Assembly: GCA_964588165.1 (NCBI GenBank)
Contig: CAZPMS010000004.1
Location: 32,019-96,018, forward strand
DNA: 64,000 bases
Direction of reading: 5' to 3'
Source: an uncultured Gammaproteobacteria bacterium
GTDB lineage: Bacteria; Patescibacteriota; Patescibacteriia; UBA1558; UBA10009
Shown here: positions 1 to 64,000 of the stretch, one piece after another
Layout of the letters: each line of letters starts with the position of its first letter
Numbering within the stretch: position 1 is the stretch's first letter
Position numbers and translations under genes: made by a program
Notes under the pieces: model-generated
Seen by the model: the letters and a program-made list of their open reading frames with translations, nothing else
Databases searched by the model: none
Told to the model about the DNA's origin: nothing

Positions 1-1143
1 TCATTAATGCTATTTGTATAACTGTCAATCTCACCCAAAGAATCTCTAACCTCTAAATTTATGGTAAAAGTGGAAGTGGAATTATAAACATGGCTTTTAA
101 TATAGCCTCTAAAGTCCGTTTCCCAAGTAGTGTCAAAAGTTGCATCGTTTTCCCAATCCCATCTAAAATCCAAGTCGGAAATATCTTCTTCAAAATCGGA
201 AGTGCAATTGGCGTTAAAGCTAAATACCTGATCCACAACATCGGATGAAGCCGGATCTACCGTAAAGCAAGCTAGAGGGACTTTATTTTCGTTCCAATCA
301 AATCTCATTTGATAAAGCTGCGGGGTAACATTGGTGTTGGTTGTCTGTAATCTGGCTTTCCAATAAAGCTCATTGCCTATGCTGCCCAAAAAAGGAACAT
401 AAACCGCATCCGGAACAGACTCACCTGGAAATTCAAACCAGATATTATTATGCGGCTGCCCGCTAGTGTCGCCATACCAATCAGAACCGTTATTAGAAAC
501 CTGGTATTTCATAGTATGTCCAAAAGGCCATTGAACCGGTTGGAAAGTAACTCCTATAATATCATCATTACTTACTCCTGATAATAAATTAGTAGAAAAA
601 ACATTGCCATTAGGATGATACTTAGGCGGATTAAGCGGCAACTCTACTAGAGCCCTTACAGTATCCCAAGTATCACTAGTAGCCGAACCTTTATAAATCT
701 CATCATTAAAACTTTCTACAAAATAAGTGGCAGTATGATTAGTTACCCGATGTGATAATGATAAAGCTGCCTGAAAATATTCGCTCCAAATACCAGATTT
801 GGCTGTTCTGGTTCTAAATAATAAAGTTGGGGCATAAATTTTGGAAGTGGACCAAAAATAAACTCCACGCTTAACACTAATCACTGTAAAATTGGCATCT
901 ATATCAGACCAAATCTCGCCGCCATCAGTAGAATATTGGAGTTCTATATCGTCCGGTATATCTTGAGATGCAGTAATATCAATTACAATAAGTGAATCAT
1001 AAGGATCATCAGTTCCACCATTACTTAAAATATCATCTCCGCCAATAAAAGCCACCGTGGGAGCAGGCGGCGCTTCTTGGGCTTTAACCGAAATAACGGC
1101 CACAAGCAATAAAGTAAAGCAGATTGTGATTATTCTAATTTTC
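1..1143 (-). CDS. Secreted protein with N-terminal signal peptide, 3'-truncated by window edge. Starts at ATG 1143 (MKIRIITICFTLLLVAVISVKAQ...). The supplied ORF track lists no ORF covering this span.
   Basis: Manual reverse-complement translation from 1143 gives an uninterrupted frame to position 1. The N-terminus is hydrophobic and signal-like. It lies in an operon with two downstream secreted proteins. Confidence 0.6.
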
Positions 1144-1157
1144 ATTTATTTTTAAAA

Positions 1158-2027
1158 TTATAGGCCCGAAGGTAGGTTATAATTTTCATCAATACAACCC
1201 CTTAAATACAAATTGCCATCATTATCAAAATAGGCCATAGCATCTGCACCTGGGAAATTATTGCTATGGATTACAAAATTATTTGGGTCTGCCGGTTCAT
1301 CATCAGGTATATCAAAATTTTCTATAACTTCGGCACCGGCAATATATAATCTACCTTCCGGACCCTGAAAAAACCAATCTTTGGAACAATACCAAAACAT
1401 AGCTATGGTAGCGCCAACATCATTCTTTATTTCATAATAATAGTGTTCACCATCAGCAGAACAACCATCTACATTATTTTTTAAATCATTAAACTCCGCA
1501 GGTAAAGTTTCTTTAAAAATAGGATACCAGCCAACACCGTAGATAGCTAAATCGCCCAGCTCAGTAAAAAAAGCTACATCTTCGTTACCCGGTGCTTTAA
1601 TGGCCAGCTTGGTAAAATTACCCGGATCTGTAATTTCACATTCTTCACCACCTGGATCCGGGCCATAACCAGAACTACCGCCGCCGCCAAAACTATCCAG
1701 TAAACAAGAACCGCAATTAGCATCTAATAAAGGCAGGTAACAAAGGCCTGGAGGCGTACAAATTGCCGGCGTAAAAGGAAAAACAGGATTAATACAAGAT
1801 GAACAATCATCATTAGAATCACAAGAAGTTGGAAAATAAGCACAAAATTCTCCTCCTGGACATTGAGAATTATCAGCACAAGCTCCGCTACCACCGTCGC
1901 CGGCATCTCTGGCATAAACTAACTTTAATTGGCGATCAATACTGGTTGATCCAAAAAAAATAAAATAAATACCGACAGATAATAAGGCAATTATGGTTAA
2001 GCCTGTAATTAAATAAGTTTTTTTCAT
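1158..2027 (-). CDS. Cys-rich secreted or membrane-anchored hypothetical protein
   Basis: 289-aa ORF with an N-terminal TM/signal segment (LITGLTIIALLSVGIYFIFF), many Cys residues and Gly-rich stretches. Confidence 0.6.
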   Translation of the reverse strand: MKKTYLITGLTIIALLSVGIYFIFFGSTSIDRQLKLVYARDAGDGGSGACADNSQCPGGEFCAYFPTSCDSNDDCSSCINPVFPFTPAICTPPGLCYLPLLDANCGSCLLDSFGGGGSSGYGPDPGGEECEITDPGNFTKLAIKAPGNEDVAFFTELGDLAIYGVGWYPIFKETLPAEFNDLKNNVDGCSADGEHYYYEIKNDVGATIAMFWYCSKDWFFQGPEGRLYIAGAEVIENFDIPDDEPADPNNFVIHSNNFPGADAMAYFDNDGNLYLRGCIDENYNLPSGL

Positions 2028-2029
2028 AA

Positions 2030-4567
2030 CTATTCGCCTAAATTAATAATTACATTTCCATTGCTAAATTCAATTACAGTATCACCATCTGATTTTTGGA
2101 TATTGCCACCCAAACGCATATCACCATCCACTTCTAAATCATCTTCAACATATAAATCGCCGTCATCTGTTGCTAAACCATTGGCACAATTTTCTTCATC
2201 ACAAATTTTTACTAAACCGTCCCAAACTGTTAAATCTCCGCTTCCTGCAGACGAAAAGCCACTATCATCATTAACTGAAATTCCGCCATAAACTTTAACA
2301 TCCCCGTTCACGCCTAATTTTGATGAGGGGTTTGTTGTCCCAATACCAACATTCCCCCTATAATTTGCCAAAAAAACATCGCCATCGGTACCGTTTAACT
2401 GCTTTTGACCACCATTTAAATAAAGGCTGCCTCCATTATAGTCTGCTTCCGGGTCTTTGTTATGGACCAATACTCCTTCAGCAAAATAAGTATTGGGGCT
2501 TTCTACGCTTAAATTATAAACCAGCAGTTCTTGGTTAACTTTTTCTTTACTGCTTAACTTTAACCAACCATCAGCTGTAAACAGTTTATCACCAATAGCT
2601 AAATCTTTAACTTTTTTCCATCCTTTGCTGGTATAAAAAGGATGTTCAGGAGTTACTTGAATATGATTATTTAGAATATAAAATGAATTTGCTTTTCTTG
2701 AAAATAAATCTAAAACTTTTACCTCAACCTTTTTATCAGCTTCAATATCATAACCCAAAACAGTATCGCCTATTTTTAAATCTTTTATCATTGTAACGCC
2801 ATTAGGAGTGCTTATCCTTGTTTCACCAGAAAAACAAACGCTGGAGCCACCAGCGGTTATTTGTAAATTATTACCGGTGGTACTAGAATCATCAATACTG
2901 ACTGCCCTGGCTGAACCGTCGTTAAAAGTGATATCACCATCATTTAAATCTAAATCGCCGTTGTTTAAAGTAAAGCCTTCAGTATTTACAGCTCCATTAT
3001 TTACAACAAGGGTTCCCTCAATGTAAGTATCTCCGTCTGATTCAATTTTAAACCTATCATTACTTTCATTTTGTAATAACAGCAAACTGCCAATGGAAGC
3101 ACTATCAATATTTCCATAAATTAAATTATCTGATACATTATCCAAATCTAGTGAAGCTGAGCCAGCTATAAACATATTGTTTAAAACCAAATTACCATCC
3201 TTTTCTACGGTTAATCTTATTTCTTCACGCGACAAGGTATCATCCCAGGTAGTAAAAAGCAGGTCATTGTTACTGTGAATAATTAAATCATCAGTAGTTG
3301 CGCCAACTCCCCTTAAAACACTATCGCCATCATTAGCATTATAATTTAAACACGTATTACAGGTAGACATACCTAATTGTACTGCTTTAGTATCAGAAGA
3401 TCTTGCCGTTAAGCTTGGATATGTTGGATGCTCAATAATTATATTGCCGTCATCATAAACTCTAACTGCATTAGCTACAGTTGTATTATCTGCAGATATA
3501 TAAGTGCCTTGATCAGTCCATAAGCCATCACCACCGCCTACTGCTGCCCAATTGGCTATACAATCACCGTTAATACAGATTTCATCAGAAACATTAATGT
3601 CGCCGTTAACATCCAGTTCATAGGCTGGATTCTCACCAGCAAGAGTATTTATTCCAACATAATTAGTAGCTCTTGCCGGGTTTATAATAATGTCTCTACT
3701 GGCTGTTATAAAAAAATCGCTAGTTGCATTATCAAGATAAAAATAGCCATTCTCCGTACCTACAAGCAACTTAAATTCAGCATTGTTATTTGTTGACTCA
3801 ACTAAAGCTGTTTGACGGCCAGGCCCATAAACATACAATTCTACATTTCCCGGACTATCTGTTCCTATGCCCACTTTGCCATCATTAGTTATTACCATCT
3901 TTGGCGAAGTAAAGGTTGTTCCGCCAATAGCATCAGAACGGGTAAAATCCAAACCGCCAATTGCCGATTGGGCACCAATTTTCCAGTTATAATGGGTGCT
4001 GGCAATATTGGATATAATTCTAAGTCCGGATCCGCTACCGCCTAAAGGATTATTATTAATTAAAAAATTTCCATCTTCTATACCAAACGGTCCATAAAAA
4101 TAACCGGACCAGCCACCCGTAGTATTTTGCGATTGCAATGCCACGCTACCGGCCATACCTGTATTAGTAACCAATAAACTAATGGCCGCATCTGCTGTAT
4201 TATCCGAATTATCAATAACTACTACTGAATCTGATTCAGCCTCTACTCTTGTTAAATTGGCTTCTATATTTAAAGCTGACTGAACAGTAGAAGTAAAGTT
4301 AATTAAAGAACCAGCAAAATCATGGCTGGGGCTGCCAGTTACATTAATAGTATTATTAAAAGTTGCCGATGAGTCTACGGCCAATTCGCCCTGAATGGTT
4401 AAGTTTCCGGCTTTAGTTTGTGGATCGCTACTTACATCAATTGGCCTAGGCCTATTGCCAGTCGGTGGATTACTGGGAGGCGGCTCCCAAACATCAGCTT
4501 TTACTGTTGGTGTAATAAAGCTTAATGCCAAAAAAAATGACAAAATAATAAAAATTGTTTTTTTCAT
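2030..4567 (-). CDS. Large secreted surface protein (845 aa) with an internal bacterial intein-like (BIL/Hint) domain and a 142-aa Asp/Gly-rich C-terminal module
   Basis: Signal peptide MKKTIFIILSFFLALSFITPTVKA. Long Asn/Gly/Thr-rich beta-type region. The Hint block runs CFSGETRI ... TPEHPF ... VYNLSVESPNTYFAEGVLVHN. Confidence 0.7.
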   Translation of the reverse strand: MKKTIFIILSFFLALSFITPTVKADVWEPPPSNPPTGNRPRPIDVSSDPQTKAGNLTIQGELAVDSSATFNNTINVTGSPSHDFAGSLINFTSTVQSALNIEANLTRVEAESDSVVVIDNSDNTADAAISLLVTNTGMAGSVALQSQNTTGGWSGYFYGPFGIEDGNFLINNNPLGGSGSGLRIISNIASTHYNWKIGAQSAIGGLDFTRSDAIGGTTFTSPKMVITNDGKVGIGTDSPGNVELYVYGPGRQTALVESTNNNAEFKLLVGTENGYFYLDNATSDFFITASRDIIINPARATNYVGINTLAGENPAYELDVNGDINVSDEICINGDCIANWAAVGGGDGLWTDQGTYISADNTTVANAVRVYDDGNIIIEHPTYPSLTARSSDTKAVQLGMSTCNTCLNYNANDGDSVLRGVGATTDDLIIHSNNDLLFTTWDDTLSREEIRLTVEKDGNLVLNNMFIAGSASLDLDNVSDNLIYGNIDSASIGSLLLLQNESNDRFKIESDGDTYIEGTLVVNNGAVNTEGFTLNNGDLDLNDGDITFNDGSARAVSIDDSSTTGNNLQITAGGSSVCFSGETRISTPNGVTMIKDLKIGDTVLGYDIEADKKVEVKVLDLFSRKANSFYILNNHIQVTPEHPFYTSKGWKKVKDLAIGDKLFTADGWLKLSSKEKVNQELLVYNLSVESPNTYFAEGVLVHNKDPEADYNGGSLYLNGGQKQLNGTDGDVFLANYRGNVGIGTTNPSSKLGVNGDVKVYGGISVNDDSGFSSAGSGDLTVWDGLVKICDEENCANGLATDDGDLYVEDDLEVDGDMRLGGNIQKSDGDTVIEFSNGNVIINLGE
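2459..2836 (-). other. BIL/Hint (bacterial intein-like) domain, 126 aa, embedded in CDS 2030..4567
   Basis: Intein block A (CFSGETRISTPNG), block B TxxH (VTPEHPF) and block F/G (VYNLSVE..NTYFAEGVLVHN) are all present. The +1 residue after HN is Lys, not Cys/Ser/Thr, so this is BIL-type rather than a splicing intein. Confidence 0.6.
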
Positions 4568-4607
4568 AAATTTATAATTTAAAATTTTTTGATTATTAAA
4601 ATGGTTT

Positions 4608-4636
4608 TTGACTATTTATTATCTAAATTGTATAAT
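4608..4636 (+). promoter_or_regulatory. Sigma70-like promoter (TTGACT, 17-bp spacer, TATAAT) for the 4659-6500 operon
   Basis: -35 ttgact at 4608-4613 and -10 tataat at 4631-4636, read directly from the sequence. Confidence 0.5.
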
Positions 4637-4658
4637 AAATCCGCATTAAAAACAACTT

Positions 4659-4943
4659 ATGGAACAACATAAACAAACTACTTTTGTCAAATCAATTGTT
4701 ATAATGATAATAGTTGTTTTATTATTAACTATTGCCTGGTTAATTTTTAAATACCCATGTTTATTAGATAGTAACAAATGCCAAACCCAGCCAATGGATA
4801 ATATACCCGAAAATGTTGACACTAAATCACCGGAAAATACTCTGCCCGAAACTGCGCCACCTTTAATAAAAAACGGTAACGGAGATTCACCAGCAATTTT
4901 TACTAATAATCTTCCAAAAGCGCCACCTTTAATAAATAATTAA
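4659..4943 (+). CDS. Small membrane protein, Pro-rich C-terminus
   Basis: 94-aa ORF with one TM segment (IVIMIIVVLLLTIAWLIF), located downstream of the promoter. Confidence 0.45.
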   Translation: MEQHKQTTFVKSIVIMIIVVLLLTIAWLIFKYPCLLDSNKCQTQPMDNIPENVDTKSPENTLPETAPPLIKNGNGDSPAIFTNNLPKAPPLINN

Positions 4944-4959
4944 ATAAATATATAAAAAT

Positions 4960-5514
4960 ATGGAAAACATTCTTTGGATAATTTTAGGTTTAATTGTACT
5001 GATATTTTTCTGGCTTATTGGCATTTATAATGTTTTGGTTAGGCTTAAAATAAGAGTAGAAGAAGCTTGGTCTGATATTGATGTCCAATTAAAAAGAAGG
5101 TATGATCTGATTCCAAATTTAGTAGAAGCGGTAAAAGGTTATGTTAAACACGAAAAAGAGCTATTAGAAAATGTTACCAAAGCCAGGGCAAATGCCATGA
5201 ATGCCAAAACGCCGGAATCTAAAGGCAAGGCAGAAAATATGCTTTCAGAAACTTTAAAATCTTTATTTGCCGTAGCAGAAAATTATCCCGACCTTAAAGC
5301 TTCACAAAATTTTGCCAAACTCCAAGATGAACTTTCTGATACTGAAAATAAAATCCAAGCGGCCAGAAGGTTTTACAACGGCAATGTTAGAGACTTTAAT
5401 ACCAAGATTGAAATTTTCCCTAATAATTTAGTTGCCGGCATGCTTAGCTTTAAGAAACGGGAATTTTTTGAAATTGAAAAGAAAGAAAAAGAAAACGTTA
5501 AAGTTGAATTTTAA
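4960..5514 (+). CDS. lemA: LemA family protein
   Basis: N-terminal TM followed by the LemA signature ([30 protein letters not shown] ... [11 protein letters not shown] ... AARRFYN). Confidence 0.85.
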
Positions 5515-5612
5515 TTATTACGCGGATTATTGACGCCGATAAGCACGGACCATCATATCTGTGAAAAATCTGCGAATATCCGCGTTTTAAATCTGCGTTA
5601 TTTAAACTAACT

Positions 5613-6500
5613 ATGTATTCTCAAATTGACTCTAACAAAAGAAAAACTTGGTTACTGATGATTATTTTTTTTGTAGTGATTGTTGGCCTTGGTTGGATTT
5701 TTTCTGAAGCTTACAATTTTGGCTACAATGGGGTGGCTATTGCCGTATTTATTGCCATAGTTATGAATCTATTCAGTTACTTTAAAGGTGATAAGGTGGC
5801 CTTGGCAATGGCTGGTGCAAAGCAAATTAATAAAGAGGCTAACCCTTATGTTTACCGGATGGTAGAAAATCTTTGTATTACTGCTGGCGTGCCAACGCCT
5901 AAAGTTTATATAATGAACGATCCCAATATTAATGCTTTTGCCACCGGCCGAAAGCCGGAACTTGCTTCTGTAGCTGTTACTACCGGTGCTATTGATAAAT
6001 TGGAGAATGAAGAATTGGAAGGCGTAATTGCCCACGAGTTAGCTCATGTTAAAAACTACGATATTAGGCTGATGATGATTGTAATTATTTGCGTAGGCAT
6101 AATTACTTTAATGGCCGACTTCTTTTTAAGAGCCCAATTCATATTTGGCGGCAAAAGAAACAGTCGTGAAGGCGGTAATTTAGGGGCAATCTTGATGATT
6201 GCAGGAATTGCTTTAGCTATTCTTTCCCCTATTTTTGCCAGCCTAATTCAATTGGCAGTTTCCAGAAAAAGAGAATATTTAGCTGATGCTTCCGGAGCTT
6301 TATTAACCAGGTACCCGGAAGGCCTGGCCAGGGCCCTGGAAAAAATTAAAAATAATAATCAACCTACTAAAAAGGCCAATCATGCCACAGCACATTTATT
6401 TATTGCCAGCCCTTTTAAACCGGCTTCCAAAATGGCTGGTTTATTTTCTACCCATCCGCCAGTTGATGAGAGAATTGCCAAACTTAGAAAGATGGCATAG
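5613..6500 (+). CDS. htpX: HtpX-type M48 zinc metalloprotease
   Basis: HEXXH motif (IAHELAHVKNYD), multiple TM segments, C-terminal STHPPVDERI. LemA-HtpX neighbourhood is typical. Confidence 0.85.
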   Translation: MYSQIDSNKRKTWLLMIIFFVVIVGLGWIFSEAYNFGYNGVAIAVFIAIVMNLFSYFKGDKVALAMAGAKQINKEANPYVYRMVENLCITAGVPTPKVYIMNDPNINAFATGRKPELASVAVTTGAIDKLENEELEGVIAHELAHVKNYDIRLMMIVIICVGIITLMADFFLRAQFIFGGKRNSREGGNLGAILMIAGIALAILSPIFASLIQLAVSRKREYLADASGALLTRYPEGLARALEKIKNNNQPTKKANHATAHLFIASPFKPASKMAGLFSTHPPVDERIAKLRKMA

Positions 6501-6511
6501 CAGGAAAAAAA

Positions 6512-6626
6512 CGACGAACCATAAAGGTTCGTCTGCGGGATGTGATAATCAGTCATCTCCAAAACAAAGCTTATACAATCCTCCCCTGTCTCCGTAACAG
6601 AACCTTTATGGTTCGTCTACGGGAAT
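6512..6626. repeat. Pair of inverted, self-palindromic ~28-bp hairpin elements (GACGAACC-ATAAA-GGTTCGTC / GAACC-TTTAT-GGTTCGTC) flanking a 56-bp spacer
   Basis: Read directly from sequence at 6512-6541 and 6598-6626. Sits between the htpX stop and the clpC promoter. Possible bidirectional terminator or small RNA. Confidence 0.4.
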
Positions 6627-6740
6627 ATATTTGATTTTAAACTGATTCGCTTTTACAAAATATATTTTAATATAAAACGAAGCAGAGGAATTTATCCTCT
6701 GCTTTATAAATAAAAACGATGGACCGTGCCCTAAAATGAG

Positions 6741-6770
6741 TTGACAAAAATAGCCAATTTTATCTATAAT
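6741..6770 (+). promoter_or_regulatory. Sigma70-like promoter (TTGACA, 18-bp spacer, TATAAT) immediately upstream of the clpC ATG
   Basis: ttgaca at 6741-6746 and tataat at 6765-6770. The ORF-track start at 6741 is this TTG -35 box. The true start is more likely the ATG at 6780. Confidence 0.5.
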
Positions 6771-6779
6771 AAATATCCT

Positions 6780-9293
6780 ATGAACGAAACTGAAATCTTC
6801 AAAAAATTTACCGGCCATTTAAAGAAAATTTTAACTCTGGCCCAAGATGTAGCTGCCGGCCTGCACCACCAAACCATAGAGCCGCTCCATCTTTTATATT
6901 GCCTGGCTAATGAACGTGGCAGTATTGGAGCATCTATTTTATATAAAAATAAACTAACCCCTGATAAAGTTAAGTCTGTTTTAGAAATTCTAAATAACCA
7001 TCAAGTGGCCCAAACTACCACAAAAGCCTTGCCTGTTCTTTCTAAGCAGTCACAAATAATTCTGGAAAGGGCCGTTAAAACAGCTTTTCAAAACCAGCAC
7101 AAATATATTGGCACAGAACACCTGCTTTTTAGTTTAATTGGCTCAACTGAAAAATTACTTTCAGATTTCTTTAATGAAAATAAAATAAACCCTCAAGGAT
7201 TACAAAACCACCTAAGAATTATCCTAAAAAGCACTTCAAAATTTTCTGACCTTACATCCGGTAAAACCGAGCTGCCGAATGAATCTTCTTTAGAAAGAGT
7301 TATGGTTGATAACTTAAGGCCGGATAACGATTCTGCCTTAAGTAATTTTGCCATTGATTTAACTGAAAAGAGCGTTCAGGCAAATATTGATCCCGTAATA
7401 GGCCGAGAGTTGGAAATTGACCGCTTAATCCAAATCCTTTCCAGGCGGACTAAAAATAATCCTATTTTATTGGGTGATCCCGGTACCGGTAAAACTGCTA
7501 TTGTAGAGGGTTTGGCCAAAAGAATTAATGAGGATAAAGTACCGGATGTTTTAGCCAATAAAAGAATTTTAAACTTAGACCTGGGCTCTACTTTAGCAGG
7601 CACCATGTACAGGGGCGAATTTGAAAACAGGTTAAAACAAATTATAGAAGAAGTTAAAAGCGATCCCAATATAATTTTATTTATTGATGAAGTCCACACT
7701 TTAATGGGAGCTGGCAATGCCACAGGCTCTTTGGATGCTGCTAACCTTTTTAAGCCGGAACTGGCCCGGGGCAATTTAAGGCTTATCGGCGCCACTACCA
7801 CGGAAGAATTCAAAAAACATATAGAGTCTGATCCGGCCTTTGAAAGGAGATTCCAGCCGATTATAATTGTGGAATCCAGCCCAGAAGAAACCGGAGATAT
7901 CTTAAAAGGAATTAAAAAAAATTACGAAAAATACCACCAAGTTAAAATTTCTGATGATGCTATAGAAGCTGCCATAGAACTTTCGGTTAGATATTTAACT
8001 GATAAATTTTTGCCTGATAAAGCCATAGATTTAATTGATGAAGCTGCTGCAAAAATTAAGGTAGAAGAAACTAAAAACGGCTTGGTTAAAACCATAAAAA
8101 AACTGGAGTTGGAGCTGAAAAAAATCCAAAAAAATAAGGAGCTTTTAATTTTAGAAGAAAAATTTGACGAAGCACTTAAATTCAAAAACCAAGAAGAAGA
8201 TATTTTAGTAAAGCTGGATGATTATAAAAAACAGGAGGAAAAAGAAAAAAAGAAAATCTTAGGCACCATTACCCGGAAAGATATTGCCATGGTTTTATCC
8301 AGGATGACAAAAATTCCTGTTTCTGAACTTATTTTAGAAGAAAAACAAAAACTTTTAGAGCTGGAAAGTACTTTACAGAAATATATTATCGGCCAAGATA
8401 AAGCTATTAAAGAACTGGCCGAAAGCATCAGGCGTTCCAGAGTGGGACTTTCCCATCCCGATAAACCAATAGCTTCATTTATATTTTTAGGCCCGTCCGG
8501 AGTTGGCAAAACCGAAACTGCTAAAGTACTGGCACGGGAAGTTTTTGAAAATGAAGATGCCTTAATTAGAATTGATATGTCGGAGTTTGCCGAATCTTTT
8601 AATATTTCCAAATTAATTGGGGCCCCAGCCGGTTATGTGGGTTACAAAGAACAAGGCAAGCTGACTGATGCTGTTAAAAAAAGGCCTTACAGCGTAGTTT
8701 TATTTGATGAAATTGAAAAAGCCCACCCAGAAGTTTTTAATTTGCTACTGCCGATTTTAGAAGACGGGCACATTACGGATGCTGTTGGTAAAAAAATTAA
8801 TTTCAAAAATACTATCATAATAATGACTTCTAATATTGGCCTTTCGGAATTTAACCGCTTTAGCTCTTTAGGTTTTGGCACTAAAGATAAAACTGACCAG
8901 CAGAAATTAATTGATGACTATATGATTTTAGAGGAAAAAATCCAGGCCGGCTTAAAAGATACTTTTAAACCGGAATTTTTAAACCGTTTAGACAAAGTGG
9001 TTATTTTTAAGCCTTTGGATGAAAAGGCCGCACTGGAAATCAGCAAACTTCAACTGGAAGAGCTTACCCAAAGAATCGCCCGACAAAACTATACCTTAAA
9101 AGTGAGCCAAAAAGTAATGAAACTGATTGTTGAACAAGGTTTTACTGCAGAAGAAGGCGCCAGGGGCATAAGAAGAGCTATTCAAGAAAAAATAGAAAAT
9201 CCTATAGCTTCTCAGCTGTTGAGTGATAAATTTAAAGCTGGTGATATAATTAAAGTTGGGACGGCAAAAGATAAAATTATTTTTGATAAGTAG
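6780..9293 (+). CDS. clpC: ClpC/ClpB-family AAA+ chaperone ATPase (Clp_N domain plus two AAA modules)
   Basis: Clp N-domain repeats. Walker A motifs GDPGTGKTAIVEG and GPSGVGKTETAKVLA. A LGFG loop in the second module is a possible ClpP-docking loop. Confidence 0.85.
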   Translation: MNETEIFKKFTGHLKKILTLAQDVAAGLHHQTIEPLHLLYCLANERGSIGASILYKNKLTPDKVKSVLEILNNHQVAQTTTKALPVLSKQSQIILERAVKTAFQNQHKYIGTEHLLFSLIGSTEKLLSDFFNENKINPQGLQNHLRIILKSTSKFSDLTSGKTELPNESSLERVMVDNLRPDNDSALSNFAIDLTEKSVQANIDPVIGRELEIDRLIQILSRRTKNNPILLGDPGTGKTAIVEGLAKRINEDKVPDVLANKRILNLDLGSTLAGTMYRGEFENRLKQIIEEVKSDPNIILFIDEVHTLMGAGNATGSLDAANLFKPELARGNLRLIGATTTEEFKKHIESDPAFERRFQPIIIVESSPEETGDILKGIKKNYEKYHQVKISDDAIEAAIELSVRYLTDKFLPDKAIDLIDEAAAKIKVEETKNGLVKTIKKLELELKKIQKNKELLILEEKFDEALKFKNQEEDILVKLDDYKKQEEKEKKKILGTITRKDIAMVLSRMTKIPVSELILEEKQKLLELESTLQKYIIGQDKAIKELAESIRRSRVGLSHPDKPIASFIFLGPSGVGKTETAKVLAREVFENEDALIRIDMSEFAESFNISKLIGAPAGYVGYKEQGKLTDAVKKRPYSVVLFDEIEKAHPEVFNLLLPILEDGHITDAVGKKINFKNTIIIMTSNIGLSEFNRFSSLGFGTKDKTDQQKLIDDYMILEEKIQAGLKDTFKPEFLNRLDKVVIFKPLDEKAALEISKLQLEELTQRIARQNYTLKVSQKVMKLIVEQGFTAEEGARGIRRAIQEKIENPIASQLLSDKFKAGDIIKVGTAKDKIIFDK

Positions 9294-9381
9294 GTATTAA
9301 AAACTAAAATATTAAAATAAATATTGCAGGGTCAAATATTTTTGATTCTGTTTTTTATTTTTATTATTATCCATTAACCAT

Positions 9382-9765
9382 ATGTTCTACAAAAACTTCT
9401 ATGATATGCCAGTTTGGCAAACTGGAGCAAAAATGGTCGAGGAAATATACTTGATTTCAAAAAATTTTCCAACCGAAGAAAAGTATGCTCTAACTTCTCA
9501 ACTCCGGAGGTCGGCGAACTCAATAATTGCCAACTTTGCGGAAAGTTACGGCAGATACTTTTACAAAGATAAAATTAGAGTTCTCTACATTGCTAGAGCA
9601 GAAGCTGAAGAAACATGAAGTCATTTATTAATTGCTAAAAAACTACTTTATTTAGATAAAGAAAAACATAAAGAATTAGATAAAAAATATAATCATTTAA
9701 TAATTGATATAAATAAAATGATTATTAAATACCACTATAAAAACAAAAATAAAAAAGGATTATAG
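9382..9765 (+). pseudogene. Four-helix-bundle protein (TIGR02436, 23S rRNA intervening-sequence protein family), frameshifted
   Basis: N-terminal 78 aa match the family (SQLRRSANSIIANFAESYG...LYIARAEAEET) and end at a TGA at 9616-9618. The +1 frame continues with the expected C-terminus (KHEVIYLIAKKLLYLDKEKHKELDKKYNHLIIDINKMIIKY) to a TAG at 9763-9765. Confidence 0.6.
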
Positions 9766-9807
9766 ATTATGGATTATTGTTTATGAATTGTTACCGTCAA
9801 AAACCTT

Positions 9808-10485
9808 ATGAATCTCAAAAATATTCTCCAAAAATCAATCAACACATTACTCAGCCTACTATTCCCTATAGAGTGTATTGGTTGTAACAAGGAAGACGTT
9901 TATTTGTGTAACGGATGTTTTAATAAAATTAAAGTTAAAACAAAAACTAAACCTTTTGAACATCCTCTCACTTATTTGGACGGTGTTTTTTCAGCAGCTG
10001 GCTATAAAGATAAACCTCTACAGTCAGCCATTCATTTACTAAAATTTAGATTTATAAAAACACTGGCAAAACCCCTCGCTCAACTATTAATTAAATTCTA
10101 CCAGAAATCCCTAGTTACCAGTGGCTTGTCCCTTGTCCCTATTATCATTCCTGTTCCCTTAAATAAAAAACGATATCTTGATCGTGGCTTTAACCAGTCG
10201 GAATTAATTGCCCAGCCATTTGCTAAACACTTTAATTTAGAATTGGCGGCTGATGTTGTTACCAGACGAAAAAATACTCCTCATCAAGTTGGCTTAACTA
10301 AGAAAAAACGCCAGCAAAATATAAAAAATGCTTTTATGGTTAATAAACCTAACCTGATTATGGATAAAGAGATAATTCTAATTGACGATGTGGTAACTAC
10401 CGGCTCTACTCTGGAAGAAGTGGCTAAAGTTTTAAAAAATTCGGGTGCAAAAAAAGTCTGGGGATTAACTATAGCTAAGGATTAA
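9808..10485 (+). CDS. comF: ComF family protein (Zn-finger plus phosphoribosyltransferase domain)
   Basis: N-terminal Cys cluster (CIGCNKEDVYLCNGCFNK) and C-terminal PRTase motif (ILIDDVVTTGSTL). Confidence 0.75.
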   Translation: MNLKNILQKSINTLLSLLFPIECIGCNKEDVYLCNGCFNKIKVKTKTKPFEHPLTYLDGVFSAAGYKDKPLQSAIHLLKFRFIKTLAKPLAQLLIKFYQKSLVTSGLSLVPIIIPVPLNKKRYLDRGFNQSELIAQPFAKHFNLELAADVVTRRKNTPHQVGLTKKKRQQNIKNAFMVNKPNLIMDKEIILIDDVVTTGSTLEEVAKVLKNSGAKKVWGLTIAKD

Positions 10486-10501
10486 CCCAGACTTCTTTAA
10501 A

Positions 10502-11080
10502 TTAAATAAGCTTTAGTACTTTCCACCAATTGGTTATATATTCCGGACGTTTATTTTGATACTTAAGGTAATAAGCATGCTCCCAAACATCCAAACAAAA
10601 AATCGGTTCATGTCCTTTAAGTAATGGTGAATCTTGATTGGAGGTTGAATAAACTTCTAACTGGCCTTCTTTATTCTTTACCAACCAAGCCCAACCACTA
10701 CCAAATTGGCTAGTGGCGGCTTGATTAAACTTTTCTTTAAAAGCTTCTATAGATCCAAAAGTTGACTTAATTTCTTCCACCAGACTTTCATCAGCTTGAT
10801 TATTAGGATCAATAGATTTCCAAAACAGATTATGATTAATATACCCGCCACCGTTATTTTTGAAAGCTTGCCTGTCAGCTTCTTCCATAGATAAAGAATC
10901 AAGCTTTTTCATCAACTCTTCCGGGCTTTCTGACAAGTCCGGATATTTTTCTAAAATTCCGTTCATTTTATCGGTATATGCCTGATGATGCTTACTATGA
11001 TGGATTTCCATGGTTTGAGCATCAAAATATGGCTCCAGGCCGTCATAGGGATATGACAATTTGGGTAATTCATATTTCAT
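10502..11080 (-). CDS. Fe/Mn superoxide dismutase
   Basis: MKYELPKLSYPYDGLEPYFDAQTMEIHHSKHHQAYTDKMN ... DVWEHAYYLKYQN. Confidence 0.9.
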   Translation of the reverse strand: MKYELPKLSYPYDGLEPYFDAQTMEIHHSKHHQAYTDKMNGILEKYPDLSESPEELMKKLDSLSMEEADRQAFKNNGGGYINHNLFWKSIDPNNQADESLVEEIKSTFGSIEAFKEKFNQAATSQFGSGWAWLVKNKEGQLEVYSTSNQDSPLLKGHEPIFCLDVWEHAYYLKYQNKRPEYITNWWKVLKLI

Positions 11081-11170
11081 ATGATTAAATGTTTAATTAT
11101 AAATATTTCTTCCGACAACTAACTAAGTCATCGGTCATAGTTTATGGATTATGGCTTGTCTTTACGAAAT

Positions 11171-11758
11171 CTAAATCTTTCCTACCAAATCCAAACCGGG
11201 CTTAAGAGTCTTCTCACCCGGTTTCCAGTTAGCCGGACAAACTTCACCGCCGTGCTGCTTTACAAAAATAGCAGCCTGTAATTTTCTGAATAATTCTGCA
11301 GCGCTTCTGCCGATGTTATTATCATGAACTTCGTAAGCCTGGATAACGCCATCTGGATCAATAATAAAGCTACCCCTAAGTGACAAACCCTCAGCTTCTA
11401 TATAAGTTCCAAATGATTTACAAATTTTACCGGTTGGATCGGCAGCCATGGGGAATTTAATCTGGCCTATTGCTTCGGAATTATCATGCCAGGCTTTATG
11501 GACAAATACTGTATCGGTGCTGACACTTAAAACTTCTGCATCTGACTTGGTAAATTCTTCATACATATCGGCCATTTCTTTAAGTTCTGTAGGGCAGACA
11601 AATGTAAAGTCAGCCGGGTAAAAAAATAAAATCAGCCAATTGCCTTGGTAATCTGAAAGTTTAACTTTTTTAATTTGGTCTGCTTGATAGACTTCAAATT
11701 CTAAATCTTCAACTTTTTGGCCGATTAAAGCCGGCCTATTTTTAACTTCATTTTCCAT
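11171..11758 (-). CDS. Peroxiredoxin (typical 2-Cys, AhpC/Prx family)
   Basis: Peroxidatic Cys motif FTFVCPTE and resolving-Cys region GEVCPANW. Confidence 0.85.
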   Translation of the reverse strand: MENEVKNRPALIGQKVEDLEFEVYQADQIKKVKLSDYQGNWLILFFYPADFTFVCPTELKEMADMYEEFTKSDAEVLSVSTDTVFVHKAWHDNSEAIGQIKFPMAADPTGKICKSFGTYIEAEGLSLRGSFIIDPDGVIQAYEVHDNNIGRSAAELFRKLQAAIFVKQHGGEVCPANWKPGEKTLKPGLDLVGKI

Positions 11759-11839
11759 ATCTTTTTGAATTAATTATTAGCGGACTTTTATTATAGCAAA
11801 AGTCTGCCAAATAAAAAAGACGTCTATAATAGACGGCTA

Positions 11840-11933
11840 TGGCGGAGAGGGTGGGATTCGAACCCACGGAACCCTTTAACAGGCTCAACAGTTTTCAAGA
11901 CTGTCCCATTCAACCACTCTGGCACCTCTCCAC
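11840..11933 (-). tRNA. tRNA-Ser (anticodon UGA), 94 nt with long variable arm and encoded CCA
   Basis: Reverse complement GTGGAGAGGTGCCAGAGTGGTTGAATGGGACAGTCTTGAAAACTGTTGAGCCTGTTAAAGGGTTCCGTGGGTTCGAATCCCACCCTCTCCGCCA. Anticodon loop CTTGAAA. Confidence 0.85.
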
Positions 11934-12054
11934 GTCGGAATTCGCTTTTATGCTTTCGCATTCGAGCAAAGCTCAACTGCTCCAGCTTCAATCAAATTCC
12001 TCCTTTCCAATTCGCCAGAGGCGAATTGGGCGCCACCCCAAAATAGCATTTGCA

Positions 12055-12414
12055 TCATAATAATTTAGGGGGGGGTGGCGGAGAGTGAGGGATTTGAACC
12101 CTCGCGCCGCCTAAAAGACGACCTAACGGTTTAGCAAACCGTCCCCTTAAGCCACTTGGGTAACTCTCCGTATAATTTTCCAATTTATTTTTTAGATACT
12201 CTCTACCTTCTCCTGACTTAAAAAATTTTTCTCTGGCTATAGCATCATTATAGTTTAAACAAACTTCATAATATACCATCTTCCAAGGTCTGTAAAACTT
12301 AGTTGATTTAACATAGCCTAATTGATGCTGTCTTATTCTTTTATCTAGATTATTTGTATAACCTTTATACAGCCGTCCGTCAATTAAACTTTGAAGGACA
12401 TAAACATAAAACAT
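12055..12414 (-). CDS. GIY-YIG nuclease family protein (UPF0213/YhbQ-like). The ORF has no stop before reading ~95 nt into tRNA-Ser(GCU); the GIY-YIG core is 12171..12414.
   Basis: MFYVYVLQSLIDGRLYKGYTNNLDKRIRQHQ ... AIAREK. The ORF abuts and overlaps the tRNA 5' end on the same strand. Confidence 0.6.
   Translation of the reverse strand: MFYVYVLQSLIDGRLYKGYTNNLDKRIRQHQLGYVKSTKFYRPWKMVYYEVCLNYNDAIAREKFFKSGEGREYLKNKLENYTESYPSGLRGRFAKPLGRLLGGARVQIPHSPPPPPKLL
12076..12170 (-). tRNA. tRNA-Ser (anticodon GCU), 95 nt with long variable arm and encoded CCA
   Basis: Reverse complement CGGAGAGTTACCCAAGTGGCTTAAGGGGACGGTTTGCTAAACCGT...GGGTTCAAATCCCTCACTCTCCGCCA. Anticodon loop TTGCTAA. Confidence 0.85.
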
Positions 12415-12450
12415 TTACTTATCTTTCCTGCCCTGTGAATAAATTTATAA

Positions 12451-12492
12451 GCCACTTGCCTGCCTGCCGGCAGGCAGGGGTAACTCTCCGTA
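12451..12492. repeat. Duplicate of the tRNA-Ser(GCU) 5' end (22 bp, gccacttg|ggtaactctccgta) interrupted by the perfect 20-bp palindrome CCTGCCTGCCGGCAGGCAGG
   Basis: 12451-12492 is gccacttg[cctgcctgccggcaggcagg]ggtaactctccgta, versus gccacttgggtaactctccgta at 12151-12172. A direct repeat flanking the GIY-YIG ORF. Confidence 0.6.
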
Positions 12493-12583
12493 ATACTTTT
12501 TCTATTAAATTTTATTGACTTGATGTAATATAGTACTAAACCAGCTATTTGTCAATATTATATAACTATTATATAATTATCTC

Positions 12584-13075
12584 ATGGAAGAAGAAAATTT
12601 AGACCGCGGAGAAGTTTTAGCTAAATGGAACTTCGCTGAATTTGAAAAACCACAAAGAAATAAAAGTTGGTATTTTATTGCTTTTATTATTTTTTTATTA
12701 TTTTTAATTTATGCTTTGGTAACCGTAAATTTCTTGTTTGCCATTATTATAATAATCAGCGCCATTATATTATTAATGAGAAATCGATATGAACCTGATC
12801 AAATAACCTTTTCCATAACCGAAGACGGCTTTATTGTAAACGATAAATTTTATGACTTTGAAACAATAAGGTATTACTACATAATCTATAAGCCACCGGA
12901 GATTAAAAATTTATACGTTGAATTTAAATCAATAGCCAAGCCTAGATTGATAGTTCCCTTAGAAAACCAAAATCCTTTAGAAATCAGAGAAATCTTAAAT
13001 CAATTTTTAGAAGAAAATTTAGAAAAAGAAGAAGAGCCTGCTTCTGAAGCTTTTAGAAAAATATTAAAACTCTAG
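12584..13075 (+). CDS. Hypothetical membrane protein
   Basis: 163-aa ORF with a hydrophobic segment (YFIAFIIFLLFLIYALVTVNFLFAIIIIISAIILL). Followed by a terminator. Confidence 0.55.
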   Translation: MEEENLDRGEVLAKWNFAEFEKPQRNKSWYFIAFIIFLLFLIYALVTVNFLFAIIIIISAIILLMRNRYEPDQITFSITEDGFIVNDKFYDFETIRYYYIIYKPPEIKNLYVEFKSIAKPRLIVPLENQNPLEIREILNQFLEENLEKEEEPASEAFRKILKL

Positions 13076-13098
13076 ACAAATCAAATTAAATAAATTAA

Positions 13099-13126
13099 AC
13101 TCACTTAAAAGAAGTGAGTTTTTTGT
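13099..13126 (+). terminator. Rho-independent terminator (ACTCACTT-AAAA-GAAGTGAGT plus T6)
   Basis: Hairpin and U-tract read directly, immediately preceding tRNA-Arg. Confidence 0.6.
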
Positions 13127-13201
13127 CCCCGTAGCTCAGCTGGATAGAGCGTAGGCTTGCGGTGCCTAAGGTCGGAGGTTCGACTCCTCCCGGGGACGCC
13201 A
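13125..13201 (+). tRNA. tRNA-Arg, anticodon read as GCG (13159-13161), with CCA
   Basis: GTCCCCGTAGCTCAGCTGGATAGAGCGTAGGCTTGCGGTGCCTAAGGTCGGAGGTTCGACTCCTCCCGGGGACGCCA. The D-loop AGCTGGATA with A20 is an Arg-type identity feature. Anticodon stem TAGGC/GCCTA, loop TTGCGGT. Confidence 0.8.
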
Positions 13202-13242
13202 ATTATGATTTTAAAAAACTGCCAAAAAATTTGGTTGTTTTT

Positions 13243-13286
13243 TTAAAATAAAAAAAGAGTAAGTGTTATGTTATCACTTACTCTCT
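13243..13286 (-). terminator. Rho-independent terminator for the minus-strand gene 13274..13567
   Basis: Hairpin AGAGTAAGTG-TTATGTTA-TCACTTACTCT followed on the minus strand by T7. It overlaps the stop codon. Confidence 0.45.
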
Positions 13287-13567
13287 AAAGCTCTTTTGAG
13301 TTGGCCAACCGCATTAGTCCTGGATGGCACAGAAAGACGAAGACCGCAATGCGGACAAAATACAACTTTTTTGCATCCCGGTATCAATGTCAAATTGATT
13401 AGACCACAATCTTCATGGGATAGAATAACCTTCTTAAGCGAAAGTACTCTGATTGCATTCGCTGAAGGCTTTTCATAGTTACCCTGGGATGGTTCATAAA
13501 GAATCCTCAACCACCCTTCATCGTTTGATAACCGAATTTTTGCAACAAGATATGTTGGTGCGCTCAC
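13274..13567 (-). CDS. Hypothetical small Zn-ribbon protein in a locally GC-elevated segment next to tRNA-Arg
   Basis: 97-aa ORF with CGLINLTLIPGC...CPHCG (Cx10C...CxxC). GC is ~47% versus ~33% in the flanks. It has its own terminator. Confidence 0.45.
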   Translation of the reverse strand: MSAPTYLVAKIRLSNDEGWLRILYEPSQGNYEKPSANAIRVLSLKKVILSHEDCGLINLTLIPGCKKVVFCPHCGLRLSVPSRTNAVGQLKRALESK

Positions 13568-13712
13568 TGTACTACCCTCCTTACTTAGTTGAACCTTTTA
13601 GCTAGACTCTAAAAATACGATAATAGTAGATAATATCATATTTCCTTAATTATGTCAACCCTACTTAATATAATAACTATTTTTTTATGCCATTATTTGC
13701 TAAAATCAAAAC

Positions 13713-15779
13713 ATGATTTTATTAGATACTCCTGTAGAAAATCTTTCCAGAATAGGTAAAACCGTAGCCTCCAGGCTTAAACGTCTGGGTGTTTTTAATA
13801 CTTTTGATTTAATTCATTATTTCCCTTTTAGATATGATGACTTTTCTAATTTAAAAAATATAGCTGATCTAAAGCCGGGCGACATTACAACCGTAAGAGG
13901 TAAAATTGAACTTTTAACCAATAAACGCTCCCCTAGAAAAAAAATGGTAATTACAGAATGCTTTTTAACAGATGAAACAGGTTCCATAAAAGCTATTTGG
14001 TTTAGGCAGCCTTATATTGCTAAAACTTTAAAAAATGGCGATGAAGTTTATTTTTCCGGAAAAGTAATGGGCGATTTGTTTTCATTAACCTTCCAAAATC
14101 CTTCTTATGAAAAAGTTGCAACTGAAACTACCCATACGGCCAGGCTGGTGCCTATTTATCCTTTAACCAGCGGCTTAACCCAAAAACAGTTAAGGTTTTT
14201 AACTAAGCAATCGATGGCTATTATTGATAAGATAGAAGATATTTTACCGGCCAGTTTTAAAACAAAATACCAATTATCCGATCTAACTACGGCCTTAAAA
14301 ACAATTCATTTTCCGGAAAATAAAGCTGAAATAGAAACAGCCACCAGGCGTCTAAAATTTAATGAGCTTTTAGGGTTCCATTTGCAAAATTATTTATTAA
14401 AAAAAGATGCCGAGTCCAGTGTGGCTAAAGCTTTAAAGTTTAAGGAAGAGGAAACCAAAAAAATTGTCAGCAACTTAGGATTTATATTAACTGGCGCCCA
14501 AAAAAAGTCAGCCTGGCAAATCCTGCAGGATATGGAAAAAACTAAGCCAATGAACCGCCTGTTGGAAGGCGACGTTGGTTCGGGCAAAACTGTAGTGGCA
14601 GCCCTAGCCATTGCTTCTGCTACTTTAAATAAAAAACAGACTGCCCTGCTGGCACCTACAGAAATTTTAGCCAGCCAGCATTTTAAAACCCTGCAGGAAT
14701 TATTAAAACCAATTAACTGCACTATTGGCCTATTTACTAAAAACAAACACTTTACTTATAATACTGCCGATAAAAAAACTTCAAAACTTACTAAAGCCAA
14801 GTTGGCTAAATTAATTGATGCCGCAGAAATTAATCTGGTGGTGGGCACCCACGCTATGTTAGAAGAAAAAATTGACTTTAAAAATTTAGAATTGGTAATT
14901 ATTGATGAGCAGCACCGCTTTGGCGTAGAACAAAGGAAGGCCTTGCGGGAAAAATCAGGCGATTCTAAAACTACGCCTCATCTGCTTTCTATGACAGCAA
15001 CGCCAATCCCCCGCACTTTGGCTTTAACTATTTATGGTGATTTAAATTTATCCATTATTGATGAACTGCCGCCCGGCAGAAAAAAACCTATTACTAAATT
15101 AATAGAGCCCCTGCAAAGAGACAAAGCCTATGAATTTATTTTGGAAAAAATTAATGAAGGCAGGCAGGCTTTTGTAATCTGCCCGTTAATAGAAGAATCT
15201 GATAAGCTGGGGGTAAAATCTGCCACCGAAGAATATAATAAGCTCTCCGAAAAAATCTTTCCACAGCTTAAAATTGGCTTGCTCCACGGCAGGTTAAAGC
15301 CCAAAGAAAAAGAGGAGGTAATGAATAAATTTACTGAAGGGGAAATTAATATTTTAGTGGCAACCTCTTTAATAGAAGTAGGAGTTAACGTACCCAACGC
15401 CAGTGTAATGGTTATTGAATCGGCCGAAAGGTTTGGCCTTTCACAATTGCATCAGTTTAGAGGCAGGGTTAACCGGGCCGGCTTCCAAGCTTACTGTTTA
15501 TTATTTTCTGATTCCAACACCAAAAAATCTGTAGATAGGCTAAAAACTTTAGTTAACTGCTTTGACGGTTTTAAACTGGCTGAAGAAGATTTAAAGCTTA
15601 GAGGTTCCGGCAGTTTTACCGGTACGGCCCAATCTGGCTTTTTAGCCCAATTTAGAATGGCTACTTTTGCTGATGCAAAATTAATTGCCGAAACCAAAGA
15701 AGCCCTGGAGGAACTAATTAAAGACAATCCCGAAGTTATTGATAAATTCAATATAAAAACCAACATTCATCCTGAATAA
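13713..15779 (+). CDS. recG: ATP-dependent DNA helicase RecG
   Basis: Wedge/OB N-domain. Helicase motifs GDVGSGKTVVA, DEQHRFGV, TATPIPRTL and QLHQFRGRVNR. Confidence 0.9.
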   Translation: MILLDTPVENLSRIGKTVASRLKRLGVFNTFDLIHYFPFRYDDFSNLKNIADLKPGDITTVRGKIELLTNKRSPRKKMVITECFLTDETGSIKAIWFRQPYIAKTLKNGDEVYFSGKVMGDLFSLTFQNPSYEKVATETTHTARLVPIYPLTSGLTQKQLRFLTKQSMAIIDKIEDILPASFKTKYQLSDLTTALKTIHFPENKAEIETATRRLKFNELLGFHLQNYLLKKDAESSVAKALKFKEEETKKIVSNLGFILTGAQKKSAWQILQDMEKTKPMNRLLEGDVGSGKTVVAALAIASATLNKKQTALLAPTEILASQHFKTLQELLKPINCTIGLFTKNKHFTYNTADKKTSKLTKAKLAKLIDAAEINLVVGTHAMLEEKIDFKNLELVIIDEQHRFGVEQRKALREKSGDSKTTPHLLSMTATPIPRTLALTIYGDLNLSIIDELPPGRKKPITKLIEPLQRDKAYEFILEKINEGRQAFVICPLIEESDKLGVKSATEEYNKLSEKIFPQLKIGLLHGRLKPKEKEEVMNKFTEGEINILVATSLIEVGVNVPNASVMVIESAERFGLSQLHQFRGRVNRAGFQAYCLLFSDSNTKKSVDRLKTLVNCFDGFKLAEEDLKLRGSGSFTGTAQSGFLAQFRMATFADAKLIAETKEALEELIKDNPEVIDKFNIKTNIHPE

Positions 15780-15830
15780 TTAATTAATGATAAATCCGAA
15801 GATATCTGTAATTTGCTCGTATTATATCTA

Positions 15831-15970
15831 AAAAGCCTACCCCTTTTGTCATCCCGACCGAACCCGCCGATTCGGCGGGGAAGCGAAGGGATCCCGTAAT
15901 ATCTAGTACGTGCTAATTTGCAACGGGATTTCTCGGCGGAGCTCGAAATGACAGGTTAAGGTAGGCTTTT
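15831..15970. repeat. Palindromic intergenic element, copy A (~140 bp)
   Basis: Outer inverted repeat AAAAGCCTACC/GGTAGGCTTTT. Inner arms tgtcatcccgaccgaacccgccgattcggcggggaagcgaagggatcccg ... cgggatttctcggcggagctcgaaatgacag. Confidence 0.6.
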
Positions 15971-15976
15971 GTTAGC

Positions 15977-16005
15977 TTGACAAATCCATTTTTTATGTAT
16001 ATAAT
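15977..16005 (+). promoter_or_regulatory. Consensus sigma70 promoter (TTGACA, 17-bp spacer, TATAAT)
   Basis: ttgaca at 15977-15982 and tataat at 16000-16005. Confidence 0.55.
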
Positions 16006-16012
16006 ATTTGGT

Positions 16013-16198
16013 ATTGATGAGGATAGGCTGAAGTTTACACGCAAGGCAACAGAAGTCTACACCCGACAAAATGGGCTTCCAAACTTGCACGTAAATAACT
16101 GGGTTGGACTGAACCCTCGTCCCAGTTGCCTATCCTCTAACTTTAACCACCACGTTCTTTAAATAGATACAAAACAACTTCAAAAAAAGGGAGGGTTT
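16013..16198 (+). ncRNA. Candidate structured 5' leader or small RNA (~185 nt) of a GC-rich cassette, unclassified
   Basis: A 10-bp long-range helix (GAGGATAGGC at 16019-16028 pairs with GCCTATCCTC at 16128-16137) encloses nested hairpins, e.g. AACTGGG...CCCAGTT. Lies downstream of a consensus promoter and upstream of a strong RBS (AGGGAGG). Confidence 0.35.
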
Positions 16199-16282
16199 AT
16201 GCCACGTGCTTCACCCTAAGTTTTCTTCATTTTTCTTGGTTGAGTATTCAACTCATCTTTACCTAAAACCGAGGGTTCAAAT

Positions 16283-16622
16283 GGACGAAAACGTTGCGCA
16301 ATCTCCCCCAAGAGTGGAGACAGGCAGTCTACCTCACTTTACGAGTATTCAAGAAGTTGAGGATGAATATCCAGGGTTCCAAAAAACCGAAGTTGATATC
16401 TTCGGATCATTCACGCCAACTAAGGCTGAGCAGGTACCGCTACAAGGTCAAAGTGCTCAAATCATTGGCTTTGAACTGAACGGAAGCCTCGCTGGCACAA
16501 CAGTCTTTGCATCTTTTGGCTGTCAAAGTGCACATGACAGCCATAAAATTCATGTGTTAACGATGCAAAACTTCCGCAACAGCGGCGAAATTGCTCGGGA
16601 GCTTGAATTGGTTCAGGCTTAG
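16283..16622 (+). CDS. Hypothetical protein in a GC-rich (~47%) cassette. The ORF track starts at 16206; ATG 16283 has a GAGGG RBS.
   Basis: MDENVAQSPPRVETGS... No recognisable domain. Bracketed by a promoter and a terminator. Confidence 0.4.
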
Positions 16623-16642
16623 CAATGAAGTATGAACTCAAA

Positions 16643-16679
16643 AACCGGTTTGCAATATGCAAGCCGGTCTTCTTTTTGC
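16643..16679 (+). terminator. Rho-independent terminator (ACCGGTTTGCA-ATA-TGCAAGCCGGT plus CTTCTTTTT), possibly bidirectional
   Basis: Read directly. It sits between the cassette ORF and the stop of the convergent gene 16688..17707. Confidence 0.6.
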
Positions 16680-16687
16680 TAAATTAT

Positions 16688-17707
16688 TTAATTGCCACAA
16701 TATGAATTAACCTTTTTATATTCTTCAAAATCACCATTAGGAAAAGGTTCAACTATATCTAAACCATTTTCTATTACACAATAAGATTCAGATTCATTGT
16801 CTTGTGCACAAGAGCTGCCTATGTGCCGGCTTGATCCATCTTGAGTATCAGCTATATAAACATTGCCACAGTCAAATTTTTCATCACTTAAAATATTCCT
16901 AACAATGAATTCCTCATCCGCCCATTTTGGATCAGTATTTCCTAAAGTTGTTAATCTTAGATTGCCTTTACAGCTATGGCTACTAAAGCCATCTTTTATG
17001 CAAACTTTATCAGGAGATTCACACCTAGTAAAAACGCAGCCTCGCTCATCATCTAAAGCACTTATATTTAAATTAAAACTGAAACCGCAATTACCATAAA
17101 AATCTTTTGCATTCGCTGCTTCAAACTTAGCCAAAGAGCAATATTTTACCTCGGTTATGCTAGCTTTTTCTACAATAGGTATAGCCAATTTAAAATCCAC
17201 CAATTGTGGATTAATAGTATAAAGAATAACATAAGACCCTAAAGCCAACATTAGGCCCATTATGGCCCCAAATATCGTTTCTTTGGCTGCATTAATTTTA
17301 TCCGGGCTGCCGCCGGAAAACAGCCAAATAAAACCGCCTATGGCTATCATTAAAACGGCTATAATGCCGGCTATGCCCACAAAAAATTTATACAAGGCCG
17401 CAATATATTCTCCTGCTAAATTACCGCTTATATAATTACCTTCATTATCGGTGGTATCAATGGTTAAGGTTTCGCCCCGTTTAAAAATTGACCCCGGAAT
17501 GGTTAAATTGGGCGTAAATTCTGCGGGTTGATTAGAATCAGTGCCAAAAATACTATCCAAAAGCGGTTTAGCAGAAACTTCCTGCAAATTTAAAAAAGAA
17601 AATGACAAGCCAAAAATAACAACTATAAGGATTAAAGAGATAATATACTTTCTTTTTCCGCCAAAGGCGGATCCGCCTTTGGCGGACATATTTTTTGTAT
17701 CATTCAT
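16688..17707 (-). CDS. TrbC/VirB2-like pilin-domain membrane protein with a Cys-rich C-terminal extracellular domain
   Basis: TM1 at residues 22-40. Hydrophobic pair FFVGIAGIIAVLMIAIGGFIWLFSGGSPDKINAAKETIFGAIMGLMLALGSYVILYTI resembles the TrbC/VirB2 core. The C-terminal 170 aa carry about 10 Cys. Confidence 0.45.
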   Translation of the reverse strand: MNDTKNMSAKGGSAFGGKRKYIISLILIVVIFGLSFSFLNLQEVSAKPLLDSIFGTDSNQPAEFTPNLTIPGSIFKRGETLTIDTTDNEGNYISGNLAGEYIAALYKFFVGIAGIIAVLMIAIGGFIWLFSGGSPDKINAAKETIFGAIMGLMLALGSYVILYTINPQLVDFKLAIPIVEKASITEVKYCSLAKFEAANAKDFYGNCGFSFNLNISALDDERGCVFTRCESPDKVCIKDGFSSHSCKGNLRLTTLGNTDPKWADEEFIVRNILSDEKFDCGNVYIADTQDGSSRHIGSSCAQDNESESYCVIENGLDIVEPFPNGDFEEYKKVNSYCGN

Positions 17708-17774
17708 ATCTTTATATTTTTATTTTACCCAACACCACTTTTTTTATCAAGTCTAATAGATGTAAAAGTATTAC

Positions 17775-18461
17775 TTATTCTAAAACTTTTTCCAGTTCGG
17801 CTAAACTTATTAAACCGCTTTTTCTTTGGCCATTAATAAAAAAGTAAGGCGTGCCATCTATTAACAAGCTTTGGCCCTCGTTATAGCCGTCATTTACTAA
17901 AGTCAAGGTTTGCTGTGCCGAATAACATTGGTTAAATTCATTTAAATTCAAATCTAAATTTTCAGCTACGCCCAAATAAAGCTTATCACCTAAGCTTTCT
18001 TGGTTGGCAAAAAGATAAGCGCTGTAATCCCAAAAATTTCCCTGATTTTGGGCGCATCTGGCCGCCACAGCTGCCGAAGTTGCCTGAGGATGTAAAGGGT
18101 TCGCTAAATCTTTCCAAACAATTACAAAATTATTGGGATATTTAGCCACTAAATTCATTAAAACTTCAAAGCTATCAGCGCAATAAGGGCACTGAAAATC
18201 GGCAAACATAACTATTAAATGTTCGGCCTCGGAGCTTCCTAAACGGGGATCGGTAATTTTAAAAACTGGCTCAGATAATGCCGGCTGCTGGGCCTGGAAA
18301 AAAACCCTTTTTAAAGACTCTAAATATTCTTCGCTATCTTTAAGTATATTGATACCGACAAAATACCTTACAATAATCAAAACAACAAAGGCCAAAAGGA
18401 TAGCCAATAATAATTTAAAAATAAGGTTTTCTTGTTTTGAAGATAAGTTGTATTCTGACAT
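17775..18461 (-). CDS. DsbA-like thioredoxin-fold oxidoreductase, membrane anchored
   Basis: N-terminal TM segment and CPYC active site (FADFQCPYCAD). Confidence 0.7.
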   Translation of the reverse strand: MSEYNLSSKQENLIFKLLLAILLAFVVLIIVRYFVGINILKDSEEYLESLKRVFFQAQQPALSEPVFKITDPRLGSSEAEHLIVMFADFQCPYCADSFEVLMNLVAKYPNNFVIVWKDLANPLHPQATSAAVAARCAQNQGNFWDYSAYLFANQESLGDKLYLGVAENLDLNLNEFNQCYSAQQTLTLVNDGYNEGQSLLIDGTPYFFINGQRKSGLISLAELEKVLE

Positions 18462-18521
18462 AATATCGTGTAGCTTGTATCGTGTATCTAGTTAAACGAT
18501 ATACGATAAACAATATGCGAC

Positions 18522-19766
18522 TTATTCTAAATCTATACTTTGTAAATAACCGGTGTAATAATCTTGGAAATATAAAACATCTTCATTTGGAGAAAGAAAA
18601 ACATTAGTGGCAGAATAGCCTATCTGGTCTCCTACTGGCAAAGCTAAAATTGTATTCTGGCCTGTTTGCAAATCTATTTCGTAAAAAGAATCAAAGCTGC
18701 CGGCAGCCAAATCAGGATAAATTCCACTGCCGGTAGGCAGGCTATCAGGCACCCCACAATAAGCTTTATTACCCGCCTCAGAAAAAGTACACTTACTGGG
18801 CCAAGTTTCTAGGCCCAAACTGGCGTTGTTTAAGCCAATCCTATTTCCGCTAGATTCTGCCACCCATAAAGTTGGTTTATAGCCGTTATCTTCATTATAC
18901 ACACTATATAAAAGCTGATTGCCGTCGGGTGTCCACTGGCCCTCAAACCCTCTGCCATAAGTTGTTAAGGATTTAAAATTTTCCTGGTTTTTGCCGATAA
19001 AAATAATCTCTTGGCTATTTGCTCCGGTGTTTTTCCTGAACAAAGCTACAACCTGATTATTGGGAGAAATATTTATATCCACATTGGCAGACTGGTCGCT
19101 TATCCTTTCTATAAACTGAATATTAGTGCCATCACTATCTGCTGTAACTATCCAATTATTTTCTTCTTTGGGGCCTATTACTTCGGCAGCTAAACTATTT
19201 CCGTTGGAGGCAATATCAAAATCCTGAAATTCCTGTGGTAGCGTGTACTGTTTATTTTCGGAAAAATTATAAATAATATTGGAGCCGTCAGGATATTCTA
19301 AAATAGCCATATCAGAATCATTAGACCAAATTATGTTAGATACGGCAAAAAATCTTTGGTCAGCCAGCTTAATAATAGAACCGTCGGCATTCATACGGTA
19401 AAAACGGCCGTCCTGATCATTAAAATAATTAAAGGCTCCATCTGTTGTAATTTTAGGGCTATTTAATTTACTTTTAACAATCGTATTAACCTTGGTATAG
19501 CTGCCATTGGCAGTTTTAGAGACGTCTTCGCCCTCTGGAATACGGCTAATAGAAGGCAAGCTGCCGTTAATATTGGAAATGATTTGATTAATATTTCCTA
19601 TGGTTACTCCGGGCAGTTGGCCGGGATCAAGTGCAGAAGGCGTTACAACAGATGGCCTTTCCGGGGTTATGGGCTTAAAAAATAAATAGTAAATAGCATA
19701 AGCTAAACCAATCACTATTAAAATAAAGGTTACTATAACTATTATTCTTTTTACCTTATCATTCAT
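18522..19766 (-). CDS. Membrane-anchored TolB-like beta-propeller (PD40-type repeats) protein
   Basis: N-terminal TM followed by repeated DGS/DG...I.F motifs (ADGSIIKL, PDGSNIIY, SDGTNIQFI, PDGNQLLYS). Confidence 0.6.
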   Translation of the reverse strand: MNDKVKRIIVIVTFILIVIGLAYAIYYLFFKPITPERPSVVTPSALDPGQLPGVTIGNINQIISNINGSLPSISRIPEGEDVSKTANGSYTKVNTIVKSKLNSPKITTDGAFNYFNDQDGRFYRMNADGSIIKLADQRFFAVSNIIWSNDSDMAILEYPDGSNIIYNFSENKQYTLPQEFQDFDIASNGNSLAAEVIGPKEENNWIVTADSDGTNIQFIERISDQSANVDINISPNNQVVALFRKNTGANSQEIIFIGKNQENFKSLTTYGRGFEGQWTPDGNQLLYSVYNEDNGYKPTLWVAESSGNRIGLNNASLGLETWPSKCTFSEAGNKAYCGVPDSLPTGSGIYPDLAAGSFDSFYEIDLQTGQNTILALPVGDQIGYSATNVFLSPNEDVLYFQDYYTGYLQSIDLE

Positions 19767-19803
19767 ATAAGTTAAATTAAAAAATTAATTCCTCAAAATA
19801 ATT

Positions 19804-20571
19804 TTATTTATATCTTGTTTTATAAACTGATTCTGTATCACTCAAACCCTCTATAGCCTGAAATATAAAAGAGGACGCGATCAGATCATATATATAATAA
19901 ACTAATACCATAAGTATTAAAAATCCTATAAAAAACAAAAAATTTGCAGCAAAAAAACCAATCTTTTGAATTAATATCATTTCACCAAAAATTTTCCTAA
20001 AACCAATCTTATTCATAAAATAATGAAAATTCAAATAAATAATTGCCGGAATGTAATATATTACTGTCCATAACGCCTTAAATGAAATATTTAATACAAC
20101 CCAACTCCAAGAACTTTTAGCAATATCAGATATACTGCCCCCTCTTAATGCTTCAGCAATAGCACCGCCCGCTGCAGATGATTTCGCAATCGAATATTTC
20201 TTTTTAGCCAGTTTCTTTGCTGCTGAATACCCTGCAAGGTTTGAACCTGCAGATCTTAAACCCTTTCCAAGACCCTCTCCTTCTGCCATTTCTCCGGCAG
20301 TTGTCCCAATTGCCTTAGATATATCACCAGTTGAACCGCCAGCGCCATATAAACTTAAACCCAGTTCAGCTGCTTGAGCCAGTCTTTTAATTTTTCTATA
20401 CGTTCTTCTTTTTTTATTTTCATAAATTAAATTGCCATCCTCAACAGCTTTTTTTCCAATCTCTGAAAATCCGTCTGATGTTTTAAAAGAAGGCGAGGGT
20501 GATATATCTTTTTTACTTTTGTTAAACTCTCTTCTATATCTGTTCTCTACTTTTGGTTGTTGAACAGCCAT
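19804..20571 (-). CDS. Hypothetical protein with Gly/Ala-rich middle and C-terminal TM helices
   Basis: ORF with hydrophobic C-terminal segments (FFAANFLFFIGFLILMVLVYYIY). Confidence 0.5.
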   Translation of the reverse strand: MAVQQPKVENRYRREFNKSKKDISPSPSFKTSDGFSEIGKKAVEDGNLIYENKKRRTYRKIKRLAQAAELGLSLYGAGGSTGDISKAIGTTAGEMAEGEGLGKGLRSAGSNLAGYSAAKKLAKKKYSIAKSSAAGGAIAEALRGGSISDIAKSSWSWVVLNISFKALWTVIYYIPAIIYLNFHYFMNKIGFRKIFGEMILIQKIGFFAANFLFFIGFLILMVLVYYIYDLIASSFIFQAIEGLSDTESVYKTRYK

Positions 20572-20581
20572 GTTTATTTAA

Positions 20582-21517
20582 TTAGACTTTAAATCCAATT
20601 TTTCTTAACTTAATTAAATGAATTACTTTCTTATCTAGAAATTTAGTTAAAGCTTTATTTTCTTCTAAAAATCTACCGGCTCTATAAACAGTTGAATAAG
20701 TATCTCTGCTAACTCCCGCCTTTCTCATATAAGCCGCGCCTCTGGTTAACAGTTTAGCTGAGGGCGAGCTAGCCTTGGCAATCTTTTGTATGGCTCCAGC
20801 GCCAACCAGATCAAGCGCCATGAAAGCACCGCCTTCTACGCCATGCATTAATCTTTTCCAGCCCCTTAAATCTTCACCGTCTAAAGTTTTACCTTTCATA
20901 GATTCTGTCATCATTTTAGCCGGCCCTACAATAGGAACCAGATCCAAAGCCCAAGAGCTAAATTTTATAAACTTTTCCCTGCTTTCACTATCTCCTAATG
21001 AAGTAAGGTTGAGTTTTTCCAAAATATCTCCAAATTCTTTTGGAAGATTATCTTTAACCTTCTTAATTAAACCATCTATATTTTCAGCTAAATTATCAGG
21101 AACTTTTCTTACATTTTCTTCAATAATATCATTTATAACTGGAAGCAATTTTTCTTCCAAAACCTCAATTGCCCGTGAAGGAACTTTTTCTTTACCGAAG
21201 CTCAAAAGGTCATCTAATAACCTTTGAGAGACTTCTTTGGAAAGATCATCTAGATTTTCAATTTTTTTTAGCTCGCCAGGTTCATCTTCTGCTTCTACTT
21301 GGATTTCTTTATCAAACTCATTATCATCTTCAACTTCAGCAACTTCTTCAGAAAAATTGCCATTTAATTCAAGTGAGTTCAAATGTTCAACTAATTCATC
21401 ATTTATAGGCTGAGACTCAACTTTGGCTACGTTTTCAAATGAATCCCTGTCCTCCAAATAATTTTCCATTACTAATGTATCTCCCCCCTGATCTAATGAA
21501 TGCGTTTCAAAACCCAT
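20582..21517 (-). CDS. Hypothetical acidic protein
   Basis: 311-aa ORF, Glu/Asp-rich N-half. Lies in the T4SS-like operon. Confidence 0.5.
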   Translation of the reverse strand: MGFETHSLDQGGDTLVMENYLEDRDSFENVAKVESQPINDELVEHLNSLELNGNFSEEVAEVEDDNEFDKEIQVEAEDEPGELKKIENLDDLSKEVSQRLLDDLLSFGKEKVPSRAIEVLEEKLLPVINDIIEENVRKVPDNLAENIDGLIKKVKDNLPKEFGDILEKLNLTSLGDSESREKFIKFSSWALDLVPIVGPAKMMTESMKGKTLDGEDLRGWKRLMHGVEGGAFMALDLVGAGAIQKIAKASSPSAKLLTRGAAYMRKAGVSRDTYSTVYRAGRFLEENKALTKFLDKKVIHLIKLRKIGFKV

Positions 21518-21551
21518 ATTTTTTTATGTTAATTATTATAATAAATTTTTC

Positions 21552-22130
21552 TTATTGCCACTGGGCTGTATCTACCAACCAAGTTTTGCCCGAGCGGATT
21601 AATGATAAAAATATTTTTTGGTAATAAACAAAATCGTCCATGCCTTCTTTGGTTTCTTGCCTTTGCATATTAACCTCTACCTGGCCTGTGCCGGAACTTT
21701 CATCTAAATCTAAAATGGTAACCTTTAAAGCTTTAGAAGTAACGCCGTAAAAATTATCATCAACAGAAGCGGTATCTATAACTTGCTGAAGTTCTGATGA
21801 AAGCTTGGCCGAGGCTAAAAGCTTGGCTTCTTCCAAATTGGTAAAATTACTATCAGTGGAATAACTGCCGTATTTTTCGGAAAAATTCCTGGCCACAACC
21901 GTTAAAGTTTGTTCCACTGCCGAAAGTTGGTTTATTGGCTCTACCGGTTCAAAATCTTTCGCAGACTGCGGCACTTTATTAACTTGATTATCCTTTTGCT
22001 GATTAATATTTAAATTAACCGGCTCTTTGGTAAAAAAATAGCTTTCATCCATTAGTAAAATAGCAATGGCTAAGCCAATAATAACCACTACTACTATTAC
22101 AATTATGGTTTTACTTCTTTTTGATAACAT
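21552..22130 (-). CDS. Hypothetical membrane-anchored protein
   Basis: N-terminal TM (IIVIVVVVIIGLAIAILL). Lies in the T4SS-like operon. Confidence 0.5.
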   Translation of the reverse strand: MLSKRSKTIIVIVVVVIIGLAIAILLMDESYFFTKEPVNLNINQQKDNQVNKVPQSAKDFEPVEPINQLSAVEQTLTVVARNFSEKYGSYSTDSNFTNLEEAKLLASAKLSSELQQVIDTASVDDNFYGVTSKALKVTILDLDESSGTGQVEVNMQRQETKEGMDDFVYYQKIFLSLIRSGKTWLVDTAQWQ

Positions 22131-22144
22131 AAAATTTAATTAAA

Positions 22145-24028
22145 TTATGAAGCGTCTGCCCCTTCGGCTGTCATAGTGGCTTCAAACTCTTTTTTAGAAG
22201 CTTCTATCTCCAGTAGCTGCCTGGGATCCGAAGTTATTATTTGATCCTCGGTATACGAAGCTTTAACTAAAATGGCCACATGCTTTGTGCCGGCAAAAAA
22301 GATACCTTCTCCCACATTGCCTTCCAATAAAAGGTATTTTTCGCCATCCGTTAACATAAAAGTTTTCTGGATCATATCAATAGAGGCCGGCGACTGCCTT
22401 AATAAAAGCTGCAAAGCCGAATTGGTTACAATGGCCTGGCCATAAGGCGACCTTAAAAAATCATTAACATCCTGGGTAATTGTGGTAACTCCTAAATAAT
22501 ACTTCCTGCAACGTTTAACTAGGGCAAAAATAAATTTGGCGCTATCTTCGCGCTGCATCAGCCACCAAGCTTCATCTATAACTAAAATTCTCTTTTTTAA
22601 TTCACTTCTAACGGTTGTCCAAATGTAATTTACAATATTATAAATGGCGATCGGCTTTAACTCATCTTCTAAATCCCTTACCGAAAAAGCTATCAGCTGG
22701 TTTTTAACATCTATATTTGTCGGGCTATTAAACAGGCCGGAAAAAGTGCCTTCGGTATATTTTTTTAATCTTAAAACCAAATCTTCTCCGCCCTCCATGC
22801 CCCCTAAAACTTCCTGGAAATCACTCATTAGCGGCGCCTCTACTTGGGAAAGGTCAGATTCTGAAGTAATATCTTTTTTGGCGTAAGTTTCTAAAAGAGC
22901 CCTATCTATAATGGAATCTTCTTGGTGGGTTAGTTCACCCAGCATCAACCTGATTAAACCTTTTAAAGTTATTACAGCGCTCCTTATAATATCTGCCGGC
23001 CTGGTATCATCGCCAACTCCTTTAGGTAGGTCAAACGGATTCAGTTTGCTTTTAGAATTTAAGGAAATTTTTATATAAGCTCCGCCAACAGCATCAGAAA
23101 GATGCTTATATTCGCTTTCCGGATCAATAATTATAACATCGGTGCCCAACATCATGCTTCTTAAAATTTCCAGTTTAATGGCGTAGCTTTTACCGGCTCC
23201 GGAAGTGGCGAAAACAACTGAATTGGGATTTTGCAGGGTAAATCTGTCAAAAATTATCAAGCTATTATTATGCCGGTTAATGCCGTATAAAATGCCGTCG
23301 TCAGAAGTAAGTTCAGAAGAAATAAATGGAAACGAAGAAGCAATTGGCGAAGAATTCATATTAAATGAAATCTGCAATTCATCATTTCCAAGGGGCAAGC
23401 AGGAGTTAAAGCCTTGCTCCGATTGGTAAAGTGATCTTTTGCTATAAACTAACTTAGAGCCAAAGAGTGATTCAACCTTTTCCGTTAAAAGTTCTAATTC
23501 CTCTTTGCTATCGGCATAAACAGTTAAGTATAAAGCAAATCGGAAAAACTTTTCTGTTCCCTGGGTTAAATCATCCCTTAATTTTTCTATATCCCTTAAG
23601 GCTGTTTCCCGCAGCGGATCTCTGGGGGCGCCCTTTTCGGCGTCGGCCATCAGCTGTGCCTCTAGGCCTCCTACTTTTTTCCTTAACTGTTTTAAAATAA
23701 CATCCGACTTAACAGGATAGAAAAACATAGAAATATCCAAAGGCGAACTGTAATTTACAATTGGGGCAAACCAGCCAACGCTGATATATCTGGGATAATT
23801 TATTACGAATAAAGTGGTTAAAAACTTATTATTTAATTCAATAAACCTAGAATCTATTCTCATTGAAGCAGGAGCAATTAAATCTTTAACCGAGGTAACG
23901 CCTTGGCGATAGCTTTTTTCGGCCTCTAAAACTTCTTTTGATTCTTGGGCTGAAATCTTCTTTTGCGTTTTTGCGCCTTTGCGTTTTTGCGCCTTTGCGT
24001 TTTCTACTTGTGATGGTTTAAATGCCAT
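22145..24028 (-). CDS. virB4: VirB4/TrbE/PrgJ-family type IV secretion ATPase
   Basis: Walker A FATSGAGKSYAI and Walker B VIDEAWWLM (DEAW signature). N-terminal KDLIAPASMRIDSRFIELNNKFLTTLFVINYPR matches the VirB4/PrgJ N-domain. Confidence 0.8.
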   Translation of the reverse strand: MAFKPSQVENAKAQKRKGAKTQKKISAQESKEVLEAEKSYRQGVTSVKDLIAPASMRIDSRFIELNNKFLTTLFVINYPRYISVGWFAPIVNYSSPLDISMFFYPVKSDVILKQLRKKVGGLEAQLMADAEKGAPRDPLRETALRDIEKLRDDLTQGTEKFFRFALYLTVYADSKEELELLTEKVESLFGSKLVYSKRSLYQSEQGFNSCLPLGNDELQISFNMNSSPIASSFPFISSELTSDDGILYGINRHNNSLIIFDRFTLQNPNSVVFATSGAGKSYAIKLEILRSMMLGTDVIIIDPESEYKHLSDAVGGAYIKISLNSKSKLNPFDLPKGVGDDTRPADIIRSAVITLKGLIRLMLGELTHQEDSIIDRALLETYAKKDITSESDLSQVEAPLMSDFQEVLGGMEGGEDLVLRLKKYTEGTFSGLFNSPTNIDVKNQLIAFSVRDLEDELKPIAIYNIVNYIWTTVRSELKKRILVIDEAWWLMQREDSAKFIFALVKRCRKYYLGVTTITQDVNDFLRSPYGQAIVTNSALQLLLRQSPASIDMIQKTFMLTDGEKYLLLEGNVGEGIFFAGTKHVAILVKASYTEDQIITSDPRQLLEIEASKKEFEATMTAEGADAS

Positions 24029-24095
24029 AAATTAGTTATTGGTAACTGGTAATTGGTAACTAGCCTTTAAAAAACTAATTACAAATTTCTGATTA

Positions 24096-24788
24096 CTAAT
24101 TACTATTCACATCCTCTACTCTTAATTGATTAACATCAACCATTTTTTGGGCTTCAATTATTTCTGGGTTGTATGAATTATAATAAAGTTCAATTAAGCT
24201 CTGGGTATCTAAACGGGCTGCCCTTAAACCAATTGAAGAAAGCCCAGAAGCCACAAAATCTACTCTTTTAGCTAAATCCTCCCTGTATATTTCAAACCTT
24301 TTCCTGCTCAAACTAACTGTCCTAGCCGGAGAAAAAGTATCAATTAGCTGTTCGTAAAACTTTTTTTTGTCTTTTTTTATACCGCTATAAGAAACAATTA
24401 CATAAAACTTTTTTGTCATTATTTGGCCAATATCTAACAGCTCTTTTAAAAATGAATGGTAATCGGCAATCTGCATCTTTAAAAGATCGTTAGTTTGCTC
24501 CTTGCCCAATTCTTGTAGCTTTGTTAAATATTTATCTATATTTAAATTCCTAGATTGAATAATTATATTTAGCGGAAAATCTAGAGAGTTTAAAAAACTA
24601 ATATAGGCCTGGATAAGCGCTTTCTGTTCATCTGTTCCTTTTAAAGCGAAGTTTATAGAAGAAACCAGCAGTACTCCTTTAACACTGCCGTCTTTTAAAA
24701 CCACTGTGTCGCTTTTTATTTCTGCAATATCCAAATACTTTTGGGTGGAGTGGTTGGGTTTTAAACCTGCTTGCTTTTTATTTTTCAT
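24096..24788 (-). CDS. Hypothetical T4SS-associated protein
   Basis: 230-aa ORF between the VirB3-like and VirB4 genes. No catalytic motif recognised. Confidence 0.5.
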   Translation of the reverse strand: MKNKKQAGLKPNHSTQKYLDIAEIKSDTVVLKDGSVKGVLLVSSINFALKGTDEQKALIQAYISFLNSLDFPLNIIIQSRNLNIDKYLTKLQELGKEQTNDLLKMQIADYHSFLKELLDIGQIMTKKFYVIVSYSGIKKDKKKFYEQLIDTFSPARTVSLSRKRFEIYREDLAKRVDFVASGLSSIGLRAARLDTQSLIELYYNSYNPEIIEAQKMVDVNQLRVEDVNSN

Positions 24789-24901
24789 GATAACTACTAA
24801 TTACTAATATTTGCTAATATACAAATATTTTTTATGTGTAGAATTGATTTCTCATTCGTATATTAGTAACGATTCGTAATTGGTAGATCAGTATTTCGTA
24901 A
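24789..24901. promoter_or_regulatory. Intergenic inverted-repeat motif pair (ACTAATATACAAAT ... ATTCGTATATTAGTAACGATTCGTAAT), shared with the paralog-array intergenic regions
   Basis: The same words recur at 31637-31716, 34844-34956 and 40565-40803. Confidence 0.4.
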
Positions 24902-25363
24902 TTATTTTAAATCATCCCTAAAAGATAAATCCGGCGTTATTTGCTGGCCACTATAAACTCCACCAGTATCTATTACTAGAGAAAGGTCAGCCAGGCGCGA
25001 ACTGGTAATGGGTGCCTTGGGCGCAAAGCTTACAGGAACAGCCACTTTTTTATCTTCTTTTGCTTTTTTGGAACTAACTTTTATATCTCTTGCCCAAATC
25101 CTTAATTTAGGTTTTTTAAACGTTTGAATGACATTTAAAATAAAATAGTGGAAAGGCATGCCGTTAACTTTGGCAAAGGCAAAGGTGCCAAATAAAAATA
25201 GGGTGGGAATTGCCACAAAGATAAAAAAGCTGAAATCCGAAAGCTTATATTCTATAAATAAAAACAGTCCGGCAATAATTAATATAATAAACTGCCTAAC
25301 GGTAATAGGGCCGATAATTTTATCTTCTACATCAATAAATTGTGGCACAGTAAATTGTTGCAT
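24902..25363 (-). CDS. Small two-TM membrane protein, VirB3/PrgI-like by position
   Basis: Two hydrophobic helices (FIILIIAGLFLFI / FFIFVAIPTLFLFGTFAFA). Lies upstream of VirB4 as in Gram-positive T4SS. Confidence 0.4.
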   Translation of the reverse strand: MQQFTVPQFIDVEDKIIGPITVRQFIILIIAGLFLFIEYKLSDFSFFIFVAIPTLFLFGTFAFAKVNGMPFHYFILNVIQTFKKPKLRIWARDIKVSSKKAKEDKKVAVPVSFAPKAPITSSRLADLSLVIDTGGVYSGQQITPDLSFRDDLK

Positions 25364-25364
25364 T

Positions 25365-26600
25365 TTAAAACCTTAATTTTCTATTTAAATCAGAAATAGC
25401 CTCAAATTCCTCTATAGAAATAATTTGCCTACCCTGCTTGCTGTATTGGCCAATTATTTGCTCAACATCCAACCCATGCTCCATACTGGATTGGCCAACA
25501 GCCACATACATTTTATAAAGCGGGCTTTTTTGCCAAGCTTTAATGCCGGCTGTTTTTTTAGCCAAAGAATCTTCGGCCAATAAATTTATTTTGCTTATAA
25601 TTTTAGCAATTCTTCCTTTAGTTCCTTCTTCTAATCTTCTAAATGTTTCCAAAGTTAATGAAGCCAGCTCGTCTACCGGACCAACTAATTTATAGTCTTT
25701 CCTTACATCTGCCACTCTCCTGGCGCCGGCTTTTAATGGGCGATGAATTCTGGGCATACCCGTAACCCTTCTTCCTTTAATCTGTTTTTTTGTCTCTTCG
25801 GTTTGTTTTTCTAACTTCTCTTTTAATTCTGTGGCTTTTGGTTTTAAGGGAATGGGTTTTAATGGCTTGCTGGCAACTGAAGCTTTAGCCGGCTCCGGAG
25901 GTTGAACAAATTTTATTTTTTCTTTTCCTGCTTCCTCTTTTTCATCAATAACTATCCCATGTTGCCTGCTTACTTTCCCTTTTATTTCTTTTAAAAAAAT
26001 TATTAAACCTCCAACTATGGGCTCCTTTAAGGCCAGGCCGCCTGACTGTTCCGGTTTTTTAAAAACATTCTCAAGATCTATCAAACTCCTCCGGTCACGC
26101 AGATAATTATAAATTATTTGCCTTAGCCTGCTTTTAAGCTGCCCGTTAAGCTGAAGATTATAATTTTCTACTACTTTTATTAATATTTTATCCAGAGAAT
26201 ATTTTTTTTGGCCTGCCAGAGTAGCTGTATCAACTTTGTGTTTAGCCACCTCTTCTTCGTCTTCGGGATGAAAATAAAAACTGGAGGTTTTTTTAATTAA
26301 TACAGGCGGTGGCGGCTGCAGCATCTTTTCCTCCATGCCTGTATCTATGGGTAAATTTGACTTAACCGGTTTTACATCTCTTCTAGATTCGTCTTTTGCC
26401 CCTTGCCCCTTGCCCCTCAACTCTTTATAATCCCTTAGCTCTCCATCTGCTAAAATCTTAAATTCACCGGATTCATCCAAAACCAAAATTTCATCGTCAT
26501 TGATATTTGATTGTTGATTTAAATCTGACATAAAAATTATTTTGGCCTTGCCTATCAATGTCATCCTGAACTTCAGTGAAGGATCCCATTTAGATTGCAA
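25365..26600 (-). CDS. Hypothetical Lys/Glu-rich protein. The first 23 codons of the ORF-track start lie inside palindromic element copy C; ATG 26531 (MSDLNQQ) is the more likely start.
   Basis: ORF continuity. Repeat arm tgtcatcctgaacttcagtgaaggatccc overlaps 26555-26600. Confidence 0.5.
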   Translation of the reverse strand: MQSKWDPSLKFRMTLIGKAKIIFMSDLNQQSNINDDEILVLDESGEFKILADGELRDYKELRGKGQGAKDESRRDVKPVKSNLPIDTGMEEKMLQPPPPVLIKKTSSFYFHPEDEEEVAKHKVDTATLAGQKKYSLDKILIKVVENYNLQLNGQLKSRLRQIIYNYLRDRRSLIDLENVFKKPEQSGGLALKEPIVGGLIIFLKEIKGKVSRQHGIVIDEKEEAGKEKIKFVQPPEPAKASVASKPLKPIPLKPKATELKEKLEKQTEETKKQIKGRRVTGMPRIHRPLKAGARRVADVRKDYKLVGPVDELASLTLETFRRLEEGTKGRIAKIISKINLLAEDSLAKKTAGIKAWQKSPLYKMYVAVGQSSMEHGLDVEQIIGQYSKQGRQIISIEEFEAISDLNRKLRF

Positions 26601-26690
26601 CGTTGCCGGAATAATGGGATTCTTCCTGCCTGCTGGCAGGCGGGCGGTTTTGCCTCAGAATGACGTAAAAGGCAAGACTTTGCTACAGTG
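26543..26690. repeat. Palindromic intergenic element, copy C, with embedded sub-palindrome CCTGCCTGCTGGCAGGCGGG
   Basis: Arms tgtcatcctgaacttcagtgaaggatcccatt ... aatgggattcttc[ctgcctgctggcaggcggg]cggttttgcctcagaatgacg. Confidence 0.55.
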
Positions 26691-27651
26691 TAGTTATCGG
26701 CCTGGACTGTAAAATATAAAATTTATTTTTAACAATGGCCCATTCTATATCTTGAGGGCACTTATAATGTTTTTCAATTTTCTTAATAATATCGGCCAGT
26801 TCAATAATCTGTTTACCGGTGAGTTTCTGTTTTGACTGCTGGGCTTTTATAACCGGTTTTAAAACGCTGCTGCCGCCTGGCTTCATTATTATCTGTTTTT
26901 CCTGGGTAGCAATATTAATATCTAAAATTGTGCCCTCTTTTTTATGGACTACATAACTATCCGGTGTAATTATGCCAGATACAATGGCTTCACCTAAACC
27001 ATAGCCCGCTTCTATAATTAATTGGTTTGTGTCTTGGGTAACCGGATGAACGCTAAAGGCCACGCCTGATACTTCGGAATCTACCATTTGCTGGATAACC
27101 ACGGCCACGCTGACTTTAGTTTTAACCAGTTTTTTTTCAAACCTGTAAAAAATTGCCCTAGGAGTGAACAATGATGCCCAGCACTTTTTAACATTTTCTA
27201 CTACATTCTTTTCATTGATGTAAAGAAAAGTATCCAGCTCACCTGCCCAAGAAGCAATTTTTGAATCTTCTGCAGTAGCTGATGACCTAACTGCCACCCA
27301 CTTGCACTTCAGCTTTTTAAACTCTTTAAGAATTGCCTCTTCTATTGGCTTCGGTACCTTTGAATCCAAAATCATATCGCCAATTGTTTTGGAAGCTTTA
27401 TCAATTGAGTTTACATCCTGGTAATTTACTTTATTAAGTTCTGCCTCTATATGAACATTTAGATCCTGGCCAGGCCCTGTTGGCGGCGGCGTATCATTTA
27501 AAAAGCTTTCAAAAGCGCCTGCTAAAACCACATAACCAGGCGGTACTGCAAGTTTGGCGTTAGTCATTTCGCCTAAGGAAGCACCCTTGCCACCAGCTAA
27601 ATTAACACTTTTTTTTGTAAGTTTACTAAAAGGTAAAACAAACTCTTTCAT
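26683..27651 (-). CDS. Standalone PPDK_N / PEP-synthase-type ATP-grasp (nucleotide-binding) domain protein. It has no His swivel domain and no PEP-utilizers_C domain.
   Basis: GGKGASLGEM, VAVRSSATAEDS, SWAGELDTFL, QQMVDSEVSGVAFSVHP, EAGYGLGEAIVSGIITPDSY and CPQDIEWAI. All are hallmark PpsA/RPH N-domain motifs. Confidence 0.85.
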   Translation of the reverse strand: MKEFVLPFSKLTKKSVNLAGGKGASLGEMTNAKLAVPPGYVVLAGAFESFLNDTPPPTGPGQDLNVHIEAELNKVNYQDVNSIDKASKTIGDMILDSKVPKPIEEAILKEFKKLKCKWVAVRSSATAEDSKIASWAGELDTFLYINEKNVVENVKKCWASLFTPRAIFYRFEKKLVKTKVSVAVVIQQMVDSEVSGVAFSVHPVTQDTNQLIIEAGYGLGEAIVSGIITPDSYVVHKKEGTILDINIATQEKQIIMKPGGSSVLKPVIKAQQSKQKLTGKQIIELADIIKKIEKHYKCPQDIEWAIVKNKFYILQSRPITTL

Positions 27652-27710
27652 TTGCTTTAAGTTAATGAATTATGCTTTATTATACCATAAATTAACTGTT
27701 TCAAACAACG

Positions 27711-27852
27711 AAAAAGCTTTACTACTACTTGTCATCTCGACCGAACCCGCCGATTCGGCGGGGAAGCGGAGAGATCCCGCTAATTTAGCACGTACTATTG
27801 ATTATGGGATCCTTCGGCAGGCTCAGGATGACAGTTGAATAAAGCTTTTTCC
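27711..27852. repeat. Palindromic intergenic element, copy B. The left arm is near-identical to copy A; the central loop is inverted relative to A.
   Basis: Outer inverted repeat AAAAAGCTTTA/TAAAGCTTTTT. Arms tgtcatctcgaccgaacccgccgattcggcggggaagcggagagatcccg ... gggatccttcggcaggctcaggatgacag. Confidence 0.6.
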
Positions 27853-27915
27853 CTAGCATTAGCCAAAAAATGATTGAGCCTTGGCCTGAAGTGGCGCGAA
27901 GCGTCTACTTCAGGC

Positions 27916-27944
27916 TTGACTTTTTTACCAAAGTATGCTATGAT
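27916..27944 (+). promoter_or_regulatory. Sigma70-like promoter (TTGACT, 17-bp spacer, TATGAT) for a GC-rich cassette, preceded by GC-rich hairpin GCCTGAAGT...ACTTCAGGC
   Basis: ttgact at 27916-27921 and tatgat at 27939-27944. GGAG RBS 7 nt before ATG 28019. Confidence 0.55.
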
Positions 27945-28018
27945 TATATATTAAATTGAACCTTGATTTTGTTAAAAACATAAGCAAAAAGCTGTAAAAA
28001 CCTGAACTGGAGAACAAG

Positions 28019-28735
28019 ATGAAGAGAGTCAACGTTATTGACTGCAGGCATTACCAGTATATGAATCCCAATGGTCTCGCTCCAGATACCGCCAGGACCA
28101 TCAAGAAACTCTACCAATTGCCCACTGAACAGGGCGCGTGGGAAGCAGTAACCATGGCAAATCTGCTGACTGAGGTGGGTACCATCCCCGCTATCATCGG
28201 ACATTCGCCGCAGCGTCGTGGCAAGGGCATGGCCGAACTGGTCAAACTCCAGGCCGGCTGGGCAACGAAAATGGTGGAATGCGACCGTGGTTTGAACGAC
28301 CTGGGCAGTGATCTAAACGCCCAGGAACTGATTCCGAAAATCGTCGCCTTCTCCCAGGAGAACAGCTGTTCGGTGGAAGAAGCTGTACTGCTCCTTCCAG
28401 AGGCACGCGAATACATCTTCGAGCGGAATCATGATCGTGTCAGGGACATTCAATACCTCTGCGGCCTGGTCAATGCCGGCGATACCGTATTCATGTCCAG
28501 CCACGGCGGTTCCATAGAGCCCACGGTTCTAAGGCTCCTGCTTCTGCAGCAGGAAACTCCGCTGATTGATCAAACAGCAAACATGCTCAATGTCGAAAAC
28601 CTGAGTAACTTCGGCGGCATGCTGGGGACCGGTGAAGCCTTCACCTACACCCTGATCTTGGATGACGATGGCAACATTGTTGCCGCCGAAAACATCCATT
28701 CCATCCGCCTGCCGGATTATCCACTCGCGAAGTAG
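28019..28735 (+). CDS. Foreign (~55% GC) gene. Possible histidine-phosphatase-superfamily (SixA/PGM-like) protein.
   Basis: Strong compositional contrast with flanks. Motifs CRHYQYMNPNG (RH...N) and SSHGGSIEPTVLRLL resemble the RHG and SHGG motifs of PF00300. Own promoter and terminator. The functional call is tentative. Confidence 0.55.
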   Translation: MKRVNVIDCRHYQYMNPNGLAPDTARTIKKLYQLPTEQGAWEAVTMANLLTEVGTIPAIIGHSPQRRGKGMAELVKLQAGWATKMVECDRGLNDLGSDLNAQELIPKIVAFSQENSCSVEEAVLLLPEAREYIFERNHDRVRDIQYLCGLVNAGDTVFMSSHGGSIEPTVLRLLLLQQETPLIDQTANMLNVENLSNFGGMLGTGEAFTYTLILDDDGNIVAAENIHSIRLPDYPLAK

Positions 28736-28773
28736 TACTCTCAATCGACCTTGGTCGAAAAAGAGTCAACAAT

Positions 28774-28813
28774 AAAACCGCATCTCAGCCATGAGAAGCG
28801 GTTTTTTCTTTTT
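28774..28813 (+). terminator. Rho-independent terminator (AAACCGCATCTCA-GCCA-TGAGAAGCGGTTT plus T-tract)
   Basis: Read directly after the stop of the GC-rich gene. Confidence 0.55.
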
Positions 28814-28820
28814 GCTAAAA

Positions 28821-30008
28821 TTATAAATATTTATTTAAATCTTTTTTAAATTGATTAAAGTTCTTAACAAAAATAGTTTTTATACCCATTTTTTTAGCAT
28901 CCACTAAATTATTTCTCTGATCATCTGCATAAACTATTTCCTGCGGTTTAACCTTTAATCTTTTCACGACTTCATTTAGAGTTGCCTTACTGGCTTTTGG
29001 CAGGCCAAGTTCATAAGTATTAATAATATTTTTAAAATGTTTTTTAAAGCCAAATTTTTTAACTGCAAAACTAAATTGACTTCTGGTATTTTTAGAAAGT
29101 AATAATGTTTTATAGCCTTTTTTATTTAGTTCTTTATTTAATTCTATTGTTTTTTTATTAAGTTTAAAAAAACTGTAATGTAAATCTCTTAGCTGTTGCC
29201 AAGTTATCGGTAAATTACAATCATCAACTGTTTTTTGCCAAGCTTCTGTTTGGGTAATTTTCCTTTCTGCTGCTTGGTTAAAATATTTAAAATACATTAT
29301 ATCCTGGTATTTTTTATAACTTCCGCCGTACTTTTTAACCAAAGCCTTAGAAGTATCCGGATAGCCGGAACTTAAAATCAAACCATAGCAATCAAATATA
29401 ACCAGCTTAATCTTTGGTTTTAAATAATTTGATAACTCTTTTTTAAACTGATTATAATTTTTATATTGAATTCCTTTTATATTATACTTAGCTGCAACTT
29501 TTAAATATTTTTCTATGTCATCAATAAATATTACTTCTTCACCTTTTACTTTATATTTATCCAAAACATACTTAAACATTTTTGGATTTGTTTTTATTAT
29601 TTTTATTTTTTGAGAGTTTATGACTTCATCAAAAATTTTATCATACTTAAATTTTTTATTTAAATAATCAATATAATTCTGAAAATTGTTACTTAATAAA
29701 ATTATTTTATAGTTCTTGCTTAATTTCTTGGCCAAATTTAATACTTGCTCATTGGCCTTATGAAGATTTAGATGCATTTCTTCAATCTTTCTACCGGTAA
29801 CTTTTAATCCTAATGATCTTATAGAATCGTTCCAAGCATTTAAAGAATTCGCATTTTTGCCGCAAGTCTCTAAAAAATGTCTATCATGACAAATTTTATA
29901 AACATGCTTAAAGGAAAGATTGTATTTCTTTGCTATTGCCTTGCAGGTTTTAGGATAACCGCCATCTAAAGCAACTCCAGCTGAATCAAAAATTATTAGT
30001 TTAATCAT
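28821..30008 (-). CDS. Tandem double HAD-like hydrolase/phosphatase protein (two repeats, motif-I variants FDSAGV and FDCYGL, motif IV DD)
   Basis: Internal duplication: MIKLIIFDSAGVALDGGYP and IKLVIFDCYGLILSSGYP. DD motifs at IFIDDIEKY and VYADDQRNN. Last gene of the paralog operon. Confidence 0.7.
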   Translation of the reverse strand: MIKLIIFDSAGVALDGGYPKTCKAIAKKYNLSFKHVYKICHDRHFLETCGKNANSLNAWNDSIRSLGLKVTGRKIEEMHLNLHKANEQVLNLAKKLSKNYKIILLSNNFQNYIDYLNKKFKYDKIFDEVINSQKIKIIKTNPKMFKYVLDKYKVKGEEVIFIDDIEKYLKVAAKYNIKGIQYKNYNQFKKELSNYLKPKIKLVIFDCYGLILSSGYPDTSKALVKKYGGSYKKYQDIMYFKYFNQAAERKITQTEAWQKTVDDCNLPITWQQLRDLHYSFFKLNKKTIELNKELNKKGYKTLLLSKNTRSQFSFAVKKFGFKKHFKNIINTYELGLPKASKATLNEVVKRLKVKPQEIVYADDQRNNLVDAKKMGIKTIFVKNFNQFKKDLNKYL

Positions 30009-30094
30009 ATAATATTGGTCTTATTCATCCCCTCCTTGCCAAGGAGGGGAAAACAACTATCTAAAATTTTGCCGATAACTGACTTGAGAGATGG

Positions 30095-31636
30095 TCAAAT
30101 CTTACGCACTTCTCCATTACTGGCATCAACCTGTACCCTGTCGCCATCTTTTAAAATTTCAGTGGCCACCTTAGTACCTATAATACAAGGAATTTTTAAT
30201 TCCCGGCTGACAATAGCCGCATGGCAAGTTATTCCGCCTAAATCAGTAACAATGGCTCCGGCCTTTTTCATGGCCGGCACTAAATCCGGGTTGGTCATAG
30301 TAGAAACTAAAATATCACCCTTATTCATTTTTTTAAGATCCCGAGTTGTGTTTATAATTCTGACTGTGCCTTCGGCTTTACCTAAACTAGCAGTTTGACC
30401 ATGAAAATAATTCATTTCAGTTAAATCTTCTTTTCGCAGTAAATAATGCTTCATGGAATCAAATATCTTATTAGTAAATACTTTACCCGGTAATTTACCC
30501 TCTACTACTACAAATAAACAACCCTTCATCCTTTTGTGTAAATCAGCCGGCCTATCCAGTTTTCCATCCAGCATTAATTTAACTTCTGGCAATAAACAGT
30601 TTCTTAATTCGTTAACAGACATGCTTAAACGGATAGATATTTCTTTTAGAAGCGGTTCTAGTTCATAGTATGACTGAACCAAACTCATTTTCCGATAATC
30701 TTTAGAATAAATAAACCCTTGAGTTACCTCTAATAACTTTTCATGTTTTTTATCAATTTTTAAATTATTAAGTAATTGATCGTGAATCTTTTTGGACTCT
30801 CTTTTTTCTTGCTGAATTTTTTTTATTTTATCCAAAGGTTTATTATTATCAGATACATCTTTTTTCAACTTCCGCCAAAAATAACTATCTGGAAAAGCCG
30901 GGCCTTCAAAATTATAGCCCATGTATTTATATTTTTTGATATGAGTTTCGACCAGCTTGATAATCTCTTTAGATAAATCTTTTTTCGGCCAAGGGCCGAC
31001 CAGCCTCTGGCTGGTACTCTTAATTTTTGAAGTAATTTTTAATAAGGCAATTTCTTCTTCCTGAACTTTAGAAAGCTTTTCTGGGATAGTTAAAAGAGCA
31101 AAACATTCTTTAGCAGTTTTATTATATTTAGTCTTTCTAACTTGCTTATTTAAATAATTAACTAGATAAGAAGTTAAATGAGGTTTGTATAAATCCATAT
31201 AAACCGGTGAAAGAGATGGATTATAAACTTTACTTTGCCAAACCAAATATTTTTTATAAAGTTGATGCAGTTCTTTATTGGATTTCTTTTTTAAATTTAC
31301 TTTAAAAATATTTTTTGAACTAAACTCAATTAAACCGTCAGAATTTTTTAAAATAATTTTGTTTAAACTAATGCCCCATTGTGGATTTTTTACAACTTTA
31401 TTCAAACCAAATTGACCAAGCTTGGTCCATTCATCATGGTCTACAAAAATTAAACCACTATCTTTCCTGTGCAAACAAATAACATTTTTTTGATACTTGC
31501 CTAAATAATCTCCGGTTCCTTTAATGGCCCCGCACCAGCCAGGATACATTATTGGATATAAAGAAATCGGCTGATTAGGCTCTAGGACCCCCCATTTATA
31601 TTTTTTTAAATTTTGGATTGAGTAAATGTCTTTCAT
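30095..31636 (-). CDS. RPH/YvkC-like phosphotransferase module: variable N-domain plus C-terminal PEP-utilizer phosphohistidine swivel domain (paralog 8 of 8)
   Basis: C-terminus GDILVSTMTNPDLVPAMKKAGAIVTDLGGITCHAAIVSRELKIPCIIGTKVATEILKDGDRVQVDA. No ATP-grasp and no PEP-utilizers_C TIM barrel. Confidence 0.75.
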   Translation of the reverse strand: MKDIYSIQNLKKYKWGVLEPNQPISLYPIMYPGWCGAIKGTGDYLGKYQKNVICLHRKDSGLIFVDHDEWTKLGQFGLNKVVKNPQWGISLNKIILKNSDGLIEFSSKNIFKVNLKKKSNKELHQLYKKYLVWQSKVYNPSLSPVYMDLYKPHLTSYLVNYLNKQVRKTKYNKTAKECFALLTIPEKLSKVQEEEIALLKITSKIKSTSQRLVGPWPKKDLSKEIIKLVETHIKKYKYMGYNFEGPAFPDSYFWRKLKKDVSDNNKPLDKIKKIQQEKRESKKIHDQLLNNLKIDKKHEKLLEVTQGFIYSKDYRKMSLVQSYYELEPLLKEISIRLSMSVNELRNCLLPEVKLMLDGKLDRPADLHKRMKGCLFVVVEGKLPGKVFTNKIFDSMKHYLLRKEDLTEMNYFHGQTASLGKAEGTVRIINTTRDLKKMNKGDILVSTMTNPDLVPAMKKAGAIVTDLGGITCHAAIVSRELKIPCIIGTKVATEILKDGDRVQVDASNGEVRKI

Positions 31637-31716
31637 ATTATACTAATTACTAATCTGTACTAATATACGAATTTGAAAAATTATTAGTATATTAGTAACA
31701 ATTCGTAAATTTGTAA
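31637..31716. promoter_or_regulatory. Inverted pair of the shared motif (tactaatatacgaat / attcgtaaat...tatattagtaac) directly upstream of a paralog sub-operon
   Basis: ctgtactaatatacgaatttg (reverse copy) and ttagtatattagtaacaattcgtaaat (forward copy) within 80 bp. Confidence 0.4.
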
Positions 31717-33234
31717 TTATATTTTTTTAACAATACCTTTTGTGGCGTCAATCTGAACTTTTTGGCCGTCTTTTAAAATTTTAGTGGCAAATCTAGTGCC
31801 AATCACACAAGGAATACTTAGCTCTCGGCTTACAATAGCAGCATGGCAGGTTACTCCGCCTTCATCAGTAACCACTGCGGCTGACTTTTTCATTAACGGT
31901 ACCATATTAGGATTAGTGGCATATGATACTAAAATATCACCAGCTTTAAATTTTGCGTAATCTTCTTTACTATTAATAACTTTAACAATGCCTTTAGCTT
32001 GGCCCTTACAAGCGCACTGCCCTTGAAGCTTTTTTAAACCCTTGGGTACCTTGTGGGCTTTAATATTTTTATTGAATTCTTTAGCTGCTTTACCTGTTAC
32101 TAATCTAATATTACCTTTGACGTTTATATAAAAACAGCGTTTTATTCTTTCGTTAACTTCATTTATATCAACTTCTTTCCTGCCGATTAATATTTCTACG
32201 ATTTCGTCTTTATGTAAATAATGCCCTTGTTTGACTGTTAAACCAAATCTTCTGCCAAATTCTTTAAGTAAAAACTCATAAGCATAATAACTATAATATT
32301 CAATGTCTTTCCTGTAGGCTTTTTGGAATCCAAACTGTCTAACCACCCAAAACATCCATTTGTGTTTTTCATCAACCTTAAGTTGTTTTAACAAATTGTT
32401 CTGTTTTTTCTCTAAAGTTTCTGCTTTCTTTTTTATTTTTACTAATTCTTGATGAGGATCATTTTTAACCCAATCTTTAATAGATGAAACAAAATATTCC
32501 AAATCTAAGAGTGGTCCTTCAAAACCAAAATTAATCCAATTGTATTTTTTTTCGTGAAGTTTGATCTTCTGTAAAAAATATTTATCTTTTTGATCAAGCT
32601 GTTTTATAATTTCTCGAGCTGACTTTTTGAAGATAGTTGAAAGTTTTTGCGACTTCTTAACTTCTATTGCCAACTTTAAAATATTTTCTCTCTCTTTAGC
32701 AGTTATAGTTTTTCTTTTATCCGAAGATAAAATCTGAAAAATTTCTACTAAAGTATATTTTTTGGGAATTGTCAAAGTATTTAAATATTCAGTTAATGAG
32801 TTGGTCCATAAAGGAGTACCGTATTCAGTATAACTAAAAGGAACGCTCCAAGTACTCATCTCATAAAAATAATAATAGAACTTTTCAAACTTCTTAGCTA
32901 ATTGCTTATCGGTTAAAATCGATAAGTCTTCTTTGACGATTTTTTTATTATACTCATGGAATTCATGGATAACATCGCTAACGTTCTTTAATACTTTCTT
33001 TGTTATTTTTTGATCATTGCAAAACATTTTGAAAAAATAAGCAGCTATAGAATTATAAGATTCCAAAACATAGCCTTGCCGGAGGCGCCCATTTGCAAGG
33101 CCAACTGACTGATGATTGGAACCCTTACCAAATTCCCTCACAAAACCGTCATAATTAGCATCAAAATGAAACCCAAACGGAAACAAATTTGCTCCATAAT
33201 TTTCGTTAATTAAAAACCAATTCACTTTTTTCAT
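31717..33234 (-). CDS. RPH/YvkC-like phosphotransferase module (paralog 7): variable N-domain plus His swivel domain
   Basis: C-terminus GDILVSYATNPNMVPLMKKSAAVVTDEGGVTCHAAIVSRELSIPCVIGTRFATKILKDGQKVQIDA. Confidence 0.75.
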   Translation of the reverse strand: MKKVNWFLINENYGANLFPFGFHFDANYDGFVREFGKGSNHQSVGLANGRLRQGYVLESYNSIAAYFFKMFCNDQKITKKVLKNVSDVIHEFHEYNKKIVKEDLSILTDKQLAKKFEKFYYYFYEMSTWSVPFSYTEYGTPLWTNSLTEYLNTLTIPKKYTLVEIFQILSSDKRKTITAKERENILKLAIEVKKSQKLSTIFKKSAREIIKQLDQKDKYFLQKIKLHEKKYNWINFGFEGPLLDLEYFVSSIKDWVKNDPHQELVKIKKKAETLEKKQNNLLKQLKVDEKHKWMFWVVRQFGFQKAYRKDIEYYSYYAYEFLLKEFGRRFGLTVKQGHYLHKDEIVEILIGRKEVDINEVNERIKRCFYINVKGNIRLVTGKAAKEFNKNIKAHKVPKGLKKLQGQCACKGQAKGIVKVINSKEDYAKFKAGDILVSYATNPNMVPLMKKSAAVVTDEGGVTCHAAIVSRELSIPCVIGTRFATKILKDGQKVQIDATKGIVKKI

Positions 33235-33235
33235 A

Positions 33236-34843
33236 TTAGACTTTTTTTACTATCCCCTTAGTGGCGTCCACTTCAACAAGGTCGCCATCTTTTAAAACTT
33301 GGGTGGCAACTTTAGTGCCAATTAAACAGGGTATGCTAAGTTCTCTGGCAACAATAGCTGCATGCGAAGTAACACCGCCTTGTTCAGTAACAATAGCCGC
33401 TGCCTTTTTCATGGCAGTCACAATATCCGGATCAGTGGCAATGGAAACCAAAATATCGCCCTTTTTCATCTTAGACATATCCTTTGGCCTAATAATAATT
33501 TTTACTTTGCCCTTAGCCTTGCCCACACAACCGGTTTGGCCCTGGATTTCCGTTATATCCGAAAGGTCTTTCTGTTTTATTTGCGAAGCCAGCTTTTTAG
33601 CCTGCTTTCCCACAAAGACTTTTTCAAAATCTTTCTCTACATAAAAAACGCAAAACTTGGTTCGCTCTTTAAGATTTTGGCGATTGATTTTATTACTAAG
33701 CAAAGCCTGCTTAATTTCACCAATAATCATGAACCTAATTTGCTTTAAAGTGATGTTTAACCTCTTGGCAATTTCTTTAAGAATCGGCTGCATCCTATAG
33801 ATGGCATAAATTTGGGCATACCTACGATAAATTTTAGTTACCATAAAATCGCCCCAATTATTGAATAAAGTAAGCCAAGCTCCTTTAATGCTAAGTTTTT
33901 TTATAAGTTTTTGACGGTCTGCTAAAATCTTCTTCTGCTCGGCCTGCATATTAGCAAGCATTTTTTCAGCATTTTGCTCCCGACCAACAAACTTAACCAG
34001 CTCCTTTAAATAATAATCAAAACTATTAACGCCTTCTTTGCCGGTCCACAAAAATTTTACGTAAAAATATTTTTCATAATACTTTTGAATAGCCTTTAAT
34101 ATTGAAAGGTGGACTTTACCCCTAATCCCGTTAACTTTACTTTCTAAAAGGTTCTCGTACTCGGGCGTATGGGTGGCTAAACCGTATTTAGCTGCGTTCT
34201 GCTCTTCAAACAGATTGTATAAATTTTTGAATAATTTTTTATGATATTTGTCTTCTTGAATCCTGGCAGCAATTTTTAAAAACTCTTCTTGTTCAATTTG
34301 AATTAAAGATTTTTTCCGAGGATGGGTTAATAAAACCAAATACTCATTTACTTTATCTTCAGTTACATCTATGCCTCGTAAAAATTGTTTAGCCCGCAGA
34401 GTTAAATTATTATGGAACATATCAACAGCTACCGGCAGCCAGCCCCATTGGTAATATTTTGTATGGATCTCATCATGTTTTTTATAATGTTCCCAAAGTT
34501 CTTTTTTAGAAAGTTTATGCAAATTATCTTCCGGCAGTTTTTCGGCAAACGATCTTAACCTATCTGAATATTCTACAATTCTTTTATTGGTTAGGGTAGC
34601 AAACTCCGGCTGGTTAACGTATTTTTTTACCAAATGGCCGCCAACTTCCTTGGAATCTTTCTCGCCATAATAAAACCAAAGGTGATACCCTTTAAATAAA
34701 GTAAGTATTTTTTTATAAGCCTTGCCGCTTGGACTTTTAAACTCGTTAACAAAGCAAGAAAGCCAAATCTGAGCAAAAAATAAATCCATATCAGGAATAT
34801 CTTCTCCTAAATACCAAGGGTCTTTATTATTTAGATGTTTCAT
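33236..34843 (-). CDS. RPH/YvkC-like phosphotransferase module (paralog 6)
   Basis: C-terminus GDILVSIATDPDIVTAMKKAAAIVTEQGGVTSHAAIVARELSIPCLIGTKVATQVLKDGDLVEVDA. Confidence 0.75.
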   Translation of the reverse strand: MKHLNNKDPWYLGEDIPDMDLFFAQIWLSCFVNEFKSPSGKAYKKILTLFKGYHLWFYYGEKDSKEVGGHLVKKYVNQPEFATLTNKRIVEYSDRLRSFAEKLPEDNLHKLSKKELWEHYKKHDEIHTKYYQWGWLPVAVDMFHNNLTLRAKQFLRGIDVTEDKVNEYLVLLTHPRKKSLIQIEQEEFLKIAARIQEDKYHKKLFKNLYNLFEEQNAAKYGLATHTPEYENLLESKVNGIRGKVHLSILKAIQKYYEKYFYVKFLWTGKEGVNSFDYYLKELVKFVGREQNAEKMLANMQAEQKKILADRQKLIKKLSIKGAWLTLFNNWGDFMVTKIYRRYAQIYAIYRMQPILKEIAKRLNITLKQIRFMIIGEIKQALLSNKINRQNLKERTKFCVFYVEKDFEKVFVGKQAKKLASQIKQKDLSDITEIQGQTGCVGKAKGKVKIIIRPKDMSKMKKGDILVSIATDPDIVTAMKKAAAIVTEQGGVTSHAAIVARELSIPCLIGTKVATQVLKDGDLVEVDATKGIVKKV

Positions 34844-34956
34844 ATAACTACTAATTTACAAATAAATACTAATATACAAATATGTGATTCAATTATTAAG
34901 TATATTGGATTTGTATATTAGTACAGATTGGTAATTCGTAATAATTTAATTCGTAG
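34844..34956. promoter_or_regulatory. Shared intergenic inverted-repeat motif (tactaatatacaaat ... tttgtatattagtacagattggtaattcgtaat)
   Basis: Sequence words shared with 24789-24901, 31637-31716 and 40565-40803. Confidence 0.4.
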
Positions 34957-36015
34957 TCATATTTTCTTTATTATACCATTGGCAGCATCAACTTCTACCG
35001 TATCACCGTCTTTTAAAATTTTAGTTGCAATTTTTGTGCCTATAATACAAGGTTTTTTTAATTCCCGAGCCACAATAGCTGCATGCGATAAAATACCGCC
35101 GGAATCAGTAACAAATGCTGAAGCTTTCTTCATTAAAGAAAGAAACTCCGGACGAGTCATGCCGGAAACCAACACATCGCCAGTATTAAATTTTTTAACT
35201 TTGTTTGGATCATGCACTACACGAACCACACCTTTAACCTTTCCAGAGTAAGCTGTCATACCGCGTAGTGTATTGGTAATATTTACCTCAGCCAAAACCT
35301 TTACTAAAGATTCGGCTTTATGTTCATTATATATGCTAAATCGGTTTTTATCACAATATATACCAAAAAGTTTATCACGTTTTTTTAAAAGATCTCTGGA
35401 AGGTAATTTCCCGGTTCGAAAATAATTTATCATTTCATCTTTAATACAACAAAGCACCAACTGGGTAGATATTTTTTCATTTTTTCCAATTTTTTTAGCC
35501 ATTTTTTCCATAAACTGCTCGGTCAAAGTCAATACATCCTCAGCGTACAGCCTTGCTTCCTCAAACTTGCGAAACGATTTCTTAAGTTGATCAGAGGTAA
35601 GCCCATCTACTATATACTTAACATTAATATGTGGTTGATAATATTTAACAAGTTTATTCCAAAAAATATTATACAGTTTTTCGGTAAGCGTGACGTTTTT
35701 ATGCTTTACCATAAACTCACGCAATTCATCAGCTTGACGTTTTAGACTTAAACAAATGATTTTTACTTGCCGATGGTTGCCTTTAATTTCTTCTGCCAAA
35801 TGCTTACATATTGCCTCACGGTCTTTTTGCCTAGCCCAACCCTCGCTCTTGCCATTTCGTATAATAATGATGCTCTCGGGCAAAAATGGCCTACCATTAA
35901 ATTTAATTAACCGTGAATATTGCTCAGCAAAATGGCTGCAAGAAAGTATGCTCCAACTACCGGCCCAAATTTGAAGCCAATCAGGTCTTTGTAATAATTG
36001 AGGAGAGATATACAT
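34957..36015 (-). CDS. RPH/YvkC-like phosphotransferase module (paralog 5), shortened. Its N-domain is ~180 aa shorter, consistent with an internal deletion.
   Basis: 352 aa versus 480-535 aa for the sibling paralogs. Retains the QIW N-terminal motif and an intact swivel domain GDVLVSGMTRPEFLSLMKKASAFVTDSGGILSHAAIVARELKKPCIIGTKIATKILKDGDTVEVDA. Confidence 0.7.
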   Translation of the reverse strand: MYISPQLLQRPDWLQIWAGSWSILSCSHFAEQYSRLIKFNGRPFLPESIIIIRNGKSEGWARQKDREAICKHLAEEIKGNHRQVKIICLSLKRQADELREFMVKHKNVTLTEKLYNIFWNKLVKYYQPHINVKYIVDGLTSDQLKKSFRKFEEARLYAEDVLTLTEQFMEKMAKKIGKNEKISTQLVLCCIKDEMINYFRTGKLPSRDLLKKRDKLFGIYCDKNRFSIYNEHKAESLVKVLAEVNITNTLRGMTAYSGKVKGVVRVVHDPNKVKKFNTGDVLVSGMTRPEFLSLMKKASAFVTDSGGILSHAAIVARELKKPCIIGTKIATKILKDGDTVEVDAANGIIKKI

Positions 36016-36020
36016 AAAGA

Positions 36021-37568
36021 TTATATTTTTTTAATTATTCCCTGAGTGGAGTTAACTTCTACCGTATCACCGTCTTTTAATACTTTATCACAATCTGCTA
36101 CCCCAACCACGCAGGGCACCTGCATTTCTCTGGCCACAATAGCCGTGTGGCAGGTTAAACCGCCGGCACCGCCAATTAAAGCTTTGGCCTTTTTCATGGC
36201 TGGAACTAAATTAGGATTAGTGTTATGGGCCACCATAATATCACCCTTATTCATTTTATCCATATCTTTTGGCACATTGACGATTTTGACAATGCCCTTT
36301 ACTTTTCCGGGGTAAGCGCAGGTACCTTTTAGTTCACTGGTATTATTGGTTATTTTTTTAATTAATATTTTTTTATAAAATTCATTTGCTGCCGAACCTG
36401 AATAGGTTTTATTATAAACTTTGCCGTTTTTACGATACCAATAATCGGCCACAAACCTTTGCCTTTTGTTTAATTCATCCTGATTAATCCGACCGGTTTT
36501 TAGAGCTTGGGTAATTTCCCAAGGTTTTAGCGCCCATACTTGATTTAGGGATAAATGCATTCTTTTAGCAACTTCTTTAAAAACTATTTCGTAATAATAC
36601 ATACTGTTATAAAGAGCATTCTTGCGGTAATCTTTAATAAATACCATTTCCTGGGCCATTTTAATTAAATCTTTTTCATATTGTGTAAAATTCAATTCTT
36701 TTAGCATTTTATTTTGCCGGCTGATCAGTTGTTGCCGCCTTTTAGCAATTTCATTTAAAAGTTTGGTGGGGCTCTGGCCTTCCCTAAAAAATGCCTGCCA
36801 TCTGCCAATGTATTCTACAAGTTCATAAGCTGGCCCGCGGTACTGGAAGGTAAACGAAGTATAAGCATGGTAATGGTTGATAATCTTTTTTGAAATCACC
36901 TGATCTAAATTCTTAATATTATCTGTTAGGTCATCTAAATCAGAATGGATGAAAGTTTCTTTAAGTTTTCTTTTGTTATTTATTAACTTAGCTATCTGTA
37001 AAAAGCTCTCTTCCTCTTTTTCTAAAAAACTTTTTTTATGAGGAGAAGTTAAAACCGGAAAAACTTCAGAAATATTTTTTTTAATCATTGATTTCTTTAA
37101 TTTAGGCTCAATAATTTTAATTATGCCTTTAGTAACCAGTTCCCTTCCTTGGTCGGCATGCCAGGAAAGCGAAGCTCCAATCCCGTGGCTAAATTGGTGA
37201 TGTTTATATATTTTATTAAGAAGTTTTACAATCTGGCCATTGTTTAACTTATTTAAAGCAAGTTTTTTTATAGCTTTAGATTCTTTTAAAAATCGAGTGG
37301 AGACATCCTCTACTTCTTTTAAAATCTTTAGGGCCCAAGCTGGATCTTTAAACATTTTGGCTGACAAAAATTCAGCCTGCTTATCAAACTCTTTAGCAAT
37401 ATAAATCATGTTGCTAAAATCACCCTTATAGTAGGTAATATATTTGTTAAATTCTTTACCCAGACCTTTTTCGGGCCAGTCTTCAAAAAAACTTTTCATG
37501 GGAAAGCCCATCATAAATAAAGTATTTTCTGGAATGTCTTCAACTATTTTCCAAATTTCTTTACTCAT
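36021..37568 (-). CDS. RPH/YvkC-like phosphotransferase module (paralog 4)
   Basis: C-terminus GDIMVAHNTNPNLVPAMKKAKALIGGAGGLTCHTAIVAREMQVPCVVGVADCDKVLKDGDTVEVNS. Confidence 0.75.
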   Translation of the reverse strand: MSKEIWKIVEDIPENTLFMMGFPMKSFFEDWPEKGLGKEFNKYITYYKGDFSNMIYIAKEFDKQAEFLSAKMFKDPAWALKILKEVEDVSTRFLKESKAIKKLALNKLNNGQIVKLLNKIYKHHQFSHGIGASLSWHADQGRELVTKGIIKIIEPKLKKSMIKKNISEVFPVLTSPHKKSFLEKEEESFLQIAKLINNKRKLKETFIHSDLDDLTDNIKNLDQVISKKIINHYHAYTSFTFQYRGPAYELVEYIGRWQAFFREGQSPTKLLNEIAKRRQQLISRQNKMLKELNFTQYEKDLIKMAQEMVFIKDYRKNALYNSMYYYEIVFKEVAKRMHLSLNQVWALKPWEITQALKTGRINQDELNKRQRFVADYWYRKNGKVYNKTYSGSAANEFYKKILIKKITNNTSELKGTCAYPGKVKGIVKIVNVPKDMDKMNKGDIMVAHNTNPNLVPAMKKAKALIGGAGGLTCHTAIVAREMQVPCVVGVADCDKVLKDGDTVEVNSTQGIIKKI

Positions 37569-37616
37569 ATTTTTTTATTATATTTTTTTTGTCCTGCTGT
37601 TCGGGACTTCGCGAGG

Positions 37617-39065
37617 TTAAGTAATTTTTTTTATGGTACCTTGCTCAGCATCAACTTCAACTTTATCATTATCTTTTAAAACTAAATGGACATTAGGAAC
37701 ACCAACAATACAGGGTACTCTTAATTCTCTAGAAACAATAGCTGCGTGGGAAGTAATACCGCCCAGCTCGGTAATGATAGCGCTGGCCATTCTCATAATC
37801 GGCACATAATCTATACAGGTTGATTCAGAAACTAAAATATCACCTTTCTTAAACTTTTTTAAATCACTGATACTTTTAATTATTTTTACTTTTCCATTAA
37901 CTTTGCCAATCGAAGCACAGATTCCTCTTAAACGATTGCCTTTAGATTTTGCCGGTCGTTCGTAATTATTTTTAAATAAATTTTGTACTTCTTTACCTGA
38001 ATATACTTCCTTATTCTTTATATCACTAAAAAATAATGATGCTTTTTGACGATCTTTTATCTCCGAAGTAAATACAACATCATTTACAATAACGTCTGAA
38101 ACTTCTTCTTGGGTTAAATATCTCATATTATATAAAGAAAGCCCTGTTCTCTTAGTTATTTCTTTAACTACATTCTTTAATAAATAAGTACCTAAACTAA
38201 CCATGGTCTCTGATTCATTACGAATAAAGGCAATCTCCTGCATTAACTGGGGCCAATCGCTTTTTTGAGGAAATTTATTTAAAACTTTTTTAATGCCTTC
38301 CTTTTGCTTAGTTGGATATTCTAAAATTTCTTTTTTAAGATTTTCTAAATTCTTATTTTTTGCTAATTTTTTAAATTCGGAGATTGCATATTTTTTATCC
38401 CAGCTTGGACCAAACAAAAATACCGGTAGCCAACCAAAATTATAAAGATATTTATTTATCTCTTTTTCTACGTCCGAAGTTATTTTTTTTGCTTTCTTAT
38501 ACTTTATGGCCAGATCAATTAAAGCTATTTCATCTAATTGAGTAGAGGTTAAGCTGACAGGGGTTGTTAAAATAGTTCTATATTCATTAAACTTAGCAGT
38601 CTCTTTTATTTTGCTAAGTTGATTTTTTATGTATTTTTCTAATTCCTTAAGATAAAACCGTTCGCCAACCATGCAATGCTGATCAAAAGGCGTTGCTTGA
38701 TGTATTAAATCAATAATTTCTCTGAATTCTTTATTTAACAACTTATCATTTAAATTATTAAATGATTTATTCTGCTTTAAAAGAAGCTTTTGTTTAACCT
38801 TTTTAAAAACTGGATAAAATTTGTTTAGATTATTCAATAATTTCTGTTTAGAAAAAGAATTAATGTTTTTTTCAACCTGTCGTAAATATTTTTTACTAAT
38901 ATATAAATACTCTTTATCTTGAATCACAAAAACAGCTACTTCTTTATCTTCACTAAAGTGCCTTTTCAAATTCTTGTTTACCGCCGGATCATACCACAAT
39001 AAATTATCAAGTAATAAAATATTATTCCATTCGCCAAAATATTTGTAATCTAAAATTTTTTTCAT
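37617..39065 (-). CDS. RPH/YvkC-like phosphotransferase module (paralog 3)
   Basis: C-terminus GDILVSESTCIDYVPIMRMASAIITELGGITSHAAIVSRELRVPCIVGVPNVHLVLKDNDKVEVDA. Confidence 0.75.
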   Translation of the reverse strand: MKKILDYKYFGEWNNILLLDNLLWYDPAVNKNLKRHFSEDKEVAVFVIQDKEYLYISKKYLRQVEKNINSFSKQKLLNNLNKFYPVFKKVKQKLLLKQNKSFNNLNDKLLNKEFREIIDLIHQATPFDQHCMVGERFYLKELEKYIKNQLSKIKETAKFNEYRTILTTPVSLTSTQLDEIALIDLAIKYKKAKKITSDVEKEINKYLYNFGWLPVFLFGPSWDKKYAISEFKKLAKNKNLENLKKEILEYPTKQKEGIKKVLNKFPQKSDWPQLMQEIAFIRNESETMVSLGTYLLKNVVKEITKRTGLSLYNMRYLTQEEVSDVIVNDVVFTSEIKDRQKASLFFSDIKNKEVYSGKEVQNLFKNNYERPAKSKGNRLRGICASIGKVNGKVKIIKSISDLKKFKKGDILVSESTCIDYVPIMRMASAIITELGGITSHAAIVSRELRVPCIVGVPNVHLVLKDNDKVEVDAEQGTIKKIT

Positions 39066-40564
39066 ATTTTTTTTACTAGACCTTTAGTAGCGTCAACTTC
39101 AATTTGATCACCGTCTTTTAAGATTTTTGTACCTATTTTAGTACCCACTACACAAGGAATATTAAATTCCCGGCTAATAATGGCGGCATGGCAGGTTAGA
39201 CCGCCTTCATCGGCCACTATGGCTACTGCCTTCCTTATGGCCGGAACAATTGATGGGGTGGTAGCCGTGGAAACTAAAATGTCGCCCTCCTGCATTTTAG
39301 GCATATCATCCGGCATATCTACCCGCCTAACTATTCCTTTTGCTTTGCCGGGATATGCTGATTGGCCCTCTATTTCTTTTAAATCCTTTATCTCAATTTT
39401 TTCTTCTTCTAAATTTTCTTGTTGCCATTTGGCTGCTTCTTTGCCCTGATAGAGCTTTGCGCCGTCCCCTTCCGGCACAACAATGTGGAATTTCTGGCGT
39501 TCATTTATTAAATCTATATTTACTTCTTTACCATTTAAAGCAGCATCTATTTCTTCTACAGTGGCTGACCTAACTTGGCCAACAGACCAACCTAAACGTT
39601 TGCCAATTTCTTTTTGTAAAAATTCTATATGATAATATGATTTTGATTGGTAATCTTTCCTTCTAGGCTTTAAATAAACAACTTTAGAGGCAATTTCCAC
39701 ATAACTTTTTTCTTTCTCCGATAAATTCATTTTTGAAAAATATCCATCTCTCTCTTTAAGCAAATTATTTCTTTCTTTATTAAGTTGTGATAATTTTTCT
39801 TCAGCTTTAATGCCCTTTTGATAATAAAATTTTAAGGTTTCTATAAAATCAAAGTCAGTAGCTGCTGGTCCGCTATATACATAAAAAACCCAAGCATATT
39901 TTTTTGTATGTTGTTCTACTTTTTTGTAAACCCCGGGTTCTTTCTGCTTCAATAGTAATAAAACCTGGCTCGTTTCTTTTTTTAAGATTGTTTTATTTTT
40001 TAATTTTTGATAAATCTTTAAGATTGATTTTTCCTGCTCAATGGCAAAAGAATCTTCTATAGGCTGAGTGAATATTGAAAAAGCTTTGCTTACTTCATCT
40101 TTATTTAATTTAGATTGTAAAATTGAAGTTAATTTATCTTCAACATAATGATATTCTTGGAAGTCTAAATAAGGGATCATTACGCCATAAGCATATTCCA
40201 GACCATTTAATTCACCATGTTTTTGATAAGCTTTAACTATTTTTTTATTGGAATACTTAGATAAATCATCAGTTACAAATTTTTCTGTAAAACTATTCAT
40301 CTCTTTACCATGCTTAACCGAATCATCTAAAATTTTATTCAAAACATTAATATCTTCATCAACCATTTTTGATAATTTCTCATACCCATCTTTCCAAGTA
40401 TCAGCAATAACCAAATAATCTATTTTTTTAGTATTACTTCTAATACCTACTAATACTTGTGGGATGCCAAATATTTTTGGCTGACTTGTTAAACCAAGTG
40501 TCCAAATATAGTTTCGCCAGAATGGTGAATTATAATCACTGGCAATTTTTGACCATTTTCTCAT
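39062..40564 (-). CDS. RPH/YvkC-like phosphotransferase module (paralog 2). Overlaps paralog 3 by 4 bp.
   Basis: C-terminus GDILVSTATTPSIVPAIRKAVAIVADEGGLTCHAAIISREFNIPCVVGTKIGTKILKDGDQIEVDA. Confidence 0.75.
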   Translation of the reverse strand: MRKWSKIASDYNSPFWRNYIWTLGLTSQPKIFGIPQVLVGIRSNTKKIDYLVIADTWKDGYEKLSKMVDEDINVLNKILDDSVKHGKEMNSFTEKFVTDDLSKYSNKKIVKAYQKHGELNGLEYAYGVMIPYLDFQEYHYVEDKLTSILQSKLNKDEVSKAFSIFTQPIEDSFAIEQEKSILKIYQKLKNKTILKKETSQVLLLLKQKEPGVYKKVEQHTKKYAWVFYVYSGPAATDFDFIETLKFYYQKGIKAEEKLSQLNKERNNLLKERDGYFSKMNLSEKEKSYVEIASKVVYLKPRRKDYQSKSYYHIEFLQKEIGKRLGWSVGQVRSATVEEIDAALNGKEVNIDLINERQKFHIVVPEGDGAKLYQGKEAAKWQQENLEEEKIEIKDLKEIEGQSAYPGKAKGIVRRVDMPDDMPKMQEGDILVSTATTPSIVPAIRKAVAIVADEGGLTCHAAIISREFNIPCVVGTKIGTKILKDGDQIEVDATKGLVKKI

Positions 40565-40803
40565 ACACTACTAATTTACAAATTTTTTACTAATATACTA
40601 ATCTACGAATGTACAAATAATTACCAATATACGAATTTGATGCTTTTAAATATAAATGATAATTTTCGTATATTCGTTATAAACTTCATACAGAATACCA
40701 ATAATCTTATAACTTAATTTAGGATAAATTAAATCGCTTTTCATAATTTTTTAATTAATTATTATATTTTATTTGTATATTCGTACAAATTAGTAATTCG
40801 TAG
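40565..40803. promoter_or_regulatory. Long intergenic region with reverse and forward copies of the shared motif (ttactaatatactaatctacgaatgtac ... ttatttgtatattcgtacaaattagtaattcgtag), separated by ~130 bp of AT-rich spacer
   Basis: Sequence words shared with the other three motif regions. Confidence 0.4.
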
Positions 40804-42279
40804 TTATATTTTTTTAACTATCCCTTTAATGGCGTCTATCTCTACCCTGTCACCATCTTTTAAAATCCTGGTTATGCCATTTATCCCAACTACGCAGGGC
40901 ACGCCAAGCTCCCGGCTAACAATGGCAGCGTGTGATAATAAGCCGCCCATTTCGGTAACAATGCCTGCGGCTTTTTCCATAGCCGGCACAAATGATGGCA
41001 CAGTGGCTTCGGCTACCATAATATTTCCTTTTTTAACTCGTGAAATATCGGCCACCGATTTAAAAATTACTACCCTGCCTTTGGATTTTCCCAAACTGGC
41101 ACACTGACCAATCAGTATTTCTTTAGGCTCTACTTTTTCTTGGCCGATTTCTTTATTAAATAAATCCTTAGCACCTTTGCCAGTAACGATTTTTATTCCC
41201 CCTTTCTTAATAATTGAAGTGCTGTCTTTATCTCTTTCTATTAACTCTTTTTTAAATTGTTTTGTAGCCTTCTTTTTTAATTTTAAAAGTTCCATTATTT
41301 CATCTATGGTAGCTTCGATTAATTCATTATATAAAAGGCCTGTTTTTTTAGCCATATATTTTAGTAAAGGCAGGCTTTTATAAGCATAATAATTATGGAC
41401 TTCATCAAACATATTAGTGCTATAGGCCATCTCTTTCATTAATTTAACCAGTTTTTTTTCGTAGGCAGTGAATTTATATTTTTTTATTATTTTTTGTGAA
41501 AATAAATCAGCCCGCTTTAAATGTTGAATCTTTTTTAATTCTTCTTGCCAATTATCTTTTAACCGCTGCCTAAGCCTTTTAAATACATCGGCTTCTTGCC
41601 AAGGCTGGCCTCTAAAATAGTACATACCCATAAAGGCATATTTTTGAAGGTGTTTTTTAATTTCTTTTTTTACTGCATCTGATTCTATTTTTAATTTATT
41701 AACCTTGATTTTTTTAACAAGCTTTAACAAGTCTAATTTTTCTTGCTGGATTACTGAAAGTTTTTTAGCTTGGCTTAATATTTCAAAATCAGCAAAAGGA
41801 TTTTTTGATTTATTTTTTTCTAGGGCTGTTAAAATTTTATCAGCGATTGGTTGGTTTAAAAAATAATAGTTATAACTGTACTGGATGGCTAAAATAATAT
41901 CTGCCGACCATTTTTTTAAAAAATTTTCCAAATTAAATTCGTTAAAGCCTTTTTTTGGAATTTTATCTACAAAAACCTTCATCCTTTCCAAAACCTGCTG
42001 ATGAAACCTGTATTCCTTTAATAAAACCTCGGGCTTATTTTTTAAAAGACGTTGCAGTTTACTAATATGCTTATCCAGTTCAGCTTTTAAAAAATAGCGG
42101 TTGCCTCCCCCCTGAAACCAGGAGCTGCCAGCCAGTTGTGACGGAGTTAATTTAGTAATTTTTTTTGGAGCCAAGCCTTTGCCTAAAATACTAACAAAAA
42201 AAAGTTCAAAATTTTTGCCTTTTTTTGAAATTAATTTCCATTTATTTTTTTGCGCCATTTTACTTTTTATTAAAAACAA
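40804..42279 (-). CDS. RPH/YvkC-like phosphotransferase module (paralog 1, first of the array). Its start overlaps the upstream THUMP methyltransferase gene by 20 bp.
   Basis: C-terminus GNIMVAEATVPSFVPAMEKAAGIVTEMGGLLSHAAIVSRELGVPCVVGINGITRILKDGDRVEIDA. Confidence 0.75.
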   Translation of the reverse strand: MFLIKSKMAQKNKWKLISKKGKNFELFFVSILGKGLAPKKITKLTPSQLAGSSWFQGGGNRYFLKAELDKHISKLQRLLKNKPEVLLKEYRFHQQVLERMKVFVDKIPKKGFNEFNLENFLKKWSADIILAIQYSYNYYFLNQPIADKILTALEKNKSKNPFADFEILSQAKKLSVIQQEKLDLLKLVKKIKVNKLKIESDAVKKEIKKHLQKYAFMGMYYFRGQPWQEADVFKRLRQRLKDNWQEELKKIQHLKRADLFSQKIIKKYKFTAYEKKLVKLMKEMAYSTNMFDEVHNYYAYKSLPLLKYMAKKTGLLYNELIEATIDEIMELLKLKKKATKQFKKELIERDKDSTSIIKKGGIKIVTGKGAKDLFNKEIGQEKVEPKEILIGQCASLGKSKGRVVIFKSVADISRVKKGNIMVAEATVPSFVPAMEKAAGIVTEMGGLLSHAAIVSRELGVPCVVGINGITRILKDGDRVEIDAIKGIVKKI

Positions 42280-43456
42280 AAATTTCCCTTAAAACCGTTT
42301 GGCCTGCCCTGGAGTAAGTAATTGACCCACGCGGTTCTTTTGAGAGCGGATCAACTTCAAAGCCTAAGGCTTTTATTTTATCTACAATACTCAAATACTG
42401 ATTATTAATGACCGGAAAAACCATTACTACCTTCCCTTCTTCCTTTAAAACCTGATAAAAAGCCCTAAAAGATTTTAAGTATAAATCCGAAAGTTCGGCA
42501 ATTACGCCTTTAGCTTGGTTAAGCTGTAATTTATTTGGCGGGCCTAAAAAAGGTTCGGTAATGATTATATCAACTGAGTTAGGCTCTAACATGTCCAACA
42601 AATCAATAACATCCAGTTGAAAAATTTTAATATCGGAAATATCTAAATTATATTTTGTCTGAAGCCAATTAATATTATTTTGGGTAAACTCTACCGCTTT
42701 TTGGGAAATATCCGAACCTATTATATTTTTATAACCCAACAAAAGAGCCTCCTGAATAACGGTGCCTGATCCGCAAAAAGGATCTAAAATTATTTTATCT
42801 AAATCTGCCTGTGATAGATTAATCATCATTCTGGCTAGCTTAGGCGGCAACATGCCTGACTTATCATCACGCGTAGGCCTGCCGTAATCCCGTTTAGAAA
42901 ATCCTTTAAAATCCTGAACCGAAACAGTATAGCCCAAATAAAAGCCTTCTGGCACTTTTATAATTAATAAATCAATGCCTTGATCTATTAACTTTTCTTT
43001 TTTAACAATAACAGAAGACAGGTTTTTTTCTTTAGAAACAACAAATCTGGATTTGATTCTTTTATCCTTTAATTTCTTTTTTATATCTAAACCTAATTTT
43101 TTAAAATCATTCTGGTTTATTTCGCCAAATAAACTAAAGCCAAATTGAAATTTTTTATTTTTATTTATCTTTAAAGCCCTTGGCCTATGCAAAATAGCCT
43201 CTTCAATTTCTTTATTTATATTTTGGCTTAAAACCAAATCCTCTATTTTTGAAATTTTAATGGTGCCGCCTAACTGCTCCTGAAGCTTGATGACCTCCAA
43301 CTTCTTTTCCAGCTCAATAATAAAAAGCTTCTTAGAATAAAAAAGTTCGGTAAATTTAATTTTCTTGGCCTCTAAAATTTTAACAATTTCTACCCTGGAA
43401 AAAGCCGGCGCTCTGCCTAAAATAAAGGCATATTTTTCTTTATTTCTGGTAAACAT
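42260..43456 (-). CDS. THUMP-domain class I SAM-dependent methyltransferase (COG0116 / Trm11 / RlmL-like, putative RNA m2G methylase)
   Basis: DPFCGSGTVIQEALLLGY SAM-binding motif and downstream EPFLGPP motif-IV region. ~160-aa N-terminal THUMP-like region. Confidence 0.6.
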   Translation of the reverse strand: MFTRNKEKYAFILGRAPAFSRVEIVKILEAKKIKFTELFYSKKLFIIELEKKLEVIKLQEQLGGTIKISKIEDLVLSQNINKEIEEAILHRPRALKINKNKKFQFGFSLFGEINQNDFKKLGLDIKKKLKDKRIKSRFVVSKEKNLSSVIVKKEKLIDQGIDLLIIKVPEGFYLGYTVSVQDFKGFSKRDYGRPTRDDKSGMLPPKLARMMINLSQADLDKIILDPFCGSGTVIQEALLLGYKNIIGSDISQKAVEFTQNNINWLQTKYNLDISDIKIFQLDVIDLLDMLEPNSVDIIITEPFLGPPNKLQLNQAKGVIAELSDLYLKSFRAFYQVLKEEGKVVMVFPVINNQYLSIVDKIKALGFEVDPLSKEPRGSITYSRAGQTVLREIFVFNKK

Positions 43457-43628
43457 ATTTAATATAATTTTACCGATTTTTGGCTAAAAAGACAATATTT
43501 TTGATTCACTTGACAATTTATACAATATCTGACAAAATGGTGAAGCATTTTATTCTAATTAACCATATCGAGTTAAGCTCGATCCCTATTTACTAATCAT
43601 TAAAAAATGGGGTAATTATGAATCAATT

Positions 43629-44111
43629 ATGAAAGAACAACTTCAACATTACGAATTAACTTTGTTAATTCCCGGCGCCATAGCCGAAGACCAACACCAA
43701 ACGATTTTGAATGAGGTAAAAAGCCTCTTAGAAAAAAACAATGCCCAAATAACGGCCACTGAAGAATTGGGCAGAAGAAAATTAGCCTATGCCATAAAAC
43801 AATTAAGGCATGGTTTTTATTTTATCTTTGAATTTAACCTGATGGCTAAAGACCTTAAAGTTGTAGAAAAAGACCTTAAGCTTAACAATAATATTTTAAG
43901 GTTTATGGCTGTTAAAAAACATGAAAAAACAGAGGAGGAAATTACTAAGGAAGAAAAAATAAAAGCCTCTAAAGTTAAAGAACAGCTTAAACAGCAAAAA
44001 GAAGCAGTGGCAGCCAAGGAACAGCCTAAAGAGAAAGCAGCCAAGCCTAAAGTCAGCCTTGAAGACTTGGATAAAAAATTAGATGAATTATTAGACGACA
44101 AAGTCATCTAA
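43629..44111 (+). CDS. rpsF: 30S ribosomal protein S6 with Lys/Glu-rich C-terminal extension
   Basis: HYELTLLIPGA...GRRKLAYAIKQLRHGFYFIFEF. Conserved rpsF-ssb-rpsR gene order. Confidence 0.9.
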   Translation: MKEQLQHYELTLLIPGAIAEDQHQTILNEVKSLLEKNNAQITATEELGRRKLAYAIKQLRHGFYFIFEFNLMAKDLKVVEKDLKLNNNILRFMAVKKHEKTEEEITKEEKIKASKVKEQLKQQKEAVAAKEQPKEKAAKPKVSLEDLDKKLDELLDDKVI

Positions 44112-44142
44112 TTAAATTATTAATTATTAATCATCAAATTAT

Positions 44143-44613
44143 ATGGACCTAAATAAAGCAATGGTAATTGGCAACTTAACAAGAGACCCAGAGGTAAGAA
44201 CCACACCTTCTGGATTACAGGTTGTAAGTTTTTCTGTGGCTACCAATTTAGTTTGGACAGACCAATCAGGACAAAAACAGGAAAAGGCAGAATTCCACAA
44301 TATAGTTGCCTGGAGAAAACTGGCTGAAATTATTGGCCAATATCTAAAAAAGGGCAGTAAAATTTATATAGAAGGTAGACTCCAAACTAGAAACTGGGAT
44401 GATAAAGAAACCGGCAAAAAAATGTATAGAACAGAAATTGTAGCAGATAATATGATTATGCTTGATAGAGCTAAAGCCTCTGGTGAGCATGGCCAAACTG
44501 CCTCGCCTTCTGAACAGCCTGCCCCTGCTGATGACTTTTCCCAACCGGAAAAAAAAGTGGAAAATAATGCTCCGGCTGAAGAAGAAATAAACGTGGAAGA
44601 TATTCCTTTCTAA
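44143..44613 (+). CDS. ssb: Single-stranded DNA-binding protein
   Basis: OB-fold N-domain (MVIGNLTRDPEVRTT...FHNIVAWRKLAE...IYIEGRLQTRNW) and acidic tail ending DIPF. Confidence 0.9.
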   Translation: MDLNKAMVIGNLTRDPEVRTTPSGLQVVSFSVATNLVWTDQSGQKQEKAEFHNIVAWRKLAEIIGQYLKKGSKIYIEGRLQTRNWDDKETGKKMYRTEIVADNMIMLDRAKASGEHGQTASPSEQPAPADDFSQPEKKVENNAPAEEEINVEDIPF

Positions 44614-44687
44614 CTAACTCAATTAAGGATGCGAGAATACTAGTTTACTAACCTCCTAGCATCCTAAAAATAATTTATACACACTAT

Positions 44688-44918
44688 ATGACTAAATCAA
44701 AAAATTTACTTAATAAAGAAAGATATTGCTATTTTTGCGTTAATTCTGTTAAAGAAATTGACTATAAGAGCTGGCAAGTACTCCAACGGTTTGTTTCTTC
44801 TTATGGTAAAATTGTTCCCCGAAGAAGAAGCGGAGTTTGCTCTAGCCACCAAAGGCAATTGGCTAAAGCAATAAAGCGAGCCAGGATTATGGCTTTCTTG
44901 CCTTTTAGTACCAGATAA
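44688..44918 (+). CDS. rpsR: 30S ribosomal protein S18
   Basis: CYFC...IDYKSWQVLQRFVSSYGKIVPRRRSGVCSSHQRQLAKAIKRARIMAFLPF. Confidence 0.9.
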   Translation: MTKSKNLLNKERYCYFCVNSVKEIDYKSWQVLQRFVSSYGKIVPRRRSGVCSSHQRQLAKAIKRARIMAFLPFSTR

Positions 44919-44949
44919 AATCTTAAAAACTTAATATTGAAAAGCGACT

Positions 44950-45240
44950 ATGGGAAGACAGTATTATGTTTATATTATAACTAATAAGTATAATACTGTT
45001 TTATATACAGGGGTAACTAATGATTTATCAAGAAGGATTTGGGAACACAAACATAATATTAAATCTCATAGTTTTACTTCAAAATATAATCTTAATAAAT
45101 TAATTTATTCAGAAAATCATTCATCTATATTAGAAGCTATTGATAGAGAAAAATAAATAAAAGGGTGGTTAAGAATAAAAAAGATTAATCTTATTAAAAC
45201 TCAAAGTCCTAAATTTAAAGAAATTCCTATAATTGATTAA
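44950..45240 (+). pseudogene. GIY-YIG nuclease family (UPF0213-like) gene with an in-frame TAA at 45154-45156 where the family has Gln
   Basis: YYVYIITNKYNTVLYTGVTNDLSRRIWEHK ... EAIDREK*IKGWLRIKKINLIKTQSPKFKEI. The frame continues to a TAA at 45238-45240. CAA to TAA nonsense is the likely cause. Confidence 0.6.
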
Positions 45241-45372
45241 ATTTTCCTCTTTACGTCATTCTGAGCTTCGCGAAGAATCCCATTATTCCGGTGCGTTACT
45301 AGCTCAATGAGATCCTTCCTGCCTGCCGGCAGGCAGGCGGCTCCGCCTCGAGGATGACATGGTGAGGAAAAT
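45241..45372. repeat. Palindromic intergenic element, copy D, with embedded perfect palindrome CCTGCCTGCCGGCAGGCAGG
   Basis: Outer inverted repeat TTTTCCTC/GAGGAAAA. Arms acgtcattctgagcttcgcgaagaatcccatt ... aatgagatccttc[ctgcctgccggcaggcagg]cggctccgcctcgaggatgacat. Confidence 0.55.
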
Positions 45373-45393
45373 TTATTTAGAAATTAAAAATCT

Positions 45394-45954
45394 ATGCTCT
45401 CTATTAACGATATTGGTTTGGGTACCATTATTTCCCATGATGGGCAACCATACCAGGTTACTTACACCCAACATGTTAAAATGGGCAGGGGCGGTGCTAA
45501 TTTAAAAACCAAATTAAAAAACTTGATTACCGGGCAAGTTTTGGAAATTACCTACTCCGGCGGTGATAAAATAGCCGAAGCTGATTTAGAACGCTCTAAG
45601 GCTAACTTTTTGTATAATGAAGGTGGTAGTTATAATTTCATGGATAATGAAAGCTATGAACAGTTCAGCTTAGATAAAAATTCCATTGGTGAACCAGCTG
45701 ACTTTTTAAAGGAGGGTGCTACTGTTGATGTTCTAATTTTTGAAAAAAAGCCGGTCAGCATTAAACTACCGGTAAAAGTAGACCTTAAAGTTACCCAAAG
45801 CCCGCCTGGCGTAAAAGGCGATACAGCCGGTTCTGCAAATAAGATTGTTACCCTGGAAACCGAAAAAGAGATAAAAGCCCCTTTATTTATAGATAAGGGT
45901 GATATTATTAAAATAAATACCGAAACTGGCGAATATGTAGAGCGGGTAAATTAA
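45394..45954 (+). CDS. efp: Elongation factor P, Arg-type at the modified-residue position (KMGRGGA)
   Basis: Three-domain EF-P signature (VKGDTAGSANKIVTLETE...GEYVERV). Arg replaces the E. coli Lys34. Confidence 0.9.
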   Translation: MLSINDIGLGTIISHDGQPYQVTYTQHVKMGRGGANLKTKLKNLITGQVLEITYSGGDKIAEADLERSKANFLYNEGGSYNFMDNESYEQFSLDKNSIGEPADFLKEGATVDVLIFEKKPVSIKLPVKVDLKVTQSPPGVKGDTAGSANKIVTLETEKEIKAPLFIDKGDIIKINTETGEYVERVN

Positions 45955-46005
45955 TTAAATAATTATAAAAAGCGCAGTTTAATAAATGCGCCTTTTTTAT
46001 TTAAC

Positions 46006-47262
46006 TTAATCGCTAAATTCAAGCTGATTGTTTTTTATTATTATTTCCCGCCACCTAAACTGCCGATTAACAACATCGCCGTAAGCTAAAGACAATAATT
46101 TATTTTTTTTGCCTTCAGGAAGCAAATTTGCCAAGGTCATAACAAACACAGCTGATCTATCTGGGGCAATCTTTAATCTATCTAATAAAATATACTGCAG
46201 CCATAAACTTATTAAAGGAGAGCCAGGATTTGAAAAATCAAGATTTTTAGAAATCTGCTTATTAAACCGGCTATCTATATATTCTTTAATGCCTTCATTT
46301 AACTTATCAGCTGACTTTAAAAATTTCTCTAAATTTTCCTTTTCTGCCAAAACATCCAAACCAGCCAAAACTCCTGTTTCGTTCCCCTCTAAAATAAAGC
46401 TTTGGATATTCTTAATTAAATTTTCCAAATTATCTTCACTTAAATTCTCCGAAGTAGCTAAATAATCCTCCGTTAATATACTTTCTTTTATTTGTTTGTA
46501 TAAAGCCACCAGCTCATCTTTACTACTTTCTTTAGCGCCAATCTTAGACGCCTGGGCTTCCCAAAAATCTGCTGTTTTTCTAATTTCTAGCTTATGGGTA
46601 AAAAATCTTAATATATCATAAACTTCCAAAAGAATAGTTAAAACATTTTTTTCTACTTCGCTTAAATCTTTTACCAATTGGCTACTATTTAAATAATTTA
46701 ACCTGTCTAAGGAAGTTCTAGACTCTTCAATTTTGGCACTAATATCATAATCTTTAAGCCAATTTTTTAAACTGGGATCTTGCTGGCTATTTTGTCCGGC
46801 AAATTTTAGTTTTTTATCGCCTATTAACTCCTGATTTTGTTTAAGATTTTCTAATAATACTTCTTTTTTATTGCCATCTAAATCATAAATAGGGTCTAAG
46901 CTGGCATATAAATTTTCTTTAAAATCCCAAGTTAATTCGTCTTTAACTTTTAATCGGTTAGCTGCAACTACCAAATTCTTCATAAAACTGGCTGCCTCTT
47001 CTTTAGATAAATTCATAAAACATCTTAACCTAAAAAAACCAATAATACTTAAATAGTCATAATATGTTTCCTTATTTTCAGCTTGCTTAAATTCTGCTAT
47101 GCCATCCACTTTAGCTTCCAATAATTTAGCAACTAGATAGCAATCCACCACTTCTAAATCAGAATTAGTTGTTTGACTTAAAAGCTCTTGCTGATTTTTT
47201 TGATCAGCAAAATCAGAAAAAGTATACTTATTAATTTTTTCGGTTATTTGCTCTCTGGTCAT
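46006..47262 (-). CDS. Hypothetical cytoplasmic protein
   Basis: 418-aa ORF, no recognised motif. Last gene of the giant-protein operon. Confidence 0.5.
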   Translation of the reverse strand: MTREQITEKINKYTFSDFADQKNQQELLSQTTNSDLEVVDCYLVAKLLEAKVDGIAEFKQAENKETYYDYLSIIGFFRLRCFMNLSKEEAASFMKNLVVAANRLKVKDELTWDFKENLYASLDPIYDLDGNKKEVLLENLKQNQELIGDKKLKFAGQNSQQDPSLKNWLKDYDISAKIEESRTSLDRLNYLNSSQLVKDLSEVEKNVLTILLEVYDILRFFTHKLEIRKTADFWEAQASKIGAKESSKDELVALYKQIKESILTEDYLATSENLSEDNLENLIKNIQSFILEGNETGVLAGLDVLAEKENLEKFLKSADKLNEGIKEYIDSRFNKQISKNLDFSNPGSPLISLWLQYILLDRLKIAPDRSAVFVMTLANLLPEGKKNKLLSLAYGDVVNRQFRWREIIIKNNQLEFSD

Positions 47263-47289
47263 AATAAAATTTAACTAATTTTATTTGGC

Positions 47290-50211
47290 TTATTTTGCTT
47301 TATCCTTTTTTAATTTATTAAAAAATTCCTTTAATTCCTCTTGAGTTTTGCCTCTAATATCAGTAATTTCAAAATCTCCACCCATTTTAAAGTTTTCTAT
47401 ATATAAATCCGTACCTTTAACTTTAACATCTATTTGGCCCTTGCCATTAAATGTGTTCATATCATTCCTATAACCTTCCTGATTCCTTAAGCTGTCATAG
47501 TTATCTACGGCCTCTTCGTACTTAAGGCCAGTTTGTTTTAAAATAGTAGCCAAGTGCCCTTCTGGGCCATTGAGTTCTTTCCTCCGCCATTCATGCTTTT
47601 TTTCTGAATCATTATCATAACCCTTAGACCTTAAAGATTTTAGGCCCAATTCCCTAATAATATTTAATAGGGTGATAAACTCTTCCTTTTGGCTGCCTTT
47701 TAATTTTTCTTCGGCAATTTTTCTCCATAGAACATAGTTTTGGTCTTTAGAAAAATTTTCCAAATGGCTTTCGGTTACCCTGCCTCTAGCCAAGGAATAA
47801 ATTATCTGGGAAGCGGAATTTAAAGACCGTTCCACCCAGGCCGTTTGGACCAAAGAATCCCTATCACCGGTAATATTATATTCTTCCGGGGTGCCAACCG
47901 GAATCTCTTCATAGCCCACTAAACGATTGGCGTTTTGTAAAAGTTTATCATAAGCAATTTTGCCGGTTTCATAAGCAATTTCCAATTGCCTTTCTTCTGG
48001 GCCATAAAAACTTAGGTTGCCATCTGGGCCTGCCGAAGTTAAACGGGCATCCTGCCAATGTAAAATCTTTTCAGCTGCATAGCCAACATCAGTACCCAAT
48101 AAAAGCGACTGGTTCATAGACATGCCCACACCTTTGGCATCATCTATTTTGCCATACTTACTGCTATATAATCTGTTATATTCTGCCCTCTCTTTACGTG
48201 TCATGCCTTTTTTTCCTACCAGTTCTCTCATAATAAACTGCTTCATGCCTTCGCCGCTGGAACTGTAATTAAAAGAGTTTAAAACTTCATTGGCATTACC
48301 GTCAGAAGTGGCCTTAAGTAAAACCGCCCCGGCTTTATCAAAATCCTTCCTGGCAATAGCATCTTCTAAATCTACAACTAATTCTTTCCATTCAGTAGAA
48401 GTTACATTTTTAAGCTCATCAAGATAACCGCCCCTTAAACGTTTTTTCATATCATAATTAACCGGGCCTCTTATATCCCTTAATTTACTGTCTACGCCGG
48501 CTCTTTCTTCTGATAATTTACCAATGGCTACTCCCAAGTTATTTAAATTGCGGCCTATGGCAACAGTTTCAACCACTTCGCCCTCGTCATCTTCAATTTT
48601 TACTCCCCCTTTTAACAATGATTCATCGCTGGCATCCAGTTTTAAGCCGATTAAATTATTATTCTTTTTATTTTCTAATTCGTTATAGGTTGCCAGATTG
48701 GGAGCGTCTAAATTTTCAACTCCATGAAGTTTTAGCTCTCTATATTTTTCCAATTCATCTTTGCCTAAACTCATTTCCGCTCTTTTATCAATATCATCCA
48801 GCCTGTATAACTGCTCCGAAATGGTATTATACCTTTGTTGTCTTTTTTTAATTTTTCTTCCGGCCAAGCCTTCTTTGGATGTTCTTTTAAAAATTCCCCA
48901 GTTCCATCTATCACTAAAAAAATGGTCTGGCGTGCCTAAAGCGCCAATCATGCCTCCGCGTTTAGTAGATCTGGCCAACATAGCATCTCGGCGCCTTTTT
49001 CTCCTGACTTCTTTACCTCTGGTCCAGCCATCTTTCCAATCTTGGGCCTTTAGAGGTATGCCAATGGCTGTTTCTACTTTATCCTTAACATAGCCTGCCC
49101 CTTCTTTAGCTAGGGTGCCGGCACCCCTTAAAGGAGCAGTAACTTTTCTGGCTGCCTTGCTGCCCCAATCAGAAAGCTTGCCTGATACTTTGCCGGCAAA
49201 CTTACCGGCAAATCCTCCGGCCTGCTGCGAATACTGCAAAGCTATTAGCATTAAGGCAGTGGCCACAATAAAGCTATAAAAACGTTCCCACTGGCTAATG
49301 GCGGTAGCACCGCCTTGAGACTGGCCGGCCGCCTCGGAACCTAGTTCAGAGCCGCCAAAACCGGCTGCTAAAATAGATAAAGCCAGCCACAAAAAGAAGG
49401 CTAAAATAATTCCAGTTGTTAACTGCTGCCAAAATTTAGTCCATAGTTCACTGGCATATTTTGTGGTAGAAGCAAAAGCAGAAAGTAAAAAAGCCAGAGG
49501 CGATAAAATAACCAAAACCCATAAAGAAATAATACGGTATAACAGCACGCTCACATAAGCCAACATTACTCCTATGGCAATTACCAATAAAATTATACCC
49601 AATAAAAGTGAAGCAAAAATTTCCCAGTTATTTATTGTGTCGCCGCCCGCCGGATCTGGCGCATTTATATGCAATATTTCCGTTAAGCCAAAAGCGTTAA
49701 CTAAATTATTGGCAGCTGCATCCCTAAAAGCATTTACAAAAGTTAACATTATTACCTGGCCAAAATCTATAAAGAATCCCATTATGGTCTTGGAAAAATT
49801 TATTAAAATGGCCATCAAAATAAGTTTAAAAAGGGTGTTCTTATAATGGTAATTGGAAATTTTTAAAATTGTAGAAAAAGCAATCACCAGCAAAAAAACC
49901 ACAAAAAACATATTGGAAACATCTCTAACCAAAGGCCAGCCAATGGTAACTGCATTAGAATCTAAAAAATTATTATAACTGACTATTTTAACCAGTAAAT
50001 TAATTAGGGGCAATAAAATATAAGCGCCTAAAAAATTAATAATGGCCAAAAAAAGATTTGCAAAGAAAGCCAGAATACCAACACCAAAATCTTCACCAAA
50101 ATCTGAGCCCTCCAATTTCTGTGCCAAAGCTATGGTTGGCAATAAAAAAATTGTGGTTAAAACAACCAGTTTTATTTTATGCTTTTTAATTTTTAGAAAA
50201 ATAATTTTCAT
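47290..50211 (-). CDS. Polytopic membrane protein (~7 TM in the N-terminal 330 aa) with a ~640-aa hydrophilic C-terminal domain. Possible VirB6/TrbL-like.
   Basis: Multiple hydrophobic helices, then a charged domain. The VirB6-like call rests on topology only. Confidence 0.5.
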   Translation of the reverse strand: MKIIFLKIKKHKIKLVVLTTIFLLPTIALAQKLEGSDFGEDFGVGILAFFANLFLAIINFLGAYILLPLINLLVKIVSYNNFLDSNAVTIGWPLVRDVSNMFFVVFLLVIAFSTILKISNYHYKNTLFKLILMAILINFSKTIMGFFIDFGQVIMLTFVNAFRDAAANNLVNAFGLTEILHINAPDPAGGDTINNWEIFASLLLGIILLVIAIGVMLAYVSVLLYRIISLWVLVILSPLAFLLSAFASTTKYASELWTKFWQQLTTGIILAFFLWLALSILAAGFGGSELGSEAAGQSQGGATAISQWERFYSFIVATALMLIALQYSQQAGGFAGKFAGKVSGKLSDWGSKAARKVTAPLRGAGTLAKEGAGYVKDKVETAIGIPLKAQDWKDGWTRGKEVRRKRRRDAMLARSTKRGGMIGALGTPDHFFSDRWNWGIFKRTSKEGLAGRKIKKRQQRYNTISEQLYRLDDIDKRAEMSLGKDELEKYRELKLHGVENLDAPNLATYNELENKKNNNLIGLKLDASDESLLKGGVKIEDDEGEVVETVAIGRNLNNLGVAIGKLSEERAGVDSKLRDIRGPVNYDMKKRLRGGYLDELKNVTSTEWKELVVDLEDAIARKDFDKAGAVLLKATSDGNANEVLNSFNYSSSGEGMKQFIMRELVGKKGMTRKERAEYNRLYSSKYGKIDDAKGVGMSMNQSLLLGTDVGYAAEKILHWQDARLTSAGPDGNLSFYGPEERQLEIAYETGKIAYDKLLQNANRLVGYEEIPVGTPEEYNITGDRDSLVQTAWVERSLNSASQIIYSLARGRVTESHLENFSKDQNYVLWRKIAEEKLKGSQKEEFITLLNIIRELGLKSLRSKGYDNDSEKKHEWRRKELNGPEGHLATILKQTGLKYEEAVDNYDSLRNQEGYRNDMNTFNGKGQIDVKVKGTDLYIENFKMGGDFEITDIRGKTQEELKEFFNKLKKDKAK

Positions 50212-50214
50212 TTT

Positions 50215-53200
50215 TTAATCTTTTGGCCTTATTCTAATTTCTTCTCCAGTAGAAATTAGATTGCTGGTAACGCAATTATCATGGTCGCCGCTGGCACACC
50301 AGCCCCAATGGTCTACTAAATTAACGGCCGGGGCATCAAACACGCAATCATCGCCCACCAAGCTGCCGCCCGGGCATTCAATACACCTATCACCTTTGGT
50401 ATTGGTAATACAAGTGTAATAATTATAAAAGCTGTGGTTGCCTTGAATAAACGGCCCATACTCTAAATCTCCTATGCCCCCGGTTTCATCACCCCATTCA
50501 ATATAAATCTGCTCAATCGGCATCTGATCCGGATCTACTGAACTGGTAAAATTAAGATAAACCAAGCCGCCCGGTGCTTTAAGATCGCTGGCACCATCAA
50601 CCCGCAGATCAGTAATAGCCGGAGGGGTAGATATGTCTGGATCATCAGAAATATCCATTTGATCTAAGCTGGCAATACCACAATCTTCTGTACCATCTGG
50701 CCACGGATTACATAATTCATAACTACTGCCATCCCATTGCCAGACCCCATATATTTTAGCAAATAAATTTTGGATTCTTTCTAAAGCATCCTGTTGGCCA
50801 GGATTACCCCTAGAACCACTATAAATAGGCATTTGTAATTCGCCTAAAACAAAGTTTGGATCTTCTTCATTTTCATTACCAAGTCCTCGGCAAGTTCCAT
50901 AAGCTTCTTCTACGCAATCATTATTAGTGCTACAAGGTTGGCCATTGGTTAAATTGTTAAAGGAGTTATAACAAAATTTTCCAATACCGGAACAAATGCC
51001 AGCTTCAATATTAGTAGAGCAATCATTAATTAAATCTTCGCCATCGCCAATATCTGATTCCAAACATTCATTACCCAAGGCCGGACCGCTTATACAGGTT
51101 CTGCCGGCAGTGGCCGCAGGTATAGTCATAGTATCTTGGGTAGAAATTGGGAAGCCAGCATAATATTTATTATAACTGCCACCCTGGAAAACCGATAAAG
51201 GTAAAATACTAGGATTCCAACTATTTGGCAGTTCGTTTTCCGGCTGGACAAAACTGCCGTAAGGGCTGGAATTAAGTACGCTGGCTGGCATATTTTTAGT
51301 TAGGCCCAATTCATTGCCGCTACCATAAGACCAACCATAATTAAATCTATCTAACCAAGCTTTTTCTTCACCTTCTTCGTTAACTACTTGGACAATTTCA
51401 GTACAAACATCCTTAAGATAAAAAATTAATCTAAACCCCCAATCATCATCTTGATTATCACCATCGGCAGCCCCATAGGCTACTGTTTCAATATTGCCAA
51501 AATCGTCAAAATTAACCCTCACTCTAGTTCCGCCGCTAGGCCCTTCTTCACCATAACTACCCTCTTGTCTACCCCAGCCATCACCCATACACTTCCAATT
51601 AAAATAATAATAATTACCAACTGGTTCGTATAGTAGTGAATAAATAGTTTCAAATTGTGGATAACACTCTTCACTATCATCAAAAGTTGTTAAAACATTA
51701 ATAGCTTGAATTTCACTATAATTCAGGGACCACAACTCTTCGGGCGATGAATCGCTAAAAAATATTGAATGCGAGGGCACTGAAACAACTATATCAGAGA
51801 ATCTATCATGCCAAGCCATCTTTATGTTAGTAGCCCACTTATAACCACAGTAGCCATTTTCACCAACATCGCTTGGTATTTCCTGACAAACATCACTATA
51901 ATTATCACTATAATTAGCTCTGCCTTGACTTTGTAAACAATAATATAAAGGTCTTCTATCCTGATAGCCAATATCAGCAATATTAAAAATGCTGGACATA
52001 TCACCGGATAAGCTATCTACCGGGTACCACTGCAAACAGTTTTGCCAGTTATCTGGGCTGGAAACATTATTTTGATAATAAGGATCGGGTTCCAAGCAAT
52101 AACCGTTCCAGCCATTAAATAATTGATTAGTTTGGTAAGAACAACTTGGTGAATCTTCACGAGGGAATAACCGGCAATCTTTACCCACCAAAGTAGATTC
52201 ATTAACTTCCAAAACAGGCTCCAGTAAAATATTATCGTACCAAATAGTGCCTTTAAATGGATAAGTATCATTTTCCAAATTCCTTAAATCTATCCTTACA
52301 TATTTGGCATCTGGCGGAATTTCTTTAAAACTATGGCTTTCGCCTTCCGGGCCAAAAGTTATAATGCCTTTTTGCCAATCACTGGCTGAAGTTGGATGGC
52401 TAGGGCTTGTAGAACATTTATTGCTGGTTGGGTTGCAGTAAATGCCTCTAACATTACTGCCGCCTGAACTAATTCCACAATAACCAGGGCTGCCTGCTGA
52501 CACGCCATCTTTGCATTGGTTAAAATTACCATCAAACCAAGTTAAACCGGCTGCGCCCCTAATTTGGCTGTTAGAAGAAAGGCTATAATGGATCAAGGAA
52601 TAATATGAATCAGGATCAATAAAATAAAAACCATTATCATTGCCGCCACGGGAACTGAATGGGCAGATTGTTTGATCATTATCCGGATCTTCTTCTCTTA
52701 GGGTTATGGATAAGCTATATTGGCCAGCTAAAACCTTATTGGTATCTAAACTGTAAGAACAATAATCGCGAGTGGTATAGAACCCATTTATCCCTTCAGA
52801 ATCTGCCCAGTTGGCCAGCCAATTTTTAATATTTGGAGAACTATCTAAATCACCGCTGAAATTTTCAAAACTGCCGTTATCTACTTTAACTTTATGGCCC
52901 ACCTGCTGCATATTTTCCGGTGAATAATAACCTTCTATAACATTTCCATCGCCCCAATCCAAGCCTACATGGCTATAACCGGATAAATATCTGGTTTTAT
53001 CTACTTCGGTACCAAAATCAAATGTCTGCACTTCTGGAGCGCTAGTTGGCGGCACTAAATCTGCACACTCGGATGAATTTTCAGGGTTCAAGCCTTTACA
53101 TCTAACCAAATCCAGGCAGGAATATTCACCTTCGGATACTTGAATGGCTCCACCGCACTGCAGCCATTCGGAACACTCTCTATCTTTAACTACACTATAA

Positions 53201-56200
53201 TACTTGTTTGAATCGCAATAGCTGTTGCTGGTAAATGGAGCTTCTGTATCGCAATTTGCCGGGGTATTGCCGTCTGCCGTGGCCTGGCTGCTCCAGTCTA
53301 AACTATTATTACTGGTATCATTAAATAATAAGCAACCAGCTTCTCTGTCTACTACACCATCTTTGCAGGCTTCGCCAACTTCTAATGTATTATTTAAATA
53401 ATAATAAGGTTCACAAACTGAATTATAAATACAATATTCATCACCCTCTTGTACGCTACATGCCCTTACGGCATCAGCATCCGGATGCGTACTACACCTA
53501 TTATCACCGCTTGGGCCAATACAACAATCTTCACCGTCAGGACCTACTGCCGGATCTCCAATATCACAATACCAATCATAGGCTGAATAGTAGATATCTT
53601 CGCCCGGAGCGGCTTGAGTACAGCCTAAGGTATTAAAATCATTGCCTTCTTCCCGGCAAACTTTATGCTGAATGCCATTTATTTCTACTCGGCAATAACT
53701 ATTGGAAATATCCTCACAAATTCCGGTTAAGTTAGATGAAATTGATGAATCACATATTTCTGCACTCTCAAACATAGGTTGTTCCGGGTCTAAATACTCT
53801 GTACAAGTTGATTCTGAAGCAGGGCAAACGCCAACCCAGCCTTCATAATTATACTGCCCCTCTATTGGTAAAAATTTATCATCGTAGCATGGCTCATCAG
53901 TACCTGTCCTTAACCATCTATTACCGCTAAAGTAGCAGGTTCTGCTTTCTTCTTCGCCACCTGCACCAACAGGATCAAAGTAAGCACTTTGGCCGGTAAG
54001 TTCACCTGTAAAAGAAGTGCAGAACAAGGAACTTTCACTGCATAAAGAACTTCCATAATTATCCGGATTATTAATTAAATTAACGGTACCATAACCATCT
54101 ATAAAATTTTCATCTGTATAATCTTCTAGCTGGCGGTTAAATGAAGGTTTGCCTAAACGCTGGCAACCCTGGTTTGAGCCAGAACATTGTTTATCAGGAT
54201 CATTTACTAAATACAATATTTCATCATTAGGCACTTTGGCTACCTCATAATTACATGAATCTCCACCGCCAACATTACACTTAACTTCTCCCCTAATAAT
54301 ACAATCGCCATCAGCATCTATTTGGCCGACTGTATTATTACAAATACCCTGGCCACCAAAGCCATTATCATATACTTTTTCTGATTGGTAATTTGTTGAA
54401 TTCTGGGTGGTTAAATAAGCTTCACAACCAATAGAAGTAGAAGAACAAATAAAGTCAAAAGATTTTAAGTTATAAATTTGGTTCTGCCTATCTAAATATT
54501 GCTGGCAACCAAGTTGAGCGCCATCGCTTGGCGTATCACAAGAATTTGGAGTTTGCCAAGAATTTTCTATCACATAAAAATTATTTGTATATTCCTTGAG
54601 AGTAATATTATCTACAAAAAATGCTTCATTGCCATCTAGGCCGTTAATAATCAATCTTGTTTGGCCATAAGTTCCTACATCGTCAAGCTCTACCGGCCCT
54701 AAGTTATAAAGCCGCCACTCAGAAGTTAAACCATCCAGCTCAAAATTAAGCAAAGTTGTATCGGTTGGATCTGCCGCTTGTGCCTTTTGTCCAAACAAAG
54801 AAGCTAATTTTTGGAAAGGCGTGCTTAGAGTAACAGGTTCCACCTCAAATAAATCCTCTACATCCGCTTTAGTTCCTCCGGGCACATTTCCTTTTTTAGC
54901 CCAGAAAGATAAAACATATTCTTTGCCTGATGATATCTGATTTATTAAATTATTAATTATAGTATCATTGCTTACAAATCCCCTTAAAGAATGGCCTCCC
55001 TGGTAAACTGATTCATTAGAAACAATAATGCCTAAGCTGCCTTCTTCTGTATTTTCCCAGCCTTCAGAAATTCCGCTTTCAAAATTGCTAAAAATTACAT
55101 TGCGGATATTATTACCGTTATTTCCCCTGTATTCCCGGCAACCATTAAATGTGGCTGAACAACTTATGCCTTCGGCAGGGTCGGCATTATAAATTTCACC
55201 CGTAGCTGTTCTACGGTAAGGCCTGCAATCACCAGAGGCAGTAATTGTCCTATCTTGGAGCCTCCAAAAAATATCACCATCGGTATCAAAAAATTCCCGG
55301 CAATTTGGATCGGTTTCTGCTTCTAAAGCAGTGCAGCTGGCTTGGGTTTCTAAAGTATCCTGGCACTCTTCGGTGCCGATTTCTATATTAGTACAAGGGC
55401 CGATATCAATATTACTGGCCAATAAATTCCATTTCTTTAATTGATAACCGCTGGTATCAGAGCCTTCCCATGTAAAGTAGCTTTGGATATTGGAATTATT
55501 TGGTGAAATACACTGCCTTAAATATGTAAAATATTCTATGCCCTCGCCGCCCTGGGCTACCTCATCTAAATTGGTAAACTGCTCACAGCCGGCATCTTGG
55601 ACCGGGCATTCTTGGGCTGTTTGAGGTATAAAGTTTTGGTAAAACGGATCTACGTCTGGATCTTCTACCTTTTCAAAAAAGGTATTAAGCTGCAAATAGC
55701 TATCGTAGCCAACACACTCCACTGGGCAAACATTATCTTGGGTAACTTTAGCTGATATTTCCGGACCGCCGGTTAAAGGAGTATAGCCTTGGCAGCCGAT
55801 TTCATTAGCTTTACAAAAAGTGGCATAATTTTGGCACAAGGCATCGCCGCTTTGGACACAGAAATTAATATCACTGCGCCAATAATGGCCGTCCGCAAAA
55901 CAATCAGCCTTATTAGCTTCTGAATAATCCAATAAAAGATCATTATAGCCTTCGCAAGCTAAATATTCCGGAGCCACTCTTATAAATTGCCTGGCATAGT
56001 TATCATCCTGGCTGTAATCTTGCTGATAGTTATTCGGATCAAAGTTAAAGTTATCTAAATTATGGGCAACTACCGGTGACCCGGTAACTGCCAACTGGAT
56101 ATTATCGTACCAAACAGTACCTGTTTCGCCAGAACCGTCAGTGGTCCGCGGGCCGTTAATTTTTATAACGGCATATTTGGCATTGGCCGGAATTCCGGTT

Positions 56201-58674
56201 ACTTCACCGCTATATACTTCCCAAGAAGTGCTAGGCCATAAACTGGTATTATTATCTTCGTCTAAAATATCACATCTGATACTGCCGGCAATATAATCTT
56301 TATTATTATCGTAGTATCTTAAACACACATCTGTTCTTTGATCGCCACCGGATGATTTAAGATGGCCGCCTAAACTATAACTATAATTCCAGTTAATCGG
56401 TATAAAACCATTGGTCATGGCTCCACATTTTGTATCATCTTCAGTGACTTCAATTTTTAAAGCCGACGAATTTTGATATCCCTCATTTTCAGCCATTGAG
56501 AAAAGGCATTCCGGATCATTTCCTTCCCAAGAAACTCTTTTCCAGTCATCCGGCCAGTCTGTATCACTATCTATGTTTAATTCAAAACTACCATTAAAGG
56601 CGGTATTAATGCCCGGCAACATTCTGGAAAGTTGGCTACAGCCGGCTCCATTAGGCTGGCAACTGGCTGCTTTGGAATTAAGGTAAACTTTATAATCACT
56701 GTTCCATTCAAGCAGCTGGGATTCATCTGATGGTGTTTTATCTTGATAAGTTGAATATCGCCAACAGCCGGCGTCATTAACGCTAGGGCATTCCTGCAGG
56801 GTATCCCTTAAATAGGTAAACTGCTTATCATCTGCCCTGGCAAAGGTTTCACAACTATTATAATAATCCGAGCAACTATCTCCATTAAAACGCCAGATTG
56901 GTTTTTCTTCTAAACAATAACCATAAACACCTTGGCAATTGCCGTCATCATCTTCCTTTAAACAGGTTTGCCAATCGGCACAATATTCATTATCCCTGTT
57001 AACCAATAAAACGGGCTTATCGGGCTTTATTAAATCCAATTCACAGGCCGGACCTTCTATTTCATTATTTTGGGCATCCATGGTTTCTTCTACATTATCT
57101 TCCAGGCAAGCATACTCACTGCTGATAATTTGATAGCCATAACCTTTCCGGGCACACCAACTTTCTGGGGATTTTAAGACCCAGTTAGGATCAACTAAAT
57201 GGTAATAAGGATTAATATCTCCATTACGGCAATCTTCGGGCAAGGAATTATCATTGGGGTTGCTGGGATCTTCGAAACAATGGACCAGATCACTTAAAGT
57301 TTGAGAACTGCCAAAATTTTTAGAATATAAAGCTGCCAGTTCCCAGCCCACCGGAATAATCCGATGCTGACGCATAATAACCAAACTACGGTAAGGATAG
57401 CCCTGCCTATAATCCGGCTGGCTGCCGTCGGCATTAAAGCCTATAATTAAATTTCCATCCAAGTTCCCTCTATCCAAAGCCTCTTTAATGGTGTATCTTT
57501 GTTCAATCGCTGTAACCAATCTGGAAGGAATTACGCAATCGGTGGGCCCTGGGCATTGTTTGGTAGGGTCATCTGCACAAGGCGAATTAGGGCACTGGGT
57601 TAGTTTTTCTAAAATCCTTTCTTGGCCGCTGGTATAGCTTACTTCTGCCAGGCTGGCAAATTGATCGGCTACCGAAAGGCCAGCTTGCTGGCTGACAAAC
57701 CTAAAAGCTATATCTCCTTGAGTTGACCTGCCGCTAGATAAACCATCATCCAATAACTTTTTCATTAATTTTGCCGCTAAAGTATTGGTAAAAATTCCAA
57801 TAGAATCGGCTACAATATCTCCGGTTGGCACATCTTCAGAAATAGGCGCATCCGAAGCCAGTTCCCTGGCATACTGCTCACTAACGGCTGCCGGAGTTTT
57901 TATTAAACCGCTTATGGGCTCGGTAACAGCCTTAAAATTCTGGTTAGCCAGCCTATCAAATAACTGTTTAGTTTCTTCATCTTTAATTCTAGACCTAATG
58001 GATTGATCTAAAGTTAAATAAACGCCCACATCAGATTGCTGGGGCTTAAAAGAATCTCTTAGAGTATCCAAAAACTGCTCATTAGAATAAGTTTGGCCTA
58101 TATTACCGGCCCAGTCGGTCCAGCTTTGGTTCAGTTCATCCAAAGTACACCTGGCTGCTCCCCGGCCGGCCCTTTCTTGAAAAAGTGAATAATGGATGGC
58201 AAAACGCAAATTTAAATCTGGCGGGGTACAAACATTAAATTCAAAAAATCCGTTATCAGAAGCTAAAATATCTAAAGTATCTACTAAAGTGGTTTGATAA
58301 ACATCATCTAAAAAATCGCCCATGTTTTTAACATTAAACAAAGGCGACTGGCCTACATCGCCTTCAGCCAGTTTAGTAGCCGTATCATAAGCCAGCCTAG
58401 AAAGGAAAGTCCTTAAAGCATTTTTATAAGCAATTTTTCCGGCCCGGATAATTACCTTATCTCTTAAAAAATCCCAGGCCTCTTTAATCCAATGGACTTT
58501 TCTATCAGCACTTTCTTCAGCCTCAATAGCTATGTGCTTCCCTTTCAATGCATTAGCCACCGGATCAGTCACTGGAGTTTGAGCCTTAACTTTACTATTA
58601 ACAAAGGGAGTAAAAAAAAGAAAAAGTAAAGAAAATAATATCAAGGAAATAATTGTTTTTTGAAATATTTTCAT
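50215..58674 (-). CDS. Giant (2819 aa) Cys-rich secreted surface protein with several CBM4/9-like jelly-roll modules
   Basis: Signal peptide present. Recurrent NGSFE...W...WYDNI(Q/L)L modules (e.g. NGSFELNIDSDTDWPDDW...TVWYDNIQL, DNGSFENFSGD...TIWYDNILLEP). Very high Cys, Asn and Gly content. Confidence 0.8.
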   Translation of the reverse strand: MKIFQKTIISLILFSLLFLFFTPFVNSKVKAQTPVTDPVANALKGKHIAIEAEESADRKVHWIKEAWDFLRDKVIIRAGKIAYKNALRTFLSRLAYDTATKLAEGDVGQSPLFNVKNMGDFLDDVYQTTLVDTLDILASDNGFFEFNVCTPPDLNLRFAIHYSLFQERAGRGAARCTLDELNQSWTDWAGNIGQTYSNEQFLDTLRDSFKPQQSDVGVYLTLDQSIRSRIKDEETKQLFDRLANQNFKAVTEPISGLIKTPAAVSEQYARELASDAPISEDVPTGDIVADSIGIFTNTLAAKLMKKLLDDGLSSGRSTQGDIAFRFVSQQAGLSVADQFASLAEVSYTSGQERILEKLTQCPNSPCADDPTKQCPGPTDCVIPSRLVTAIEQRYTIKEALDRGNLDGNLIIGFNADGSQPDYRQGYPYRSLVIMRQHRIIPVGWELAALYSKNFGSSQTLSDLVHCFEDPSNPNDNSLPEDCRNGDINPYYHLVDPNWVLKSPESWCARKGYGYQIISSEYACLEDNVEETMDAQNNEIEGPACELDLIKPDKPVLLVNRDNEYCADWQTCLKEDDDGNCQGVYGYCLEEKPIWRFNGDSCSDYYNSCETFARADDKQFTYLRDTLQECPSVNDAGCWRYSTYQDKTPSDESQLLEWNSDYKVYLNSKAASCQPNGAGCSQLSRMLPGINTAFNGSFELNIDSDTDWPDDWKRVSWEGNDPECLFSMAENEGYQNSSALKIEVTEDDTKCGAMTNGFIPINWNYSYSLGGHLKSSGGDQRTDVCLRYYDNNKDYIAGSIRCDILDEDNNTSLWPSTSWEVYSGEVTGIPANAKYAVIKINGPRTTDGSGETGTVWYDNIQLAVTGSPVVAHNLDNFNFDPNNYQQDYSQDDNYARQFIRVAPEYLACEGYNDLLLDYSEANKADCFADGHYWRSDINFCVQSGDALCQNYATFCKANEIGCQGYTPLTGGPEISAKVTQDNVCPVECVGYDSYLQLNTFFEKVEDPDVDPFYQNFIPQTAQECPVQDAGCEQFTNLDEVAQGGEGIEYFTYLRQCISPNNSNIQSYFTWEGSDTSGYQLKKWNLLASNIDIGPCTNIEIGTEECQDTLETQASCTALEAETDPNCREFFDTDGDIFWRLQDRTITASGDCRPYRRTATGEIYNADPAEGISCSATFNGCREYRGNNGNNIRNVIFSNFESGISEGWENTEEGSLGIIVSNESVYQGGHSLRGFVSNDTIINNLINQISSGKEYVLSFWAKKGNVPGGTKADVEDLFEVEPVTLSTPFQKLASLFGQKAQAADPTDTTLLNFELDGLTSEWRLYNLGPVELDDVGTYGQTRLIINGLDGNEAFFVDNITLKEYTNNFYVIENSWQTPNSCDTPSDGAQLGCQQYLDRQNQIYNLKSFDFICSSTSIGCEAYLTTQNSTNYQSEKVYDNGFGGQGICNNTVGQIDADGDCIIRGEVKCNVGGGDSCNYEVAKVPNDEILYLVNDPDKQCSGSNQGCQRLGKPSFNRQLEDYTDENFIDGYGTVNLINNPDNYGSSLCSESSLFCTSFTGELTGQSAYFDPVGAGGEEESRTCYFSGNRWLRTGTDEPCYDDKFLPIEGQYNYEGWVGVCPASESTCTEYLDPEQPMFESAEICDSSISSNLTGICEDISNSYCRVEINGIQHKVCREEGNDFNTLGCTQAAPGEDIYYSAYDWYCDIGDPAVGPDGEDCCIGPSGDNRCSTHPDADAVRACSVQEGDEYCIYNSVCEPYYYLNNTLEVGEACKDGVVDREAGCLLFNDTSNNSLDWSSQATADGNTPANCDTEAPFTSNSYCDSNKYYSVVKDRECSEWLQCGGAIQVSEGEYSCLDLVRCKGLNPENSSECADLVPPTSAPEVQTFDFGTEVDKTRYLSGYSHVGLDWGDGNVIEGYYSPENMQQVGHKVKVDNGSFENFSGDLDSSPNIKNWLANWADSEGINGFYTTRDYCSYSLDTNKVLAGQYSLSITLREEDPDNDQTICPFSSRGGNDNGFYFIDPDSYYSLIHYSLSSNSQIRGAAGLTWFDGNFNQCKDGVSAGSPGYCGISSGGSNVRGIYCNPTSNKCSTSPSHPTSASDWQKGIITFGPEGESHSFKEIPPDAKYVRIDLRNLENDTYPFKGTIWYDNILLEPVLEVNESTLVGKDCRLFPREDSPSCSYQTNQLFNGWNGYCLEPDPYYQNNVSSPDNWQNCLQWYPVDSLSGDMSSIFNIADIGYQDRRPLYYCLQSQGRANYSDNYSDVCQEIPSDVGENGYCGYKWATNIKMAWHDRFSDIVVSVPSHSIFFSDSSPEELWSLNYSEIQAINVLTTFDDSEECYPQFETIYSLLYEPVGNYYYFNWKCMGDGWGRQEGSYGEEGPSGGTRVRVNFDDFGNIETVAYGAADGDNQDDDWGFRLIFYLKDVCTEIVQVVNEEGEEKAWLDRFNYGWSYGSGNELGLTKNMPASVLNSSPYGSFVQPENELPNSWNPSILPLSVFQGGSYNKYYAGFPISTQDTMTIPAATAGRTCISGPALGNECLESDIGDGEDLINDCSTNIEAGICSGIGKFCYNSFNNLTNGQPCSTNNDCVEEAYGTCRGLGNENEEDPNFVLGELQMPIYSGSRGNPGQQDALERIQNLFAKIYGVWQWDGSSYELCNPWPDGTEDCGIASLDQMDISDDPDISTPPAITDLRVDGASDLKAPGGLVYLNFTSSVDPDQMPIEQIYIEWGDETGGIGDLEYGPFIQGNHSFYNYYTCITNTKGDRCIECPGGSLVGDDCVFDAPAVNLVDHWGWCASGDHDNCVTSNLISTGEEIRIRPKD

Positions 58675-58691
58675 TATATTTTTAAAATATA

Positions 58692-59507
58692 TTAACTTTC
58701 AGTTTGCATTTCAGATTTTAATACTTCTCCCCAAACATCAAGCAAATCTTGATCAGTTAAATTATCTAAATCATCTTTATTAAAGCCTTCTTGCAAGAGT
58801 AAGCTTCTTAACTGATCAGGCGTTATTAAATTATAGTTTTCCGGTTGAAGTTCTTGAAAATTCCCGCTACTGCCTTCTACTTCCTGAACGGTTTCTGCAT
58901 AAAGCTGGCTTAAGGTTTCATCGTCAAGGGCATTTACATCATCCTCACTAAAGCCGCTTTGGATTAACAATAAACGAATTTCTGCTGGCGTTAAATCTGC
59001 TTCCAAACCTGGCAACTCTGTTATTTGATCGCCCGGCAATAGCAAACTGCAATCTTGGCCGGTTGGGCAGTTGGGATCATAATTATTTTGGATTTCATCA
59101 AAATCGGTAAAGCCGTCGGAATCTGAATCAGGCAAATAAGGCGAAGTTTGATAAAGGTATAATTCATCATAATCAGAAAGGCCGTCTAGATCTGTATCTT
59201 TTTGCTGAAGCTCCAATAAATTTGCTACATCATTTTCTGCTAAATTAAAGTTGGCGTTAAGCTCTTGAATATCGCCTTCTTTGGCAAAAGGAACTTTTAA
59301 AGAATTTAACCAGCCGTTAACCGAAAAAAATAAGCCAACTACCGAAATTATTACAATTAAAAATAGGGCTATTTTAGGACTAGATTCTTTTTTTTTGACC
59401 TCCTCTTTGGTTTCTTCAAAAATCTCTTTATCTGTTAAAACTTCTTTTTCTTGATCCAAATTTTCCATAAAATTTATACTAAAACAACAGACATAATAAT
59501 TGTTCAA
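58692..59507 (-). CDS. Membrane-anchored protein with thrombospondin-type-3/dockerin-like Ca-binding Asp repeats and a duplicated ~32-aa C-terminal motif
   Basis: TM segment (IALFLIVIISVVGLFF). DTDLDGLSDYDE...DSDSDGFTDFDE. Tandem repeats TPAEIRLLLIQSGFSEDDVNALDDETL and TPDQLRSLLLQEGFNKDDLDNLTDQDL. Confidence 0.6.
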   Translation of the reverse strand: MNNYYVCCFSINFMENLDQEKEVLTDKEIFEETKEEVKKKESSPKIALFLIVIISVVGLFFSVNGWLNSLKVPFAKEGDIQELNANFNLAENDVANLLELQQKDTDLDGLSDYDELYLYQTSPYLPDSDSDGFTDFDEIQNNYDPNCPTGQDCSLLLPGDQITELPGLEADLTPAEIRLLLIQSGFSEDDVNALDDETLSQLYAETVQEVEGSSGNFQELQPENYNLITPDQLRSLLLQEGFNKDDLDNLTDQDLLDVWGEVLKSEMQTES

Positions 59508-59621
59508 AAAGGCGTCTGGATTAGTTAATTATATCAGATTTTTCTCTTTTTCGTCAATGAAATCAGGTGGTAGAAAGTAGGTTGTAGTAAGTAGAAAAAG
59601 CGAATTACTACCAACTACAAC

Positions 59622-60458
59622 CTACTCACTAATTTCTGCGAATTCAATGGACAAACTTAACCAATCTTTCACTGATAATTCTTGGGCCCTGGCAACGGGC
59701 TTAATTCCTGATTTTTCTATGATTTTCTTAGTTTTTTCTTTGGAAAAATGGAAGCTATTGGCTAAATTATTTTCTATGGTTTTTCTTTTTGAACAAAAAC
59801 CTGCCCTTACCATCTGCCAATACTTTTTTTCTTCAATTTCTTCTGAAAACGGAAAATCTATAATATTTTTAAAATGAATAATAGCCGATTCCACATTTGG
59901 TGCCGGATAAAATGACTCGTGGCCCACATCAGCTATAATTTCGGGCTGGCAATAAAGTTGAACCGAAACACTAAGCAAACTCATCTCGCCAACTGGAGCA
60001 CAAATTCTTTCGGCAACTTCTTTCTGTAATAAAAGAGTGATTGATTGAGGCTTTTTTTCTGCTGTTAAAAACTTCTTTAAAAAGGCCGATGAAATACCAT
60101 AGGGAAGGTTTGATACTATTTTATAATTGGTTATTGGTAATTGGTTATTGGTAATTTTTAATATATCTTTATTTACGACTTTTAAATTATCAACTACTTC
60201 TGATAAATTTTTTAGATTTGCAAAAAGCTTTTTATCCAGCTCCACCGCAATTACTTTCCTGGCCAATTTAACCAGCTCTTGGGTTAAAAAGCCAAAACCC
60301 GGACCCACTTCTAAAACTGTGTCTGATTTTTTAATTCCGGCTGTTTTAACCATCTGGCTTAAAACGTTTTCATCTATACAAAAATTCTGACCTTTTAGTT
60401 TATCCGGAGTAAGGCCGGTTTTTTTGATAAGATACTTTGTCTGTTCGAGTAAATCCAT
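59622..60458 (-). CDS. rsmA: 16S rRNA (adenine1518/1519-N6)-dimethyltransferase RsmA/KsgA, with a short in-frame tandem duplication (ITNNQLPITNY)
   Basis: LEVGPGFGFLT SAM motif and NLPYGIS motif IV. The 14-bp unit ttggttattggtaa is duplicated at 60130-60157. Confidence 0.85.
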   Translation of the reverse strand: MDLLEQTKYLIKKTGLTPDKLKGQNFCIDENVLSQMVKTAGIKKSDTVLEVGPGFGFLTQELVKLARKVIAVELDKKLFANLKNLSEVVDNLKVVNKDILKITNNQLPITNYKIVSNLPYGISSAFLKKFLTAEKKPQSITLLLQKEVAERICAPVGEMSLLSVSVQLYCQPEIIADVGHESFYPAPNVESAIIHFKNIIDFPFSEEIEEKKYWQMVRAGFCSKRKTIENNLANSFHFSKEKTKKIIEKSGIKPVARAQELSVKDWLSLSIEFAEISE

Positions 60459-60470
60459 AGTATAAATTAT

Positions 60471-60590
60471 ATGGAAAAATTTTGCCTATCCTGTCATCCT
60501 GAGCTTGTCGAAGGATCCCGTATTACCCGAAACATACTATATTAAACGGGATCTCTCCATTACAGTCGAGATGACAATCGTGGAAAAATT
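60471..60590. repeat. Palindromic intergenic element, copy E. Its right arm encodes the last 7 codons of tsaC.
   Basis: Flanks GGAAAAATTTTGCC / GGAAAAATTTTTCC. Arms ctgtcatcctgagcttgtcgaaggatcccg ... cgggatctctccattacagtcgagatgaca. Confidence 0.55.
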
Positions 60591-61189
60591 TTTCCTTTTC
60601 TTAATATTTTAATCTGACCATCTGTTATCTTAACAACTGTTGATGCTTTCCTCTTAGGTAATCTGCCGGCATCTATAATTAAATCCGGCTTATACTTTCT
60701 TTTTTCAAACTGGCTCTCAATTTCATCCACAGAATAACAATCCAGCTTACCAGAAATATTGGCGCTTGTCGATGTTAATGGTTTACCCAATTTCCTAACA
60801 ATTAAAGTAGCTAATTTATTAGATGAGATCCTCAAACCTAAAGTTTTATAATTTTTAATTCTAAATTCTTTTAAAATTTGTATTTTAAAATTTAAAATTA
60901 TCGTCAGCGGTCCTGGCCAATATTTTTTAGCCAAAGCTGATGAAACTTTATTAAAACTGACAAATCTTTTGGCCATAGCCAAACTGCTGACCAAAACAGC
61001 CAGAGGTTTTTTAAAATTCCGGCCTTTTATTTTATAAATCTTGGCAATAGCTTTAAGGTTTAAAAAATCAGCTCCTAATCCGTAAGCTGTTTCTGTTGGA
61101 TAAACGATAATCCCGCCTCTTTTTAAGACTTTTACTGCTTCTTTTATAACTAAGGTTCTGTTTAATTTATTTAGTGCCAGTTTCTTCAT
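60560..61189 (-). CDS. tsaC: L-threonylcarbamoyladenylate synthase TsaC/YrdC (Sua5/YciO/YrdC family)
   Basis: GGIIVYPTETAYGLGAD...KGRNFKKPLAVLV...SANISG. Confidence 0.8.
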   Translation of the reverse strand: MKKLALNKLNRTLVIKEAVKVLKRGGIIVYPTETAYGLGADFLNLKAIAKIYKIKGRNFKKPLAVLVSSLAMAKRFVSFNKVSSALAKKYWPGPLTIILNFKIQILKEFRIKNYKTLGLRISSNKLATLIVRKLGKPLTSTSANISGKLDCYSVDEIESQFEKRKYKPDLIIDAGRLPKRKASTVVKITDGQIKILRKGKIFPRLSSRL

Positions 61190-62360
61190 GTAAACCTTGT
61201 TTAGGTAATAAATTAACTAGTAACGAGGCAAGAGCGGCCAGAATAAAAATTAAATTCAGAGGCAAATACTGAAGCAAAACTAAAATAACCACCATTACAA
61301 ATACTCTGCCGGTTTGCTGGAACATTTCCTTTAAGGCTGAATATTCATCAACATAATGTCCGCTGTCGGATGTTTTTTCGTAAACTAAAGCGTTCCAAGG
61401 GGTTTTAAGTAAAATCATGGCAAAATTATGGTAGGTTGAAGCAAAAAATATCTGAACCGAAGTAGTAATGAATATTTTTACCAGCCAGCCGATGGAATAA
61501 AAAATGGAGCCGATCCGCATCATTTTTCTTTTATTAAAACGGTCTGTGTAATCACCAACAATTAACTTTAAAATAACAGCCACCAAAGTTATTACCGAAG
61601 TTATAGCGCCCACTGCCAAATACTGCCCATTTAACAGCTGCCAAATAAACACCGGCCACAATACTGCGCCGATCCAATTTTCGGCGCCATCTGCCATATA
61701 AGCTACCATCATCTTCCGGTTTTTCTTTGAAAAATATTCTTTCCAGACTCTTAAATACGGCCAAGTAAATTTTTCTTTTACTATAGGCAAAAACCTTAAG
61801 GGCACAATAGCCATTAAAATAAGAATTATCACAATCACAAAAACTATCTTAAAGCCAAATTCCTTAATTAAAAATCCGGAAACTACCGGAATAATAACGC
61901 CAAAAAAAGTGGATATAGAATCAAGCAAACCAATCTGCTTGCCTCGGTTTTTGCCTTCAGAAAACTTGGCAAAGTCAGTATGGTAAGGCACCCAAAAAAG
62001 CATTCTATAAACTGTTAAAGATAAACCGGCCACTATTGTCCAAATTAAAATATCAGTTTCAAAAAAATAAAGAGCTAAATAAAAAGAGGCCAAGAATGGT
62101 AATGATAAGCTTAAAGAAAGCCTGATGCCGATAACATTCATTATTTTAGCGCCCGGTGCTACAAAAAATAAATAAGCCAGCCAGGTAAATAAATAAAACA
62201 AAATCATTTTTTCCAAACTGCCGTATTGCTGGATTAAAAAAATGGGCAAAAACAATCCTGTAAAACCAAAAGCCACTAATATAATTGTCCTTGAGGTAAA
62301 TAAAGATGCCAATCCCGGAGGCAGCATATCTTTATCTTTATAGTGTGATAAAATGGACAT
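61167..62360 (-). CDS. MFS-type transporter (~11-12 TM)
   Basis: Repeated hydrophobic helices throughout the 397 aa. Overlaps the tsaC start by 23 bp. Confidence 0.7.
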   Translation of the reverse strand: MSILSHYKDKDMLPPGLASLFTSRTIILVAFGFTGLFLPIFLIQQYGSLEKMILFYLFTWLAYLFFVAPGAKIMNVIGIRLSLSLSLPFLASFYLALYFFETDILIWTIVAGLSLTVYRMLFWVPYHTDFAKFSEGKNRGKQIGLLDSISTFFGVIIPVVSGFLIKEFGFKIVFVIVIILILMAIVPLRFLPIVKEKFTWPYLRVWKEYFSKKNRKMMVAYMADGAENWIGAVLWPVFIWQLLNGQYLAVGAITSVITLVAVILKLIVGDYTDRFNKRKMMRIGSIFYSIGWLVKIFITTSVQIFFASTYHNFAMILLKTPWNALVYEKTSDSGHYVDEYSALKEMFQQTGRVFVMVVILVLLQYLPLNLIFILAALASLLVNLLPKQGLHEETGTK

Positions 62361-62366
62361 GAATTT

Positions 62367-64000
62367 TTAAACTACTAAATTAATTAACTTATCTTTAATA
62401 TAAATTACTTTCTTAATTTTTTTACCCTCTAAATGTTTTTTAACGTTTGGCAAATCTATCACCTTTTTCTTTATGTCAGCTTCACTTGTGCCCCGTTCTG
62501 TTTTGATGCTTTCACGGACTTTGCCGTTTACCTGGATTACAATTGTAACTTCATCGTCAACTACCAACTTTTTATCAAACTCCGGCCATTCTTGTTTAAA
62601 GATTGAATCTTTATATTTTTTATTGTTATAGTTTTTTGAAAAACCACTCCATAGCTCTTCACATATATGAGGTGCGAAAGGAGAAAGCATGATTAAAAAA
62701 CTTTCAAAAATTCTCTGTTCTTTTTTAAAATCAACACAATGTAAATTTCTTGATTCATTTATAAAAATCATCAATGATGAGATGGCCGTGTTAAACCTAA
62801 TATTTTCAATATCTTCAGTTACTTTCTTAATTGTTTTATTAATTAAAATATTTAATTTTTTATAATTTTCTTCATCCTTTTCGATCATCGCTGGAGAATA
62901 AAGATCATTTGCCCTATCTCTAACCTTTTCCAAAAATCTTCTTATGCCAATTATACCTTTTGAGGACCACGGCTTGGAATCTTCCAAGGGGCCCATAAAC
63001 ATTTCGTACATTCTTAGGGTATCTGCACCATATTCTTCTACCACTTCATCCGGATTTATAACATTGCCCCAACGTTTAGACATTTTCCTGCCATCTTCTG
63101 CCAAAATAATTCCTTGGTTTCTCATTTTTAGGAAAGGCTCGTCAAAACTTAAATATCCCATATCTCTTAAAGCTTTTACAATGAATCTGGAATAGATTAA
63201 ATGGCCTACAGCATGTTCCATGCCGCCAATATATAAATCTATTGGCATCCAATATTTAAGTGACTTCTTGGAAAAAGCTTCCTTTTCATTTTTAGCATCG
63301 CAGTATCTTAAAAAATACCATGATGAGCAGACGAATGTGTCCATGGTGTCTGATTCCCTACGGGCTTGGCCGCCACATTTAGGACATTTAACTTTATGAA
63401 AAGTCTTTGATGATTTAAGTGGTGATTCACCAGTTGGTTTAAAGTCTACATCTTCTGGCAGTTTGACCGGTAAATCTTTTTCCGGAACCGGAACTGCTCC
63501 ACATTTATCACAATAGATAATAGGGATCGGTGCACCCCAGTATCTTTGGCGGCTGACTAACCAATCTCTGATTTTATATTGAATCTTTTTTTCTCCTTTG
63601 ACGAACTTGGTAATTTTATCTTTAGCTTCTGCTGATGATAAGCCATTAAATTTGTCTGAATTAATCATTTTACCCTCACCTGTAAAACCATAACCTCCTC
63701 CTTGTTTCATTGATTCAAAAACTTTTTCAAGATATCTTTTTTCAGCTTCATCGTATGACTCACCATCTCTTTGAGCAATCATATCATCTGGAAAATGATT
63801 ATTCTTAATATCTTCTATTGAATTTGGTTCAATAACATACTTAATAGAAATATTATTTATTGATGCGAACTCAAAATCCCGCTGGTCATGAGCAGGTACA
63901 GCCATAATAGCGCCGGTGCCATAGCCGGTTAAAACATAATCTGCAATCCAAACCGGTATTTCTTTTTTGTTAGCCGGGTTGATTACCTTAATGCCTTTAA
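62367..64000 (-). CDS. leuS: Leucyl-tRNA synthetase, C-terminal part. The N-terminus lies beyond the window. The ORF track starts at internal Met 63905, but the frame continues to 64000 (..GYGTGAIMAVPAHDQRD..).
   Basis: MAVPAHDQRDFEFA motif plus Zn-binding Cys pairs (CDKCG, CPKCGG). Manual extension of the frame upstream of 63905. Confidence 0.85.
   Translation of the reverse strand, partial: KGIKVINPANKKEIPVWIADYVLTGYGTGAIMAVPAHDQRDFEFASINNISIKYVIEPNSIEDIKNNHFPDDMIAQRDGESYDEAEKRYLEKVFESMKQGGGYGFTGEGKMINSDKFNGLSSAEAKDKITKFVKGEKKIQYKIRDWLVSRQRYWGAPIPIIYCDKCGAVPVPEKDLPVKLPEDVDFKPTGESPLKSSKTFHKVKCPKCGGQARRESDTMDTFVCSSWYFLRYCDAKNEKEAFSKKSLKYWMPIDLYIGGMEHAVGHLIYSRFIVKALRDMGYLSFDEPFLKMRNQGIILAEDGRKMSKRWGNVINPDEVVEEYGADTLRMYEMFMGPLEDSKPWSSKGIIGIRRFLEKVRDRANDLYSPAMIEKDEENYKKLNILINKTIKKVTEDIENIRFNTAISSLMIFINESRNLHCVDFKKEQRIFESFLIMLSPFAPHICEELWSGFSKNYNNKKYKDSIFKQEWPEFDKKLVVDDEVTIVIQVNGKVRESIKTERGTSEADIKKKVIDLPNVKKHLEGKKIKKVIYIKDKLINLVV

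Follow-up and report, generated by a model that had tools for sequence, protein, structure and literature searches.

P0001, a secreted, fibre-like protein of 845 residues, carries a 126-residue Hint domain which, judged by its residues, is catalytically intact and resembles the A-type bacterial intein-like (BIL) domains. Together with the lysine that follows its terminal asparagine, this domain is most likely an insertion in a recurring fibre module, placed in a loop that joins two strands; on sequence comparison it appears to belong to a separate, very large and apparently undescribed group of Hints that is marked by this lysine. I propose, with moderate confidence, that the Hint excises itself after export, upon which the amine of Lys704 would re-join the fibre or the fibre would be left nicked; a pretoxin module has no part in this proposal.

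Results

In the window, i.e. the whole stretch of 64,000 nucleotides that was analysed, the Hint domain occupies positions 2459..2836 on the minus strand (residues 578-703 of P0001), and no further Hint domain was found in the remainder. It starts with CFSGETRI at residue 578 and ends with VLVHN at residue 703; Lys704 comes next, and 142 residues lie downstream of the domain. A preliminary description of the sequence had read such a 126-residue Hint, with these termini, the TPEH motif and a following lysine, in a secreted protein of 845 residues, and both the open reading frame (ORF) and the re-read codons agree with it. The codons at 2834-2839 read Val-Cys, which puts the position 1 nucleophile, Cys578, at 2834..2836, with the Val577-Cys578 bond as the predicted site of the N-S acyl shift. 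Block B, Thr639-x-x-His642 (TPEH), lies at 2642..2653, and the codons at 2456-2464 read His-Asn-Lys, with the C-terminal pair His702-Asn703, the predicted site of asparagine cyclisation, at 2459..2464 and the +1 residue Lys704 at 2456..2458 (all on the minus strand).

The domain matches known Hints far beyond chance. In the Hint-family HMM search that had been suggested as a check, the Pfam model PT-HINT (PF07591) spans residues 585-703 with a score of 53 bits (cutoff 27.7; E=5.5e-14); TIGR01443, the intein C-terminal region, reaches 27.7 bits (cutoff 15.6), and the single sequence matches the 'bacterial intein-like domain' of PDB 2LWY across the full Hint length (E=2e-8). With the family profile, the Clostridium thermocellum BIL (2LWY) is found at E 1.5e-23, the best intein at E 2.7e-11. 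This difference goes along with the hallmarks of an A-type BIL rather than an intein that had been noted beforehand, namely Cys1, TxxH, His-Asn, no +1 nucleophile and no endonuclease; an endonuclease insert is indeed absent, and the 126 residues form the bare fold. AlphaFold2, given a 17-sequence alignment of the fibre module, models the Hint with a pLDDT of about 95 over residues 578-703 (92-98 in most 10-residue blocks, 81-85 in two) and the flanks with values below 50. The AlphaFold2 model and Foldseek agree on the horseshoe of beta-strands that is the fold of the HINT superfamily, of which the position 1 Cys/Ser and the block B TxxH are present as well (Cys578, Thr639, His642). The best Foldseek matches are BIL domains and mini-inteins, and those to BILs, to inteins and to Hedgehog (1AT0) have a probability of 1.00.

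The catalytic residues are kept in 17/17 aligned relatives, with Thr639 and His642 invariant (positions 162 and 165 of the A1 alignment), and with the position 1 Cys/Ser, Asn703 and Lys704 invariant or almost so. Position 1 is Cys in 249 and Ser in 2 of the 251 family copies, 244 of which have the C-terminal HN; the orthologue P0053 has Ser at position 1 of its Hint. Two observations had been named beforehand as arguments against a BIL-like domain. The first, a loss of catalytic residues, is not seen in P0001, in which all catalytic Cys, His and Asn positions are present; as to the second, a cryptic downstream nucleophile of a true intein, +1 is Lys, and no Cys, Ser or Thr follows the Hint before the first Ser at +11.

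Relatives of the Hint were found in 14,966 cluster representatives from a library of 1.84 billion proteins, and they come from Myxococcota, Omnitrophota and CPR bacteria as well as from archaea, DPANN included. Lys stands at +1 in 200 of the 251 family copies (about 80%), and likewise in 68 of 87 copies that were retrieved from species genomes with a pattern leaving out the +1 residue; both counts are taken from related sequences and do not represent independent events. None of 10 sampled classical toxin-type Hints has Lys at +1. On these sequence counts, the +1 Lys is a conserved part of the Hint unit. The preliminary description had rightly placed it at the non-nucleophile position of an A-type BIL, and its reading as a mere absence does not stand, since the Lys is conserved in this Hint group. 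Many relatives carry tandem Hint arrays with linkers made solely of Lys-Gly(n), an example being P0037 with its three Hints and KGG linkers, and the relatives in Polyangiaceae, for which the domain search gave Hint matches only, have the Hint at the extreme C-terminus (...LVHN-Tyr-stop). A rough neighbour-joining tree, indicative and without support values, places 2LWY with classical toxin-type Hints that have A, T, S or D at +1, apart from the P0001 Hint. A literature search on CPR Hints, tandem Hint arrays and a +1 Lys in BILs, with the primary BIL papers outside its coverage, gave nothing relevant, and it brought up no paper in which Hint domains are connected with surface proteins of the CPR, in keeping with the earlier remark that they had not been reported there. 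NCBI already names one relative, P0052, a 'polymorphic toxin-type HINT domain-containing protein'.

P0001 heads an operon that is linked to type IV pilus genes. Its gene (2030..4567, minus strand, from the ORF listing) encodes a protein that is identical on 8 contigs, on which the neighbour genes are conserved. Operon gene 2 (1158..2027, minus strand, likewise from the ORF listing) encodes a Cys-rich protein of 289 residues with an N-terminal membrane or signal segment, for which Pfam and NCBIfam searches gave no match. A counterpart of 202 residues occupies the equivalent position beside P0053, and an immunity function of the 289-residue protein is not evident. The C-terminal part of operon gene 3 lies at 3..1145 on the minus strand, with 818 residues in full-length contigs, and beyond the window start it is followed by PilM and by PilB-type and PilT-type ATPases. 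Within the window no rRNA was found, and its assignment to the CPR is a tentative one, based on the relatives of its proteins.

The protein itself starts with a predicted Sec signal peptide (residues 1-24, MKKTIFIILSFFLALSFITPTVKA followed by D; 4496..4567, minus strand), and the sequence and Pfam show no evident anchor. The N-terminus and the ADVWEPPPSNPP..NRPRP motif recur in the syntenic orthologues P0002 and P0053. GIGT-type fibre motifs are present, a profile comparison gives a weak match to bd2133, a fibre of Bdellovibrio, and the nearest fibre relatives come from Komeilibacteria, Falkowbacteria, Parcubacteria and Omnitrophota. The expectation of a secreted, fibre-like host is borne out by these features, of which the signal peptide was judged by eye.

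On its N-terminal side the Hint borders on a flank of the fibre module, the N-extein (residues 478-577, ..NLIYGNIDSASIGSLLLLQNE...NNLQITAGGSSV; 2837..3136, minus strand), which is conserved beside the Hint in the 17 aligned relatives and shares 40% identity with P0053. The C-side flank (residues 704-760, KDPEADYNGGSLYLNGG...DGDVFLANYRGNVGIGTTNPSSKLGVNG; 2288..2458, minus strand) shares 51% identity with P0053 and is conserved in relatives with the pattern GG-x-LYL-x-GG ... G(N/D)V-x-L ... GNVGIGT; Hint-free homologues of it are present in the loci L086, L111 and L134. The fibre cap at the C-terminal end (residues 761-845, ..WDGLVKICDEENC..DDGDLYVEDDLEVDG..NGNVIINLGE; 2033..2287, minus strand) was aligned to the ends of P0002 and P0053, with 37% identity to the C-terminus of the Hint-less P0002 over residues 757-844 and 44% to P0053 over the final 40 residues.

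These alignments change the view of the 142-residue tail, which had been described as a module of DGDxxxxGG repeats near the C-terminus, and as an effector or adhesin cassette that might be shed or exchanged. The repeats are loosely real, the tail being better described by about six G-D-hydrophobic strand-like motifs, GNVGIGTTNP and a CxxxxC pair. The cassette did not hold up in the comparison of homologues, as the last ~90 residues match the Hint-less P0002 and the last ~40 match P0053. Pfam and NCBIfam searches found no domain and no toxin in the tail, and its first part is the fibre segment that is conserved beside the Hint in distant relatives. As far as can be judged from these sequences, the C-terminal 142 residues are a continuation of the fibre with a shared structural cap, and no exchangeable effector. 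The placement near the C-terminus is not general either: in relatives, the Hint with its flanks can stand at any point of the fibre and has 142 to 2,038 residues downstream of it, and this arrangement thus differs from that of a pretoxin.

Hint-free copies of the module in L134, L111 and L086 give contiguous profile matches over the junction (E about 1e-12), and the Hint-bearing protein of L101 also holds a second, Hint-free copy (E 6e-6); the Hint-free loci were found with the C-flank alignment A3 via the generic GNVGIGT motif, and few of 80 loci were informative. At the junction the +1 Lys is missing in every one of these Hint-free copies. A precise empty-site allele of the P0001 gene was not found, because P0002, at the orthologous locus of a third genome, lacks the entire module, Hint included, and not the Hint alone. 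A word-indexed homologue search with the Hint and 7-residue flanks returned a single fragment, and such a search with the alignment of the 'spliced' flanks (A2) gave no match. Between P0001 and P0053 the Hint is the most conserved segment, with 56% identity as compared with 25-51% in other parts of the fibre, which argues for selection on its activity and against decay.

Discussion

From the residues at both junctions I infer the following course of events. After export and folding, Cys578 would attack the carbonyl of Val577 in an N-S acyl shift assisted by Thr639 and His642, which would yield a thioester. Cyclisation of Asn703, with His702 assisting, would then cut the Asn703-Lys704 bond, and an amine of Lys704 would attack the thioester, by which the fibre halves would be re-joined and the free Hint released. 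The acceptor could be the alpha-amine that the cut sets free, which has been proposed for A-type BILs, or else the epsilon-amine, which has been shown to act in Tetrahymena BUBL BIL2. Without activation, the epsilon-amine of lysine is a weak nucleophile at neutral pH. Alternatively, water would win, and the fibre would be left nicked at the Hint loop. A re-ligated product would give the tryptic peptide AVSIDDSSTTGNNLQITAGGSSVK or a branched equivalent. A-type BILs are known to splice by aminolysis without a +1 nucleophile, with cleavage products predominating (PMC4031507), and BUBL BIL2 makes an isopeptide via the epsilon-amine of a Lys (PMC8616854).

A more speculative extension, which I would put forward tentatively and consider rather unlikely, is that the Lys(+1) Hints form a distinct prokaryotic class of protein-ligating domains with a lysine amine as built-in acceptor, leading to an intrachain isopeptide 'splice' or to an interchain, head-to-tail joining of fibres. 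Such a class would be an enzyme-free counterpart of sortase pilus assembly or of the ubiquitin-like conjugation by BUBL, and the tandem Lys-Gly(n) arrays would be multi-shot versions of it.

There is some chance, though not a large one, that the domain merely cleaves: one or both junctions would be cut and the thioester hydrolysed, and the fibre would be nicked, or the 142-residue C-terminal or the 577-residue N-terminal piece shed. Cleavage products predominate for the A-type BILs that have been tested (PMC4031507, PMC7664689), and the related fibres P0098 and L009 already use the self-cleaving Peptidase_S74. However, hydrolysis needs neither a near-invariant +1 Lys nor linkers of Lys-Gly(n) only, the conserved fibre runs up to 2,038 residues past the Hint, and the C-terminal cap is an end structure common to the orthologues rather than a cargo. 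Simple cleavage of this kind is close to the 'autoproteolytic release' of the preliminary description. The thioester could also be handed on to another molecule, so that the N-terminal 577 residues would be attached via their new C-terminus to an amine of the cell wall, the pilus or the host surface, or to a Lys of another fibre molecule, which would give covalent polymers without sortase. Hedgehog Hint domains pass their N-fragment to cholesterol, BUBL BIL2 conjugates its own N-extein to lysines of other proteins (PMC8616854), and P0001 has a signal peptide without an evident anchor. In the Polyangiaceae relatives, where the ...LVHN-Tyr-stop Hints lie at the C-terminal end, only N-side transfer or cleavage is possible. 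For P0001 I nevertheless regard such a transfer as improbable, as the conserved C-side flank and the Hint-free module copies fit an intramolecular loop insertion better, and it is without a known acceptor.

It is very improbable that the Hint is a canonical intein, or a decayed and inactive domain decorating the fibre, even though the intein N- and C-terminal models match weakly to moderately and mini-inteins are among the structural neighbours. The canonical intein was rejected for lack of a +1 nucleophile, Lys standing in the place of Cys, Ser or Thr with the first Ser at +11, and the host is no conserved housekeeping protein; decay is at odds with catalytic residues that are all kept, and with a Hint that is the best-conserved part of the P0001/P0053 pair. 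I give hardly any credence to a classical polymorphic-toxin pretoxin Hint, which would release a C-terminal toxin and have an immunity gene downstream. PT-HINT is the best Pfam model, and the NCBI label of P0052 points in the same direction, but the last 142 residues hold no toxin domain and are homologous to Hint-less fibres, and the product of the next gene, a Cys-rich protein in which an N-terminal signal or membrane segment but no domain can be recognised, is atypical for an immunity protein. Moreover, the +1 residue is A, T, S, D or C in the toxin Hints that were sampled (RHS, Paenibacillus, Nostoc, Neisseria, Leptospira), and most of them cluster apart, with 2LWY, in the rough tree. A pretoxin module was rejected, there being neither a recognisable toxin domain nor an evident immunity gene, and the tail being common to Hint-less fibres.

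My preferred reading remains self-excision of the Hint, with the fibre re-joined through Lys704 or left nicked. If the lysine takes part, a very large and unstudied group of domains would join extracellular proteins again or cross-link them, with no need of ATP or enzymes. They would do so in surface fibres through which episymbiotic CPR and DPANN cells may contact their hosts, and such a domain could be useful as a ligation tool that does without Cys, Ser or Thr at the junction. If the lysine is not involved, P0001 would merely be a new host for a BIL-type domain of the ordinary sort, and the main value of the observation would be the warning that these fibres are misleadingly labelled when they are called a 'polymorphic toxin-type HINT domain-containing protein'.

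Comparison with known systems

The best sequence match of the P0001 Hint is the A-type BIL of C. thermocellum (2LWY; Foldseek TM 0.84, rmsd 1.8 A), with which it shares a Hint fold of about 130 residues, Cys1, TxxH and His-Asn, and the lack of a +1 nucleophile and of an endonuclease. As with the A-type BILs, it sits in a variable secreted protein. Unlike 2LWY, the group of the P0001 Hint combines a near-invariant Lys at +1 with a fixed context of insertion in the fibre module and with tandem arrays; the C. thermocellum BIL that was tested has Ala at +1. The sources on A-type BILs (Amitai 2003, Dassa 2004, Aranko 2013) are cited through PMC4031507. The C-type BILs of predatory bacteria are defined by their association with the PPS-1 domain, and these Hints occur in Bdellovibrio and myxobacteria, in likeness to the many Myxococcota returned by the present family search (Dori-Bachash 2009, via PMC9185962).

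PT-HINT (PF07591) is the best Pfam model above threshold, and both would be extracellular self-processing Hints, the activity being a prediction for P0001. In contrast to PT-HINT, P0001 lacks both a C-terminal toxin and an evident immunity gene, the Hint occurs at varying positions along the protein, and Lys is the +1 residue; the sampled toxin proteins have tails of 69 to more than 200 residues, and SUKH-3 or DUF4279 proteins are examples of their neighbours. Class 1 mini-inteins (Ssp DnaB, gp41-1, Npu DnaE) share the fold and, putatively, a defined insertion site with empty sites elsewhere as well as the first and third chemical steps. They are clearly more distant in sequence than the BIL (2.7e-11 vs 1.5e-23), and while they reside in conserved replication and repair proteins, the Hint of P0001 has no Cys, Ser or Thr at +1 and resides in a variable surface fibre. 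Peptidase_S74, the intramolecular chaperone of tail fibres and endosialidases, is a self-cleaving module of the same fibre class, including the Hint-bearing P0098 and L009, and is also found in the gene adjoining P0003. It is absent from P0001, is unrelated to the Hint in fold and chemistry, and lies at the C-terminus, whereas the Hint is internal.

The top Foldseek match (E 2.7e-12) and the second-best profile match (5e-14) is BIL2 of the polyubiquitin-like locus BUBL1 from Tetrahymena thermophila (PDB 6Y75, 6TMM), and a repeated arrangement of BILs is also found in the Lys(+1) group. This domain differs from the P0001 Hint in being eukaryotic and in having ubiquitin-like flanks instead of fibre segments, and the identity is 23-24%. 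In BIL2 it is a Lys of the downstream ubiquitin-like domain that serves as the nucleophile, and this Lys is not given as the +1 residue in the accessible part of the paper (PMC8616854). The isopeptide described there nonetheless provides a precedent for a lysine-dependent outcome of the kind that may occur in P0001.

Results

The secreted fibre-like protein P0001 (845 amino acids, open reading frame 2030..4567, minus strand) contains a 126-amino acid Hint module at 2459..2836 of the minus strand, and the re-read codons place its CFSGETRI start at residue 578 and its VLVHN end at residue 703, directly followed by Lys704 and a tail of 142 amino acids. The preliminary description had recognised this module, the lysine after VLVHN and the lack of an endonuclease insert, and had suggested a search with Hint models. 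Codons and module length bear out the latter two features, and the module itself is confirmed by Pfam PT-HINT (residues 585-703, E=5.5e-14, 53 bits, cutoff 27.7; other Pfam Hint models match more weakly), by the NCBIfam intein C-terminal model, whose cutoff is exceeded, and by its predicted structure. The AlphaFold2 model, made from an alignment of 17 relatives, has a pLDDT of ~95 across the Hint, and Foldseek matches it best to the Tetrahymena bacterial intein-like (BIL) domain BUBL BIL2 (E 2.7e-12), then to the Clostridium thermocellum A-type BIL 2LWY (TM 0.84, rmsd 1.8 A), with mini-inteins and Hedgehog below. As a single sequence the Hint reaches mini-inteins at E ~1e-3, and the family profile scores 2LWY at 1.5e-23, BIL2 at 5e-14 and the best intein at 2.7e-11. 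Cys, Ser and Thr are all absent near +1, the position right after the terminal Asn, and both a canonical intein and an inactive domain are unlikely readings.

Besides the Hint, no Pfam domain was found in P0001, which has a signal-like N-terminal segment, several GNVGIGT-type tail-fibre motifs and paired cysteines. On longer contigs with the identical fibre protein its gene is the first of a run, followed by genes for a 289-amino acid Cys-rich protein, an 818-amino acid protein, PilM, three small proteins, a PilB-type ATPase, a response regulator and a PilT-type ATPase. The neighbourhood of LemA, a small gene, the fibre and two genes is kept in two related genomes, and in that of the Hint-bearing syntenic orthologue P0053 PilM and onwards follow; the order of the genes downstream of the fibre (1..2027 and past the window start; loci L003-L005) is also kept beside P0053. 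After the signal peptide, residues 25-56 (4400..4495) hold an ADVWEPPPSNPPxxNRPRP motif, whose looser form, W-x-E/P-P...PP-x-G-N, is common to many CPR (candidate phyla radiation) fibre proteins (P0002, P0053, P0057, P0061, P0010, P0005, P0055, P0004). P0001 (last 10 residues, 2033..2062), P0053 and the Hint-less syntenic orthologue P0002 share the C-terminus NGNVII(N/R)LG(E/N/Q), and both motifs may be sorting or docking signals.

An exhaustive HMMER search with the 126-amino acid Hint against 1.84 billion cluster representatives yielded 14,966 proteins at E<=1e-3, of which 2,158 reach E<=1e-10. Among 251 full-length copies located in the top 150 proteins, position 1 is Cys in 249, position 2 Phe in 230, the terminal pair His-Asn in 244 and the +1 residue Lys in 200, the last rising to 35/36 in single-Hint proteins and 87/95 at internal array junctions. 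When one genome per species was scanned with a peptide pattern stopping at Asn, relatives came up in many CPR lineages, Omnitrophota, Elusimicrobia, DPANN and other archaea, Myxococcota and others, with +1 Lys in 68 of 87 copies. Lysine is never found at +1 (A, A, A, T, T, C, S, D, S, T) in a contrast set of ten Hints of annotated polymorphic-toxin, surface and phage proteins (Nostoc, Oscillatoria, two Paenibacillus, Leptospira, Streptomyces, Asticcacaulis RHS proteins, Neisseria, Ruminococcus phage, Erwinia phage), whose toxin-type members combine short tails with immunity-like neighbours. Seven of these ten cluster with 2LWY in a rough neighbour-joining tree; its remainder consists of Lys(+1) Hints with non-Lys members scattered among them, and the P0001 Hint lies beside Omnitrophota, Komeilibacteria and Falkowbacteria sequences. 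The polymorphic-toxin reading of the P0001 Hint was rejected on its defining tests.

In the closest single-Hint relatives (Hints 35-58% identical) conservation extends to both flanks, with the consensus ..G(D/N)-h-x-L...R-x-I-Y...-x-L-K-I-x-A-G-x-x-x before the Cys and Lys-x(3-8)-G-G-x-L-Y-L-x-G-G...G-(N/D)-V-x-L...G-N-V-G-I-G-T after His-Asn. The distance from this unit to the C-terminus varies widely (142 to 2,038 amino acids), and some hosts end in the tail-fibre chaperone domain Peptidase_S74. A flank profile from which the Hint was left out found contiguous Hint-free modules in other metagenomic fibres (L134, L111, L086; E ~1e-12) and a second, Hint-free copy in the Hint-bearing protein of L101 (E 6e-6), all with Gly/Ser/Asn-rich junction loops without Lys. 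Judged from these sequences, Hint plus Lys therefore behaves like a unit inserted into one loop of a fibre module that existed before it. In P0003 (L001/L002 6001-9955, genome GCA_053939265.1) a Cys-rich N-flank precedes the Hint and HN-KNPD follows; this gene and a Peptidase_S74 fibre gene lie between pheS and pheT, an odd site for surface-fibre genes.

In P0053 (L176 9001-11937) Ser replaces Cys at position 1 (SFAGETKI), and TxxH, His-Asn and Lys are kept; the family therefore tolerates an oxygen nucleophile. The Hint is the segment best conserved between P0001 and P0053 (56% identity, vs. 41% for the N-terminus, 25% middle, 40% N-flank, 51% C-flank and 35% C-terminus), and P0002 has no Hint module whatsoever. 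The tail had been proposed as a releasable or exchangeable effector or adhesin tip, to be compared across homologues; its last ~90 residues, NGNVII-x-LG-x included, align to the C-terminus of P0002 and its last ~40 to P0053, so fibres of this family normally end in this way, and the tail is not an effector to be swapped.

Other layouts occur as well. Two to six complete Lys(+1) Hints stand in tandem in 62/151 top family proteins (P0025, P0027, P0028, P0030, P0037, P0042, P0045, P0047, P0048 and others; L015, L048, L055, L071), linked by Lys plus 1-5 Gly only (KG 25 times, KGGG 23, KGG 11). P0037, P0047, P0025 and P0028 consist of a Sec signal peptide, RGGGG, 3-5 Hints, a Cys-rich stretch, a membrane helix and two Tim44-like domains. 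Polyangiaceae proteins (Polyangium, Nannocystis, others; L043, L044, L058, L059, L060, L064, L065) have an N-truncated Hint match and a complete terminal Hint, stopping at ...LVHN-Tyr; in this Hedgehog-like layout the N-terminal junction is the only one that can matter. The jumbo phage vB_EamM_Y3 of Erwinia (L174, KY984068.1 73555-74991) encodes a tail protein, annotated 'contains intein domain', with a Hint that ends in His-Asn-Thr, 10 residues ahead of the stop codon; a tail fibre gene stands immediately downstream of it, and ~25 related Erwinia phages have this same arrangement.

Elsewhere in the window, a 78-amino acid open reading frame recorded as 23S_rRNA_IVP (9382..9618, plus strand), between ClpB and a phosphoribosyltransferase gene, weakly matches bAvd (four-helix-bundle family, DGR accessory type); on that side of the fibre gene, none of the genes called over ~10 kb is recorded as a reverse transcriptase. 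ClpB (6741..9293, plus strand) is a single gene of 837-850 amino acids here and in L003, and is split into two called genes (497 and 354 amino acids) in L004 and L005, which have the identical fibre protein; this may reflect strain variation or a frameshift. Two very large neighbouring open reading frames of 974 and 2,827 amino acids (47293..58698, minus strand) have no Hint domain.

Discussion

In A-type BILs the established first step is a thioester at the N-terminal Cys; Asn cyclisation cuts the C-terminal junction, and the freed amine attacks this thioester, with cleavage products usually predominating (PMC4031507). By analogy, P0001 would form a thioester at Val577-Cys578 and be cut at Asn703-Lys704, after which an amine of Lys704 would re-join the fibre; should water win, the fibre would stay nicked. 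This course is the most likely working of the Hint; the main alternative is cleavage only, by which the fibre would be nicked or a piece shed. That the thioester is passed to an external amine, for anchoring or polymerisation, is an unsupported possibility. A role of the lysine in Hint chemistry is indirectly suggested, because its conservation spans phyla and host architectures, it is missing from Hint-free modules and classical toxin Hints, and it is, with its few glycines, all that separates the Hints of tandem arrays.

The presence of a Hint in such proteins would already be caught by routine annotation. In the searchable literature, outside of which the original BIL papers lie, I found no description of the Lys(+1) signature, of Hints set in a fibre loop, of Lys-Gly(n) arrays or of the concentration of these Hints in CPR, DPANN and Omnitrophota. 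In a comparison with 2LWY, BIL2, toxin-type Hints and inteins, the P0001 Hint is, with moderate confidence, a variant within the known Hint/BIL kind. Its best structural match, BUBL BIL2, resolves the thioester by a lysine epsilon-amine to an isopeptide (PMC8616854).

Follow-up and report, generated by a model that had tools for sequence, protein, structure and literature searches.

Five imperfect palindromes of a common design lie between genes or at gene ends in the 64,000-nt stretch of DNA analysed here (the window), which raises the question of what kind of element they represent and how such copies arise and persist. The structure of the copies, their likeness to described repeats, their presence in relatives and the short insertion nested in some of them are considered in turn.

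Copies in the window and anatomy of the arm

All five copies lie at the positions given by the first-pass annotation. A two-arm pattern yielded seven matches in the window compared with 0 in 100 dinucleotide-preserving shuffles, and a relaxed arm scan found exactly 10 arms, which form five doublets with no others remaining. The refined cores run from (C/T)GTC to GAC(A/G), whereas the wider coordinates used previously include the outer inverted repeats. The family extends past the window, since another doublet of the same organism, the sixth, is present at 1012-1099 of L001, ~9 kb away; six doublets were thus seen in ~71 kb of its sequence.

No strand is assigned to the copies. Copy A (15831-15970; core 15847-15953) is enclosed by an outer stem in which AAAAGCCTACC (15831-15841) pairs with GGTAGGCTTTT (15960-15970). 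Its left arm, of type ATCCC/GGGAT, carries the accessory hairpin CCCGCCGATTCGGCGGG, its right arm is ATTTC/GAAAT, and the spacer is 29 nt long. Copy B (27711-27850; core 27730-27833), in which AAAAAGCTTTA pairs with TAAAGCTTTTT, has an ATCTC/GAGAT left arm with a CCCGCC...GGCGGG hairpin, an ATCCT/AGGAT right arm and a spacer inverted relative to that of A. The proposed A/B subtype is borne out by left arms that are 94% identical over 51 nt and by mutually inverted spacers that are 84% complementary over 31 nt. The spacers of C and D are likewise flipped relative to each other. Copy C (26544-26676; core 26559-26665; outer stem GGCCTTGCCT with AGGCAAG) combines an ATCCT/AGGAT left arm with an ATTCT/AGAAT right arm that contains a diverged 20-nt palindrome (26625-26644) along with another small GC hairpin. 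Copy D (45241-45372; core 45254-45359; outer stem ATTTTCCTC with GAGGAAAAT) has the same two arm types, ATTCT/AGAAT on the left and ATCCT/AGGAT on the right, the latter with the exact 20-nt palindrome at 45318-45337. Copy E (60473-60595; core 60492-60576), the outer stem of which is formed by GGAAAAATTTT and AAAATTTTTCC, consists of ATCCT/AGGAT and ATCTC/GAGAT arms and has no accessory hairpin.

A single arm begins with an unpaired head, YGTC, followed by a 5-bp stem, ATNNN/N'N'N'AT, whose first pairs are always A-T and T-A. Further inside are a tandem G·A/A·G mismatch in a Y-GA-R context and two covarying pairs; the apex is a loop or a nested GC hairpin, and the arm ends in an unpaired CCC tail. 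Simple arms have nine stem positions (five Watson-Crick, the tandem G·A and two Watson-Crick) and a loop of 3-5 nt, e.g. GAGCGAAGCGA, and accessory hairpins of 17-30 nt are present in four of the 10 window arms. Eight of the window heads are TGTC and two are CGTC; across phyla (n = 281 arms), TGTC (197) and CGTC (59) are joined by GGTC (22) and AGTC (3). The A-T, T-A start was seen in all 10 window arms, and the stem, which occurs in six variants, is perfectly complementary in 266 of the 281 arms. Of these arms, 263 have a CCC tail with G, T, C or A after it, and the remainder have CTC. As a general point on such structures, covariation in a DNA palindrome can come from template-switch (hairpin-templated) repair instead of selection.

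Two inverted arms with their heads outward make up a doublet. The spacer between them is 27-29 nt in the five window copies and the sixth copy, and 16-43 nt (mode 25-32) over 100 doublets. Within these 100 doublets, the stem of each arm was perfect in 92-97%, whereas the arm-to-arm match was only ~50%. The functional unit is the single arm, and conservation ends abruptly at Y(-1)/R(+1). In this lineage, a subfamily-specific outer stem encloses the doublet.

In a folding check, single-strand DNA folds gave z = -2.7 to -4.6. Such stability, and the strong covariation seen both in the arm stems and at the two pairs past the G·A motif, could point to small RNA genes or cis-regulatory RNAs, structured as a multi-branch fold of the outer stem and three hairpins. 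However, we consider this very unlikely. The copies show no fixed orientation with respect to the genes, the end of a coding region overlaps one of them, and an associated promoter is absent. The element is symmetric and both strands thus bear the same motifs, and hairpin-templated repair can produce the covariation. In addition, Rfam returned no family for the window at the gathering threshold, nor for four loci at the more relaxed E-value threshold, save for chance microRNA-like hairpin matches.

Likeness to CGTC-tagged REP units and other repeats

The first-pass annotation had called the elements REP-like, and the arms indeed fit the published description of CGTC-tagged REP units in heads-out dimers. 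In our preferred reading, to which we assign a probability of about 0.75, CGTC/TGTC-tagged REP units, which are non-coding and form hairpins, are paired here as REPIN-like heads-out doublets ('HH dimers'), most likely as selfish, non-autonomous DNA. According to the original description, this superfamily includes Neisseria dRS3 and Rickettsia RPE-4 and RPE-6 (Di Nocera, De Gregorio & Rocco 2013, PMC3733652). The same description states that CGTC is often changed to TGTC (also CCTC), that stems begin with A-T pairs and are 8-9 bp long with a loop of 4-5 nt and a 3-nt tail (consensus CCA), and that HH dimers predominate, with spacers of 20-100 bp and some dimers inside palindromes. It also treats a dedicated transposase as not known and catalogues the units in five phyla, Proteobacteria and a few others (PMC3733652).

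Compared with that description (PMC3733652), the doublets share the unpaired CGTC/TGTC outer head, the A-T/T-A stem start, the short C-rich unpaired tail and the heads-out pairing across spacers of 20-100 bp. They also share the frequent heterodimers, the sites after genes with some overlapping gene ends, the larger palindromes around dimers and the absence of a transposase adjacent to the repeats. They differ from the units as published there in their hosts, which here are Patescibacteria and many phyla outside the original five, and in an apex that often bears long accessory hairpins, including the separate 20-nt palindrome. They also have a 5+2+2 stem with G·A instead of a plain 8-9 bp stem, a comparison made with the text description of CGTC-1 to -4.

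The elements also resemble REPINs and RAYT-associated GTAG REPs (E. coli BIMEs and Pseudomonas REPINs) in being built from a hairpin unit with an unpaired tetranucleotide foot, in the arrangement of units as inverted doublets able to fold into one long hairpin, in tandem arrays of alternating orientation (L054) and in being uniform within a genome but different between lineages. However, the head is YGTC, not GTAG or GTGG, and a RAYT (Y1_Tnp-like) gene was not found in the window or beside the other copies. Similar to Rickettsia palindromic elements (RPE), they can enter coding regions without destroying them, as copy E, which rewrites the last codons of tsaC, illustrates. In contrast to RPE-1, which is longer, different in sequence and typically in-frame inside genes, five of the six copies here are intergenic. 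In the literature searched, the arm strings were found only in primers, and no paper pairing palindromic elements with the Candidate Phyla Radiation (CPR) was found.

The likeness to MITEs that had been suggested for these elements holds only loosely. They are short, non-coding, repeated and polymorphic, with inverted ends, intergenic sites and a presence that varies among relatives, all of which would suit a classical MITE, that is, an IS deletion derivative moved by a DDE transposase via terminal inverted repeats (TIRs). However, both a target-site duplication at the conserved ends and a related IS or transposase are absent. Direct repeats were at background level except in tandem arrays, and flank conservation stops at -1/+1. 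A Pfam search detected no transposase or integrase in the window, and neighbour clustering revealed no protein family that recurs beside the doublets in ~130 loci. Furthermore, the would-be 'terminal repeats' are covarying hairpins in their own right and also occur as single arms and in tandem arrays, which is the behaviour of REPs and not of TIRs. Because there is neither a target duplication nor, in the window or beside these loci, a parent IS, the classical MITE reading fails, and we regard it as highly improbable.

Under the most likely mechanism, an enzyme whose gene lies in another part of the genome would read the arm in its folded, single-stranded form, much as RAYT/IS200-type enzymes act on GTAG REPs, and may occasionally copy or replace units. 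Service of the copies as terminator or insulator structures would probably be a side effect and not their origin; this by-product is probable because the sites are intergenic and the large hairpins adjoin T-runs. Loci with paired doublets were also inspected for a REPtron-like gene between them, and both candidates were rejected: at L043 the gene codes for an ordinary ABC permease, and the doublets of L054 form a tandem array beside ordinary genes.

Gene context, gain and retention

Copy C lies between the stop of a PPDK_N-domain gene (26683) and the true ATG of the next gene (26531). The left arm of C had been thought to provide the start of this gene at TTG 26600, but this start is a longest-ORF artefact, since homologues give ATG 26531 (MSDLNQQSN). 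Copy B sits between two divergent promoters, and copy D directly follows a GIY-YIG pseudogene, 22 nt before efp. Copy E is inserted between tsaC and ksgA, which are adjoining genes in relatives; as first noted, the tsaC end (...PRLSSRL and stop) falls inside its right arm, which supplies the last codons and the stop.

The positions of these imperfect palindromes beside two small GC-richer genes had suggested that they might be attC-like sites bounding integron-type gene cassettes. This reading can practically be dismissed. By inspection, the ends are YGTCAT/ATGACR and not the RYYYAAC/GTTRRRY of attC core sites, an integrase is absent from the window, and most copies do not adjoin any cassette. 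The GC-richer small genes carry their own sigma-70-type promoters, and the ORF beside B, once taken for a foreign GC-rich cassette, has a homologue conserved at the same position in the relative L135 and is not a cassette brought in together with the element. An ORF at the same position in L127 was also considered as its counterpart, and the two have no similarity.

A genome scan identified at least 120 matching stretches across more than 10 phyla, including, among the matches listed, Patescibacteria, Chloroflexota, Acidobacteriota, Verrucomicrobiota, Gemmatimonadota, Clostridia, Bacteroidota and others. In addition, 11 matching stretches are in viral contigs, and the left arm of copy E is identical to intergenic repeats of alphaproteobacterial megaplasmids. 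Among relatives of the window organism, the C site is empty in L127, L128, L133 and L134 and occupied in L136 and L184, the B site is occupied in L135, and the E site is occupied in L263 but empty in L259-L262, whose tsaC and ksgA genes overlap. This pattern of presence and absence among relatives suggests that the elements move.

At orthologous sites, the outer stems and flanks are common to both lineages despite different arm stems: all eight arms in L135, L136 and L263 are ATTGC/GCAAT, and the window organism has only ATYYY/RRRAT arms (12 of 12). The ATTGC-type arms presumably resemble rickettsial repeats. The combination of the same outer stems with uniformly different arms points to homogenisation of the arms within each genome. 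The copies stay at the same sites over long periods. Orthologous copies are kept between lineages with only 63-78% protein identity, a retention that fits host-function selection as well as selfish persistence. We also considered whether the outer stems are older terminator hairpins whose loops were invaded. This idea is not supported as a general rule, because none of these stems was encountered as an empty hairpin, one and the same outer stem can be present at several loci, as in the paralogues D and F, and the left half of the E stem is conserved tsaC coding sequence.

These observations bear on an alternative in which the elements are intergenic hairpins selected by the host as terminators, insulators or mRNA-stabilising structures, so that their repetition reflects function and not mobility. 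Outer stems with A- and T-runs alongside in all six copies of the organism, the location of A, C, D and E after gene ends, and the plain hairpin terminators found at the same position in the relatives L130/131, L138 and L142 agree with such a function, as does the above-mentioned retention of orthologous copies. However, B lies between divergent promoters, where a terminator is needless, E split an overlapping and probably translationally coupled gene pair, and close relatives manage without the elements. A terminator also has no need of YGTCAT, G·A and ATCCC motifs conserved over more than 10 phyla, and in other phyla an inverted repeat of at least 7 nt flanks only 19 of 98 doublets. We therefore consider selection as host hairpins unlikely, although less so than the RNA, MITE and attC readings, and retain the interpretation of the copies as CGTC-tagged REP doublets.

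A 20-nt palindrome nested in the arms

The palindrome CCTGCCTGCCGGCAGGCAGG, exact in copy D and diverged in copy C as described above, also occurs in a free-standing exact copy at 12459-12478 (no strand assigned), as first annotated. There it interrupts a duplicated 5' piece of tRNA-Ser(gct) and lies upstream of a GIY-YIG ORF (12055-12414, minus strand). The view that this palindrome is mobile is strengthened by paralogue F, which lacks exactly the 20 nt held by D and thus identifies a discrete insertion. In some arms, the palindrome sits in the apex as a smaller insertion distinct from the REP unit. Unchanged, CCTGCCTGCCGGCAGGCAGG was found in 44 unrelated contexts in bacterial and phage-like contigs with a host GC content of 36-68%, and its sites include the apices of REP arms and the D- and variable loops of tRNAs. 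Adjacent direct repeats of at least 7 nt, sought as target duplications, were present in only 3 of the 44 copies, all with repetitive flanks. No exact match was found in 50,697 records of isolate phage genomes, the matches in plasmids were only partial and GC-rich, and no description of the palindrome was found in the literature searched.

Organelle GC clusters and small palindromic insertions are likewise very short, GC-rich and discrete and occur in many unrelated AT- or GC-rich contexts. Unlike organelle GC clusters, CCTGCCTGCCGGCAGGCAGG resides in bacterial and phage-like contigs, shows no consistent target duplication and has the same sequence in its various hosts. A tentative idea, which we consider doubtful, is that CCTGCCTGCCGGCAGGCAGG may be an autonomous ultra-small mobile insertion that lands in single-stranded loops and that, together with the arm replacement, it may betray an undiscovered trans-acting hairpin-rewriting enzyme system common to distant phyla, including CPR. 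Confirmation in isolate genomes would place the palindrome with the smallest known discrete insertions. A tRNA-Met can also gain a long extra arm from it.

In genome annotation, the elements yield false ORF starts (TTG 26600), altered gene ends (tsaC) and spurious small proteins. The doublets belong to an already known kind of repeat, found here in Patescibacteria (CPR) and in many phyla outside those catalogued. Since CPR and more than 10 phyla share this head, G·A motif and tail, their missing partner is a broad question and not an alphaproteobacterial curiosity. The retention of outer stems while arms were swapped wholesale between lineages offers a handle on this question, namely the search for a protein with variants that follow the type of arm.

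Doublet anatomy and assignment to the CGTC-tagged REPs

The five palindromic copies that the first-pass annotation had marked in the window were all recovered. The cores of copies A (15847–15953), C (26559–26665), B (27730–27833), D (45254–45359) and E (60492–60576) follow a common plan, bounded by (C/T)GTCAT and ATGAC(A/G), in which two hairpin arms face each other across a spacer with their heads outward. A search pattern comprising one arm, the spacer and the beginning of the second arm gave seven matches in the window versus none in 100 shuffles, and a relaxed single-arm scan detected exactly ten arms, which correspond to the five doublets without extras. A sixth doublet of the same organism (copy F, L001 1012–1099) is located ~9 kb past the window end. 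The doublet family is therefore genuine and extends past the window; the annotation had regarded a restriction to the window as evidence against it.

The outermost part of each arm is an unpaired YGTC head, which is followed by a stem of 5 bp, in which AT-NNN pairs with N'N'N'-AT. On both sides of the arm, an invariant GA contributes to a tandem G·A/A·G pair in a Y-GA-R context, and inside it are two more covarying pairs (GC/GC, AC/GT, CC/GG or GG/CC). The apex is a loop of 3–5 nt, often of the GCGAAGC type, or else a longer hairpin rich in GC, and the tail is CCC. Arms belonging to the same copy are mostly unlike each other, each being self-complementary; copy A has ATCCC/GGGAT in the left arm and ATTTC/GAAAT in the right. 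In loci from many phyla, the 5-bp stem is perfect in 266 of 281 arms and occurs in six sequence variants. Stems within arms are perfect in 92–97% of 100 doublets from many phyla, whereas arm-to-arm complementarity is found in approximately half. Hence, it is the individual arm hairpin that is conserved, and the long hairpin formed by the complete doublet is secondary to it. Sequence conservation stops sharply at the base preceding GTC and the base following GAC. As single-stranded DNA, the five copies form stable folds (z-scores, −2.7 to −4.6).

The earlier description of these elements as REP-like was right and can now be made precise, because the arm anatomy and the dimer arrangement correspond to the published text description of CGTC-tagged REPs, an assignment that is well supported. 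According to Di Nocera et al. (2013, PMC3733652), these REPs carry an unpaired CGTC (frequently altered to TGTC), stems beginning with complementary A-T residues and a short, unpaired tail. The units form mainly 'HH' dimers with the tag outside, 20–100-bp spacers and frequent heterodimers; they are located after genes, at times overlapping them, some dimers sit within larger palindromes, and no dedicated transposase is described. The paper distinguishes four families and reports the superfamily, which takes in Neisseria dRS3 and Rickettsia RPE-4 and RPE-6, from five phyla. Compared with this text, our doublets share the YGTC head, the A-T stem start, the short tail and the HH dimers, but their G·A-interrupted stem and long apical hairpins exceed the description. 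Intergenic repeats identical to the left arm of copy E (ATCCTGAGCTTGTCGAAGGAT) occur on the megaplasmids of Methylobacterium, Microvirga, Rhizobium and Novosphingobium, which are host groups named for CGTC-tagged REPs (PMC3733652). No Rfam family matched the doublets.

Outer stems and the 20-nt palindrome

All six copies of the window organism have an outer inverted repeat of 7–11 nt around them, the sequence of which varies among copies, and A- and T-runs flank all six outer stems. In other phyla, flanking inverted repeats of ≥7 nt were found around 19 of 98 doublets versus 2 of 98 mismatched controls. The idea that the outer stems are earlier terminator hairpins with invaded loops is unsupported as a general rule: hairpins sharing a stem but lacking a doublet were not found, the stem GGCCTTGCC/GGCAAGGCC is also present at a different locus in a Komeilibacteria MAG (L263), the outer stem and flanks are common to paralogues D and F, and the left half-stem of E is conserved tsaC coding sequence (RKGKI). 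In some subfamilies, the repeated unit seems to include the outer shell, as is likewise described for the CGTC-1 dimers of Halothiobacillus (PMC3733652).

The 20-nt palindrome CCTGCCTGCCGGCAGGCAGG, which had been annotated as mobile, is present in exact form at 12459 and in copy D and in diverged form in copy C. It is a real, discrete insertion: copy D is base-identical in four independent assemblies, and precisely these 20 nt are missing from its paralogue F. Exact copies were also detected in three CPR relatives and in 35 viral-collection stretches, giving 44 distinct contexts with unrelated flanks, host GC contents of 0.36–0.68 and no consistent target duplication; none was found among 50,697 isolate phage records, and the literature searched contained no description of it. 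The palindrome occupies the REP arm apex in D and L170 (and, as a variant, in L218), the variable loop of tRNA-Met(CAT) on two IMG/VR contigs (L233 2239–2330 and L210 ~8570–8660, both reading …CACGAGG, palindrome, TC…), the D-loop of a tRNA in L240, and duplicated tRNA 5' fragments at window position 12459 and in L198. In L233, ARAGORN still calls a tRNA, of 92 nt and with a long extra arm; in L210, it makes no call. The palindrome may be tolerated only in loops, or may target them.

The palindrome adjoins small GIY-YIG genes in the window and in L240. The window region 12055–12500 resembles a small mobile cassette that has inserted at a tRNA gene: the GIY-YIG ORF (12055–12414, minus strand) runs into tRNA-Ser(gct), and a duplicate of ~22 nt from the 5' end of this tRNA lies upstream of the ORF (12449–12492), split by the palindrome. 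L240 has the same layout (tRNA 5' part, palindrome and GIY-YIG gene). A second small GIY-YIG gene (44950–45240) contains an in-frame TAA (…REK*IKGW…), at which the gene calls of other assemblies end (68 aa), and its end is the exact beginning of the outer stem of D.

Gene context and proposed mode of spread

Copies A, C, D and E are positioned after gene ends, and B is flanked by a pair of divergent promoters, TTGACT-17-TATGAT (plus strand) and TATGGTATAAT (minus strand), the latter serving the PPDK_N gene. No transposase or integrase was found within the window, and no recurrent protein family neighbours the doublets at ~130 loci. The suggested resemblances to attC sites and to classical MITEs are not supported. 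By analogy with RAYT/GTAG REPs, the doublets would be selfish, non-autonomous DNA whose folded single-stranded arm is recognized by an enzyme encoded elsewhere, and terminator or insulator effects would be by-products. The left arms of A and B are 94% identical and their spacers are mutually inverted, as are those of C and D. Possible explanations are inversion between inner repeats, independent single-arm exchange between copies, and heterodimer insertion in either of the two orientations, of which the two L263 doublets are an example.

Several other features were observed in the window. The 15977–16680 region has a consensus promoter (TTGACA-17-TATAAT), six bases after A, followed by a leader of ~120 nt with a closing long-range stem (GAGGATAGGC...GCCTATCCTC, ~16020–16139), a small ORF (end at 16622) and a hairpin terminator (16640–16678); it has neither Pfam nor Rfam matches and could be a structured leader or small RNA. 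The 16688–25363 region is a conjugation/type IV secretion-like cluster of the kind typical in CPR genomes and includes a T4SS pilin family protein (16688–17707), a TraG P-loop ATPase (22145–24028) and a PrgI family protein (24902–25363). The separate PPDK_N (ATP-binding) domain gene (26683–27651) adjoins eight tandem paralogous genes (30095–42279, minus strand; ~350–535 aa), with a PEP-utilizers mobile domain at the end of all three tested and repeated ATTTGTATATTAGTAC / TACTAATTACTAAT-type motifs in both orientations between the genes. A GC-rich ORF (28019–28735; 47.6% GC versus ~35% for the window) without a Pfam match is kept in L135 (345–1085, minus strand) at the same divergent position beside the B-site doublet, with common motifs including SHGG and FGGML.TGE. 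The window also encodes a HINT-domain protein (2030–4567), a 2819-aa protein with no domain matches on record (50215–58674) and an ARAGORN-called tRNA-Arg with the anticodon GCG (13125–13201), which is uncommon in bacteria, where CGN is usually decoded by ACG (inosine).

Distribution and turnover at orthologous sites

The window organism, which encodes the T4SS-pilin family protein, belongs to the Patescibacteria (CPR); Komeilibacteria and other Patescibacteria are its nearest named relatives, and its source contigs are metagenomic. When one genome per species was scanned with the two-arm pattern, at least 120 stretches were obtained, with ~2 chance matches estimated. The matches listed include Patescibacteria (several classes), Chloroflexota, Acidobacteriota, Verrucomicrobiota, Gemmatimonadota, Armatimonadota, Clostridia, Bacteroidota and Gammaproteobacteria, and 11 viral-collection stretches also match. 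A Clostridiales MAG (SUG1050; L054 5372–5816) carries at least three doublets arrayed in tandem, with a period of 125 nt and an identical 37-nt linker in each unit, resembling a BIME-like cluster. Other short repeat families flank doublets (L085, L102 and L105) or take their place downstream of the PPDK_N gene (L129 and L132); among them are tandem CGTCATT heptamers ('gtcattcgtcattcg') in Acidobacteriota and Verrucomicrobiota loci, and ATTCGCGAAT/ATTAGTGAA-type motifs in CPR relatives.

Relatives were retrieved via the PPDK_N-domain protein encoded between B and C. The resulting 80 loci (462 kb) contain only three doublets, and the window organism is therefore comparatively doublet-rich. The C site is empty in four relatives, where the flanking genes are 2–10 nt apart, is occupied by plain hairpin terminators or unrelated repeats in others, and carries doublets in L136 and L184. 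L135 has a doublet at the B site. In L259–L262, the E site has overlapping tsaC and ksgA genes (TAATG or ATGA), and L263 has a doublet there. In each of the three orthologous pairs (window C/L136, window B/L135 and window E/L263), the flanks and outer stems are in common, whereas the arms differ wholesale: all eight arms of L135, L136 and L263 are of the ATTGC/GCAAT type, and all 12 arms of the window organism are of the ATYYY/RRRAT type. Thus, the sites are inherited, and the arms are homogenized within each genome. Such homogenization is a known pattern of REPs co-evolving with their cognate enzyme, and gene conversion can be an alternative source. These results place the doublets in CPR bacteria and in far more phyla than reported, and add as new features the nested 20-nt palindrome in some copies and a genome-by-genome turnover of arms at orthologous sites.

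What the first reader, a model, noticed from the sequence alone, without database searches (positions are those of the whole stretch)
15977..16680. GC-rich mini-cassette with consensus promoter, ~185-nt structured leader RNA, unknown ORF and terminator
Immediately right of palindromic element copy A there is a perfect TTGACA-17-TATAAT promoter. It is followed by a ~185-nt region with a 10-bp long-range helix (GAGGATAGGC...GCCTATCCTC) enclosing nested hairpins. Next come a strong AGGGAGG RBS with a 6-codon mini-ORF (MPRASP*), an unknown 113-138-aa ORF (~47% GC versus 33% background) and a clean intrinsic terminator. The leader does not match the 5S, SRP, tmRNA, RNase P or common riboswitch consensus motifs that I can recognise. 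The cassette could be a novel cis-regulatory RNA (riboswitch or protein-binding leader, with the mini-ORF suggesting attenuation). It could also be a small RNA plus an acquired gene of unknown function.
Basis: seen in the sequence. Interest (0 to 1): 0.6.

Follow-up and report, generated by a model that had tools for sequence, protein, structure and literature searches.

The report
New translation-control leader RNA in CPR
The flagged stretch is a real, conserved gene unit of a small group of ultra-small (CPR) bacteria, in which a previously undescribed folded RNA at the start of the message carries a loop that can pair with and hide the ribosome-binding site of a fast-evolving small protein of unknown function.

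Summary
The main reading, a novel cis-regulatory leader RNA, is supported and can now be described more precisely.

- **Conservation.** The same unit follows recG in at least five related Komeilibacteria-like species: consensus promoter, 5' folded RNA, small ORF, terminator.
- **Structure.** The 119-nt domain (16019-16137) is a three-way junction. Each orthologue folds into it on its own (z -3.7 to -7.1). The helices differ in sequence but keep pairing: 23 of 36 pairs have double changes, 0/500 shuffles reach this, and slid controls give 30-50% paired against 91%.
- **Family.** No Rfam family matches it in any species.
- **Main new finding.** The loop of the third helix is perfectly complementary (8-12 nt) to the Shine-Dalgarno region of the main ORF, 100-190 nt downstream. 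This holds in four species with covarying sequences, in H-type pseudoknot geometry.
- **Mini-ORF.** Three lineages have a 3-6-codon mini-ORF with a near-perfect SD. Its stop codon abuts a second helix that masks the main start site.
- **Natural deletion.** One species has lost the domain cleanly but kept the promoter, linker and ORF.
- **ORF.** The 113-aa ORF is a real but very fast-evolving orphan family with no hit in any library.

It is not an acquired cassette, not a transcription attenuator, and not a member of any described riboswitch family. What triggers the switch is unknown.

The parts
15977..16005 (+). Sigma-70-type promoter TTGACA-17-TATAAT. The predicted transcription start is near 16012.
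   Evidence: It is a 12/12 match. The -35 TTGACA is invariant and the -10 is TATAAT, TATAGT, TATATT or TAACTT at the same position in L180, L181, L182, L185, L187 and L189. The start site is inferred, not measured.
16019..16137 (+). Three-way-junction RNA domain. P1 is 16019-16028 with 16128-16137. The P2 arm is 16033-16096. The P3 arm is 16097-16127.
   Evidence: MFE is -45.1 kcal/mol with z -5.2. Five species fold independently into the same architecture. Covariation supports it. There is no Rfam hit. No reading frame is conserved across it. G-U pairs occur only when it is read on the + strand.
16110..16119 (+). Anti-SD segment UGAACCCUCG, at the 3' end of the P3 loop (loop 16104-16120).
   Evidence: It is a perfect 10-nt complement of 16270-16279, P = 0.0003 against shuffled loops. 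Equivalent matches of 12, 8 and 8 nt exist in L180/L181, L182 and L185, with compensatory changes.
16138..16187 (+). Unstructured A/U-rich linker containing the conserved CTTTAAATAGAT (16157-16168).
   Evidence: It is conserved in L182, L185 and L187, and partly in L180 and L189. It does not pair significantly with either start site.
16188..16219 (+). Strong SD AGGGAGGG (16188-16195) and the 6-codon mini-ORF MPRASP* (16199-16219).
   Evidence: Read from the sequence. Counterparts are AAGGAGG + MRGP* in L180/L181 and TAGGAGG + MLN* in L189. L182, L185 and L187 have none.
16220..16242 (+). 5' arm of the start-site-masking helix. It begins directly after the mini-ORF stop codon.
   Evidence: It pairs with 16266-16293 at dG -20.6 kcal/mol, P = 0.002 against shuffles. 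The same arrangement with unrelated sequences is found in L180 (P 0.0015) and L189 (P 0.007).
16266..16293 (+). Translation-initiation region of the main ORF: SD GAGGG 16271-16275 and AUG 16281. It is the target of both the P3 loop and the post-mini-ORF arm.
   Evidence: P(unpaired SD) is 0.03 in the ensemble fold.
16281..16622 (+). 113-aa orphan protein gene.
   Evidence: The open run is longer than in 98.5% of shuffles (P = 0.015). The in-frame codon score is +0.23 bit/codon, against negative values in the other frames. GC1/2/3 is 0.59/0.40/0.40. Orthologues of 92-113 aa lie at the same locus. dN/dS is 0.24-0.32, and 1.46 for one close pair. No family was found in Pfam, PHROGs, PADLOC, NCBIfam or PDB.
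16644..16678 (+). Intrinsic terminator: an 11-bp stem followed by a T-run.
   Evidence: Equivalent terminators follow the ORF in every orthologue.
15830..15965 (.). Palindromic repeat element ('copy A'). It is a neighbour, not part of the unit.
   Evidence: Other copies are at 27729-27860 and 60465-60522. It is absent between recG and the promoter in L180, L182 and L187. A related element sits at that spot in L189. It is therefore an independent insertion.

Best explanation
This is a vertically inherited, lineage-specific transcription unit of Komeilibacteria-like CPR bacteria. A new kind of leader RNA in it controls translation of a fast-evolving small protein.

Proposed mechanism:
1. A consensus promoter starts the mRNA about 6 nt before a 110-135-nt three-way-junction domain.
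2. The domain is a rigid scaffold. The loop of its third helix (P3) carries an anti-Shine-Dalgarno sequence next to the 3' strand of that helix.
3. This loop pairs with the SD of the main ORF, 100-190 nt downstream, as a long-range H-type pseudoknot. That keeps the main ORF off.
4. In three lineages, including the window, a mini-ORF of 3-6 codons with a near-perfect SD lies in between. Its stop codon abuts the 5' arm of a second helix that covers the main SD and AUG.
5. Ribosomes terminating on the mini-ORF melt that second helix and couple main-ORF translation to mini-ORF translation.

Shown: conservation of the unit, the fold with covariation, the loop-SD complementarity with covariation, the post-stop/start-site helices, coding selection on the ORF, and a natural clean deletion of the domain.

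Inferred: the transcription start, that the pseudoknot forms and represses, and that mini-ORF translation activates.

Unknown: what relieves the pseudoknot (a protein, a ligand, an RNA or temperature).
For: - **Same unit in relatives.** It lies after recG in L180/L181, L182, L185 and L189, and without the domain in L187.
- **Independent folds.** Each orthologue folds into the same junction, z -3.7 to -7.1.
- **Model recovery.** A covariance model built from four sequences finds L185 (E 2e-7) and L189 (E 0.017). It finds nothing in 724 kb of distant recG neighbourhoods.
- **Covariation.** 90.9% of cells are paired, against 73% in shuffles (0/500). 23 of 36 pairs have double changes. Slid controls give 30-50%. 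In a manual structural alignment 25 of 37 columns are compensatory, and RNAalifold recovers the structure.
- **Loop-SD complementarity.** The matches are 10, 12, 8 and 8 nt and always fall on the main SD, with P 0.0003, <0.0003, 0.009 and 0.03. There are two double compensatory changes between L182 and L185. The P2 loop, used as a control, shows nothing consistent.
- **Post-stop helices.** dG is -20.6, -18.1 and -16.1 kcal/mol, with P 0.002, 0.0015 and 0.007.
- **No terminator in the leader**.
- **Domain is dispensable.** L187 deletes exactly the domain and keeps an intact ORF with dN/dS 0.25-0.32.
Against: - There are no expression or probing data. The transcription start and all pairings are predictions.
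- L189 has the domain but no significant loop-SD match, so the pseudoknot is not universal in the family.
- Only five species, forming three to four independent lineages, are available. The covariance-model alignment leans towards the model structure, and column homology in the manual alignment is uncertain.
- In silico, P1 is so stable that blocking it does not change SD accessibility. No switching mechanism is visible.
- In the window the loop-SD pairing and the post-stop helix compete for the same SD, so their interplay is unclear.
- In the closest known analogue (IncI-alpha/IncB Rep control) the pseudoknot activates translation, so the sign of the effect could be the opposite.
Confidence: 0.6

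Rival explanations
1. Riboswitch. The three-way junction is an aptamer for a small molecule, and the loop-SD pseudoknot is its expression platform. Ligand binding would stabilise or release the pseudoknot.
For: The closing P1, the two arms and an SD-containing pseudoknot resemble SD-sequestering riboswitches. The structure is under selection. A few unpaired nucleotides are invariant: ACAG in the P2 internal loop, and the GC/GC pairs.
Against: The junction strands are short and not conserved: UGAA, ACA, G, G and GC. The distribution is very narrow. The regulated gene is an orphan with no metabolic context. One species dispenses with the domain. No Rfam riboswitch hit appears even at E <= 10.
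Confidence: 0.12
2. Protein-binding operator. The encoded small protein, or another protein, binds the junction and sets pseudoknot formation, as in feedback loops of the ribosomal-protein-leader type.
For: RNA and ORF are always linked and both evolve fast. The fold model of the protein is a low-confidence alpha-beta-beta-beta-alpha arrangement. The narrow distribution is typical of protein-binding leaders.
Against: No RNA-binding domain was detected. L187 keeps the protein without the RNA. There is no direct evidence.
Confidence: 0.2
3. A purely structural 5' stabiliser. The junction only protects the mRNA 5' end from exonucleolytic decay, and the loop-SD match has no function.
For: The domain starts about 5-7 nt from the predicted 5' end in all species. 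It is very stable. It is dispensable in L187.
Against: A simple hairpin would be enough for protection. The loop-SD complement is maintained by compensatory changes in three lineages and always targets the SD.
Confidence: 0.12
4. The pseudoknot activates translation, as in IncI-alpha/IncB repZ/repA control. Mini-ORF translation would open the masking helix, and the P3 loop would then capture the start region and promote initiation.
For: The same three parts are present: an upstream hairpin loop, a leader ORF, and an inhibitory helix over the start site. In the window the two pairings compete for the same nucleotides.
Against: Here the SD core itself (GAGGG) is inside the pairing, which should block 16S binding. 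L182 and L185 have the pairing but no mini-ORF. No antisense promoter was seen on the minus strand.
Confidence: 0.12
5. A trans-acting small RNA processed from the 5' UTR, or a decaying mobile element (MITE) whose terminal inverted repeat is P1.
For: The domain is a discrete module bounded by an inverted repeat, and it is present or absent as a unit. An A/U-rich linker could be an RNase site.
Against: There is a single copy in 64 kb and none in the other loci. Compensatory evolution occurs in all helices, with G-U pairs only on the + strand. On the RecG tree the domain is ancestral and was lost once. No terminator follows the domain.
Confidence: 0.07

Closest known systems
Replication-control leaders of IncI-alpha/IncB plasmids: ColIb-P9 repY-repZ and pMU720 repB-repA (from my own knowledge, not tested here)
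   Same: The loop of an upstream hairpin pairs with a sequence at the ribosome-binding site about 100 nt downstream, forming a long-range pseudoknot. A short leader ORF lies in between, and its translation opens an inhibitory structure over the start site.
   Different: There the pseudoknot activates translation and an antisense RNA attacks the loop, and the gene is a Rep protein on a plasmid. Here the unit is chromosomal and the SD core itself is paired. No antisense promoter was found. The hairpin is part of a three-way junction. There is no sequence relation.
hok/mok/sok-type toxin mRNAs, and the Min Jou long-distance interaction of phage MS2 (own knowledge)
   Same: Translation of the main gene is blocked by long-range intramolecular pairing and depends on translation of an upstream reading frame that melts this pairing.
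   Different: Hok toxins are about 50-aa hydrophobic peptides with an antisense RNA, and MS2 is a phage polycistron. The protein here is 92-113 aa and not hydrophobic. It has no PADLOC or Pfam match.
SD-sequestering pseudoknot riboswitches (SAM-II, preQ1-II, SAM-V) and long-range pseudoknot operators such as the E. coli L20 operator upstream of rpmI (own knowledge)
   Same: The Shine-Dalgarno sequence is one strand of a pseudoknot whose stability sets translation.
   Different: Those are compact or bind a known ligand or protein, and they are in Rfam. This RNA matches none of 4227 Rfam models, and its effector is unknown.
5'-terminal mRNA stabilisers: ompA 5' UTR, B. subtilis aprE leader, cryIIIA STAB-SD (own knowledge)
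   Same: A stable structure sits within a few nucleotides of the 5' end of a strongly transcribed mRNA.
   Different: Stabilisers need no specific loop sequence. Here the loop co-evolves with the SD.

Membership tests
Any described RNA family (Rfam 15: 5S, tmRNA, SRP, RNase P, 6S, riboswitches, ribozymes, large ncRNAs) | A covariance-model score at or above the family's gathering threshold. | tested here: not met
   There was no hit at gathering threshold in the window. At E <= 10 on 15700-16800 the only notable hit was alpha_tmRNA at 21 bits against a threshold of 50, aligned to unpaired promoter-like flanks. No hit fell on the leader in five orthologous loci. ARAGORN found no tmRNA.
Riboswitch (as a class) | A conserved ligand-binding core, with invariant junction or internal-loop nucleotides across diverse members. 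| tested here: inconclusive
   The junction strands vary in length and sequence. Only ACAG and a GC/GC step are invariant among five species. There are too few sequences to judge.
Riboswitch (as a class) | Direct, selective binding of a small molecule that changes the fold. | not testable with these tools
   This needs in-line probing or ITC.
Riboswitch (as a class) | Association with genes of a coherent metabolic or transport function. | tested here: not met
   The only associated gene is an orphan with no family in Pfam, NCBIfam, PHROGs, PADLOC or PDB.
Transcription attenuator with leader peptide | A terminator hairpin plus U-run between the leader ORF and the gene, with an alternative antiterminator. 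| tested here: not met
   There is no terminator-like site on the + strand between 16012 and 16281. The post-stop segment pairs with the start site instead.
Leader-ORF translational coupling by unmasking (erm, secM-secA, mok-hok, MS2 type) | An upstream short ORF whose translated or terminating ribosome overlaps one arm of a helix that sequesters the downstream SD/AUG. | tested here: met
   The arm begins 0-4 nt after the stop codon in the window, L180 and L189. dG is -16 to -21 kcal/mol and P is 0.0015-0.007. The functional effect was not tested.
IncI-alpha/IncB-type pseudoknot control | A hairpin loop complementary to a sequence at the RBS about 100 nt downstream. | tested here: met
   Perfect matches of 8-12 nt occur in four species, with covariation.
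IncI-alpha/IncB-type pseudoknot control | An antisense RNA gene opposite the hairpin, and a downstream Rep gene. | tested here: not met
   There is no minus-strand promoter-like site in 16000-16300. The protein has no Rep or any other domain. The locus is chromosomal, next to recG.
MITE / selfish palindromic element | Many dispersed copies, and terminal inverted repeats that decay neutrally. | tested here: not met
   There is one copy in the window and none in 0.86 Mb of other loci. All helices are maintained by compensatory changes.
Protein-coding gene (for the 113-aa ORF) | A reading frame conserved in orthologues with dN/dS below 1 and a codon-position signal. | tested here: met
   Orthologous ORFs of 92-113 aa exist. 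dN/dS is 0.24-0.32 for three pairs, but 1.46 for L182/L185. The frame-specific codon score and GC1 excess are present.

The most novel reading that the evidence does not exclude
The junction plus long-range pseudoknot is a new class of sensor RNA: a riboswitch or factor-responsive switch peculiar to CPR bacteria. It would gate a potentially harmful, rapidly diversifying small protein, making the unit a chromosomal toxin-like, effector or defence module under two-layer translational control of the hok/mok or Rep type. The two masking devices on one start site, the consensus promoter, and dN/dS above 1 between close relatives would all fit a protein that must be made abundantly but only on a signal.
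Probability: 0.15. Interest if true: 0.75.

Novelty: new member of a known kind. Interest (0 to 1): 0.5.

Why it matters
As far as I know, few regulatory RNAs have been described in CPR/Patescibacteria; two literature searches turned up nothing relevant. This locus gives a covariation-supported RNA fold that is absent from Rfam. It comes with a concrete, testable mechanism: an anti-SD loop on a three-way-junction scaffold, combined with mini-ORF-coupled unmasking. It also comes with a natural deletion control. It defines a new orphan protein family whose tight translational control and fast evolution suggest a role in conflict or host interaction. The distribution is narrow (one small clade) and no effector is known, so the immediate impact is that of one new cis-regulatory motif rather than a new principle.

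Tried and rejected
- **Known RNAs.** tmRNA, 5S, SRP, RNase P and hammerhead were all rejected. Rfam and ARAGORN were negative. The alpha_tmRNA hit is a promoter-like flank match. A hand check for the hammerhead core (CUGANGA...GAAA) and for 5S loop motifs failed.
- **Phage origin.** blastn against 50,697 phage records found nothing. Two 16-mer scans of viral contigs gave only chance matches with no extended similarity.
- **Protein homology for the window ORF alone.** It found only itself among 5.8 billion proteins. HMMER against 1.8 billion representatives hit only repeat proteins, which I consider spurious.
- **Relation to other window proteins.** There is none to the window's 2,818-aa protein or to the other GC-rich orphan.
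- **Structure prediction.** AlphaFold gave pLDDT 46 with a single sequence and 53 with a 5-sequence alignment. The Foldseek PDB search had nothing at E <= 0.001.
- **Same-species contigs.** They are 99.9-100% identical, so they give no covariation.
- **RecG-based scans.** Scans of GTDB genomes and JGI metagenomes returned only relatives at or below 56% identity, without the motif. The useful relatives came from the protein search.
- **Other pairings.** Linker-to-start-site pairing and P2-loop complementarity were not significant.
- **Switching in silico.** Blocking P1 does not change SD accessibility.
- **Literature.** Searches on CPR structured RNAs returned nothing relevant.

Full report
**1. 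What is in the window**

The region lies between recG (13713-15779, +) and a convergent T4SS-pilin-like gene (16688-17707, -).

- a perfect TTGACA-17-TATAAT promoter at 15977-16005, the only 12/12 site in 15-18 kb;
- a 10-bp helix, 16019-16028 with 16128-16137, enclosing two hairpin arms;
- AGGGAGGG followed by the mini-ORF MPRASP* at 16199-16219;
- an ORF at 16281-16622 (113 aa; 138 aa if counted from the GTG at 16206);
- a terminator at 16644-16668.

GC is 46.5% for the ORF and 49.6% for the domain, against 35.6% for the window.

**2. Is it more than chance?**

P1 alone is not. About 52 perfect inverted repeats of 10 bp or more within 200 nt occur in the window, and shuffled sequence gives 23-40 10-mer pairs.

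The 120-nt domain as a whole has z = -5.2, with 0 of 1000 dinucleotide shuffles folding as well. It ranks third of 799 windows on the + strand (the grid was phased on the element, which favours it).

The ORF is also unlikely to be accidental:
- its open run is longer than in 98.5% of shuffles;
- only the annotated frame has a positive codon score, +0.23 bit/codon, which is low for this genome;
- GC1 exceeds GC2 and GC3.

**3. Known families**

- No Rfam family matches at gathering threshold.
- At E <= 10 the only notable hit is alpha_tmRNA at 21 bits (threshold 50). It aligns to unpaired promoter-like flank columns and is spurious.
- ARAGORN finds no tmRNA.
- The protein matches nothing in Pfam or PHROGs.
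- It matches only itself among 5.8 billion proteins.
- Against 1.8 billion HMMER representatives it hits only repeat proteins.

**4. Finding relatives**

Nineteen contigs carry the identical protein and are 99.9-100% identical in DNA, so they are uninformative. RecG-based scans of GTDB genomes and JGI metagenomes reached only relatives at 56% identity or less.

A protein search with RecG found closer relatives at 65-74% identity, named Komeilibacteria or Patescibacteria by their sources. Their contigs show the following.

| Locus | RecG identity | What follows recG |
|---|---|---|
| L180/L181 | 74% | promoter, folded leader, mini-ORF MRGP*, 113-aa ORF, terminator |
| L182 | 70% | promoter, leader, 103-aa ORF, terminator |
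| L185 | recG cut by the contig end; found through the ORF profile | promoter, leader, 105-aa ORF, terminator |
| L189 | 65% (sister clade) | promoter, leader, mini-ORF MLN*, 92-aa ORF, terminator |
| L187 | 68% | promoter, linker and 96-aa ORF, but the folded domain is cleanly missing |
| L183, L184, L188 | 67-68% | convergent radA directly; no cassette |

A RecG tree places all cassette-bearing loci in one clade plus its sister. The unit is therefore inherited vertically, and the domain was lost once. It is not a recent acquisition.

Related genomes have 43-48% GC, and the cassette has 45-56% GC in all of them. The window genome has become AT-rich while the cassette has not.

The palindromic element at 15830-15965 is absent from this spot in L180, L182 and L187. 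It is an independent insertion. A related element sits at the same spot in L189.

**5. The RNA fold is conserved**

- Each of the five species' leaders, folded alone, gives the same architecture: closing helix P1, a long arm P2 with two internal loops, and a short arm P3. The z-scores are -3.7 to -7.1.
- A covariance model built from the window, L180, L181 and L182 recovers L185 (E 2e-7) and L189 (E 0.017), which were not used to build it.
- The model finds nothing in 724 kb of distant recG neighbourhoods.
- On the model-based alignment, 90.9% of cells are paired, against 73% in shuffles (0/500). 23 of 36 pairs show changes on both sides. Sliding the partners by 1-3 columns drops pairing to 30-50%.
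- A manual structure-guided alignment gives 25 of 37 compensatory columns, and RNAalifold recovers the same structure. Its pairing rate is high by construction, and column homology between helices of different length is uncertain.
- There are at least 13 G-U cells and only one C-A cell, so the + strand is the folded strand.
- No reading frame is open across the domain in the orthologues.
- None of the orthologous leaders hits Rfam.

**6. The loop of P3 is an anti-SD**

A scan for perfect 10-mers showed that 16110-16119 (UGAACCCUCG, in the P3 loop) is the exact complement of 16270-16279 (CGAGGGUUCA). That is the SD of the main ORF, 1 nt before its AUG.

I then tested this systematically. For each species I took the longest perfect complement between the P3 loop and everything from the end of P1 to AUG+20. 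In four species it falls on the main SD.

| Species | Match length | P against shuffled loops |
|---|---|---|
| window | 10 nt | 0.0003 |
| L180/L181 | 12 nt | <0.0003 |
| L182 | 8 nt | 0.009 |
| L185 | 8 nt | 0.03 |
| L189 | no significant match | 0.43 |

- The paired sequences differ between lineages.
- L182 (UCGAACCC with GGGUUCGA) and L185 (CCCAACCC with GGGUUGGG) differ by two double compensatory changes, although their synonymous divergence is only about 0.1.
- The anti-SD always occupies the 3' end of the loop, 0-1 nt from the 3' strand of P3. That is the geometry of an H-type pseudoknot with coaxial stacking (read from the sequences; the inference is mine).
- The P2 loop, used as a control, has no consistent complement.

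**7. The mini-ORF**

The window, L180/L181 and L189 each have a near-perfect SD (AGGGAGG, AAGGAGG, TAGGAGG) followed by an ORF of 6, 4 or 3 codons. The peptides are unrelated.

In each, the 25 nt after the stop codon pair with the main SD/AUG region. dG is -20.6, -18.1 and -16.1 kcal/mol, with P 0.002, 0.0015 and 0.007 against shuffles. The helix sequences are unrelated between species.

A ribosome terminating on the mini-ORF would cover the 5' arm of this helix. No terminator lies in the leader. This is translational coupling by unmasking, not transcription attenuation.

The linker does not pair with either start site. L182, L185 and L187 lack both the mini-ORF and this helix.

**8. The protein**

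- Seven family members align at 16-31% identity to the window protein. Shared motifs include LPxY/F...EV near the N-terminus, a central NG, and a C-terminal helix.
- dN/dS is 0.24-0.32 for three pairs, and 1.46 for the closest pair, L182/L185. It is a real gene that evolves fast and may be diversifying.
- No match was found in Pfam, NCBIfam, PADLOC, PHROGs or PDB.
- The AlphaFold models are of low confidence (pLDDT 46 and 53), and Foldseek found nothing meaningful.

**9. Interpretation**

The best-supported reading is a cis-acting translational control leader. A three-way-junction scaffold presents an anti-SD loop that masks the main SD by a long-range pseudoknot. In three lineages this is combined with mini-ORF-coupled unmasking of a second helix.

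The clean loss of the domain in L187, with the ORF still under selection, shows that the domain is regulatory rather than essential.

Open questions:
- the sign of the pseudoknot's effect (in the IncI-alpha/IncB Rep systems, known to me from the literature, a similar pseudoknot activates);
- the signal that opens it;
- whether the junction binds a ligand or a protein.

In silico, blocking P1 does not alter SD accessibility, so no thermodynamic switch is evident.

**10. Verdict**

The interpretation as a novel cis-regulatory RNA is supported. 'Attenuation' and 'acquired gene' are not.

The RNA is a new family within a known kind of mechanism. It has a narrow distribution and an unknown effector, so interest is moderate.

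Noticed in passing
window 15830-15965, 27729-27860, 60465-60522 (-); L189 5590-5735: A family of ~130-nt palindromic (MITE-like) elements with a GC-rich inner hairpin (TGTCATCC...GGGATCCCG...ATGACA). One copy was inserted between recG and the cassette promoter in the window. A related one was inserted at the same spot in a sister species, so this spot appears to be an insertion hot spot.
   Followed up: partly
window 27917-28735: A second GC-rich ORF (28019-28735, 238 aa, 54% GC, GC3 0.64) with no Pfam family and atypical codon usage; its homologues were not searched. It is preceded by a near-consensus TTGACT-17-TATGAT promoter directly after palindromic copy B. The layout parallels the cassette studied here, but the proteins are unrelated.
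   Followed up: partly
window 6495-6640: The intergenic stretch with the strongest fold signal in the window (z -8.7 in the 120-nt scan). It contains two copies of a hairpin, GAACC(A/T)T(A/T)A(A/T)GGTTCGTCT(G/A)CGGGA. Its function is unknown.
   Followed up: partly
window 30095-42279: Eight tandem paralogous genes of about 350-535 aa on the minus strand share a 219-nt repeat at 63-73% identity, with a spacing of 1.1-1.7 kb.
   Followed up: no
L182 2924-3235 versus L185 628-945: The orphan ORF shows dN/dS 1.46 between these two close relatives (dS about 0.10). The apical loop of P2 in their leaders is almost entirely different, while the rest of the domain is nearly identical. These are local hypervariable spots.
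   Followed up: partly
window 16101-16123: GGGUU (16101-16105) can pair either with CCCAG... (the P3 helix) or with AACCC (16112-16116), which lies inside the anti-SD. The second pairing would hide the anti-SD within the domain. L182 has a similar alternative (CAGGG/CCCUG). Read from the sequence only.
   Followed up: no
window as a whole versus L180-L189: The window genome has 36% GC, while its closest relatives have 43-48%. This lineage has shifted strongly towards AT, which makes conserved structured or atypical regions stand out as 'GC-rich'.
   Followed up: partly
L034 1972-2307, L035 65-397: In Peribacteria and SR1 genomes, RNase P RNA (class A, just above the Rfam threshold) and a tRNA lie upstream of recG. 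The window has a tRNA-Arg upstream of recG but no detectable RNase P RNA.
   Followed up: no
window 17657-17686: A perfect 13-bp GC-rich palindromic hairpin (TCCGCCAAAGGCGGATCCGCCTTTGGCGGA) lies inside the 5' end of the pilin-like gene (16688-17707, minus strand), about 20 nt from its start codon; the scan lists it as a + strand terminator-like site.
   Followed up: no
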